This document shows, piece after piece, positions 1 through 43,485 of a stretch of DNA of 43,485 bases. The DNA comes from Chiloscyllium plagiosum (lineage: Eukaryota). A program made the translations under genes and the position numbers. The notes beneath the pieces were generated by a model. The model had not been told where the DNA came from. It worked only from the letters and a program-made list of their open reading frames with translations, and searched no databases. The DNA lies in NCBI RefSeq assembly GCF_004010195.1, contig NC_057759.1, positions 945,340 through 988,824 of the forward strand, read 5' to 3'. The first letter of the stretch is position 1; every line of letters begins with the position of its first letter.

Positions 1-585
1 TTCTGTGTCTCCCCAATCTCTTCCGCCTCCACACGCAACTTCCCACTACTATCCTTGACTGGACCTATTCCTACCCTAGTCATTCTTTTATTCCTAACAT
101 ACCTATAGAAAGCCTTAGGGTTTTCCCTAATCCTACCGACTAAGGACCTTTCATGTCCCCTCCTTGCTGCTCTTAGCTCTCTCTTCAGGTCCTTCCTGGC
201 TACCCTATAACTCTCAATCGTCCCAATTGAACCTTCACGTCTCATCTTGAGATAGGCCGCCCTCTTCCATTTAACAAGGAATTCCAATTCCTTATTAAAC
301 CACGGCTCCCTCGCACGACCCTTTCCTCCCTGCCTGACAGGTACATAATTATCAAGGACACTCAATAGTTGCTCCTTGAACAAGCTCCACATATCATTTA
401 CACTCTTGCCTTGGAGTCTACTTTTCCAAGCCACACATCCTAAGTCATGCCTCACCGCATCATAATTTCCCTGACCCCAGCTATAACTCTTGCCCTGTAG
501 TACACACTTATCCCTCTCCATCACGAGAGTAAAAATCATCGAATTATGGTCACTATCCCCAAAGTGCTCACCTACCTCTAATTCT
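1..585 (-). mobile_element. CR1/HER1-type LINE ORF2 fragment (end of APE endonuclease plus linker)
   Basis: Reverse strand of 540-581 translates LEVGEHFGDSDHNS, the APE 'SDH' motif; CR1-like linker sequence runs to the window start. Confidence 0.85.
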
Positions 586-589
586 AATG

Positions 590-960
590 AGAGGAGTAAT
601 GAGAGGAGATCTAAGAGATATAGGATGCTAGGGTGGGGGATTGATAAAGGAGATGGAGAGAGGATGTTTCCTCATGTGGGATAATCTGGAACAAGAGGTT
701 ATCATTTCAGGAGCAAGGGGTAGGACAGAGTGAGAACAGGGATGGGTAGGAATGGGTTCTCTCAAAGGGGGTGCAGGAATCTGTGGGAATATTCCCTCCC
801 CAGAGAATATGGGGAATACAGGGACACTGAAGGACGATATAGATTTTTAACTAGTGACGAGATAAAGGAAGCAAGGGCAAGAAATAGAGTTGAGGCCGAG
901 ATGGAATCAGCTGCAATTGTATGAAATGGAAGAGCAGGCTCCTAATGGGCTGAATAGCCC
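590..960 (+). mobile_element. Degenerate CR1 LINE 3' end
   Basis: Decayed match to the CR1 ORF2 C-terminus (RGDL..., TRG(H) at ACAAGAGGTTAT, ...LWN.LP) plus a typical 3' UTR (GGCTGAATAGCC). Confidence 0.7.
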
Positions 961-1109
961 CCTTTTACTCACCCTTATGTATTGATGATATACCATGGAC
1001 AAGAGTGGAGAATTTCCACACGGTGTGAGTCCTGAGGGATGTTGCCAATAGCAAACACAATAAAGCCTCAACTCTGACAATTCGTAGGGACAAACAATCC
1101 CTTAGTGTA

Positions 1110-1445
1110 GAAGCAAGCCATTCGGCCCATCAAGTCCATTGCAACCTTCTGAAGGACAACATAAGCACACCAACCACCCTATTCAATTCCTGTAACCTTG
1201 CATTTCCCATAGCTAATCCAACTAACGGATTCAACTGTGAACACTATGGGCAATTTCCCATGGCTAATCCATCTAACCTGCACATCTTTGGGTTGTGGGA
1301 GGAAACCGGAGCGCCAGGAGCAAACCCACTCAGACTCAGGAAGAATGTGCAAATTTCACACAGACCATCGCCCAAGGCTGGGATTTAACCCGCGTCCCTG
1401 GAGCTGTGAGACAACAGTGCTAACCACCGAGTCAACGTGCCACCA
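1110..1445 (-). mobile_element. HE1-like tRNA-derived V-SINE
   Basis: Reverse strand has a tRNA-like head with A/B boxes (TGACTCGGTGGTTAGCAC...GGGTTAAATCCC), a V-domain (TTTGCACATTCTTCC...TCCGGTTTCCTCCCACA) and a CR1-derived tail. Confidence 0.85.
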
Positions 1446-1656
1446 GCGAGCGTGATCTGCCATTCAATGGCTGGTCTGTGGTCTAACTCCATAGAAATGC
1501 CTTTGGACCCTCTCCTGTTAATAACTTTGCAAACAGCATTTCTCTCAGATTGAAAACTAACATCTGATTCAGCCTCCACTGTGGTTTGTTGGCCAGAGTT
1601 CCAAACATCTCCCTCCCTTTGTGTGTAAATCGTGCAACGTGACATTTTAAACATAC

Positions 1657-1686
1657 CGTGTACCTCCAGATGTGAAACCCTTCTTA
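1657..1686 (-). CDS. Candidate 30-nt phase-1/1 mini-exon (xRRVSHLEVH), gene unassigned
   Basis: Acceptor ttctctctcgtttcttttaacAG, donor cacg|GTATGT, open in phase 1, length divisible by 3. Confidence 0.35.
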
Positions 1687-1851
1687 CTGTTAAAAGAAAC
1701 GAGAGAGAATTGGCTGTCACTCCTACAAAAGTTCTCATTTTCGATTTTAAACTCTGTGAGATGATGCACATACCCGTGCGATCATGTGTCATTTGCTTAG
1801 AGAGGAATCTGCTGTTTGAAATCCTGCAGCCACGGGTTTTGGGGCAGTTAA

Positions 1852-2179
1852 CAAACTCGCATTCCTGGACGTCACAGTAGAAATAAAGGGAAACGGAGAA
1901 CTACAAACCTGTGTATACAGAAAACCGACAAACACTGACCAAATACTCAACTACACCAGCAACCATCCCAATACACACAAACCAAAGCTGTAACAGAACA
2001 CTATTCCAACGAGCCACCACACACTGCAGCACAGACGAACTTCGGAAAACAGAGGAGAACCACTTATACGAAGTATTCAAGAAGAAAGGATACTCAAAAA
2101 ACACAGTGCGCAGATTCCTCAAGAACAACCCACAACAAGCAGACAAAACACAGCCAGAAACCCTAACCACCTTACCATA
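1852..2179 (+). mobile_element. Penelope-like element RT C-terminal/thumb fragment
   Basis: Translates LAFLDVTV...TCVYRKPTNTDQILNYTSNHPNTHK, then a frameshift, then RTLFQRATTHCST...GYS...TLPY, which are PLE RT-thumb motifs. Runs into the gap. Confidence 0.85.
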
Positions 2180-2715
2180 NNNNNNNNNNNNNNNNNNNNN
2201 NNNNNNNNNNNNNNNNNNNNNNNNNNNNNNNNNNNNNNNNNNNNNNNNNNNNNNNNNNNNNNNNNNNNNNNNNNNNNNNNNNNNNNNNNNNNNNNNNNNN
2301 NNNNNNNNNNNNNNNNNNNNNNNNNNNNNNNNNNNNNNNNNNNNNNNNNNNNNNNNNNNNNNNNNNNNNNNNNNNNNNNNNNNNNNNNNNNNNNNNNNNN
2401 NNNNNNNNNNNNNNNNNNNNNNNNNNNNNNNNNNNNNNNNNNNNNNNNNNNNNNNNNNNNNNNNNNNNNNNNNNNNNNNNNNNNNNNNNNNNNNNNNNNN
2501 NNNNNNNNNNNNNNNNNNNNNNNNNNNNNNNNNNNNNNNNNNNNNNNNNNNNNNNNNNNNNNNNNNNNNNNNNNNNNNNNNNNNNNNNNNNNNNNNNNNN
2601 NNNNNNNNNNNNNNNNNNNNNNNNNNNNNNNNNNNNNNNNNNNNNNNNNNNNNNNNNNNNNNNNNNNNNNNNNNNNNNNNNNNNNNNNNNNNNNNNNNNN
2701 NNNNNNNNNNNNNNN
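2180..2715. other. Assembly gap (536 N)
   Basis: Run of N. Confidence 1.
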
Positions 2716-3110
2716 CTCTTTCTCTCTCTCTTCCTCTCTCACTCTCAATCTTGCCCCCACACTCTTTCTCTCCCTCTCTCAATCCTGCCCCCACACTCTT
2801 TCTTTCTCTCCCTCTCTCAATCCTGCCCCACACTCTTTCTCTCCCCTCCCTCAATCCTGCCCCACGGACATTCTCTCCTCTCTGGATCCTGCCCCACACT
2901 CTCTCTCTCTCAATCCTGCCCCCACACTCTTTCTTTCTCCCCCTCTCTCAATCCTGCCCCACACTCTTTCTCTCCCCTCCCTCAATCCTGCCCCACGGAC
3001 ATTCTCTCCTCTCTGAATCCTGCCCCACACTCTCTCTCTCTCAATCCTGCCCCCACACTCTTTCTCTACCCTCCCTCAATCACGCCTCTCTCTCTCGCTT
3101 TCTATCTGTC
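2716..3110 (+). repeat. Pyrimidine-rich minisatellite, ~30-bp unit CAATCCTGCCCCACACTCT(TTC)TCTC
   Basis: About 11 imperfect copies of (A)ATCCTGCCCCACA with CT-rich spacers. Confidence 0.9.
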
Positions 3111-3591
3111 TCACCCCATCCTCTTACAAATATTTTAACTGCAAACTCGAAAACACAAACCAATTTGAATTGTTTTCACTCCTCCTAATAGCATGGCACT
3201 GGCAACTCATTAATCCTAGAGACAAATGCATACAATGTTTCATTTAGATAATAACATGTAACAACCACTTACAGAAAACAAGCAGGCAAAACACCTTCAT
3301 ATGCATCATCGAATAGAATCCAAACACAAAGTCGACCTCTCTCTTTCTGGGAGGGTAAATACTTCAGGGAGGCTAATAATTTCTCCTGTGGCCTTCCTGA
3401 ATAAAGGAAATAAATGGATGTGTGGCTTCATTGAGCAGGGAATGAGGTTACTCGGTCCACCTAGCAGCAGTGGATACTTGTAACCTGTGACTATCCGTCT
3501 CCCTGAGTGGGTTACAAACTGGTTTCTCTCCACCTCCCCCTTTTCCCACAATTTTACTCCCTTTAACTGAGGCGAATAAAGGGAGCTCAGC

Positions 3592-3850
3592 AAACATAGA
3601 GTCATACACCACAGAAACAGACCCTTCGACCCAACTCGCCCATGCTGACCAGGTTTCCCAAACTGAACTAGACCCATTTGCCTGCGATTGGGCCCTATCC
3701 TGCTCAACCTGTCGAATTCAATCCAATACAATCCAGTACAAATGTCTTTTCAATGGAGCAATTTCAGTTATCGCTATCACTTCCTCATGCAGCTCATTCC
3801 AAAAATGCATGATCATTTGTGAGAAAAAATGTACCCGTCAGATCCCCTTT
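3592..3850 (-). mobile_element. CR1/HER1 LINE 3' end fragment
   Basis: CATAGAGTCATACA...GAAACAGACCCTTCGACCCAAC is the reverse complement of the 3' tail also seen at 36900-36955. Confidence 0.75.
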
Positions 3851-4102
3851 CTCTCCCATCAGTAAGCCGGACAAACATGTCTGACAAACATGCACAGCCT
3901 TTCCAATGGGTACATGACCCTGGAGGGATTTAGCGCCACATCTCTCACCCCAGGAACCAGGGAGACAATCTAAAGGGGGAGATCAGGATCTGGCTTCTGC
4001 AGATCAGTCTGCAGTTCTTAATCATCAGCTGTGGGGTCACAGGGAAATTAACAGCGTCTGTGGGATGACCTTGGATTAGAGAGAACAGGAACTGATACTA
4101 AC

Positions 4103-4135
4103 CATCCAGACACAGGTCTAATGGACTGCCTGCAA
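4103..4135 (-). CDS. Candidate 33-nt phase-1/1 mini-exon (xAGSPLDLCLD), gene unassigned
   Basis: Acceptor ttcccgtttctttgtgtatcAG (alternative AG 6 nt downstream), donor gatg|GTTAGT, open in phase 1. Confidence 0.3.
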
Positions 4136-4609
4136 CTGATACACAAAGAAACGGGAAGTAAACCTGAGCCGTTGACAGCGAGCTCCTTATCTGACAGAAA
4201 CACTTGCCAACAAGGCAAGAGGATTGATGTGAGTCAACAGACTCAAAATGAAATTCTCTCTCTCTCTCTGCACAAATGTTGCAGACCTTTTATAAACTCT
4301 GATATAACTCTGATTTCTCTCTCTATCTCTCTCTTCAGAGGTGTCACCAGAACTGCTGAGTTTCTCCAGTGCTCTCTGTGTTGGTTTCAAATTTCGAGAG
4401 TCCGGCAATATGTTGCTTTTGGAACCTGGTAAAATTGTATTCTTTGTATCAGACGACAATGGCCCCACTCCTGGTGAAAGTGTGTTCACTGCTGTTCAAG
4501 CAAAGAAGAAAGACGTGGTGGCACATTTCAAAATAACTTTGCATCACTCTGTCAGAATAGAAACACAGGATTACGTAACTACACGTTATGGAAATGGGGT
4601 CCATACAAC

Positions 4610-5190
4610 TATAGGACTAGGAGTTGGCCATTCTGCCCATCGAGTCTGTTCTGCCATTCAAAGAGATAGTGACTGATCTGATCACCCTCAACTCCACTTT
4701 GCCACATTTCCCCTATGACCCTCGATTCCCTTTTTGATTAAAAACGTCTCTATCTCAGCTTTGAATATCCTGAAAGACCCAGCCTTGAATTTTACGGATT
4801 CAATCCCTTCTGAACGAACAAATTCCTCCTTATCTCCGTCTTATTCTTAGATAATACCCCTCTGGCCCCATGCGCTTCCCCACAAAGGGAAACAACTTCT
4901 TTCCAAATCTCCCCTGTCAAATCCCTCTAAGAACTTTCAATAAGATCACCTCTCATTCTTCTAAACTCCAATAGGACAGGCCCAATCCATCCAACCTCTC
5001 CTCGTCAGACAGTCCCTCCATACTCCGGAACAGCTGAGTGAAACTTCCCTGGACTGCCTCCAATGCCCAGGTATATCTTTCAGACAGGAATCCCCAAAAC
5101 TATTCACGGTCTCCCAGCTGACTAGTGTCTTGTATAGTCTTTAAACAAAATGTCCGAATGTTTATCCACCATTCCGTCTGAAATAAAGAC
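4610..5190 (-). mobile_element. Degenerate CR1 LINE 3' fragment
   Basis: Reverse of the CR1 3' UTR and ORF2 end (GGCCATTCTGCCCATCGAGTCTG...; AGATCACCTCTCATTCTTCTAAACTCCA reads LEFRRMRGDL on the minus strand). Confidence 0.75.
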
Positions 5191-5209
5191 TGCTTGACCT
5201 CCCTATGAC

Positions 5210-6094
5210 CAGCTGAACAGAGGTGCTCTTGTTTGTCGTTCACTGACAATGCCTTCTCGATCCCTCTGATAAGGGCATTCTCAATGGGAGTGTCTTTCAA
5301 CTTTGCCAGAAGTTGCTTCCGCCTCTGTAATCGAACCAACACCTGGATCGTAAGAAGTAGTTTCCTCAACTGCTTGAGTACCTCAAAGAATCTCCGTACC
5401 TTTGTAAATTGCATTTGGTGTTTTTGAAGGTGTTCCTCATGTACCACAACATCAGACAGCATTGCAGTGTGTCACGGTATGATTTGGGATCTCCAGTGGG
5501 CAGGTCTTATGTTAATCCTACGGACTGAGCGATAGCTTCTCCCTGAGGAACAAGGTAATCTACTCCCTCCCCTCTGTAAATCAGCATTCACCACAAATCT
5601 GCATTCGCTGTCCCCTCTTTCTGTCCCTAATCTGTCCCTGTCTCGATTCAATTCTCCTTTTCTATTTATGTTCAAAACAAACATTTGCTCCACCTTTTGT
5701 GTTGAATTGTTAAACATTTTGCTAATCTGTTCATCACTCTCTTTTCAACTTATCCATTTGGGTGTTACTTTAGCCAGGAGAAAGTGAGGTCTGCAAATGC
5801 TGGAGATCAGAGCTGAAAATGTGTTGCTGGAGAAGCGCAGCAGGCCAGACAGCATCCAGGGAACAGGAGAATTGACGTTTCGGGCATAAGCCCTTCTTCA
5901 GGAAGGGTTTATTCCCGAAACGTCGATTCTCCTGTTCCCTGGATGCTGTCTGGCTGCTGCGCTTCTCCAGCAATACATTTTCAGCTGTTACTTTAGCCCT
6001 CTGTTTTCTTTACTTGGGCAGTTTAACTGTTGACTGCACAGCAAGTCAATTTTCACCCTCATTTCCAGTGGTTGCATCTCCAGCTGGCTTGTTT
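5210..6094 (-). pseudogene. Decayed large coding exon of unknown gene, interrupted by a hammerhead element
   Basis: After removing the 5776-5985 insertion and one TSD copy, 662 nt lie between acceptor ctcttttatcAG and donor ctg|GTCATA. They read in one frame for 220 codons with only four stops (3 TGA, 1 TAA) and end in an amphipathic stretch VRRFFEVLKQLRKLLLTIQVLVRLQRRKQLLAKLK. Confidence 0.4.
5776..5985. mobile_element. Inverted-dimer PLE-derived short element with minimal hammerhead ribozyme; 13-bp TSD
   Basis: TGTTACTTTAGCC at 5763-5775 and 5986-5998; internal palindrome; minus-strand core CTGAAGA-A-GGGC-TTAT-GCCC-GAAACGTC at 5901-5874. Confidence 0.85.
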
Positions 6095-6134
6095 CTGATA
6101 AAAGAGTTGGGATGCTTTTGTGAACGAATAGGAC

Positions 6135-6269
6135 GTGTGAGAGAGAGGGTGTGCGAGAAAAAGTGGTGTGAGAAAGACCACAGACTTCTGAGAGAGGGTT
6201 TGTGTGTGTGGGTGTGAGATTGTGTGTGAGACTGTGCGTGTGTGAGACTGTTTCCGTGTGTGTGTGTGT

Positions 6270-6310
<41 letters not shown>

Positions 6311-7122
6311 TTTGTGGCAGAGTATGTATGTGTGTGAGAGAGTGTGTGAGACAGAATGTCTGTGTGAGAGTGTACATGAGACAGAAAGAGAGAGTTGGTG
6401 ACAGTAAGTGTGTGTGTGTGAGGGTGAGAGGGAGACTGTGGTTGGAGGAAAGAGTATGTGAGAGTACGTGTGTGTGAGAGAGAGAGAGGACGTGTGAGTG
6501 AGAGAGAAAGAATCTATGTGAACGTGTGACTGTGTGTGTGCATGGGTGAGCGATTGTGCGATAGAGATAGAGAGACTGTATGTGAGATGGGAGAGATAGT
6601 GAGTGAGAGACAGTATGTGTGAGTGTGAGAGAGTGTGGGTGAGAAACAGTGTGCGTGTGAGAGAGTGAGTGTGAGAGAATATGTGTGAGAGAGTGTATAT
6701 ATAAGAGAGTGTGTGTGAGAGCGTCTGTGTTTGTGTGGATGCGAGAGAGTATATGAGACAGAGTGTGTGTGTGTGAGAGAGTGTGTGACCAATGTGTGTG
6801 AGCGAGTGTATGAGACAAAGTTCGTGTGTGTTTGGGAGTATGTGTTAGACAGAGTGAGAGAGTGTGTTTCAGACAGTGTATGAGCGAGATTCAGTGCGAG
6901 AGAGAATGTCCGTGTGAAAGAGTGAGTGCATGTGAGACGCAGTGTGTGGCTATGTGAGAGTATGTGTGAGACAGAAAGAGATAGAGAGTTGATGAGAGTA
7001 AGTGTGTGTGCGTGTGCGGGTGAGAGGAAAGGTTTGGGAGAGAGGAAAATGTGTGTGAGTGAAAGAGACAGAGTTTGTGTGTGTGAGAGAGAGCGTGTGT
7101 GAGTGTGCAGTGTGTGTGAAGT
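6135..7122 (+). repeat. Degenerate (GT)n/(GA)n compound microsatellite
   Basis: About 1 kb of GT/GA dinucleotide mosaic; explains the His/Thr/Leu/Ser-rich spurious ORFs. Confidence 0.95.
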
Positions 7123-7134
7123 GTCATACATTTC

Positions 7135-7390
7135 TACAATATGGAAACAGTCCATCTGGGCCAACATATCAGTGGCGCTCAGTTTTCACAATTAATACTA
7201 ATCCCATGTGTTTGTATTTAATCCGTATCCTTCCATACCAATCCTATCCATGTATCTGCTTAGACGTTTCTGGAATTACAAAACTGTACTCGCTTCCTTC
7301 ACTACCTCGGGCAGCCTGTTCCAGACACTCAACACCCTTTGTGTAAAAAATTGCACCACAGGACTCTTTTGTATCTCTCCCCTCCCACTT
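7135..7390 (-). mobile_element. CR1 3' end fragment
   Basis: ATGGAAACAG...ATCCATGTATCTG...TTCACTACCTCGGGCAGCCTGTTCCAGACACTCAACACCC is the reverse of the CR1 W(N)xLP region and tail. Confidence 0.65.
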
Positions 7391-8329
7391 TGCTGAAACC
7401 CTCATAAACATGAAGCAGGTTTTGTAGATGTGCACTTGTGATAGCAAGGATATGTGCCAAGTGCTGGGGAAATGGGATTAGACAATAGTGAGGTGGTTAC
7501 TTTTGACCAAAGACACGATGCGCTGATGGACTTTTTTCCTGTGCTGTAGTCTTTTACAACTCCCTGCCATTGGCTCTTATCTGTCCTCTGGGGCAATTAT
7601 GAATGGGGGGAAATAAACGCTCACCCAGTCAGTGATGCCCACATCACATGAACGATTGTAATAAAAATTGTGATTTGTTTTAACATGAATTGAATTGAGT
7701 TGATGGCCACATTCTCGTGGTTACTAAGGATTTGGCCTTTGGAGTAATAGAGAAGGGAAAGCATAGAAGGAGGCCCTTCAGCTCAATGCCTCTGTGCCTG
7801 ACAGATCAATCTTGACTGATCGATCTCTGCTTTGACTCATCTGGGTGAGCTCCTCCCCTGAGAGTAATTGGTGTGCTGTAAAATATGTGAGCGACAGCTG
7901 GGCTAATCTGACCTCTAATGGCACTTTGTGATATGAGGCAGCTTGGTGTGGAAATGACGGTGGTTAATGTCACCAATCTCCTTCCCAGTCACGGGTTTAC
8001 CTGGTGGGTGTTGTGGGTGTGTGTACGCTAACCAGTCTGTGGTGTGTGATGCTACACAATGGAATTCCCATATTCTCTCCAAGGTGATGTGGAACAGGAA
8101 TGTCATTTCTGTGTCAAGCTACCTCACCTGGCTGCAACAAATTATAGACACATCACAAATAGGAGCAGGAATAGCCCCTTTCATCCTGCTCCCCTCCCAC
8201 CCCACATTCAACAGGCTCGAATCTGGGTCCCTGACGCTGTACGGTAGCAGTGCTAACCACTGAGCCACCATGCTGCCCACAAATAGAGGATAGAGTGGAG
8301 TGTAGGCCAAACGGGAGTGAGTAGAGCGG

Positions 8330-8995
8330 GGCTCAACAGAAATGGGAAGATGATAGAGATGGGGGGAGAGGAAATTGGAGAGGGCAATAGAGTGGGGGGG
8401 GGCAAGGTTCAGAGGATGGTTATTGAGGAGAAATGGGGGAGAAGATTAGAGTTGCGGGAGATTGAGGCGACATGGGGTGGGGAGCAATGGAGTTGGGGGG
8501 ATAGATTGGCCCCCTTCCCTGTTTCCTGTGCACCCCACTCTATCCCCCTCCCATGTTTGCCCTGCCACCGCCATATCCTCCTCCCCTGTTACCTGGTCCC
8601 CACTTTATTTCCCTCCACTGCTCCCCCTGTCTCCCTATTCTATCTCCCACCCCGTGTCCCCTGATCAGTCACTCTATACCCCTCCTACTTTCCCCTGCTC
8701 CCCACTCTATTCTGCTCCACTGTTTCCCCTGCCCCCACTCTATCCAATTTCAATGTTACCCCTGCCTCCCAGTCTATTCTCTCCCCTGTTTCTACTACCC
8801 CATCTATCCCCCTTTTGTTTCCCCTACCACTCCCACTCTATCCTCATCCCCATTCCCCCAGCCCCCACTCTATTCCCCTCCCCATTTCCTCTGCCCGCCT
8901 AACTCTTTGCCAGTTTTGTGTTTTCCATGCCCTCCCATTCCCCTCCACTCATTTCCTCTCTCCCCAAACTCTCCACCTTCTATCCCCCTTAAGCC
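8330..8995. repeat. Low-complexity purine-rich then pyrimidine-rich tract
   Basis: GGGGAG/ATAGAG-rich block followed by CCCC(A)CTCTAT-rich block of roughly complementary composition. Confidence 0.8.
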
Positions 8996-9269
8996 CACAT
9001 AGTATTGCAGAAAGATCACTTGACCTGAAACATTAACTCTGGTTTCTCTCCACAAATACGACCAGACCTGCTGAGCTTTCAAGCAATTGCAGGTTTTTAA
9101 TTTATGATTTACCACCTTCTCAATTCTTTTGATTTTCATTCTCTGATAACTATCTCGCATCTCATCAACAGGGTTCCATCAGCTTACCTCTATCTAATAA
9201 AGAAAATCTCCTAATATATTATGTACAGGATTTTGCTCATTACTGAATACAGACTCATTGCGTACAAAC

Positions 9270-9930
9270 GCAAATACCACTAAGGCAGATGCAGTTTAAA
9301 GTGGATCGACGTAAGCTTGGCCAATTGGGGAGCAAGAACACGAAGGTGGATTGCTTTCCGAATGGCGATGGATTGGGAAAAGAGAATTGAGGACTGGAAT
9401 TGGGATTTCATGTTAGGGCTGTTCAAGACATTGGCCAGTCCACGTTTCGAGTATTGCATACAATTCCTCTCGCCATGCTGTTATTAAATTGGAAAGGGTG
9501 CAGGAAAGTTTTACAAGGATGTTATCAAGGTTCGTGAGTCTTAATATTAAGGGGACGCTGGAGAGCCTGGGACGATTTCTTTTTCCTGGAGGGTCAGCGT
9601 CTGAGGAGTCGATCTATAGAGTTTTATACAATCATAAGGGGCATACATAAGGTCAAGGTCTTTATCCCAGGGTAGAAAAGTAGAAATGAGGGCATAGATT
9701 TTAGATGACAGTGGAGAGATGTAAAAGAGACCTGAGGGGCAATTTTCCATGCAGTAGTTGTTGCATACGTTGAAACAGCAGCTACAGGACAAGTACATGG
9801 ATAGGAAAGATTTCAACAGATATTGGCCAAGTGCACGAAAATGGGGCTGGTTCAGATTAGGAAGCCTGGTCAGCATGGATGAGTTTGGCTGAAGTGTCTG
9901 TTTCCCTGCTATATGACTCTATGACTCCAT
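9270..9930 (+). mobile_element. Degenerate CR1 LINE 3' fragment
   Basis: Decayed TL..PxFEYCIQ, LERVQ..FTRML and RGDL motifs; CTATGACTCTATGA tail. Confidence 0.75.
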
Positions 9931-10319
9931 GATTAGGGGCATGCATGCTGTCCTTGACAGCAATGCCCTACATCCTTTACCTGAATGAGGGACTGCAGTG
10001 TTTAAAACCTGTAACTCAGTCACTGTCTTTGCTCGCTCTAATGCTTAACAATTCATCGACATAGTCCTGCTGTTCCATTGAAAGAAAAATGGGATCTATT
10101 GACCAGAACCTTCTGCCCTCGCACTGTCGTTGTCCCTCATGATGTTTATCGGTTTGTAATCAGACCTGTACTGCTCGTTTCTTGATGGACAGCAGTTATC
10201 AGGTCAGTACGAGGGCGGTGTTAAAATATTACATCATCAACAAAGCCTGTATTTACTTCAATCAGAACCATTATTGGGTGCCGTAGCAGTATCCCTACCT
10301 CCAGACTGAGAGGCCAACA

Positions 10320-10650
10320 TTTCTTTTATTCCTGGGAGGAGGGCATCACTGGAAAGGTCAGCATTTACTGCCTATCCCAATTGCCCAGAGGGCAGTTACA
10401 AATCAATCACATTGCTGTGTGCCCAGAGTCACATGTAGGCCTGACCAGGTAAGGATGGCAGTTTCTCTCCCTAAAGGACATTAGTGAACCAGATGGGTAT
10501 TACCGACAATTGATTTGCTATCACAATCAGTCTTTAAAGTCAAGAATTTTGTTGAATTTAAAATCCACTATCTTTCGTGGTGGGATTCAGACCTGGGTCC
10601 CCAGAATATTACTGGGGACTCTGATGAACAGTTCACCGATAACACCACCA
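10320..10650 (-). mobile_element. SacSINE1-like DeuSINE
   Basis: Reverse of the Deu domain (GTCACATGTAGGCCTGACCAGGTAAGGATGGCAG...AAGGACATTAGTGAACCAGATGGG) with a tRNA-like head (GGGATTCAGACCTGGGTC). Confidence 0.75.
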
Positions 10651-10989
10651 GGCCAACGCTTCCCCATCCAAAGTACAAGTCTGCAGCTCTGGATGTGTCT
10701 GATACCCCCACCCCCATCATCGTGGCGTTTCCCAAACATCTGCAGTGAGAGACATCCCACACATTCACACAATGCAGTACAAAATCTTACAAAGCTGGGC
10801 CAATGCATCCGGCAGGGGTTTCGGATTGTTGAGAGTTCTCTTCTCCATGTAGACTTCCTATCCACAGGATGCAGAGGAGATTCACCAGGATGTTGTCTGG
10901 GATGGAGCATTTCAGTGATAAAGTGAGGCTGGATAAGCACGGCTTGCTTTCTTTGGAGCAGAGTAGACGGAGGCGGTTTTGATTTTGTT

Positions 10990-11340
10990 TTCATTTATTT
11001 ATGGGACGGCAGCATCGTGGGTGGGCCCAGCATTTGTTGACCTGTCTCCAGTTGCTCTCTGGAGCCACTGTACTCCCAACTTCTGAAGGTTAACTCACAA
11101 TTTACTTAGGGAGGGAATTCCAGCATTTTGACGCAGTGACACTGAAGGAACGGCTGATGTGTTTCCAAAGGATGTTGAGTGGCTCAGAGTGGAGCACACA
11201 ATGGTTGGTCTTCCCGTCTGCTGTCCTTGTCCTTCCAGGTGGAATTGGCTGTGGATTTGGAAGGTGATGTCTGTGGATGTTTTCTGACTTTCTACAGTGC
11301 ATCTTGTGGATGGTACACACTGCTGCTACCAATTGGGTGC
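10990..11340 (-). mobile_element. LINE 3' fragment sharing its tail with the DeuSINE
   Basis: Reverse strand reads ...SRSFSVTASKCWNSLP, a LINE ORF2 C-terminus, followed by a tail resembling that of the SacSINE1-like copies. Confidence 0.55.
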
Positions 11341-11589
11341 AATAAAAACGAACTGGCAAGTACTTAAAGTCAATGTCAGTGATGATGTAATAATGAACTA
11401 AAGGGAACTTGATCATCATCACTAATATTGCCCCAATTTTGAAACTCACTTGTCTCTGGGCATTGGAAGTGGAATGCGAAGCAGTGAGTAATCTATTCCA
11501 TTGAGAAAGTGTTGCTGGTTATTTTCCATTGTGCTTAAAGGCAGACACAAAGCTGGGAGGGGAGGGGGAGCTGAGAAGGAGCATGCAGA

Positions 11590-12420
11590 GATGCATCAGT
11601 GTGATTTGGACAAGAAGAATGAGTGGACCAATGTACGACAGATGCAGGTTATTGTGGATCAGCGTGAGATTATCCAATTGAGAGCAAAAACAGGATGTTG
11701 AAATATCCGAATAGTGATGGATTGGGAAAGGGTGAGGTGTAATAAGACTGGGTGCCCCTCATACACCAGTCACTGCAAGTGAACATTGCAGAGGTAACAA
11801 GCGGTGAAGGGGGTAGATGGAATGTTGGCCTCCATAGTGAGAGGATTCGAGACCAGGAGCAGCGATATCGTACTGCACTTACAGAGGATGAGACCATATC
11901 CTGGAATACTGTGTGCGCAGTTTGAGGTCTCCTTATCTGAGGAAGAACGTTCTGGCTATGGAGGGACTGCAGGGAAGATTTCCCAATATGATGCCTGGGA
12001 TGGCAGGACAGACGGATGGAGAGAGACTGTATTAATTAGGATAATATTCACAGCAGTTTAGAAGAATGGCGTGGAATCTAATAGAATTGTAAGAGGACTA
12101 AACAGGGTAAACACAGGAAGGATGTTCCTGATGAACAGGAGGGAGGACAGAACCAGGACGTCACAGTCTGAAGGAGATGGATTAGCATGGAGATGGGGCT
12201 TAATGCTTTCACATCGAGAGAGTAGGAGCCTGTGGAATTCTCTGCCACAGAAAGCAGTCAGGGCCAGAACACTGAATGCTGTTCAGGAAGGAGCTGGATA
12301 GAGTTCTTAGGGCTGAAGAGAGAAAATGGGGAACAGGAGACTGAGTTGGATAATGCTATTGAACGGGGAGATTAGGTTGGAAGGGCTGAATGACCTACTT
12401 CTGCCCCTACATTTTATGGC
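11590..12420 (+). mobile_element. Degenerate CR1 LINE 3' fragment
   Basis: Decayed GMLASIVRGFE.RS..IVL.L, LEYCAQF, LWNSLPQKAV motifs and CR1 3' UTR. Confidence 0.75.
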
Positions 12421-12545
12421 GTATTCTTCAATTATTCTGATAATAATCCACAGTTCATGTTTTACACTGTGGATGCAAGGTATAAATCTACCTGCACGTT
12501 CTGTGGCAATAGTCGTGGTCTACTTAGACATAAAATGTTACAAAC

Positions 12546-12580
12546 CTTCTTCAAATCGGAGGAGAAAGCAATTTCGTTGC
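12546..12580 (-). CDS. Candidate downstream exon (GNEIAFSSDLKK), phase 1 to 0
   Basis: Very strong acceptor ttctttctcatctgtttctctttcattttcAG, donor gaag|GTTTGT; phase-compatible with the upstream exon. Confidence 0.45.
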
Positions 12581-13593
12581 CTGAAAATGAAAGAGAAACA
12601 GATGAGAAAGAACTCTTTGCAGGCATTAGCGATTCGATCTGGTCCCTGGAGGGCTGATCAACACTAAAGACAGAGCTGCATCTTGTGAAATTGTAGCTGT
12701 GCTTTTGTCAATTTAAAAAAAAAACACTCAGTGCAATACTTTCTAAATTGTGTCCCTCTCAATCAATCCAGACATTTCAGAATATTGCATTTAGAAAAGT
12801 CGAAACTGTTGAAATCCAGCAATTGTTTTTCTGACCATTAAGACGGTGTATCAGTTTTTACGATGCTTGTCAGTGGAACATCTTCGACGGGCCGTCTTAA
12901 TCTCGTTAGTCTTTGCACCACTTGCTCAGTACTTGTTCATAAAAGACAGGAGTGAACTATTCGGGTTCCATACATTTGGGTTTTAACTGCTGTATGCTGC
13001 TAGTTCAGTGTGATTCAGCTGGCTGCATGGCTAGTTTTTGCAAAGCATTATATGTCAACCTTTGACATCAACATGGTTACAATTCCCACACCAGCTGAAG
13101 TTACCCTGAGGGACTTTCGTTCTGAACCTCTCCTCTCTCAACACGCACAATGACCTGCAAATTAATTTTGATGATCCTCCCACTTCTCTCTCTCTCTCCC
13201 TCTCTCTCTCTGTCTCTCGCTGTCGAATGAGAGGACAGGATAATGGCCTGGAAGAACATGACTTTTACTGCTCATCCCATGAGAAGCATTTGCATGATAA
13301 TTGTAAGCTCAACTTTCTGAACAACAATAAAATTGATGATGCTTTTATTTTCTTGGCTATCTCAAAACATTGAGTGGCAGTATTTGGCAAATTGGCCTTG
13401 AGTATTATGTAACAAAAACGGGACTTGCTTTCCACAGATCTCTCTCCACAGATGCTGCCAGACCTGCTGATTTTCTCCAGAAATGTCCGAATTTGTTTCA
13501 GATCTGCATCATCTGCAATTCTTAGTTTTATGTGAAACTGATCTGTATCTGCCTCAGAGAAGAATAATGTACGTGATGCACTGCCATTCTCAC

Positions 13594-13683
13594 CCACAGA
13601 TTCCCTCTCTAATTGCTCTGTGAGTTTGTTCTGGATCACTGACAACATATAAATCATCTCCAAATTCTTTGTCTTTGTCCTAT
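13594..13683 (-). CDS. Candidate cytoplasmic exon (DRTKTKNLEMIYMLSVIQNKLTEQLERESV), 90 nt, phase 1/1
   Basis: Acceptor ctctctccctttcctctcccacAG, donor gtgg|GTGAGA; only the phase-1 frame is open from this AG. Confidence 0.45.
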
Positions 13684-14015
13684 CTGTGGGAGAGGAAAGG
13701 GAGAGAGCAGATCAGATTAGAACTTGCTTCTGATTGGCTGGTTTACTGCCCAATATTCGTAAGTGCTGGAGTTTTTTTTAGCTCATGCTCCAATCCCTCA
13801 CACTCCCGTCACTGCAAGCACCATGTTACTGCATTTCCCTGTTTGGAACTGGTGTCTCTCTCTTTCACTCTCTCTCTCACACACACACACACTTCCCCAG
13901 CAACTGGGATCGTGCTATTGTTGGAGGTTCAATGATTCCACCCTCCCCACCACAAACACCCACCCCTCCCATCCTATCTCACACGATCGTAGTACTGAAG
14001 CAAAGAGATCTTTGC

Positions 14016-14075
14016 CGGGCTCTTTTCTCTTCTTGATGGTGACCTCTGAATAAACCAGATCTGCAGTGGTGTTTT
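14016..14075 (-). CDS. Cytoplasmic ITIM exon of Ig-superfamily receptor ([20 protein letters not shown])
   Basis: Acceptor actttatttccttgtAG; 60 nt, phase 1/1; canonical ITIM LVYSEV; donor is non-canonical GC (cccg|GCAAAG). Confidence 0.7.
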
Positions 14076-14131
14076 CTACAAGGAAATAAAGTGCCACAAG
14101 GAACACACCTCGGTCCGATAGCGTCACTATA

Positions 14132-14232
14132 ATGGATGGATGGATGGATGGATGGATGGATGGATGGATGGATGGATGGATGGATGGATGGATGGACGGA
14201 CGGACGGACGGATGGATGGATGGATGGATGGA
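14132..14232 (+). repeat. (GGAT)n/(GGAC)n tetranucleotide microsatellite
   Basis: About 25 near-perfect units. Confidence 0.98.
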
Positions 14233-14999
14233 CAAATATATTTGGAATGAGATACACAGGAGCTTGATTAGGAAGGGGGATGAAGGTTAAAGGGGAGAAA
14301 GGTGGAGAGTGAGGTTGAGGCACACATTTGCTCCAATTGACGGAGAGAGGTGTCTCGATAGGCTGAATTGCCTAATTTTGCTTCTGTATCTTATGGTTTC
14401 GAGATCTTATCTTGATATGTAGACAGATAAACATGCATATAGAGACATTTCATTAGGCATCATTAAGTTAGCCAAGACCTCTCCAAAGACTAATGTAAGG
14501 GAAAAGTGGTCCTTTTCATTTTCAATTGCTCGGCGCTCGTGCGTCTGAGGAACCGGGTCTTTGCACATAATCGCTCATTGTAAACAACATCTGTTGAATT
14601 TCTCAACACTGGAGAACTCCGCCCTTAGTTTCCAAGGTTACTTGAGATAAAATAAGCGTTATTAAGTCGAACAAAACACCCTAATTGAGATCCAATTACA
14701 GAATGTTATCAACAGTAGCCGTTTGGAAAAGAGATTAGTTGAAGATAAAGGTCTACAGCACAGAAGAAAAGCTCATTGAATGTGTGCCAGTCAAAAACAA
14801 ACAGTCAAAAACTTTCAGATCCCATCTCCCCTGCGCTTGACCTGCAGGTTTAGCATCGCAAGTGCACATTTAAATTCTTCTTCAATGAGGATTGCTGCCT
14901 CTCCCACCCTTACAGGCTGTAGTTTTCAGACTTCCCACCACCCTCTGGTATTCCTCACATTCCCTGTGAATCTCCTGCTCCTTACTTCAATCTATGGTG

Positions 15000-15990
15000 G
15001 CCAAGGTGATGAAGAAGGCATATGGCCTGCGTGAATTCATCAGACAGGGCATGGAGTACAAGAGTTGGCAATTTATCTTGCAGTTACGTAAAATCCTTGT
15101 TAGGTCACAACTGGAGCATTGTGTACTGCTTTGATCGCCACACTACCAGAGGACATGGAAGCTTTAGACAGAGTGCAGAGAAGGTTCACTGGGATGTTGC
15201 CAGCTCTCAAGGACATTTGCCAGGAGGAAAGGTTCAAACACTATGATTGCGTTCATTGGAAAGACGGCAGCTGAGAGGAGACATGATGGAAGCCTCCAAA
15301 ATTACGAGAGGCACATAGGGTAGATTGTCAGAGGCTTTTTCCCAAGGGTGATGTTTTAATTTACAAGGGGGCACAGATTCAAAGTGGGGAGGGGGGGGAT
15401 TTAAAGGAGATGTGCGAGGGAAGCTTTTCATGCAGTGAGTGGTCGGAACCTGAAAAGTATTGCCAGAAGTGATGGTGGAAGCAGGCACGTTTAAAAGGTA
15501 CCTGGGTGGTCACGTGGACAGGGAGTGAATAGTGGGATAAAGACCAAATAAAGCCATGAGCTGTGTTTATGTTTTGAGTTTGGTTAGGACATGATGATCA
15601 GCACAGGTTTGGAGGGCCAAAGGGCCTGTTCCTTTCCTATACTTTCCTTTTGTTCATTTCTTTTCCATGGCCCCCATTAATCCTTCCAGTGGGAAGGAAA
15701 TGTTTCTTCCTGTTTACCTTTTCTAAGCTCGTCATCACTTTGTACATCCTAAACAAGAAGCAGTTGGTAACTCTGGGGGTTAAAGGGATTGAAGGGTATG
15801 GCGGAGAAAGCGGGGAACCAGGGGCTGAGTTGGATGTTCAGCAGTGATTCTATCAAACAGGCAGGACAGGCTAGAAGGACTAAATGGCCTATTGCTAGTT
15901 TCTGTGGGAACTGGAGGCGGAGTTGAATGGTCAGCCATGATTATAATGAATGGCAGGGCAGGCAAGAAGGGCTGAATGGCCTCCTCCTGT
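15000..15990 (+). mobile_element. Cluster of degenerate CR1 LINE 3' fragments
   Basis: KSLLG..LEHCV, L.RVQRRFTGML and RRQLRGDMM motifs, with repeated CR1 tails (GGGCCAAAGGGCCTGTT; GGGCTGAATGGCCT). Confidence 0.7.
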
Positions 15991-16148
15991 TCACTACCTT
16001 CTGCACCCCTTCAGACACCGCAGCTCCATGGAAATCGGCCCCACCCGAGCCATCTGATGGCTTGGATGTTTATCCAGAATTTCTACTAGGTTACAGTGCA
16101 ATGTCACTGTGTGGGGCTCTTTAATCACACCGATACAATGGCACTCAC

Positions 16149-16222
16149 CAGCATTGTGTGCTGCTCCAACTACCGCATACTCCAGATTGCTAGCTGCTGC
16201 CCCTTCACCAGAAGGTTGGGAT
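16149..16222 (-). CDS. Duplicated cytoplasmic ITIM exon, copy 2 (RSQPSGEGAAASNLEYAVVGAAHNA)
   Basis: Acceptor cttcctttccttcccctttctactggaactAG, donor gctg|GTGAGT; 74 nt, phase 2 to 1; ITIM LEYAVV. Confidence 0.7.
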
Positions 16223-16424
16223 CTAGTTCCAGTAGAAAGGGGAAGGAAAGGAAGTCATCATTTCGAATGCAATGCTTTCAAAACCATGTTCAACTTCAAC
16301 AAAAAGGCAAAGCTATCACAGAAAGCACAAAACACATCGAGATCTGGTATTTCCTGGTCCTACGTCCCTGGTTTCCATCCGAACATCGAGTTTTCTCACC
16401 TTCAAGGAGCTGCTCAGTTCTCCA

Positions 16425-16595
16425 ACTTGTTTTCACTAATGTTCTTTGGAGAAGGAAATCCGCCTTCCTTACCTCGTCTGGGCCTTAATGTGACTGCATA
16501 CTCTGGTTAAATATAACTGCCCTCTGGGGCACTTAGGGATGGACAATAAATGCTGCCCCAGCCAGTGACAGCAACATCCCCATGAATGAAGAAAA
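16425..16595 (+). mobile_element. SacSINE1-like DeuSINE 3' half (second copy at 17143-17313)
   Basis: TTCACTAATGTTCTTTGGAGAAGGAAATCCGCC...AACTGCCCTCTG...CAATAAATGCTG...CATCCCATGAATGAA; same family as 10320-10650. Confidence 0.7.
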
Positions 16596-16772
16596 GTTGT
16601 CTGGGACCTTCCTGGAATATGGTTGCCTGGTTAGTCGATAAGACGCAAGTTAAAAGAATGCAGTCATATCCAAGCTCCCTCTATGTCTTATTCACTTCTG
16701 TCGTCTCTCCCTGATTGAGAAGAATCAGGATAAACAATTACAAAAATTACAACCGTCATTTCTGTCATTTAC

Positions 16773-16803
16773 CTCCTGGGCTGTGACTCAGTTGACGAAT
16801 TGA
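16773..16803 (-). CDS. Duplicated 31-nt cytoplasmic exon, copy 2 (VNSSTESQPR), weak acceptor
   Basis: Same as 17491-17521 except the first base. Donor ggag|GTAAAT is retained. The acceptor is junction-derived (gcactgtaacctAG) and lacks the original pyrimidine tract. Confidence 0.4.
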
Positions 16804-16866
16804 CTAGGTTACAGTGCAATGTCACTGTGTGGGGCTCTTTAATCACACCGATACAATGGCACTCAC

Positions 16867-16940
16867 CAGCATTGTGTGCTGCTCCAACTACCGCATACTC
16901 CAGATTGCTAGCTGCTGCCCCTTCACCAGAAGGTTGGGAT
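16867..16940 (-). CDS. Cytoplasmic ITIM exon, copy 1 (RSQPSGEGAAASNLEYAVVGAAHNA)
   Basis: Strong pyrimidine tract plus AG, donor GTGAGT; 74 nt, phase 2 to 1, matching the phase-2 end of the 31-nt exon. Confidence 0.75.
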
Positions 16941-17490
16941 CTAGTTCCAGTAGAAAGGGGAAGGAAAGGAAGTCATCATTTCGAATGCAATGCTTTCAAA
17001 ACCATGTTCAACTTCAACAAAAAGGCAAAGCTATCACAGAAAGCACAAAACACATCGAGATCTGGTATTTCCTGGTCCTACGTCCCTGGTTTCCATCCGA
17101 ACATCGAGTTTTCTCACCTTCAAGGAGCTGCTCAGTTCTCCAACTTGTTTTCACTAATGTTCTTTGGAGAAGGAAATCCGCCTTCCTTCCCTCGTCTGGG
17201 CCTTAGTGTGACTGCATACTCTGGTTAAATATAACTGCCCTCTGGGGCATTTAGGGATGGACAATAAATGCTGCCCCAGCCAGTGACAGCAACATCCCCA
17301 TGAATGAAGAAAAGTTGTCTGGGACCTTCCTGGAATATGGTTGCCTGGTTTGTCGATAAGACGCAAGTTAAAAGAATGCAGTCATATCCAAGCTCCCTCT
17401 ATGACTTATTCACTTCTGTCGTCTCTCCCTGATTGAGAAGAATCAGGATAAACAATTGCAAAAATTACAACCGTCATTTCTGTCATTTAC

Positions 17491-17521
17491 CTCCTGGGCT
17501 GTGACTCAGTTGACGAATTGG
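17491..17521 (-). CDS. First cytoplasmic exon (ANSSTESQPR), 31 nt, phase 1 to 2
   Basis: Acceptor gttctctctttcccttcAG, donor ggag|GTAAAT; phase-compatible with the TM exon. Confidence 0.7.
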
Positions 17522-17675
17522 CTGAAGGGAAAGAGAGAACATTTTCAGCATAATTTACAGTAACTTTGCACTGTCACAGATTGGAGCTGCCAAAACATTA
17601 TCTCAGTCTTATACAGGAAACAAACACAACAAGAGATGATAATTATCAAACCTGTCTTAATGCATTAAACAGCTG

Positions 17676-18075
17676 CATAGGGTTAGGGTGTTGGATAGGA
17701 TTAGGGTGAGGGCTAGGATTATGATGAAGCTTAAATTTAGTGCTAGTGTTTGGTTAAGGGTCATGGTTAGAGTTATGTTAAGAGTTAGCTTTAAGGTTAG
17801 AGTTATGGTTTGGATTAAGGTTAGGGTTAGAGACAGGATTAGGTTTAGGGTTAGGGCTAGGGCTAGAGTTAGGCTTAGGATTAGCGTTAGCTGTTTCGTT
17901 AGGACCAAAGTTAGAGTTAGGGTTAACGTTATGATGGAGTTACGTTGACGTTTACGGTCAAAGTTTGCGTTTGTGATGTGTTTGGGTTATGGTTAAGCTT
18001 AGTGTTAGAGTAAGGGTTAAGGTAAGGGTTTAGGGTTAGTCTTTGGACTTGGGTTCAGTTTATGATTGGGGGTAG
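17676..18075 (+). repeat. Degenerate interstitial telomere-like (TTAGGG)n hexamer array
   Basis: About 400 bp of GTTAGG/GCTAGG/GTTAGA/GTTATG hexamer variants, mostly in register. Confidence 0.85.
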
Positions 18076-18384
18076 GTCAGCCTGTCCAGTGAATACTGAA
18101 TACATTGAAGGAAGACATAAACAACGTTTTAATGAGTCATAGTTAAAAGAGAGTGAGGCAGGAAAGTGAAGTTGATCTCAAGACGTTGTCATTAACATGA
18201 GCTATTTAGGCCTTAGAAACTTTCTTTTTTTTTGGGAGGGGGGGGGGGTGTGTGTGGGGGGGGGGGGGGGGGGGGGGGGAGGCGGCTGTCACAGTTACCC
18301 GATCCAACAGGCTAACTTTGTGAGTGCTGTCCCTCCAGACTGTCAAGAACACGGTCTACTCCAGTTCCTGACCCTGACACTTTC

Positions 18385-18500
18385 CTCATTCCTGTAGAAG
18401 GGCTCATGCCCGAAAGGTCGATTCTCCTGACCTGCTGCGCTTTTCCAGCAATACATTTTCCGCTCTGATCTCCAGCATCTGCAGTCCTCACTTTCTCCAT
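18385..18500 (+). mobile_element. PLE-derived hammerhead short element (mutated core)
   Basis: CCTGTAGAAGGGCTCATGCCCGAAAGGTCGATTCTCCTG...GATCTCCAGCATCTGCAGTCCTCACTTTCTCC; same family as 5776-5985. Confidence 0.8.
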
Positions 18501-18614
18501 CACCTCCTTCCCCCAGCTCCCCTCATTCTGCTGAAAGGTTACATTCTGGCAAGGATGGCAGTGTCATGATGTGGGGATGTGGAACAAATCTCATTCCCAT
18601 GGAATGTTACAGAC

Positions 18615-18713
18615 CTGTGTCCTTCCGGTGGATGTAGCACACTGACACAACCAGGCCAGCCAACAGCAGAACTGGGAGGAGCGATGCCATGATTTCCTTG
18701 GAATAACTCCGAG
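18615..18713 (-). CDS. Transmembrane exon of Ig-superfamily receptor (ARSYSKEIMASLLPVLLLAGLVVSVCYIHRKDT)
   Basis: 99 nt, phase 1/1; acceptor ttcttgttgggttccAG, donor acag|GTCTGT; 21-residue uncharged hydrophobic span followed by HRK. Confidence 0.8.
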
Positions 18714-19509
18714 CTGGAACCCAACAAGAATTTTCGGCTCACGTTAACAAATTCACAAGGAAGTTTTTTTCACATTACCCCTGCGTCAGGTGCACAGTTA
18801 ACATCAGACTGACCAACCCCCCACAGATATGGAAGTGGGGGGTTCCATGGAAGTATCGAGAGTATCACAGTGTGGAGAATTCACCAATCCCACTTTCCCA
18901 TACTAACCCCACAAAGCCTTCAATGTTATGACATTTCAATTGCTGATCCAAGTACTGTTTAAAGGTTGGGAGTTTCCCTGCCAGCCAGTATGTTCCAACC
19001 TCCACCATCCTTTGGGTGGAACAATCCTCAATTTCCTGCTTTAAACCTCCCGTCCTTCACTTTATAATGGCCTCCCATCCCACCCTTGTAACTGATCCTT
19101 TGACTACGGGGAACACATGCTTCCTACTCCCCGGTCCCTTCCCCTCACATCTCCACCGGATTTCTCTCTCAGCATTTACTGTTTCATAGAAAATATCCCA
19201 AGATTATCCAGCCTCCCTCTCTTCCTCGTTAAAATCCAGAAAACGTCCTGGTAAATCTTCTCTGCACACTGCCTTCTCCATGGGGCGTGCAATTCCAGAT
19301 ATTTTTTGCATTCAAATTCCACCATCTGGTATGGGCGGGATCCCAGGAACACCACCCACCAACACTCTGGATCAATAACCTATGATAATACCACCCAGCT
19401 ATCACCTCCCCAATTGAGATGGTTAACAGTGTCTAATTGGTACAGACTGGATGGAGCGAATGGTCTTTCTCTGCGCTCTGTCTATGTTCGATCCGAGTGT
19501 CACTGTTAC

Positions 19510-19805
19510 CTCGCATCGTGAATTCGATGTAGTCGCTGGTCACATTAAAAATGGTGTTGTTTGTTCCTTTGTTGATTGCTGCACTGTGATACCTCCCGAC
19601 ATTGTCTCTCTGGAATGAATGAATAACCAGCTCACCACCATTGGCAGTCACATAGTAACCTGCACTGCCATTTCGTAGCAGCACGTTGTCACGGTACCAA
19701 GGGGTTCAGTGTCTTCCCTCACCCAACACCGGAGAACAAGGTGATTCCCGGACTGTATCTCAGTCCCATTAATGAAGTGAATCAGCACAGCATCTGTGAC
19801 AGGAA
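19510..19805 (-). pseudogene. Ig (C2/I-set, FcR-like/PECAM-like) domain exon with frameshift and second Cys>Ser
   Basis: Acceptor gttttctcctcAG, donor cgag|GTAACA. Translates xPVTDAVLIHFINGTEIQSGNHLVLRCWVREDTEP, frameshift near 19700, then WYRDNVLLRNGSAGYYVTANGGELVIHSFQRDNVGRYHSAAINKGTNNTIFNVTSDYIEFTMR. 296 nt is not divisible by 3, and YHS (agt) sits where YxC is expected. Confidence 0.85.
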
Positions 19806-20602
19806 CTGAGGAGAAAACACACCGTGATCAAAGAGCATGGAGTTTACCCATTGATTCAGATCGTCAGTGGGAATCAGTTTGACAATGATTTTCAAAGAGA
19901 GTTAGGGAATTCGATACATTCAGAAACTAATGCAATGGATGAGTGCGGTGGAAGTGGTTGAAGAGGGGACATGAACAACATTTAAAAGTCGCTTGGCCAA
20001 GTGCATGGATAGGAGTGGTTGAGAAGGATATTGGACGAAGTGCAGGGACATTGGGCTGTGCCATTTTTGTTTCAAAAACTGTGATGCTGGAAAAGCATAC
20101 ATAACATTCCTGATGTAGAGCTTATGCCCGAAACGTATCCAAACTGAATCTCAAAGGGTTAAACTTTCTGCAAACTGCAGAGGGTTAGCGCTAAGTCTGT
20201 GTGCTTGTCTCGCTTTCTCTCTCTCGTGCACGCACGCACACACACTCACAAACATTTTAGAAGATGACAACGAACAATAAAGACTAATTATTTCTGCAAA
20301 GCATTCTCGACATTCTAAAACTTGACAGTTCTGTTTTTAGTATCTATTTAAACAATCTCATTTAGGGTTCCATTAGGGTACTGTGAGAGTGAAATGGGGG
20401 AAGTCACATGACGATACAGACCAAGAGCAATCAAGGTATCATCTTACCTTGTGGGCCCATTGGTCTCAGGTCTCACCCTTAGGTGAAGCTCCTCTTTTCC
20501 AGTTTCATTCAAACGTAGCCCTTGTTGGAACCCTGCTCACAGCGTCAAATTATTAAAGTACAGATTTGAGACAGCCCAGGGAATCCCTTGTGGATTCAGA
20601 CC

Positions 20603-22058
20603 TGTAAAGGCTCTCTCTTGGTTCGTCCCAGAGATTGTACTCTTTAAAAGTCTGGAATCAAAACCTCTTACAGACAATTTAGTTTAATTTTAGTCAGCCC
20701 TTTATTCACTAATAGCATCATTGTTACAACATAACACTGATACCTATAAACTAAACTAACTCGGTTATAACTAGGAGAGTAGAGTACCAGCAGGCGACTC
20801 CGATGTACTGGTCCAAAGTGGCTTCCTTTATCAAAAAGTTTACAAAGACATTGCACGTTTTTAATTAGACAGAAAACAGTGAAAGACAATAATTCGTAAG
20901 GAAGTAAACTGACAGATCTGTGTGCGCTTGATTGATCACTCCTACGGGCCTTGGGCTATCAATCAGGTAGGAAAAACATACCTAGCTGAGTTAAGCATCT
21001 GCTCACGAGATAAGTTCCGATAAAGAAGTACCAGTTTAAATTAAGTGGGAGATGTCATAAGGTAACCTTGCACAGCTCGCATGTCTGATATCAATGTTTT
21101 ACGAAATGGCTTATTAGCAAGGAGGGCAAACTGTTGACCATAAAATGGCTTCCTGACAGATTGTGTCAGAATCTCTTCAATGTTAGGTCTAGAATAATTT
21201 TAAACTGGGAGCAGATTCTTGCTTTTTATCTTAAGCACAGAATCATTCTGTAACTGAGGCTGAAATGTTACCGCACGGTTGAATTTAAAATGATTAATTA
21301 ATCTCAAATTAAACATGCCTTCTTTTCAAGATTGTGATTCAAATTCAAATAAGACATAAGATCGGACTAGTTAGAATTGACAGTTGGGGCAGTCTGTAAG
21401 GCCTGTAGAGTGGCCTGCAAGAAGAGCAAGTAAATTAAAACTTCATTAATATTACCTGGTAATGGCTACTCAATATCATCATAAAGTCCCAAAATTCAGT
21501 TAAATTCAATGCATAGCAGGTAAGCACTGAGTTAATTTTCCACAGGCTCCAATATCCTCAGCACTAAAATGGTCTGTCCCCCTAGTGTTCTTTTGAACTA
21601 TCAAGTCAGCAGTTTTTTTCTCTCGGTTAAAGTTCCATTAATATTACCTTTTGCAGAGTTTGTACTTAATAACTGGTAATGGCTACTCAATAGCATCATA
21701 GAGTCCCAAAATGCAGTTAAATTCAATCCTTTGCAGATAAGCACCGAGAGTTAATTTTCTACAGGCTCTAATAGCCTCCGCACTAAAATTGTCTCCCTCT
21801 CTAGTGTCCTTTTGAACTCTCAAGTCAAAAGATTTTTTTTCAGTGTCTGCCCCACTTGCAAGGGGTAATAAGAATCCATTATCATTGGCAGCATCAGACC
21901 ATTAATTACAACGCTTTTGATAGTATCGAGTTTCGTTTCAGGGTCAGAATCAAACACTCTCATTAATTTCACAAGGGAACGACTGTGAATGTTGTCACTT
22001 GGTGTCCTGTTCACACGGATTCACTGATGCTAAGGCAAACGTTCTTAATAGCCTTACA
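20603..22058 (-). mobile_element. Possible solo-LTR-like element with internal ~218-bp diverged direct repeat
   Basis: TGTAAAGGCT...AGCCTTACA imperfect inverted ends; minus-strand AATAAA near 20705; direct repeat 21457-21620 vs 21675-21840; no TSD found. Confidence 0.3.
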
Positions 22059-22239
22059 GCATTTTGTTATCACTTGGTAAGACCAGATTTCCCTATCTTC
22101 TGCATTCCTTGAGATTTCTCCCCCGCCACCACCCAACTTTTTCTGGGCCTTCCTGCCTGTCTATTTTCTAGTGCAGTACGTGTGTTCTACAATTCAATAT
22201 TACGTTTTAGTCTAAATGTTTAAAGATAAGTTGGAAGGC

Positions 22240-22400
22240 TATAGCCTTTCTCAGTTAAGGTTCGGTGATGGAGGAGGCCCAGGACCAACATGTCCTTGCA
22301 GGTATGCGAGGGGAGTTAAAGTGTTCAGCCACATGACAATGGGTTTGCTGGGTGCGGGTATCCCAGAGATATTCTCTGAAATGATCCACAAGTTGCTAAC
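22240..22400 (-). mobile_element. Penelope-like GIY-YIG endonuclease fragment
   Basis: Reverse strand reads QLVDHFREYLWDTRTQQTHCHVAEHFNSL..CKDMLVLGLLHHRTL, the PLE 'RFxEH...VAEHFN' pattern. Confidence 0.7.
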
Positions 22401-22409
22401 CTAGTTAGC

Positions 22410-24850
22410 CAGTCTACCATGAGGAACCTTATCGAACCCCTCACTGAAGTCCATATAGAACACGTCCACCGCTCGTCCCTCATCAATCGTCCTTGTTAAT
22501 TCTTCAAACACCTCAATCAAATTCATGATACATGATTTCCCTGCATAAAGCAATGCTGACTATCAGTCATTGCCTTTCCAAATACGTGCAAATCCTGTCC
22601 CTTGGGATTCCCTCCAACCTACTCATCATCGTCAGGCTCGCTGATCTGTAGTTCCCATGCTTTTCCTTCCCACATTTCTTAGTGGCACCATGGTAGCTAA
22701 CCTCCAGTCTTTCAACACCTCACCTGTGCCTATCAATGATAAAAAATATCTCAGCAAGGGGCCCAGCAATCACTTCCGTTGCTTCCCACAGATTTATAAG
22801 GTACAGTTAATCAAGTCCTGATGATTTATGTACTTGTGTGTGTTTGAAGACATCCAGCACCGTCTCCTCTCTAATATGGACATTTTTCAAGATTTCACCA
22901 TCTATTTCCCCCACATTTTAGAACTTCCATGCCCTTCTCCAAAGTAAGCACTGACGCAAAATACTCGTTTAGTATCTCCCCCATCTCCTGCAGTTCCATA
23001 CGTGGGCTCCCTTGCTATTCTTTGAGGTGCCCTATTCTCTCCCTAGTTACCCTTTTGTCCTTAATGTATTTGTAAAAACCCTTCAGATACTCCTTAACCC
23101 TATTTACCAAAGCAATGTCCTGTTCCCTTTTTGTCTTCCTGATTTCCCTCTTAAGTATAGACTCCTACTACCTTTGTACTAAAGAGATTCATTCAATCTC
23201 TTCTGTCTATCCCTGTCATTTGCTTTTGTCTGTTTTTTAACCAAAACCTCAATCTTTCTAGTCACCCAGCATTCCTTTTACCTACTAACCTTTACCTTCA
23301 CCCGAACATAAATATACTGTCTTTGGACTCTCGTTATCTAATTTTTGAAGGCTTCACATTTTCCAGTCATCGCTTTACCTGCGAACATCTGTCACCAATC
23401 AGCTTTTGAAAGTTCTAGCCTAATACTGTCAAAATTAGACTTCCGCCAATTTTGAACTTCAACTTTTAGGTCAGAGAGTGTGGTGCTGGAAAAGCATAGC
23501 AGGTCAGGCAGCATCCGAGAAGCAGGAAAATCAACGTTTCCGACAAAAGCTCTTCATTGATTTTCCTGCTCCTCAGATGCTGCCTGACGTGCTGTGCTTT
23601 TCCACATCATGCTCTCTACTCTAATCTCCAGCATCTGCAGTACTCAAACCCTTAACACTACAGCAGTCCCAGTCTATGTTTGGAAAGTTACAATTCCCTA
23701 CCATAACCACCCTATTATTCTCACAGATAACTGAAAGCTCCTTATAAATTTCTTTCTTAATTTCTGGCTGACTATTTGGTGGTTTGTAATACAATCCCAG
23801 TAAGGTGATTATCCCTTTTATATTTCTCAGTTCCACCCAAATAACTTCCCTGGTTATATTCCCAAGAATATACTAAGTGCAGCAGTAATACCATCCCTTA
23901 TCAAAAACATCACTCCCAATCCTTTCTTGCCCCCTTTAATTTCTTGCTTCCTTGCTATAGCATTTATGAGTCCATCACCCCCTACATTTTCCAAACAGCA
24001 TACTCGTTTGAAATGGGGATAACCACAGAAGCCTCCTGCACTACCTGCCTACCTCTCCTACCTTTACTGGAGTTAACCCATCTATCTGACTCTATTTGCG
24101 GTTTTTCTCCTTTCTGATAACTGTCATCCGTCACACTCCCTACTCTGTGTTTGGAAAGTTAAAATCCCTAACCATAACCAGCTATTATTCTAATGGATAA
24201 CTGAAATCTCCTTACAAATTTGTTTCTCTATTTCCAATTGACTATTCAGTGATCTATAATACAATCGCAATAAGCTGATTATCTCTTTCTTATTTCTCAG
24301 TTCCACACAAATAACTTCCCTGGATGTATTCCTCATTGTAATATTCCTCTTGTAAATAACTCATTCCTCCAGCTGATCCATGTGATCCAGTAGGATTCAC
24401 AACCAAACACACTTACTGCAGACATAATCAACAGTAACATTGAAACTTTCCCTAAACTCCCTCATCTGACAAGAAGAGCATATTACTCTACGAAAGACCA
24501 TATTTCCTCCTCCACAATCTATAGAACCAGACAATAGCACCATTGCTTTGCTCTAAAAGCAAGTGCTCCAGGCTAACTTAGTACTTATGGTTCGCATTTT
24601 TTATATTTAATCAAAAGACAGATTTCAATAAAACATATAATCAAGAAAGAACCCACTCTCTGCACTACTGCAGACAATCAGCAAGGTTACACGTTAAAAA
24701 CTCACGGTTCCTGTGCTGCGATCTCTCCCACACAAGTTCCTCCAAAGATAGCTATGAATCTTGCTGTTTGTTACTTTTTCCTAGACACACTCTGATATCC
24801 AGTAACTGCAGATTCACTGCTGTGTCAGTTAGCAGTGTAGGTTTCTTTCT
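22410..24850 (-). mobile_element. Long internally deleted CR1/HER1 LINE (ORF1 zinc finger, EN, start of RT)
   Basis: Reverse strand: CSSCQMREFRESFNVTVDYVCSKC (~24410-24480), GLYYKPPNS...VMVGNCNFPNIDW (EN), IDEGRAVDVLYMDFSEGFDKVPHG (~22420-22490). The EN segment is also duplicated at 24147-24330. Confidence 0.85.
23472..23646. mobile_element. Inverted-dimer PLE-derived hammerhead element inserted in CR1
   Basis: GCTGGAAAAGCATAGCAGGTCAGGCAGCATCCGAG...GGAAAATCAACGTTTC followed by its reverse complement ending TCTCCAGCATCTGCAGTACTCA; the CTGA part of the core is lost. Confidence 0.8.
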
Positions 24851-24894
24851 CTCTCCCTTGATTTGGGCTCGTATGCCCTGGAGTAAAGGTATTG

Positions 24895-25380
24895 GCTATT
24901 CCTGCCCCTTATACACTTCTATAAGGTTACCCCTCAGCCTCCGATGCTCCAGGGAAAACAGCCCCAACCTATTCAGTCTCTCCCAAAAGCTCAAATCCTC
25001 CAAGTCTGGGAACAACTTCATAAATCTTTTCCAATCCCTTTCAAAGTTTCATAAAATCTTTCCTATGGCAGGGAGGCCAGAACTGAATGCAGTATTCTAA
25101 AAGTGCCCTAACCAATGTCCTGTACACCTGCAACATGACTTCCCAATTCCTGTACTCAGTGCTCTGAACAATAAAGGAAAGCATACCAAACACCTTCACT
25201 TCCTATCTATCCCAATTCCTGTACTCAGTGCTCTGAACAATAAAGGAAAGCATACCAAACACCTTCACTATCCTAACTACCTGCCTCTGCACTTGCAAGA
25301 AACTATAAACCTGCACTCCGAGGTCTCTTTGCAACATGTCACATTTATCTAAATTAATCATCTGCCAAGCCTCAGACCAT
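24895..25380 (-). mobile_element. CR1 LINE fragment containing a 69-bp-period tandem duplication
   Basis: Reverse of LFSLEHRRLRGNLIEVYK and GMLSFI motifs; 25141-25200 repeated at 25210-25269. Confidence 0.8.
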
Positions 25381-25439
25381 CAGTACATCCAATCAATTCT
25401 CATTTATATCAAATTTTCGTTCCTCTCGCATTTGGATAG

Positions 25440-25850
25440 AAGTATACATAGGTGGATAGGCTGGAGCATAGGAGGTTGACAGGTGACTTTGTGGAGGACT
25501 ATAAAATCATGAGGGGTATAGATGAGGTAAACGGCAAGTGTCTTTTCCCTAGGGTGGCGGTTTTATGATTAGGGAGCAAATTTTGAAGTTGAGAGGAGAA
25601 AATGTTTTTTTTAAAATGAGGATCACTTTTTTTAAGAAAGTTTCTATGTAGAAGGAATGTCCAGAGGAAGTGGTGGATACAGGTACAGTTACAATATTTA
25701 TAAGACATTTTGCATGAGTCCATGAGTCAGAAAGGTTCAGAGGGATATCGACCAAACACTGGCAAGTGGAACTAATTTAATTTGAGAACGTAGTCAGCAT
25801 GGACGAGATGGACTGAAGGGACTGTTTCAGGGCTGTATGACTCTGTACCT
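25440..25850 (+). mobile_element. CR1 LINE 3' end
   Basis: LEHRRLTGDFVEDYKIMRGID motif and CR1 tail ending CTGTATGACTCT. Confidence 0.75.
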
Positions 25851-26109
25851 GGTACTGGTCTTAAAACTATTTTCTTGCCTTTCCCCAGAACCATCCACTT
25901 CTTTGTTGTTCAAAAATCAGATGAACTCAGCCTTGACTATATTCAATGACCCCCGAACTGCAGGAAGACATCCCCACTTCTGAACTCCATTCCTCTTGCT
26001 AATATATCACTTGCCAATCTCAATGCTCGCTGCACCTGTCTGATAACTGACATTGACTGGTGTAGAAGGACACAGAGGCGCCTTTGTACATCCACACATC
26101 ATTCATAAT

Positions 26110-26505
26110 GAAAGGCTCAAGCCAGATACGTCATTTCTCCTGCTCCTTAGATGTTGCCTGACCTACTGTGCTTTTCCAACACCAAACTTTCTGACTCTGA
26201 TCTCCAGCATCTGCAGTTCTCACATTCTCTACATCACAATATAACCCTACTTAAACCATCTACCTCTTTTCTGCTCTTTTTTTTTCCAGCAAAGGCTATA
26301 ACTTCATAGAAAGGCTCAAGCCAGATACGTCATTTCTCCTGCTCCTTAGATGTTGCCTGACCTACTGTGCTTTTCCAACACCAAACTTTCTGACTCTGAT
26401 CTCCAGCATCTGCAGTCCTCACATTCTCTACATCACAATATAACCCCACTTAAACCATCTACCTCTTTTCTGCTCTTTTTTTTCAGCAAAGGCTATAACT
26501 TCATA
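26110..26505 (+). repeat. ~199-bp tandem duplication (26110-26308 / 26309-26505) carrying a degenerate hammerhead element
   Basis: Near-identical direct repeat; each unit holds GAAAGGCTCAAGCCAGATACGTC...GATCTCCAGCATCTGCAG. Confidence 0.9.
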
Positions 26506-27094
26506 CTGTGGTCCTGCATTTGCCACGTGTTTGCCAAATGAGACCCATCCTGGACGACTTTTCCAGAGTTTGTCCCTTCCCTAGATTCACTCCCTTTCCT
26601 TTCAGTTCCAGCAAATCAACAATTGAATCCCAGAATAAAACAAAGAAATGGAAAAGGGGGTGAAAAAAGAGAGTGCTGTATGCATAGATGTTAGACAGAG
26701 GAAGCAAGTTTGCAGTTTGGGGTGAAACTCAATCTTCACTCAGAGAGAGGGGCACCAAAGGCCGAAGCTCATGGTCCAATGTGCACATTCATATAAAAGG
26801 AGGGTTGTGACTGGCAGGAGGACCACACTCCTTCCGATTGTCCAGGGATCCTCATCGGTTCATTAAAGAATGTCGCAGGCCGTTTCCACGGTGAGCGAGG
26901 AGCATGCACATTATTTTGCTGACACCGAGGAGCATGCACAGTACACTATGTGAAGATGCTGGTGTTACTGAAAATTTTAAAGTGTCTAAATGCCGATCGT
27001 TTTAAAAAAGGCTGCAGTCACAATTCTCTTTCCCTACTGTGGCTCGACATTTTATTCTGTTTACATTTTGTCTCGCTGCTCAACTTTGGTATGT

Positions 27095-27420
27095 GTTTCC
27101 CCAGGGTAGAATGCTGTCCAAATCGAGAGCGACCAAATCTAGAGGGGCATAGCTTTAGGGTGAGAGGATGAAGATTTAAAAGGGACCTGAGGAGTAACTT
27201 TGTCATGCAAAGGGTGGTGCATGAATTGAATGAGCTGCCAGAGGAACTGGTAGAGGCTGCTACAATAATAACATTTAAAAGACATTTGGATGGGTATATG
27301 AATAGGAAGGGTTTAGTGGGATATGGGCCAAATGCTGGCAAATAGGTTACTATATTAATTTAGGATATCTTGTTGGTGTGGATCAAAAGGTTTGTTTGCA
27401 TGCCTCACAACTCTATGGCC
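27095..27420 (+). mobile_element. CR1/HER1 LINE 3' end
   Basis: GHSFRVRG..FKRDLR.NF..QRVV..(W)NELPEE motif and tail. Confidence 0.8.
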
Positions 27421-27939
27421 CGATTTCTACATAGTCGGAACCAATTGCACAAGACTTTGAATAGACCATTCATCCCTTACAGCCTGTCCTCAGCCGTGGC
27501 CGAACTGCGCATATTTCAATCCAATTTTTTCAAAGAATTCTGAAGCGGGGGGAAGGGAGAGAGAATAGATGGGGGGTGCAGAGGGTGTGGGGAGATAGAA
27601 AAAAAATGGACAGAGGGTGGGGCTAAAGAGAAAGACTGGAGATAACAGGGTGGGGGAAAGAGACTGTGGGACGGGGGTGCGTAAGAGAATATGGGGAGAG
27701 AGAAAGAGAGAGAAGGGGAGCAGAGGGTTGGAATGAGACAGAATGGGGGGGATGCAGAGTGTGGGAGAGAGAGAGAATGGGTGGGGGAGTGGGAGCAGAG
27801 AGAATGGACAAAGGGCAGAGGGTGGATGGAAGTACAGTACAAATCCCATCTTTTCCAGGACTGATGTCAAGTGTCATACGAACTGGAACCCATTCCTCCC
27901 ACAGCAGACAATGAGCTTCTGAATAGCATCCAACCTGGA

Positions 27940-28185
27940 GCCACCCATTTACCCTACAGCCCTGTAGTTCCCCATTGCTAATACACACTAACCTGCACAT
28001 CTGGGCACTTTCGCATGTCCAATCCACCCTAAACTGCAAAGTGTTGAATTGTGGGAGGAAACCTGAGCATCCAGAGGTAATTCACAGACACAAGGTAGAG
28101 AACGTCCCAAAGTCCACCTGAGGGCGGAATCGAACCTGGGTCTCTGGGTTCATGAGGCAGTGGTACTAACTGCTGAGCCATGCCA
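27940..28185 (-). mobile_element. HE1-like V-SINE
   Basis: TGTGGGAGGAAACC...GGAATCGAACCTGGGTC...GTACTAACTGCTGAGCCA; same family as 1110-1445. Confidence 0.8.
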
Positions 28186-28189
28186 CCCA

Positions 28190-28780
28190 GAGCTTTGAGG
28201 TTCTGCTTTGTCTTTGTAGCTTCTAACTTCTCATGAGCCTGCAGCAGAGGATCTCTCCTCCCGACATTGTTGAATCATACAACACTGCAACCTCCCTTTC
28301 CCACCTCTCCAGCCCTGATCAGATCTGTTCCTGAATCCTACTGCCAGACAGATACCGATGCCATCTGACCTCCTATTGCCAGTTGCAGAGAACGGAGACA
28401 ATGCCTGTCACTATTCTGTCCCTTACCACCACCTCCCCCTCCCCAACATTGTCCTTACTGTCACCATCCGCTGCCCAGCCAGTTCGCTCCTCCGGCCTGC
28501 AGCCCTCTTTCAGATCTCCTTTACCTGTCTGACTCATACTCACACCCTCCTGCCCCTGTCCACTAACTCAATAGAAGACCAGCTAGAGGGGAAGACCATC
28601 TCCCGGAATAAAGCATCTGGTTAACTTTACCCATTTCCTCCCAATATGTCTGCAGCCTGGCTTCCAGCTCCATCTCTGAGCCGAAGGTCCTCAAACATGT
28701 TTTTGCCCTGGAACACAGCATCCAGATCCTCCCAGCAAATTGAAAGACAAGTCCCACCCAGCCTTCTCCAATGTGTGTTA
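28190..28780 (-). mobile_element. Degenerate CR1 ORF1 (coiled coil plus SGNH esterase) fragment
   Basis: Reverse strand shows a decayed MELEARLQT coiled coil, VVVRDRIVTGI (GDS-block-like) and KSRTSK, as in esterase-type CR1 ORF1. Confidence 0.55.
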
Positions 28781-28796
28781 TGGAACTGCTTAATTG

Positions 28797-29590
28797 TTTC
28801 TAGTGGCCAGGCAGAGGCTGATAGCTAAGTTCAGTACCCATGAGTATAGCCTGAACTGGGATCTTGGGTTTATGTCCACTGGACAGTACACTCTCACACA
28901 AGCACGTATACACACACTCATGCAGACTCTCTCTTTCTCATACATTTGCTCTCTCCAAGATACACCCACCCTCTCACAGGCTTATACTCCATCACATATT
29001 TTACCAAGCATGCACACACACAGACACTCACGTGCACACGCAAACTGTCTCTGATGGACGCACAAATACGTACAAGTCTGAGGTGAATTTTCATTTGCGA
29101 AATTACATTTGCAGATACATTCTATTGTGCACTTTTTGAGCAAAATCTACAGGCAAGCAATCCTGTAATATTTTATAAATTCATTTTTTTTAAATAGAAC
29201 CAGTCTCAAAATTGGGATATAGACAGACTCTAACCTCACAACTTTCTTGCATTTTCTGAACTGAGATGTTACATTTTTTTTTTAAAACCTGAAGTTATGT
29301 CATGAATATTACTTGAAGGAAGCTCTGGGATTTACATATTAAATGAACCAAAACCTGCAACCCATTCTAAAAGATGAAAGACTGAACAGCATTCTAGGTT
29401 TGTTCATTATATGGTATCAGTTGCATGACACTAATCTTTTGCTATAAATTCAGTTTCTTGTGACCCTGCTCCATAGCTACCCGATGAAGGAGCAGTGATC
29501 TGAGAGCCAGTGCTTCCAAATAAACCTTTTGGACTATAACCTGGTGTTGTGTGATTTTTAACTTTGTCCATCCCAGTCCAACATGGGCTC
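28797..29590 (+). mobile_element. Penelope-like element 3' end with decayed hammerhead
   Basis: VARQRLIAKFSTHEYSLNWDLGFMS resembles a PLE GIY-YIG C-terminus (...GLN). Downstream CCGATGAAGGAGCAGTGATCTGAGAGC is a decayed CTGATGA...GAAA core, followed by AATAAACC. Confidence 0.7.
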
Positions 29591-29964
29591 TTCCACAGAA
29601 TTTCCAGTGAACACAGCTCACACCTCCCCTGGTGCTGCCAGTAAACTTTACAATGCCAATGAAGCATTGGAGTATCTGCACTCCTTAAAAAATTACAATT
29701 TCTAATGATACCAATTACTCATTCACTGCTTCTGCTGATACACGACAGTGGAAACTTAGTGCTGGAGGCTTAAAGAAATGAGCAGCTTTGAAACAAAAGC
29801 GTGTTAGATTTTAAGGATTTCAAGGTCCAAGTACGACTTGGAGTTCAAGTAACCTTTATTGCGACCCAGGTTTGTTACTGCTTCAGAGCTCCCCAGCAAT
29901 AAGGTGTACAAAATGTAGCTGCTTCTTAAAACTGCTCAAGGTCAAAGTGCACACTCTACCCACC

Positions 29965-30362
29965 CACAGTCTCAGATGGTGAGCGGGCTATCCCCAATGT
30001 GGACCCGTTCGTTCATTTGCAGGCTGGAGGAATCAAGTATTCCCTTCCCGCACTCAGGCAGGTGAACGGTTTCACTCTCGTGTGGACCCGCTGGTGTGTC
30101 CGCAAGTTGCCAATGAGACAGAATGCCTTTTTGCATTCAGGACAGGTGAATGACTGCTCCCTGGTGTGTTTGCAGGTTAACCAACCGACTGAATCCCTTC
30201 CCGCACTCTGAGCAGGTGAAAGGCTTCTCTTGCGTGTGGACCCGCTGGTGGGCCAGCACTGTAGATGACTCAGTGAACCCCCTCTCGCACACGGGGCATG
30301 TGAACGGCTTTTCTCCCATGTGAACCCGCTGGTGCCTTTGCAGATGTCCCATCTGACTGAAT
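29965..30362 (-). pseudogene. Tandem C2H2 zinc-finger gene 3' portion with two frameshifts
   Basis: [20 protein letters not shown]...[20 protein letters not shown]...; frameshifts near 30160 and 30056; last finger lacks its first His. The 5' part is in the gap. Confidence 0.85.
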
Positions 30363-30862
30363 NNNNNNNNNNNNNNNNNNNNNNNNNNNNNNNNNNNNNN
30401 NNNNNNNNNNNNNNNNNNNNNNNNNNNNNNNNNNNNNNNNNNNNNNNNNNNNNNNNNNNNNNNNNNNNNNNNNNNNNNNNNNNNNNNNNNNNNNNNNNNN
30501 NNNNNNNNNNNNNNNNNNNNNNNNNNNNNNNNNNNNNNNNNNNNNNNNNNNNNNNNNNNNNNNNNNNNNNNNNNNNNNNNNNNNNNNNNNNNNNNNNNNN
30601 NNNNNNNNNNNNNNNNNNNNNNNNNNNNNNNNNNNNNNNNNNNNNNNNNNNNNNNNNNNNNNNNNNNNNNNNNNNNNNNNNNNNNNNNNNNNNNNNNNNN
30701 NNNNNNNNNNNNNNNNNNNNNNNNNNNNNNNNNNNNNNNNNNNNNNNNNNNNNNNNNNNNNNNNNNNNNNNNNNNNNNNNNNNNNNNNNNNNNNNNNNNN
30801 NNNNNNNNNNNNNNNNNNNNNNNNNNNNNNNNNNNNNNNNNNNNNNNNNNNNNNNNNNNNNN
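30363..30862. other. Assembly gap (500 N)
   Basis: Run of N. Confidence 1.
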
Positions 30863-30864
30863 TG

Positions 30865-31450
30865 GAGCCACAGGAAACGCGATAAATCCTTAATGAGTAC
30901 TTTGTATCGGTATTTACTAAGGAGAATGACATGACTCATGTGAAGGTCAGGGATGACTGTGAATACTTTAAAGAATGTCAATACATTGAAGGAAGAATTT
31001 TCGGTATCCTAAATTGCATTAACGTAGACAGGTCCCCAGGACAAGATAAGATCTACTCCAGATTACTGTAAGAGGCAAGGGAAGAAATAGTTGGGGCAAT
31101 AGCAGTATTTTTCGCATCCTTATTGATTACAGGTAAGGTTCCAGAGGATTGGAGATTAACCAACGTTGTTTTCTTGTTTAAGAAAAGGAAGCAGGGATAA
31201 TCTAGAAAAATTATAGTCTGGCGATGCTGACGTCTGTGGTTGGGAAGCTCTTGGCGAGGATACAGCATCTGCAGTCATTGAAGATACAGAGGGACAAGGT
31301 ACTTGCACTTTTGGAAGAAAATTTATTTTTTAGTGACAGGCAGCATGGTTTTGTAAAGGGAAGACCATGTCTCACAAACCTATCGAATGTTTGAAGAGGT
31401 GACGAGGATTATTGATGAGGGCAGACATGCAAATGTGGTCAACTACGGAT
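30865..31450 (+). mobile_element. Degenerate CR1 ORF2 fragment (pre-RT to RT start)
   Basis: VDRSPGQDKIYSRLL, TGKVPEDWRLTNVVFLFKK and QHGFVKGRPCLTNL motifs. Confidence 0.8.
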
Positions 31451-32356
31451 TTTATGCATAACTTCAAATTTTGCAACTGGATGAGCCTCCACGACTTCTT
31501 CTGGCAGCTCATTCCATACACAAATCACACTCACTGTGCAATAGTGCACTGTGCAATATATCTTAGCATCCAAACTTAAACATCAGCCCTCTGGTTTCAT
31601 ACTCGCCTACTGTGGGAAAAATGACCTCGTCTATTCACTATATTCTCCCGCTCATGATTTTAAAAACCTTTACAAAAACATACAACTTTAGATAAGTTAG
31701 CGTGGGTTCTTTATATTGAACATATAAGATCTTCAGAACAGTCAATCGAGAATAGAGCTGATGGACTTTTCCATGGGTATGGGAGACCAGAACTAAGGAT
31801 TCAATTTTAAGAAAACAATATTTTCCTTTTAACACAGACATTACGAAGTCAGGAATTTATTGGACAAAATTTAGGAGAACAAGATGAACATATTTTCAAA
31901 TTATAAATTGCTCCAACATCGAGGAGGGAACCAGGATGAAGTCATACAATCCAAATACTTTTCAAGGATACCTCACATGGTCCAGTTTTGGGTCGGATTA
32001 AATGATTGTACGTTTCAGCTAAGAGAAGGAGAAAATATGAACTGCCTGAAAATGAACAGCCTGTTTCTCACTCTATTTACTTGTTTCTCCTGACAACAGC
32101 ATATGCGAGGTGAAAACCCAAGACTCGTCTTTACCTCGCGTGGAAGATTCCGGTGGACAATTCATTGGAATCTCCCCAATACCTTTAGCTAAATCAAACT
32201 GTCCCAAGGAAAAAAAATACCAATAGTTTGTGTGAGCAGAGTAACCTTAGATGTGGAATAGCATTTGTGACAATCTCATTTTTCATTTTTGCCATGAGTT
32301 TAACTATTATTTGGACAACAATCTTTGCAGAGTTTACTCTTCCTTGTTTGTCTTCC

Positions 32357-33835
32357 GACGTGTGTATTTGTGTGCGTGTCTATCTGTGTTCATGACTCAA
32401 TGTGTGTCTGTGTGCATGACTCTTTGTGTACATGTATGCATATGACTCCGTGCATGTGTCTGTACGTGTGAATCTGTGTGTGTGTCTGTGCGCAAGGCTC
32501 TGTCTGCGTGGATCTTACTGTGTGTCTGTCTACGAAACACTGTTTACCTGTATGTATGACTCTGCTAGTGTATCCATGTGTATCATCCTGTGCATCTGTT
32601 TGTATGTGTAACTGTGCGTATGTATGTGTCTGTTTGTATCTTAGTGTCTGACTCTGGGTGTGTATCTGTGTGCGTAACTTTGTGAATGTCTTTGTGTGCC
32701 TGTGTATGTGAATTTGCGTGTGCATCCGAGACTTGGTGAATGACTCTGTGTGTGCATTCATGTGCATGACTTTCTGCGTGTATGTGTGTGCATGACTATT
32801 TGTGTGTCTGTGTGTATATATGCGTGATTCTGGGTGCCTGTCTCTGTACGTGACTGTGTATGTGTCTGTGTGTGACCGTGTGTGTATCTGTGTGTGTGAA
32901 TCTGTATGTGTGATTCTGTGCATGTCTGAGAGTGTATGTGCGCGTGACCCTGCTTGTGTATCTGTTTGTGTGGCTCTATGCATGTCTGTATCTCTGTGCA
33001 TGACGTTTTATTCTTATCTATGTGACTCAGTGTGTGTCTTTGTGTGTATCTGTTGCATGACTCTATGTGTATATATGTGTGTGACTCAGTGTGTGTGTCT
33101 TTGTACATAACTGTGCGTGCGTCTCTGAATGTGTGTATCTGTGTGCGTGTCTCAGTGTGTATATTCGTGTGTATTTGTGTGTAACTCCTTGTGTGTGACT
33201 CCATGCATGAGTCTGTGTTTGACTCTGTGTATGTGATTCTGTGTTTGTGCCTATGTGTATCTGTGCATGACTCTGTCTGCCTGACTTTGTGTGCATATCT
33301 GAGTGTGCGTCTGCATGTGTGACTCTGTGCATCTGTGCATGTAAATCCACTTGCGTGTGTGTGTGACTGTGTATTTGTATTATGACTTTGTGTGTGTATC
33401 TGTGTTTGACTCGATTTGTGTATCAGTGTGCGTGACACTGTGTCTGTGTGCGACATTGCATGTTTCTGCCTGTGTCTGTGTGCACCTTGTGTGTGCATCT
33501 TTGTCAATTTGTGTCAGTCTGTGTGTGCGTCTGTATGCAGACTCGGTGTATGTATGTGTTTGTGCGATTCGGTGCATGTCAGTGTGCATATCTGTGGGTG
33601 TGTCCCTGTGTGTATGTCTGTGTCCTCGACTCTGTGTGTGTGCGTTTCTGTGTGCGTGACTGTGTGTTTAATTCTGTGGGTATGCTTGTGCGTAACTCCG
33701 AATGTGTCTCTGTGTGCTTGATTGTATGTCTGCATGTGCATTTGTATGTGATTTATTACGTGTGTCTGTGTGCGTAAATGTGTAAGTGTCTGTGTGTATC
33801 TGTGTGTTACCCTGTGCATGTGTCTGTGTCTGTTT
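32357..33835 (+). repeat. Degenerate (TG)n-rich simple repeat, ~1.5 kb
   Basis: TG mosaic with recurring GTGACTCTGTG/GTATCTGTG units. Confidence 0.95.
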
Positions 33836-34529
33836 CAGTGCAAGCACCCGATTCCATAATATTTATGGAAGCTTGTCTGTTCCTTCCGCTGGAGAGACAG
33901 AACCAATATGCTCACATCACTGGACAGAGATGGCCTGTGTCATTTTGTGAATACATTAGAGAACAGCACTCTAGCACATGATGGATATTCCACCGACCCC
34001 TTCTCGGGAAGCTCCAGAGTGAAACGAGTTCCCATCATGGACTTTGTCAGCACAGCCCTGTCAATAGTTAAATTTGACTGATGAGGAGATATGTAATTTC
34101 GAAGAACTATTGGAAATAAAATAGTGATAAGATATGGAATTCATGGTAAGACTGGAATTGGTTCACTGTTTAATGCGGGCTTGGAGCATTCACTGAAAAG
34201 TGGCGAAGTAATGACATGAGTATTGGAGAAACTCTCAGCCTTAGGAATGCAGTTTGTCCTTGGTAACAATATAGCTTTGTCACAGGTATACGTGCTCCTG
34301 TTCAGTGGAAAACTAAGCAACTCCGGTATGCCAGGAAGTATCTCCCAGTAAGTTTCCAGACTGTGTGATATCAAGATCACAAATCTACTCGTTGAAGCAG
34401 GAGGACAAATTAAAGTATACAGAAAAGAAAGCTAACGTGCAATTATTGGAGACCATATTATATCAAATGGTTGAGAAAAATAAAAGGTGCAGGGCACCGT
34501 GGATATTTTAAGTTATGAGTCCATTTAGT

Positions 34530-35580
34530 TGGGGATGTTTGCCAAATTTTAGGGAGCGATTAAATAGAGTGAGGGAGTTGGTATTTAAAAGTAGCAAAGC
34601 ACATGATGAAACAGGAAGAAGACTAAAAAAAATTGCAACTTTGCCAATAGAGATAAAAATGTTTGTGTTACTTCCAGTGATAGGCGAACCATGAAAAAAA
34701 TAATTAAGTGGGCCCTTGCAAGTCGAAAGTAGATTAAATGAGGTGAATTATTTGATAAGAACACCAGAAAGAAAAAAGTCACACAGAGTGTATCATGGAA
34801 ATATGCTCCAAACTTACTTTGACAGGGAAAGAAAGCAATAGGAGGGTTTGTTATTGGTTATAGCAGAGAGCAAAGAATCAAGTTCCGAGGATTCTTATTT
34901 GGACACTCCTCAATTTAAAGTGGACAATGAGGAAGTTCTCAAAAATTGGATAAATTATTGAGTTACCTTTCATAGGAAAATCGAAATGAGCTGAAAGAGT
35001 TATAACTACTGCATCGGAAGGTTTTTGGAATAAGCTATGGAATACCAATCTAATTATGCATGATGCAGATATGAGTAATGGTTTTCCAGTTAGCAATATC
35101 TTGAAATACATGACCTACTAAAGGGCACCGGTACAAAAAGAATTTGACATAATGGAAGCATGTTACAGTGATTAGAGCTCACTGGTAGTAATGATGACAA
35201 AACCACTTTGTTACCAACTGTAAATTGTGGACTATCACAAATTCAACGCACTTACAAAGTCTGATTCATACCCGATTCCACGTTTGAAGACTGTATTGAG
35301 AAGGTGTAGCAAGGAGCTTATATTTCTAAGATGGAAATGTGTTGCTGGAAAAGCGCAGCAGGTCAGGCAGCATCTAGGGAACAGGAGAATCGACGTTTCG
35401 GGCATTAGCCCTTCTTCAGGAATTCCATCCTGAAGACCCATTAAACGTCTTGGAGAAATTTAAGGACAAAAATTCCAGACTTTTTCGATGGAGCTTATTA
35501 TTGCAGCCTTTTAATTTGAAATTTGTACTTGTGACAGGACAACAAAACATAATTGGTGACGCACTATTGAGACGTTGATG
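34530..35580 (+). mobile_element. Gmr1-type Gypsy LTR retrotransposon pol relic (INT, RT, RNase H order)
   Basis: Integrase C-terminus SGPLQVESRLNEVNYLIRTPERKKSHRVYHGNML (~34715-34810), RT N-terminus DYHKFNALTKSDSYPIPR (35230), RNase H end RLFRWSLLLQPFNL...NIIGDALLR stop (35578). Confidence 0.85.
35334..35424 (-). mobile_element. PLE-derived short element with intact minimal hammerhead core
   Basis: Minus-strand CTGAAGA-A-GGGC-TAAT-GCCC-GAAACGTC at 35419-35392. Confidence 0.85.
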
Positions 35581-35745
35581 AAAAAAGATGGAGGCGTTTC
35601 GTGGCAAGAATAAACAGATTGAAATAGAATGCAGTAGTGAATGTTTGCACTCTTCGGGGCAAAGAAATAAGTACGTATTTTAGCAAACACGTCGAGTAAG
35701 ACAGTGGGGTTTAAAAACGAGGCTATCCCTACATATTGATGATTC

Positions 35746-36956
35746 AAGAGAAGTGATTGCTGGGCCTCTTGCTGAGATATTTGTATCATCAATAGTCACA
35801 GGTGAGGTGCCAGAAGACTGGAGGTTGGCAAACGTGGTGCCACTTTGTAAGAAGGGTGGTAAAGACAAACCAGGGAACTATAGACCGGTGAGCCTGACCT
35901 CAATGGTGGGCAAGTTGTTGGAGGGAATCCTGAGGGACAGGATGTACATGTATTTGGAAAGGCAAGGACTGATTAGGGATAGTCAACATGGATTTGTGCG
36001 TGGAAATCATGTCTCACAAACTTGATTGAGTTTTTTGAGCAAATAACAAAGAAGATTGATGAGGGCAGAGCAGGAGATGTGATCTATGTGGACTTCAGTA
36101 AGGCGTTCGACAAGATTCCCGATGAGAGACTGATTAGCAAGGTTAGATCTCATGGAATACAGGGAGAACTAGTCATTTGGATACAGAACTGGCTCAACGG
36201 TAGAAGACAGCGGGTGTTGTTGGAGGGTTATTTTTCAGACTGGAGGCTTGTGACCAGTGGAGTGCCACAAGGTTCGGTGTTGGGCCCTCTACTTTTTGTC
36301 ATTTACATAAATGATTTGGATGCGAGCACAAGAGGTACAGTTAGAAAGTTTGCAGATGACGCCAAAATTGGAGGTGTCATGGACAGCGAAGAGGGTTACC
36401 TCAGATTACAACAGGATCTAGACCAGATGGGCCAATGGGCTGAGAAGTGGCAGATGGAGTTTAATTCAGATAAATGCGAGATGCTGCATTTTGGGAGGGT
36501 TGGAGGATTTGCGCTACAGGGAGAGGCTGAACAGACTGGGGCTGTTTTCCCTGGAGCGTCGGAGGCTGAGAGGTCACCTTATATTGATTTACAAAATTAT
36601 GAGGGGCATGGATAGGATAAATAGGCAAAGTTTTTTCCCTGGGGTTGGAGAGTCCAGAACTTGAGGGCATAGGTTTAGGGTGAGAGGGGAAATATATAAA
36701 AGAGACCTAAGGGGCAACTTTTTCACGCAGAGGGTGGTACGTGTATGGAATGAGTTGCCAGAGGATGTGGTGGAGGCTGGTACAATTGCAACATTTAAGA
36801 GGCATTTGGGTGGGTATATGAATACGAAGGGTTTGGAGGGATATGGGCCGGGTGCTGGCAGGTGGGGCTAGATTGGGTTGGGATATCTGGTCGGCTTGGA
36901 CGGGTTGGACTGAAGGGTCTGTTTCCATGCTGTACATCTGACTCTATGATTCTATG
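35746..36956 (+). mobile_element. Young 5'-truncated CR1/HER1 LINE (RT domain and 3' tail) with internal deletion
   Basis: GNYRPVSLTS, YVDFSKAFDKI, SGVPQGSVLGPLLFVIYINDL, KFADD; deletion near 36496 relative to the copy at 40590; CTATGATTCTATG tail. Confidence 0.95.
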
Positions 36957-39900
36957 TGACGATGTTGTCATTTTGAAAAGGGCATTTTTGTCTTAGCTTT
37001 AACTGAAGAGAGGTTTAAAACAAAGGTGTAGAACAATCTACTTGAAGATGACTTAAGTAAACAGCTTGTAAGGCCTTCTTGCTGTTTTTGAGGTTGGAAC
37101 AATTGAAGCAACCTCTCACAGCTCCATATTTCTGGGTTTTGTTTCTTTGTTTCAGTGACGTCAGAAGTCTTTGCAGACTCAAAAGGGTTGGACTCATTTT
37201 AGCTAGATGTTTCTTCCTTCCAGATTGGAGAACTGCACGTGAAAGTTTGTGTCTGAGTGTAACTTTTTGCCAAAGAATGTTTTCTGGAATGTTGCTATGT
37301 TTGTACAGTTAATTCGTAATAGGTACTGCATGGTTTGTTCAGTTATTTTTTTTCAATGGATAAGTCATTCTAAATATTCTCTTTCCTTTGCTTGTACTTT
37401 AACTATAGTGTTTAAATAAATTGTGTTTTGCTTAATGTCGAAAAGTTGGACCAGTTACATCACATTGGGAACACGCATTTCACATCTACATTTAAAATAA
37501 TTTTAAAAATCTATGATACTTTCTTAAATATTTTGAGGGGGTCTGGTCTAGTCCCTAAAACTGAGGGATAAAAAGTAGTGTGAAAACTATTGGGATTAAA
37601 GACTAATTATTTGAATCCATTATGAAGCAATTAATAACAAGATATTTGCAAAGATAAACCACAATCGATCAGAGTCACCATGGTTTTATAAAGGATGAAT
37701 CATGTCTGAAGTATTTGTTCGAGTCGATTAAAGATGCTACATGCCAAGTGAATAATGGGGTTCCTGCAGAAGTAATACATCTGGACTTCAAAACAAAATT
37801 GAATAATGTGCTGCACAAAAGATTTATCCCCAATATGGGGTTAGAAGTAATTGATCAGCTTAGATAGAGGATTGGTGAGCCAACAAAATACAGCAAGATG
37901 GAATAGTTAGACAGTTTTATGGTTAGCAACGTATGAGTGACAGAGTTTGCAATGTATTGTATTACATGAATGAGGGGATAGAAAATACTGCAGCCAAAAG
38001 GACAGATGACAGTAAAATAGCTGGTAAAATCTATATCAATGACGTGGAGTGATGGAACAGATGTATTGCAACTAATTTGGCGACGCTTCTACGTTAAGCA
38101 GGAATTTAAGTCAAGAATAGAAGGTGCAGAACATGCAAATGGACATAGTCAGGTAAAGTCATAACATAGAACACAGAACATAGAACATACAGCGCAGTAC
38201 AAAGTATTAGGCCCTCGATGTCGTGCTGACCTGAGAAACAAACCTGAAGCCCATCTAACTCCACGATTATGTTATCATCCCTATTTTTATCCAATGACCA
38301 CTGAAATGCCTTTAATGCTAGTGTGCCCACTACTGTTGCAGGTAAGATATTCCACAGCCTTTGAGTAAAGAACCTCATTTAAGAGGCATTTGGATGGGTA
38401 TATGAATACGAAGGGTTTGGAGGGATATGGGCCGGGTGCTGGCAGGTGGGACAATATTGGGTTGGGATATCTGGTCGGCATGGACGGGTTGGACTGAAAG
38501 GTCTGTTTCCATGCTGTACATCTCTCTGACTCTATGATTCTATGTGACGATGTTGTCATTTTGAAAAGGGCATTTTTGTCTTAGTTTTAACTGAAGAGAG
38601 GTTTAAAACAGAGGTGTAGAACTATCTACTTGAAGATGACTTAAGTAAACAGCTTGTAAGGCCTTCTTGCTGTTTTTGATTTTGGAACAATTGAAGCAAT
38701 CTCTCACAGCTCCATATTTCTGGGTTTTGTTTCTTTGTTTCAGTAACGTCAGCAGTCTTTGCAGACTCAATAGGGTTGGACGCATTTTAGTAAATGTTTC
38801 TTCCTTCCAGATTGGAGAACTGCACGTGAAGGTTTATGTCTGAGTGTAACTTTTTGCCAAAGAATGTTTTCTAGAATGTTGCTATGTTTGTACAGTTAAT
38901 TCGTAATAGGTACTGCATGGTTTGTTCAGTTATTTTTTTCAATGGATAAGTCATTCTAAAAATTATCTTTCCTTTGCTTGTACTTTACCTATAGTGTTTA
39001 AATAAATTGTGTTTTGCTTAATGTCAAAAGTTGGGCCAGTTACATCACATTGGGAACACGCATTTCACATCTACATTTAAAAGAATTAAAAAATTCTATG
39101 ATACTTTCTTAAATATTTTGAGGGGGTCTGGTCTAGTTCCTAAAACTGAGGGATAAAGAGTAGTGTGAAAACTATTGGGATTGAAGACTAATTATTTGAA
39201 TCCATTTTGAAGCAATTAATAACAAGATATTTGCAAAGATAAACCACAATCGATCAGAGTCACCATGGTTTTATAAAGGATGAATCATGTCTGAAGTATT
39301 TGTTCGAGTCGATTAAAGATGCTACATGCCAAGTGCATAATGGGGGTCCTGCAGAAGTAATACATCTGGACTTCAAAACAAAATTGAATAATATGCTGCA
39401 CAAAAGATTTATCCCCAATATGGGGTTAGAAGTAATTGATCAGCTTAGATAGAGGATTGGTGAGCCAACAAAATACAGCAAGATGGAATAGTTAGACAGT
39501 TTTGTGGTTAGCAACGTATGAGTGACAGAGTTTCAAGCCCCCAGTATTTGCAATGTATTGTATTACATGAATGAGGGGTAGAAAATACTGCAACCAAAAG
39601 GACAGATGACAGTAAAATAGCTGGTAAAATCTATATCAATGACGTGGAGTGATGGAACAGATGTATTGCAACTAATTTGGTGACGCTTCTACGTTAAGCA
39701 GGAATTTAAGTCAAGAATAGAAGGTGCAGAACATGCAAATGGACATAGTCAGGTAAAGTCATAACATAGAACACAGAACATAGAACATACAGCGCAGTAC
39801 AAAGTATTAGGCCCTCGATGTCGTGCTGACCTGAGAAACAAACCTGAAGCCCATCTAACTCCACGATTATGTTATCATCCCTATTTTTATCCAATGACCA

Positions 39901-39975
39901 CTGAAATGCCTTTAATGCTAGTGTGTCCACTACTGTTGCAGGAACGATATTCCACACCCTTTGAGTAAAGAACCT
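36792..39975. repeat. ~1.6-kb tandem duplication (36792-38375 / 38376-39975)
   Basis: Both copies start CATTTAAGAGGCATTTGG and end GAGTAAAGAACCT; scattered substitutions and a short indel near 39535-39550. Confidence 0.95.
36955..37560 (+). mobile_element. LTR, probable 3' LTR of the Gmr1-like element (duplicate copy at ~38543-39145)
   Basis: Starts TGTGACGATG, has AATAAA near 37415, ends GAGGGGGTCTGGTCTAGTCCCTAAAA (decayed terminus); follows the RNase H stop once the CR1 insertion is removed. Confidence 0.6.
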
Positions 39976-40590
39976 ACCTCTGACATGTGTCCTATATGTA
40001 TCAAGCCACAATTTAGAACTATGTACCTTCACGCTAGCCATCACGATCAGGGGAAATTGGCTCTCACTATGCACAGAGTTGAAAAGTGTGGTGTTTCAAA
40101 AACACAGCAGACCAGGCAGCATCCGAGGAGCAGAGAATCGACATTTCGGGCATAAGCCCTTCTTCAGGAATGCACTATGCACACCTTCGAATCCTCTGAT
40201 CATCGTGGATGCGCCTGTTAAGTCAGCACTTAAACGTATTCTCTCCAACGAAAACAGCCTCAGGTCTCTCAACAATTCCTCATAAGACCGTCCTTCCATA
40301 TTAGACATAAATTTAAGGTGAAGGTTGGAAGGTATAGGGGGGATATCAGGGGTAGGTTCTTTACCCAGAGAGTGGTGGGGGCCTGTGGGAGTGGCAGAGT
40401 CAAAATCATTGGTGGCCTTTAAGCAGCAATTGGATAGGTACATGGATAGGTGCTTAAGCTAGGACAAATGTTCGGCATAACATCGTGGACCGAAGGGCCT
40501 GTTCTGAGCTGTATTGTTCTATGTTCTGTGTTCTATGTTCTAGGCAACATCCTGGTAAATCTCCAATACACCCTTTCCAATGCTTCCACA
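39770..40590 (-). mobile_element. CR1 3' fragment hosting a hammerhead element and an oppositely oriented CR1 tail (40300-40540, +)
   Basis: Reverse strand MEGRSYEELLRDLRLFSLERIRLSADL and RGRFFTQRVWN; resumes at 40541 (TAGGCAACATCCTGGTAAAT). Confidence 0.75.
40076..40172 (-). mobile_element. 97-bp PLE-derived hammerhead element with 11-bp TSD
   Basis: CACTATGCACA at 40065-40075 and 40173-40183; minus-strand core CTGAAGA-A-GGGC-TTAT-GCCC-GAAATGTC at 40167-40140. Confidence 0.85.
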
Positions 40591-41545
40591 TTTGGATACG
40601 AGCACAAGAGTTACAGTTAGTAAGTTTGCAGATGACACCAAAATTGGAGGTGTCGTGGACAGTGAAGAGAGTCACCTCAGATTACATAAGGATCTGGACC
40701 AGATGGGCCAATGGGCTGAGAAGTGGCAGATGGAGTTTAATTCAGATAAATGCGAGATGCTGCATTTTGGGAAAGCAAATGTTAGCAGAATTTATACACT
40801 TAATGGTAAGGTCCTAGGGAGTGTTGGTGAACAAAGAGACCCTGGAGTGCAGTTCATAGCTCCTTGAAAGTGGAGTTGCAGGTAGGTAGGATAGTGAAGA
40901 AGGCGTTTGGTATGCTTTCCTTTATTGGTCAGAGTATTAAGTATAGGATTTGGGAGGTCATATTGCGGTTGTACAGGACACAGGTTAGGCCACTGTTGGA
41001 ATATTGTGTGCAATTCTGGTCTTCTTCCTATCGGAAAGATGTTGTGATACTTGAAAGGGTTCAGAAAAGATTTACAAGAATGTTGCCTGGGTTGGAGGAT
41101 CTGTGCTACAGGAGAGGCTGAACAGACTGGGGCTGTTTTCCCTGGAGCGTCGGAGGCTGAGGGGTGACCTTATAGAGGTTTACAAAATTATGAGGAGCAT
41201 GGATAGGATAAATAGATAAATAGATCTCTTTTCCCTGGGGTCGGGAAGTCCAGAACATGAGGGCATAGGTTTAGGGTGAGAGGGGAAAGATATAAAAGAG
41301 ATCTAAGGGGCAACCTTTTCATGCAGAGGGTGGTACGTGTATGGAATGAGTTGCCAGAAGACGTGGTGGAGGCTAGTACAATTGCAACATTTAAGAAGCA
41401 TTTGGATAGGTATATGAATAGGAAGTGTTTGAAAGGATATGGGCCGGGTGCTGGTAGGTGGGACTAGATTGAGTTGGGATACCTGGTCAGCATGGACGGG
41501 TTGGACCGAAGTGTCTGTTTCCATGCTGTACATCTTTGACTCTAT
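40590..41545 (+). mobile_element. Young 5'-truncated CR1/HER1 LINE
   Basis: SKFADDTKIGG, WQMEFN, VRPLLEYCVQFW, QRVVRVWNELP and 3' tail; same subfamily as 35746-36956. Confidence 0.95.
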
Positions 41546-41569
41546 TCTTCCCACAAAGCAGCGACGAGA

Positions 41570-42198
41570 ATTGTACATAATGCTCTATGTGTGGCCGCAT
41601 CTGAGTTTTGTACAGTTGCAGCATGACCTCATAGCTCCGAAATTCAATCCTTCTACTAATAAAAGCTAACACATCGTATGCCTTCTTAAAAACACTCCCA
41701 ACCTGATTGGCAACTTTCAGGGATAGACACCTCGCTGTGCTTCCCCATTTGCCCACTCTGCAGCTTATCTATGTCCCTGTGCAACCTGCAATATCATTCG
41801 GCACTGTCCACCACTCCAATAAATTTTGCGTCATCTGCAAACTTACTAACCCAAGCTCCATGCCCTCATCCAGGTCATTTGTAAAAATGACAAACGGTAG
41901 TTGCGCCAGATAGCATCTTTGGGGTACACTACTGGTAACTGAATTCCAGGACGAGCATTTCCTATCAACCACCAGCTGTCATCTTACAGCAAGTCAATGT
42001 CTGATCCAAACGACTAAATCACCCACAATATCATGCCTCCTTATATTCTACAATAACCTAAAGTGGGGAACCGCATCAAACGCTTTCCTGAAATCCATAT
42101 ACACCACATAAAATCGTTTACCTCACCCACCATTTTGGTCACCTTTTCAAAGAACTCAATGAGATTTGTGAGGCAAAACTTGCCCTTCGCAAAACCGT
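41570..42198 (-). mobile_element. Older CR1 RT fragment
   Basis: Reverse strand MDFRKAFDAVPH, VTSSVPQ, SKFADDAK. Confidence 0.8.
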
Positions 42199-42199
42199 G

Positions 42200-43056
42200 T
42201 TAGAACATAGAACAATACAGCACAGAACAGGCCCTTCGGCCCACGATGTTGTGCCGAACATTTGTCCTTGCTTAAGCACTCATCCATGCACCTATCCAAT
42301 TGCCACATAAAGGTCACCAAAGATTCTGACTCTACCACTCCCACAGGCAGCGCATTCCATGCCCCCACCACTCTCTGCGTAAAGAACCCACCCCTGACAT
42401 CTCCCCTATACCTTCCACCCTTCACCGTAAATTTATGTCCCCTTGTAACACTCGGTTGTGCCCGGGGAAAAAGTTTCTGACTGTCTACTCTACCTATTCC
42501 TCTGATCATCTTATAAACCTCTATCAAGTCACCCCTCATCCTTCGCCGTTCCAACGAGAAAAGGCCGAGAACTCTCAACCGATCCTCGTACGACTTCCTC
42601 TCCATTCCAGGCAACATCCTGGTAAATCTTCTCTGCAACCTCTCCAAAGCTCCCACATCTTTCCTAAAGTGAGGCGACCAGAACTGCACACAGTACTCCA
42701 AATGCGGCCTAACCAAAGTCCTGTACAGTTGCAACATCACTTCACGACTCTTGAATTCAATCCCTCTGCTAATGAACGATAATACTCCATAGACCTTCTT
42801 ACAAACTCTATCCACCTGAGTGGCAACCTTCAAAGATCTATGTACATAGACCCCAAGATCCCTCTGTTCCTCCACCTGACTAAGAACCCTACCATTAACC
42901 CTGTATTCCGCATTCTTATTTGTACTTCCAAAATGGACAACCTCACACTAGGCAGGGTTGAACTCCATCTGCCACTCCTCAGCCCAGCTCTGCATCATAT
43001 CTAAGTCCCTCTGCAGCCGACAACAGCCCTCCTCACTGTCCACAACTCCACCTATC
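42200..43056 (-). mobile_element. Young 5'-truncated CR1 LINE (open ORF2 C-terminus, ORF 42156..42875)
   Basis: RDLGVYVH...LYRTLVRPHLEYCVQFWSP...RRMRGDLIEVYK...TRGH...WNALP with (TTCTATG) tail. Confidence 0.95.
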
Positions 43057-43059
43057 TGT

Positions 43060-43485
43060 CTGTATTTTTAGCTCTGCTAAGTCGATTGATTTACAGTAGA
43101 AAGATGAGGAGTTAAAAAGTTATCTCAAAAGATATTTAACAAGAAAGAAAATGAATGCATTTCTGTATGTTATTACTTAACAAATGATGTTTTAATGCGG
43201 ATATGGAGATCAGCACACACTGAAGCAGGTCAGACGTGGACAGAAATTCATCAAATTGTTTTGCCTGTTGGGTGTAGAAAGGAGGTGCTGCGAGTGACAC
43301 ATGAGCGACCACCTGGAGATCATTTCGGGGTGAGGACAATACAGGCTGAAATACAAAGCTATTTTCATTGGCCTGGACTACACAAAGATGTAGTTGAATA
43401 TTGCCAGACATCTCAAACATGTCACACAGGCAGTAATAAAACCTGCAACTTTAATACCGATTCCAGCATTTGAGGAACCTTTCCT
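43060..43485 (+). mobile_element. Gypsy (likely Gmr1-type) integrase N-terminal zinc-binding fragment
   Basis: QIVLPVGCRKEVLRVTHERPPGDHFGVR...FHWPGLHKDVVEYCQTSQTC...LIPIPAFEEPF, an HHCC-type domain with one Cys lost. Confidence 0.85.

Follow-up and report, generated by a model that had tools for sequence, protein, structure and literature searches.

Hammerhead-bearing repeats of the carpet shark Chiloscyllium plagiosum are probably truncated 3' ends of a Penelope-like element

In 2014 Cervera and De la Pena (PMC4209133) described minimal hammerhead ribozyme motifs (min-HHR) of metazoans that lie in terminal repeats of Penelope-like elements (PLEs), with thousands of motifs per genome in fishes, the coelacanth and a frog. 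Cleavage of PLE hammerheads, as a dimer or with protein help, has been published for other PLEs, and it was dispensable for PLE insertion in vitro (PMC11167929). Reverse transcription of PLEs can start at two sites (PMC11167929). According to the consulted parts of PMC8557442 and PMC3846280, insertions of endonuclease-positive PLEs show 5' truncation, an adjacent inverted 5'-truncated copy and a one-sided tail of 30-40 bp. Animal non-LTR retrozymes, as presented in the consulted parts of PMC7229834 and bioRxiv 10.64898/2026.07.22.740005, share several traits with the repeats reported here: they are short, non-coding and PLE-related, carry a type I hammerhead and occur in cartilaginous fish.

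We analyzed a stretch of 43,485 nucleotides of the C. plagiosum genome (hereafter the window), in which eight related loci had been predicted to carry a minimal hammerhead. The shark motif shares with min-HHR the type I order, the conserved core, the single unpaired base that separates A9 from stem II, the G10.1-C11.1 pair and the palindromic helix III positions; its short stem I may be a further point of agreement. In both cases most motifs are single and dispersed in the genome, which PMC4209133 already credits to truncated PLEs. The stems of the shark motif are 4 bp (II) and 2 bp (I), whereas the Schistosoma families of PMC4209133 have 7-8 and 4-5 bp, and helix I of its D. virilis variant measures 2 bp. 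The shark copy number looks higher than the 4,000-9,000 given in the examined sections of PMC4209133, from which this family is absent. No description of the family was found in the literature searched, a search outside which lay the supplements of PMC4209133 and bioRxiv 10.64898/2026.07.22.740005, Repbase and Dfam. We conclude that the shark repeats are probably 5'-truncated 3' ends of a Neptune-type PLE, a label given by eye, without a tree, from a zinc-finger linker in the ORFs of three loci of other animals (L002, L045 and L057). The family is likely one more case of a kind of sequence described since 2014, and not a new mobile element.

Table 1. Hammerhead copies, their target-site duplications and PLE protein relics in the window.
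Feature	Position	Strand	Remarks
Copy 1, head-to-head insertion	5776..5985	both strands	repeat search, blastn, alignment, fold
Copy 1, long arm	5904 to 5776	-	core and 98-nt tail
Copy 1, short arm	5902 to 5985	+	begins at G8; ends 61 nt past cleavage site
Copy 1, hammerhead	5874..5901	-	unaltered core, stem II and helix III palindrome; stem I lacks its first pair (5873 A for G)
Copy 1, target-site duplication, 13 bp	5763..5775 and 5986..5998	no strand	~0.6% of random flank pairs reach 13
Copy 2, long-tail	18377..18498	+	18-nt deletion; A6 and helix III altered
Copy 3, remnant	20080..20137	+	~17 nt of inverted tail (20080-20097), then core (20110-20137) with A9 and one stem II base altered; sense tail absent
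Copy 4, older head-to-head insertion	23472..23646	both strands	short arm on - with dead core; long arm on +
Copy 5, long-tail	26100..26231	+	dead core: C3, G5 and A14 altered
Copy 6, made from copy 5 and its 3' flank by local duplication (199 bp)	26303..26430	+	dead core as in copy 5
Copy 7, short-tail	35335..35423	-	no damage in core (35419-35392), stem II, ACGU or the two stem I pairs
Copy 8, short-tail	40076..40172	-	catalytic positions intact; one helix III change
Copy 8, target duplication, 11 bp	40065-40075 and 40173-40183	no strand	a length of 11 occurs in ~1.2% of random flank pairs
Frameshifted relic of a PLE reverse transcriptase (C-terminus/thumb)	1850..2177	+	a Chiloscyllium punctatum protein matches at 82%
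Weak, frameshifted relic of a GIY-YIG C-terminus	~22255..22392	-	pairwise E 0.004; profile E 0.023; closest to Neptune-type PLE proteins

A 28-nt hammerhead pattern, with up to three mismatches allowed, was found at five places in the window, and none of 100 shuffled sequences contained a match. The sites at 5874-5901(-) and 35392-35419(-) have no mismatch, 40140-40167(-) has one, 18392-18419(+) two and 20110-20137(+) three. The loci at 23472-23646, 26100-26231 and 26303-26430 were recognised by their tail, their core being decayed with three to five catalytic positions changed. Blastn and alignment recovered all eight predicted loci, although the presumed separate copies at 26110 and 26309 are a single decayed copy duplicated together with its flank (199-bp spacing, 99% identical) rather than two insertions. 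The family is also numerous, as had been predicted: 43,659 and 78,646 contigs matched in two sequencing runs, with the reservation that summed contig depth of the repeat does not equal copy number and that the depth drop from tail to core, confounded by private changes of the reference, gives no truncation profile. The shark-specific hammerhead pattern had no match among metagenome contigs, an upstream-plus-core motif had none among viral contigs, and a plasmid search with the repeat matched nothing.

The core and the ACGU of the copies support the identification as the minimal type I hammerhead of PLEs, with a palindrome as helix III. All 12 catalytic positions (CUGANGA / GAAA / UH, type I order) are kept in copies 1, 7 and 8 and altered at the other five loci. 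As predicted, the 28-nt core is intact at 5901-5874 and 35419-35392 and carries one helix III change at 40167-40140; the copy at 5901-5874 has nevertheless lost pair 1 of stem I. Stem I of the shark copies has two pairs followed by a mismatch, and copy 7 alone combines an unbroken stem I (both pairs) with the core and stem II. Stem II, with G10.1-C11.1 and the unpaired base ahead of it, is present in the sequence, and its 4-bp helix is all the pairing that the centroid structure predicts for copy 7. The ACGU palindrome occurs in copies 1, 3, 4, 5, 6 and 7, and its predicted duplex reaches only -3.1 kcal/mol. Single-copy folds were no stabler than shuffles (z 0.07 to 0.96, one -0.36), and folding two strands of copy 7 together without constraints yielded no hammerhead dimer. 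The core of copy 1 is sequestered in a long hairpin made by the two arms of the insertion (-158 kcal/mol, z -21.7). An Rfam covariance scan of the window, the check suggested with the original prediction, gave no hammerhead match at E<=1; the lack of helix III and of most of stem I is the likely reason.

A core no better conserved than the tail had been named beforehand as an argument against a ribozyme-bearing element. Inside the window, mismatches were equally frequent in the two parts: 8/72 at catalytic positions and 34/293 in the tail (six arms, p=1.0). Equal decay is what dead copies should show, and it says nothing against a functional motif in their source. The repeats at these sites are likely dead and heavily cut down, and the hammerhead is likely the ordinary one of a PLE terminal repeat, carried along without a role kept here.

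The ends of the copies were then compared with those of PLE insertions. In place of a predicted single tail of ~90 nt, two 3'-end classes ~35 nt apart were found, one at 57-64 nt and one at up to ~98 nt after the cleavage site. An inverted 5'-truncated partner is present in copies 1 and 4, with a remnant in copy 3. In the alignment, both head-to-head copies have one short and one long arm and a one-sided tail, and the arms of copy 1 overlap by 3 nt (5902-5904). Flank comparison revealed target duplications at copies 1 and 8 and none at the six other loci, including copy 4; words of 4-6 nt common to both flanks of copies 2-7 were dropped as being at chance level. All these characters (two 3' ends, head-to-head arms, one-sided tail, short junction overlap, and duplications of 11-13 bp in some copies and none in others) are shared with PLE insertions. 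The shark copies differ by their extreme truncation (90-210 bp) and by the lack, in the window, of any ORF-linked copy. Copy 7 is nested in another repeat.

At the 5' end, five of nine arms (copy 6, the duplicate of copy 5, being omitted) begin 3-5 nt before the core, one begins at -15 and three inside the core. The arm reaching 15 nt upstream belongs to copy 2, and 11 of these nucleotides equal the upstream consensus given by loose ends of other copies. Such loose ends at the 5' junction, counted on 545, 410 and 106 contigs of three runs, start with the same letters (agreement 0.37-0.55); the extension is visible for ~20 nt only, with modest agreement. From this shared sequence in copy 2 and in the contigs, it follows that a template longer than the usual 5' end exists, although it may not continue into an ORF. 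In the copy sequences the core is preceded by neither a promoter nor a tRNA-like head.

PLE reverse transcriptase and GIY-YIG relics had been reported in the window as well. Both exist, but both lie apart from every hammerhead copy. The closest proteins to the first are of Penelope/Poseidon type, and this relic abuts an assembly gap (2180-2715). The second is joined to a LINE reverse transcriptase fragment, with no hammerhead downstream. Neither relic is linked to any hammerhead copy or can be assigned to the hammerhead family, and within the window no coding sequence is joined to any copy. In copies 1 and 7 a reading frame opened by an ATG continues past the end of the tail, resembling A. vaga Pen2a, whose repeat holds the first codons of its ORF. 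Protein searches with this tail frame (as the N-terminus of a parent ORF) or with the GIY-YIG relic as the query revealed nothing relevant; the sole match among 1.8 billion protein representatives (P0004) was rejected as an unrelated repeat protein.

The same core was found in other animals, at 122 loci on host contigs of metagenomes that were chosen by the exact core pattern and may mix subfamilies. Four of them (L002, which also has a reverse transcriptase, L045, L052 and L057) have the core on the same strand downstream of a GIY-YIG-bearing ORF, and L002 shows the complete layout of inverted repeat, ORF and repeat. In four GIY-linked families, 16/30, 12/15, 17/22 and 1/2 of the core-bearing copies end no more than 40 nt upstream of the core, and some extend for hundreds of nucleotides. 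Two short hairpins (L008 and L021) share 85-87% identity with the ends of the GIY-linked L045. Pairs 1 and 2 of stem I are paired in 61/67 and 60/67 cases there, against shuffle maxima of 52 and 42, and related families have two to three covarying stem I pairs, both results being uncorrected for kinship. The shark tail matches none of the 122 loci.

Taken as truncated PLE ends, the repeats could have arisen as follows, the first events being extrapolated from PMC11167929. A GIY-YIG endonuclease would nick genomic DNA, and reverse transcription would begin on the element RNA at either of two sites ~35 nt apart, which fits the two 3'-end classes of the shark copies. Synthesis would mostly halt early, most commonly just past the hammerhead, on an RNA that was presumably uncleaved because most copies contain the core. 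Where both DNA ends acted as primers, the two cDNAs would become joined head to head at a few common bases; the products would be hairpins whose tail is confined to one arm, as seen in copies 1 and 4, lying between target duplications, as seen at copies 1 and 8. After insertion, core and tail in the window decayed at an equal rate. By analogy with other PLEs, the motif of the source element would cut after GUC solely as an ACGU dimer or with protein help. Against this reading stand the absence of coding sequence at the window copies and a shark parent ORF that was not found.

The original prediction saw in these repeats a separate element mobilised in trans. Such an element would be a PLE derivative that is non-autonomous yet distinct from its parent: an RNA of 100-140 nt starting a few nucleotides upstream of the hammerhead, transcribed from short master copies and inserted by a PLE protein. 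This is possible but rather unlikely. It would agree with the very numerous copies, with copy 8 as a complete 97-bp unit between its 11-bp duplications, and with copy 1, whose arms share substitutions absent from the other copies in the alignment, so that its template was a variant. The 5' ends of the shark arms cluster more tightly than in the comparison families, and the five of nine arms starting just before the core fit a short dedicated template as well. According to the consulted parts of the respective papers, mobilisation in trans requires no more of a PLE than its terminal repeats (PMC3846280), and derivatives of PLEs that are non-autonomous have been described (PMC8557442; bioRxiv 10.64898/2026.07.22.740005). 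Other points speak against it: ends, tail and head-to-head form are standard PLE anatomy in the consulted parts of PMC8557442 and PMC3846280, a longer template exists, the 5' end does not look fixed (four arms begin elsewhere), nothing like a promoter precedes the core, and families with a coding parent leave the same stubs and hairpins.

A more elaborate proposal, which we regard as improbable, is that a hammerhead-headed RNA of 100-140 nt split from its PLE parent in carpet sharks and spread to very high copy number as a non-autonomous element, its fold setting the 5' boundary and self-cleaved RNA serving as the template of some second arms. The last point is suggested by the long arm of copy 4, which begins ~2 nt ahead of the cleavage site, and by three single contigs with joints at 35389-35390, next to the cleavage site there; the strand of these joints is not given, making them a lead only. 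If true, the genome would be a large fossil record of ribozyme cut sites and reverse transcriptase stops in vivo.

Truncated PLE ends also account better for the copies than a non-LTR retrozyme does, in which tandem hammerhead units self-cleave to monomers, circularise and are reverse-transcribed from the circles; this is very unlikely here. A single cartilaginous fish is reported to have retrozymes (bioRxiv 10.64898/2026.07.22.740005, consulted in part), and one tandem pair with 199-bp spacing occurs in the window (copies 5 and 6), but this pair was rejected as a retrozyme dimer since its cores are dead, and the ~70 nt of flank it includes indicate duplication after decay. Two contigs of sequencing run X16 (guessed to be RNA) have a second copy after the first, across a gap of undefined length. 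Seven of the eight loci are single or head-to-head, and the copies begin before the core, following PLE integration and not the monomer ends expected at the cleavage site. Moreover, described retrozymes have canonical type I motifs in head-to-tail arrays (PMC7229834, consulted in part), whereas the shark motif is minimal, with a 2-bp stem I, and forms no arrays with intact cores in the window. Least credible of all is that the host has adopted some copies as ribozymes or hairpin RNAs, or that the hairpins are MITE-like DNA transposons: copy 7 is intact and the long hairpins of copies 1 and 4 gave all five miRNA matches of the Rfam scan, but these were rejected as hairpin artefacts (25-35 bits against gathering thresholds of 60-104), the core has no excess conservation, the hairpin arms, which are unequal and centred differently in the two copies, do not resemble terminal inverted repeats, and no host gene was identified around the copies.

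Read as truncated PLE ends, the shark family has little importance of its own, as one more family of a described motif. It can help in annotating shark repeats, and it warns that stubs of this sort are scored as miRNA hairpins. The one real benefit lies in statistics, since a single family with tens of thousands of junctions could show whether reverse transcriptase stopped at the fold or at the cut site. The role of PLE hammerheads in vivo is the question that such junctions could address.

The repeats recognised in the original prediction as carrying a minimal hammerhead of the Penelope-like element (PLE) type are real and correctly identified, and related copies are present at all eight loci (copies 1-8 of a family with a 28-nt core region and a tail). 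The 28-nt pattern proposed there matched the window five times, with 0, 0, 1, 2 and 3 mismatches, and 0 of 100 shuffles; a generic scan (CTGANGA, stem of at least 4 bp, GAAA) recovered the three best copies only. A search against Rfam, put forward as a check, gave no hammerhead match in the window. All 12 catalytic positions are retained in copies 1, 7 and 8, with one to five changed in the others. Copy 7 (core at 35419-35392) is the only copy to combine the catalytic positions, the ACGU palindrome to which helix III is reduced and both stem I pairs, and in copy 1 the first stem I pair is lost and the core is locked inside a hairpin. Judging by its sequence, the shark motif would work like the minimal hammerheads of PLEs. 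The core did not prove better conserved than the tail: mismatches to the majority affected 8/72 catalytic versus 34/293 tail positions (Fisher p=1.0; six arms, omitting copy 6, copy 3 and two arms without the 5' core). Given this equal divergence, the eight copies look like neutrally decaying insertions.

Analysis of the insertions revealed two classes of 3' end. The short class ends 57-64 nt past the cleavage site (copies 7 and 8, short arm of copy 1, and similarly the short arm of copy 4) and the long class at about 89-98 nt (copies 2, 5 and 6, long arms of copies 1 and 4). In each of copies 1 and 4, a short and a long arm lie head to head, their tails outward. The arms of copy 1 (5844-5985) have several common substitutions not found in other copies, reflecting either a single template that was itself a variant or homogenisation of the two arms. 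Target duplications of 13 bp and 11 bp flank copies 1 and 8, lengths reached by about 0.6% and 1.2% of random flank pairs, respectively; none above chance was found at the other six loci. At copy 7, where target duplication is absent, the flanks (35329-35337 and 35421-35429) form a 6-7-bp inverted repeat, as if the copy had landed at the centre of a short palindrome. AAT is found at both of its junctions; a PLE studied in vitro prefers ATT, according to PMC11167929. Copy 6 arose from copy 5 and its flank by a local duplication of 199 bp and has an identical dead core.

The window is animal DNA in which LINE fragments and microsatellites are abundant. Relics of PLE reverse transcriptase (RT) and GIY-YIG domains, also part of the original prediction, are both present. 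The RT/thumb fragment shares 82% identity with a Chiloscyllium punctatum protein and 75% with a Stegostoma tigrinum protein, which points to a carpet shark as the likely source of the window; it is just 37% alike over 40 residues to L002, a GIY-YIG-linked locus from elsewhere. No hammerhead was found 3' of the GIY-YIG fragment, and neither relic is joined to any hammerhead copy in the window. The relics are therefore evidence of PLEs in the genome, not of which PLE made the stubs.

Coordinates of the repeat copies and other features in the window
Feature	Position (strand)	Remarks
Copy 1	5776..5985	
Copy 2	18377..18498(+)	
Copy 3	20080..20137(+)	
Copy 4	23472..23646	
Copy 5	26100..26231(+)	
Copy 6	26303..26430(+)	
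Copy 7	35335..35423(-)	
Copy 8	40076..40172(-)	
RT/thumb fragment	1850-2177	terminates in assembly gap; groups with proteins without cysteine linker
GIY-YIG fragment	about 22255-22392	weak, frameshifted; resembles L002 type
Sister family, three decayed tails	4329-4392(+), 9045-9128(+), 13440-13530(+)	67-73% alike, mutually or to main family; recognisable core absent
Assembly gaps (two)	2180-2715, 30363-30862	
C2H2 zinc-finger array	30016-30361(-), 30863-31008(-)	frameshifted, flanking an assembly gap
90-codon frame	19436-19705(-)	immunoglobulin-domain exon-like by eye; Pfam match weak and unrelated only; host gene not established
Local duplications	16085-17102, 36937-39874	spacing 718 bp and about 1.6 kb; 96-100% identical; recent events or assembly artefacts
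Telomere-like degenerate array	17680-18075(+)	about 300 bp 5' of copy 2
LTR retroelement integrase zinc-binding fragment	43108-43470(+)	
LINE reverse transcriptase fragments (several)	35684-36615, 40559-41118, 42159-42947	

A looser core pattern was found at 122 loci, nearly all on contigs from metagenomes, apparently of animal host DNA; the shark tail matches none of them. The same core occurs in one viral contig (L001:5001-5028) and in one bin of a bacterial genome (L122:3854-3880); the sequence in the bin is similar to the animal families, and contamination by host DNA may account for it. In 67 distinct flank combinations, pairing in stem I holds for pair 1 in 61, for pair 2 in 60 and for pair 3 in 46, compared with shuffle maxima of 52, 42 and 44 (relatedness not controlled). 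In four of the 122 loci, a GIY-YIG-bearing ORF precedes the core in the same orientation. The L002 ORF combines RT and GIY-YIG with a cysteine linker (Pfam E 5e-5 and 0.001, neither reaching the curated cut-offs); a repeat lies 87 nt past its end and is also present, inverted, upstream. This PLE (L002:1005-3663) has inverted terminal repeats, each with a hammerhead, and a 595-codon RT-linker-GIY-YIG frame, and offers a handy reference for this core type. Core-bearing copies ending at most 40 nt upstream of the core account for 16/30, 12/15, 17/22 and 1/2 in the four GIY-linked families, and 10, 2, 2 and 1 copies extend >100 nt upstream (self and contig-limited rows removed; subfamilies possibly mixed). 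Two other loci, L008 and L021, are hairpins of 191 bp that share 85-87% identity with the ends of GIY-linked L045. Coding PLEs with this core thus normally give rise to stubs and mini-hairpins.

With copy 7 as reference and 82% likeness, 43,659, 78,646 and 4,295 contigs were retrieved from three sets, and summed contig depth was some three orders of magnitude higher over the element than over its flanks, themselves repeats. This shows that the family is very large, the contig and depth figures not being a copy number. Density in the window is eight loci in about 42 kb, or one per 5 kb. On the 3' side, the loose contig ends run on into at least three versions of the long tail. Those at the 5' junction (545, 410 and 106 contigs; agreement 0.37, 0.55 and 0.41) have identical initial letters in all three sets, and the first 11 letters are present exactly in copy 2. 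Some copies therefore extend into common upstream sequence and others end at the junction. Several single contigs join the element 5' end to a point 1-13 nt past the cleavage site (35422-35423 to 35378-35390); these may be hairpins whose second arm begins at the cut, strand not being given in the data.

The copies are quite likely truncated PLE ends, generated by two-site priming, an early stop near the hammerhead and two-end joining. For the PLE studied in vitro, PMC11167929 describes a protein that cuts and extends both DNA strands, reverse transcription beginning at two internal RNA sites bounding the "tail", and use of uncleaved RNA, with hammerhead cleavage only in the presence of protein. 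By analogy, priming at either RNA site would yield the two 3'-end classes, an early stop close to the hammerhead the 90-135-bp stubs, and priming from both DNA ends, with joining via a few common bases (3 nt in copy 1), the hairpins; PMC3846280 gives self-priming as another proposed origin of such inversions. Truncation, inverted copies and a one-sided tail are already described for PLE insertions (PMC8557442, PMC3846280). The minimal hammerheads of PLE repeats were described in 2014 as mostly single motifs, from truncated copies, with weak activity as dimers (PMC4209133).

That the repeats form a short element of their own, as originally proposed, seems rather unlikely. The strongest point in its favour is that 5' ends cluster at -3 to -5: among nine arms (copy 6 omitted), 5/9 start 3-5 nt before the core, 1/9 at 15 nt and 3/9 inside. 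These data fit equally well with a long RNA that carries a strong stop and with a short RNA that starts there. Retrozymes, as presented in PMC7229834 and bioRxiv 10.64898/2026.07.22.740005, require tandem units with complete motifs, which the copies in the window do not show. No paper on this family was found in the literature (repeat databases and supplements lay outside the search). Because the parent ORF is missing, placement of the truncated PLE ends stops short of a named PLE family; the repeats are probably ordinary PLE debris, present in very many copies.

What the first reader, a model, noticed from the sequence alone, without database searches (positions are those of the whole stretch)
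12546..19805. Hidden minus-strand inhibitory Ig-superfamily (FcR-like) receptor gene with multiple ITIM exons
Seen: a chain of splice-flanked, phase-compatible exons, largely invisible in the ORF track. They are Ig (19805-19510), uncharged TM (18713-18615), 31 nt (17521-17491), 74 nt with LEYAVV (16940-16867), 60 nt with LVYSEV (14075-14016), then candidates at 13683-13594 and 12580-12546. Established: a VPV-start C2-type domain with C.V...T.P...WY, an uncharged TM and ITIMs split over small exons is the layout of FCRL/PECAM/LITR-type inhibitory receptors. Inference: a member of a probably poorly characterised cartilaginous-fish immune receptor family. No signal-peptide exon or further Ig exons were recognised upstream.
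Basis: partly seen in the sequence, partly recalled or inferred. Interest (0 to 1): 0.75.

Follow-up and report, generated by a model that had tools for sequence, protein, structure and literature searches.

The report
Dead shark Fc-receptor-like gene fragment
Six of the seven proposed exons are real pieces of a bamboo-shark immune-receptor gene, but this copy lacks its front end and its last exon and has a frameshift, so it likely makes no receptor; its intact relatives in the same gene cluster likely belong to the Fc-receptor-like family, which a 2026 review still says sharks lack.

Summary
Six of seven exons match RefSeq carpet-shark 'Fc receptor-like/PECAM-like' models; candidate 13683-13594 does not. 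The chain is not phase-compatible. The Ig exon is 296 nt against 303 in the intact paralogues: a 7-nt deletion gives a stop at 19650-19648, and the second Cys is Ser. Further lesions: no leader or upstream Ig exons, with homology ending at about 20136; GC donor at 14016 where 8 of 8 paralogous exons have GT; about 1.04 kb deleted at 10864-10867, removing the terminal ITIM exon; a 718-bp tandem duplication. Four other DNA runs hold near-identical contigs with the 7 nt present, so the frameshift is allele- or assembly-specific. Verdict: a pseudogene fragment in a cluster of at least 13 copies on contig C50. Intact members are closest to human FCRL5 (E 9e-77; next 2e-16) and to turtle and gar FCRL3. 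They have a split leader but a 30-nt, not 21-nt, second exon; synteny is unresolved. The scan found this family, and broken copies of it, several times before on other DNA.

The parts
19806..20136 (-). 3' part of the intron before the last Ig exon; homology to paralogues ends at about 20136, at the edge of a high-copy repeat (5' breakpoint of the fragment)
   Evidence: 4 of 6 loci align to 20134-20136; the other two stop at 19906 and 19896; repeat depth
19510..19805 (-). membrane-proximal Ig exon, 296 nt; 7-nt deletion at 19700, stop at 19650-19648, second Cys codon AGT at 19585-19583
   Evidence: the intact paralogue exon scores Pfam Ig_3 E 2e-10
18615..18713 (-). uncharged transmembrane exon, 99 nt, phase 1-1, intact
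17491..17521 (-). 31-nt cytoplasmic exon, intact
16867..16940 (-). 74-nt cytoplasmic exon with ITIM-consensus LEYAVV, intact
16085..17520 (.). 718-bp tandem duplication (6 mismatches in 718); the second unit repeats the 31-nt exon (16803-16773, weak acceptor) and the 74-nt exon (16222-16149)
14016..14075 (-). 60-nt cytoplasmic exon with ITIM-consensus LVYSEV; donor GC here, GT in 8 of 8 paralogous exons
12546..12580 (-). 35-nt cytoplasmic exon, real, open frame
10864..10867 (-). junction of a deletion of about 1.02-1.05 kb that removed the terminal coding exon (ITYATL ITIM, NVYMNI, stop codon)

Best explanation
This stretch is the broken 3' part of one copy of a multi-copy shark immune-receptor gene (last Ig exon, transmembrane exon and four tail exons, with the front end and the terminal exon missing), and it likely makes no protein. 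It likely arose as a partial or later-truncated segmental duplicate in a tandem cluster, with its 5' break beside a repeat at about 20136, and then decayed (shown: the lesions; inferred: the route and the order). Intact paralogues encode type I membrane proteins with a two-exon leader, six to ten Ig domains in the three models counted, an uncharged TM and a tail with three ITIM-consensus motifs plus a terminal YxN motif (shown from models and exons). They likely work as FCRL-type brakes: Src-family kinases would phosphorylate the ITIMs and recruit SHP-1/SHP-2 when the receptor is engaged beside the B-cell receptor (inferred from established ITIM biology and the reported B-cell expression of similarly named genes; ligand unknown).
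For: Lesions: 7-nt deletion, bases present in 12 of 12 other full-length copies; Cys codon TGT in 13 of 13 other copies covering the site. GC donor against GT in 8 of 8. Terminal exon: paralogues carry 1046, 1042 and about 1017 nt more at the junction, and a genome search gives 15 terminal-exon places, none at this locus. Head: tblastn of 12 family proteins against window 19901-43485 gave one 24-aa hit inside a LINE-like ORF and no Ig or leader exon, whereas full-length paralogues have the previous Ig exon about 0.9-1.3 kb upstream in four loci and about 3.8 kb in one. Broken copies are common: 6 of 13 full-length Ig-exon copies are open with both cysteines. Family: top PDB hit human FCRL5, colinear over about four domains; top non-shark hits turtle and gar FCRL3 at 153-211 bits against 129 for the best PECAM1; tail motif order shared with turtle FCRL3, more loosely gar.
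Against: The 7-nt deletion is absent from near-identical contigs (1-3 other letters over 146-205 nt) in 4 of 4 other DNA runs laid, so one lesion is polymorphic or an assembly error. The other lesions were not checked in those runs, and neither breakpoint was shown bridged in independent DNA (output was dominated by repeats). A 500-N gap (30363-30862) and a gap just past the window end could hide sequence. The TM and tail exons keep open frames, and the Ig exon has no more private changes than intact copies (4 non-synonymous, 1 synonymous; intact copies 2-11 and 2-7), so decay is recent or undetectable by counts.
Confidence: 0.88

Rival explanations
1. The copy is a working short inhibitory receptor in some individuals: the frame-intact allele is spliced to a leader from far upstream (for example from the same-strand neighbour about 37 kb away), and the tail ends by read-through of the 35-nt exon, keeping two or three ITIMs.
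For: The 7 nt are present in four other runs. TM and tail exons splice in frame by coordinates, and read-through of the 35-nt exon gives a short C-terminus. A draft C. punctatum model (P0018) joins neighbour-like upstream exons (81-84%) to a last Ig exon whose first half is closest to this copy (89%).
Against: The second Ig cysteine is lost, and in three of the four runs a minority of the depth at 19585 lacks the Cys base, which fits the Ser form being shared (not shown directly). The neighbour is itself broken in several exons, with frameshifts and stops. P0018 is a hypothetical model that skips two Ig exons. The donor at 14016 is GC.
Confidence: 0.05
2. The gene is intact in the animal and the missing head, missing tail and duplication are assembly errors in a repeat-rich cluster.
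For: The assembly is fragmented (101,977 contigs), has N gaps near the locus, and the 7-nt deletion is not seen in other runs. The 718-bp units differ at only 6 sites.
Against: There is no N gap at either breakpoint. Independent contigs match 19789-20000 with no differences. The lesions are of five different kinds. The tail deletion junction carries a few bases found on neither side in the paralogues, which looks like a repair scar (inference).
Confidence: 0.06
3. Family-level rival: the cluster is not FCRL proper but a shark expansion of the PECAM1/MILR1 branch or of a LITR-like branch that shares domain types with FCRL.
For: RefSeq names many members PECAM-like. The two membrane-proximal domains score nearly as well against PECAM1 as against FCRL (penultimate 44.0 vs 45.2 bits; last 33.0 vs 40.0). 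The domain tree has only 80-83 SH-aLRT at the relevant forks. The second leader exon is 30 nt, not 21. No marker tested lies on C50.
Against: Whole-protein scores favour FCRL; 6 of 7 domain-type profiles rank an FCRL3 first among non-shark proteins, the seventh CD22. The tail resembles turtle FCRL3, not the two-tyrosine PECAM1 tail. A separate PECAM1-like gene lies on C24. No LITR or MILR1 appeared among the 58 hits, which scored only the 7,980 best word-sharing candidates of 389-1239 aa.
Confidence: 0.25

Closest known systems
RefSeq carpet-shark models named Fc receptor-like protein 2/3/5/6 or PECAM-like (P0001, P0005, P0006, P0007, P0010, P0021; Chiloscyllium, Hemiscyllium, Stegostoma, Rhincodon)
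   Same: Same last Ig domain (75-90% to the intact paralogue exon), TM, tail exons and motifs.
   Different: They have a leader, more Ig domains and, in most models, the terminal ITYATL/NVYMNI exon; this copy has none of these and is frameshifted.
Turtle and gar FCRL3-like proteins (P0026-P0028)
   Same: Best non-shark hits; membrane-proximal domain groups with their last domain (81 SH-aLRT); uncharged TM; tail ends in YxxV-x-IKK, YxVxYxxL and a terminal YENV/YMNI in turtle, more loosely in gar.
   Different: Only 26-27% identity; different domain number and order; these names are themselves automatic annotations.
Human FCRL5 (PDB 9loc/9lod); FCRL4 and Fc-gamma-RI
   Same: FCRL5 is by far the best solved-structure match of an intact member (E 9.4e-77), colinear over shark residues 80-476.
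   Different: The last Ig domain, the one in this window, does not list FCRL5 among its 60 best PDB hits. Second leader exon 30 nt against 21 nt. No antibody binding is shown for any shark member.
PECAM1
   Same: Related C2-type domains, uncharged TM, ITIM tail; scores close on the two proximal domains.
   Different: Lower whole-protein scores, a two-tyrosine tail, and a separate candidate gene on C24.

Membership tests
Functional gene of the shark C50 receptor family | Leader and upstream Ig exons linked to the last Ig exon | tested here: not met
Functional gene of the shark C50 receptor family | Open 303-nt last Ig exon with both cysteines | tested here: not met
   the frameshift is absent from contigs in four other runs
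Functional gene of the shark C50 receptor family | Terminal exon with ITYATL and stop codon | tested here: not met
Shark C50 receptor family (descent) | Homologous exons with the same lengths and phases | tested here: met
FCRL/FcR family (tested on intact paralogues) | Ectodomain closest to FCRL/FcR proteins by sequence | tested here: met
   6 of 7 domain profiles rank an FCRL3 first among non-shark proteins
FCRL/FcR family (tested on intact paralogues) | Domains assignable to subtypes D1-D5 by phylogeny | tested here: inconclusive
   quick tree, 77 rows by 95 columns, relevant forks 80-83 SH-aLRT, no mammalian or Xenopus reference rows
FCRL/FcR family (tested on intact paralogues) | Signal peptide split over two exons | tested here: met
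   31 coding nt plus a 30-nt second exon at one locus; 30-nt second exon at three loci; feature from PMC2413239 passages
FCRL/FcR family (tested on intact paralogues) | 30/21-bp leader rule of mammalian FCRL1-6 (met by only a fraction of Xenopus XFL genes, so not family-wide) | tested here: not met
   second exon 30 nt at 3 of 3 loci measured; PMC2413239 passage
FCRL/FcR family (tested on intact paralogues) | Uncharged TM with ITIM-type motifs on several small tail exons | tested here: met
FCRL/FcR family (tested on intact paralogues) | Synteny with the FcR locus | tested here: inconclusive
   zeta/FcR-gamma family hit on C12, NDUFS2 on an unplaced contig, CNOT3 (LRC marker) on C39, PRPF31 no hit; marker choice recalled; SLAM/CD2, IGSF9, DUSP23, TAGLN2 not searched
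FCRL/FcR family (tested on intact paralogues) | Immunoglobulin binding and phosphatase recruitment | not testable with these tools
   needs bench assays
PECAM1 | Single-copy orthologue with the PECAM1 domain series and two-tyrosine tail | tested here: not met
   multi-copy, four-tyrosine tail, separate candidate on C24
LITR (teleost) | FcR-like D1/D2 plus KIR/LILR-like proximal domains | not tested
   no LITR sequence was returned or 24

The most novel reading that the evidence does not exclude
The C50 cluster is a true, fast-turning-over FCRL family in cartilaginous fish. This would move the origin of Fc-receptor-like genes back to the jawed-vertebrate ancestor, against a 2014 survey and a 2026 review, and give candidate genes for the shark IgM Fc receptor named in a 1988 paper title. 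This window holds one of its dead copies, with a frameshift that differs between individuals or assemblies.
Probability: 0.7. Interest if true: 0.55.

Novelty: new member of a known kind. Interest (0 to 1): 0.22.

Why it matters
The fragment itself matters little: it is one of many broken copies and should not be chosen for cloning or annotation as a receptor. The family matters more. PMC4016189 (2014; passages read) found no FcRL in sharks, and PMC13337447 (2026; passages read) repeats this and asks how sharks manage Fc-dependent phagocytosis. Yet RefSeq auto-labels these genes FCRL, and PMC11372145 (2024; one passage read) reports such genes in bamboo-shark B cells. Intact copies on C50 make Ig binding and ITIM signalling directly testable. 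That point was already made by earlier notes of this scan on other copies.

Tried and rejected
Expression: no RNA holder was listed for the Ig exon. Raw single-cell reads (about 2% of X21, 6% of X22, tissue unknown) gave zero depth over the Ig-exon bin, and none of the 15 joints shown (of 1,013) lay at exon boundaries; this is uninformative, because no intact paralogue was laid as a control. Two contigs of another organism's run (X19, RNA guessed) stop exactly at the donor 19510 with 29 and 38 letters beyond: a weak hint of splicing in relatives. The DNA run was swamped by repeats, so the two breakpoints and the duplication were not verified. Pfam on the broken exon halves gave only a sub-threshold I-set hit. 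The first domain split missed several domains, including the turtles' last one, and was replaced. The careful tree did not finish; the quick tree is reported. Synteny markers were inconclusive. Private-substitution counts do not separate this copy from intact ones. Unplaced contig C88184 was considered as the other allele and rejected: 81-93% identity over long blocks. No family exon was found downstream, in window 1-10400 plus 10 kb beyond. Literature: six searches listed no paper by title on a shark FCRL family; most subscription papers are not held. PMC5278576 mentions only GO terms, PMC7916592 passages did not report a shark FCRL, and the supplement search of PMC11372145 showed only tongue-sole rows (2 of 11 places seen, file cut when stored), so which loci its fcrl3/fcrl5 names refer to is unknown.
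Full report
Observation. All seven stretches lie at the stated coordinates behind an AG. The TM, 31-, 74-, 60- and 35-nt exons keep length and phase in six paralogous loci (TM 102 nt in two, one 28-nt variant) and encode the peptides seen in RefSeq shark models. Joined by coordinates from the TM exon on, they read in one frame with LEYAVV and LVYSEV. The 13683-13594 candidate has no AG-flanked 90-nt equivalent in any of the six loci and is absent from the models.

Organism and family. The window is G000:C50:945340-988824. C50 has the length (8,079,144) given for Chiloscyllium plagiosum protein records, and one C50 locus matches such a protein at 92-100% over most exons, so the species is very likely the whitespotted bamboo shark (inference). 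The Ig exon has 15 genomic matches, 13 on C50 including this one; TM, 74-nt, 60-nt and terminal exons give similar lists. These counts are lower bounds. An intact paralogous exon is an Ig domain (Pfam Ig_3 E 2e-10) and retrieves 20 carpet-shark proteins of five species, named FCRL-like, PECAM-like and similar.

Lesions of this copy. (1) A 7-nt deletion at 19700, where 12 of 12 other full-length copies have bases, shifts the frame to a stop at 19650-19648. (2) The second Cys codon is AGT; 13 of 13 other copies covering it have TGT. (3) The donor at 14016 is GC; 8 of 8 paralogous exons have GT. (4) At 10864-10867 three paralogues carry 1046, 1042 and about 1017 more bases; in the two translated, these hold the terminal exon with ITYATL, NVYMNI and the stop. 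A genome search for that exon finds 15 places, none at this locus. (5) Homology ends at about 20136, inside the intron and beside a high-copy repeat. Twelve family proteins find no Ig or leader exon in 19901-43485, while full-length paralogues have the previous Ig exon 0.9-1.3 kb upstream in four loci and about 3.8 kb in one. (6) A 718-bp tandem duplication with 6 mismatches repeats the 31- and 74-nt exons. Only 6 of 13 full-length Ig-exon copies are open with both cysteines, so broken copies are common in this cluster.

Results against this reading. In 4 of 4 other DNA runs of the same species label, a contig with only 1-3 other letters over 146-205 nt carries the 7 bases (32 of 964 pieces shown). 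The frameshift is therefore polymorphic or an assembly error. Those contigs do not reach the Cys codon. At 19585 the Cys base has 250.6 of 284, 50.7 of 54.1, 252.4 of 267.5 and 139.6 of 139.6 depth; the remainder fits, but does not prove, a shared Ser form. The breakpoints were not verified in independent DNA, and N gaps lie at 30363-30862 and just past the window. Private substitution counts do not single this copy out. The RNA laid was uninformative.

How intact members likely work. Shown from models and exons: a leader on two exons (31 coding nt and 30 nt); six, eight and ten Ig domains in the three models counted; an uncharged TM; a tail with LEYAVV, LVYSEV and ITYATL, which fit the ITIM consensus (consensus recalled), and a final YxN motif. 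Inferred from established ITIM biology: phosphorylation by Src-family kinases, SHP-1/SHP-2 recruitment and damping of activating receptors. PMC11372145 (one passage read) reports fcgr1a-like, fcrl3, fcrl5 and pecam1 as highly expressed in bamboo-shark B cells; which loci these names denote I could not see. The ligand is unknown.

Comparison with known families. An intact member's best solved-structure match is human FCRL5 (E 9.4e-77; next 1.8e-16), colinear over residues 80-476. Best non-shark database hits are turtle and gar FCRL3 (211, 205, 153 bits), then PECAM1 (129 and lower). Six of seven domain-type profiles rank an FCRL3 first among the non-shark proteins given (14 proteins), with narrow margins over PECAM1 on the two proximal domains. 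A quick tree groups the window's domain type with the last domain of turtle and gar FCRL3 (81) and the penultimate with turtle domain 4 (82): weak support. The tail resembles turtle FCRL3 rather than PECAM1, and a separate PECAM1 candidate lies on C24. PMC2413239 (passages read) gives the two-exon leader as invariable and the 30/21 rule as typical of mammals and a fraction of Xenopus genes; the sharks meet the first, not the second. Synteny was inconclusive. I put FCRL membership of the family at about 0.7.

Novelty. PMC4016189 (passages) found no FcRL in sharks and PMC13337447 (passages) repeats it in 2026. A reference list names a 1988 paper 'Fc receptor for shark IgM' (title only). Six searches listed no paper by title on this family, in a library that lacks most subscription journals. 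The genes are, however, already auto-annotated, and eight earlier notes of this scan describe the same cluster, several of them broken copies (unchecked AI notes, not independent support); the duplication was noted on this window too.

Verdict. Real exons, dead copy: a headless, tailless, frameshifted fragment of a shark FCRL-like cluster (0.88). Interest 0.22 for the finding; the family-level case would deserve about 0.55 if confirmed and is better pursued on intact copies.

Noticed in passing
G000:C50:~994,000-1,011,000 (L033-L035), same strand, just past the window end: A neighbouring copy with leader exon 2 and six Ig exons, broken by frameshifts and stops in several exons, with a GG donor on its 35-nt exon; its terminal exon would fall in an N gap. 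It shares a derived donor context with the window copy, a hint of tandem origin.
   Followed up: partly
G000:C50:2,928,000-2,938,000 (L016): Another headless copy: open last Ig exon and terminal exon, but TM donor CT and 74-nt acceptor AA; no upstream exons in 30 kb; its 5' break (homology ends at window 19906) differs from the window copy's.
   Followed up: partly
window 16085-17520; G000:C50:4,895,500-4,896,800; P0025: Tail-exon duplications that repeat a tyrosine motif recur: 31+74-nt exons here, the 60-nt exon in the 4.9-Mb copy (two LVYSEV in P0005), and a repeated VFYSVI block in a basking-shark model.
   Followed up: partly
G000:C24:48,062,000-48,079,000 (L040-L043): A separate multi-Ig gene whose exons match PECAM1 domains: candidate for the true shark PECAM1. 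Domain order was not fully resolved.
   Followed up: partly
window ~29900-30362 (minus), next to the N gap 30363-30862: Frameshifted C2H2 zinc-finger array fragment.
   Followed up: no
window 35684-36664, 40458-41169, 42156-42947 and others: LINE reverse-transcriptase-like fragments (recognised from the ORF list by recalled motifs); long simple repeats at 5988-7185, 8287-9036 and 32390-33834; degenerate telomere-like hexamer array at 17680-18075.
   Followed up: no
P0021, P0023 (C. plagiosum models): Some annotated isoforms skip the last Ig exon, or the last Ig and TM exons together, so the membrane-proximal domain may be optional in intact members.
   Followed up: no
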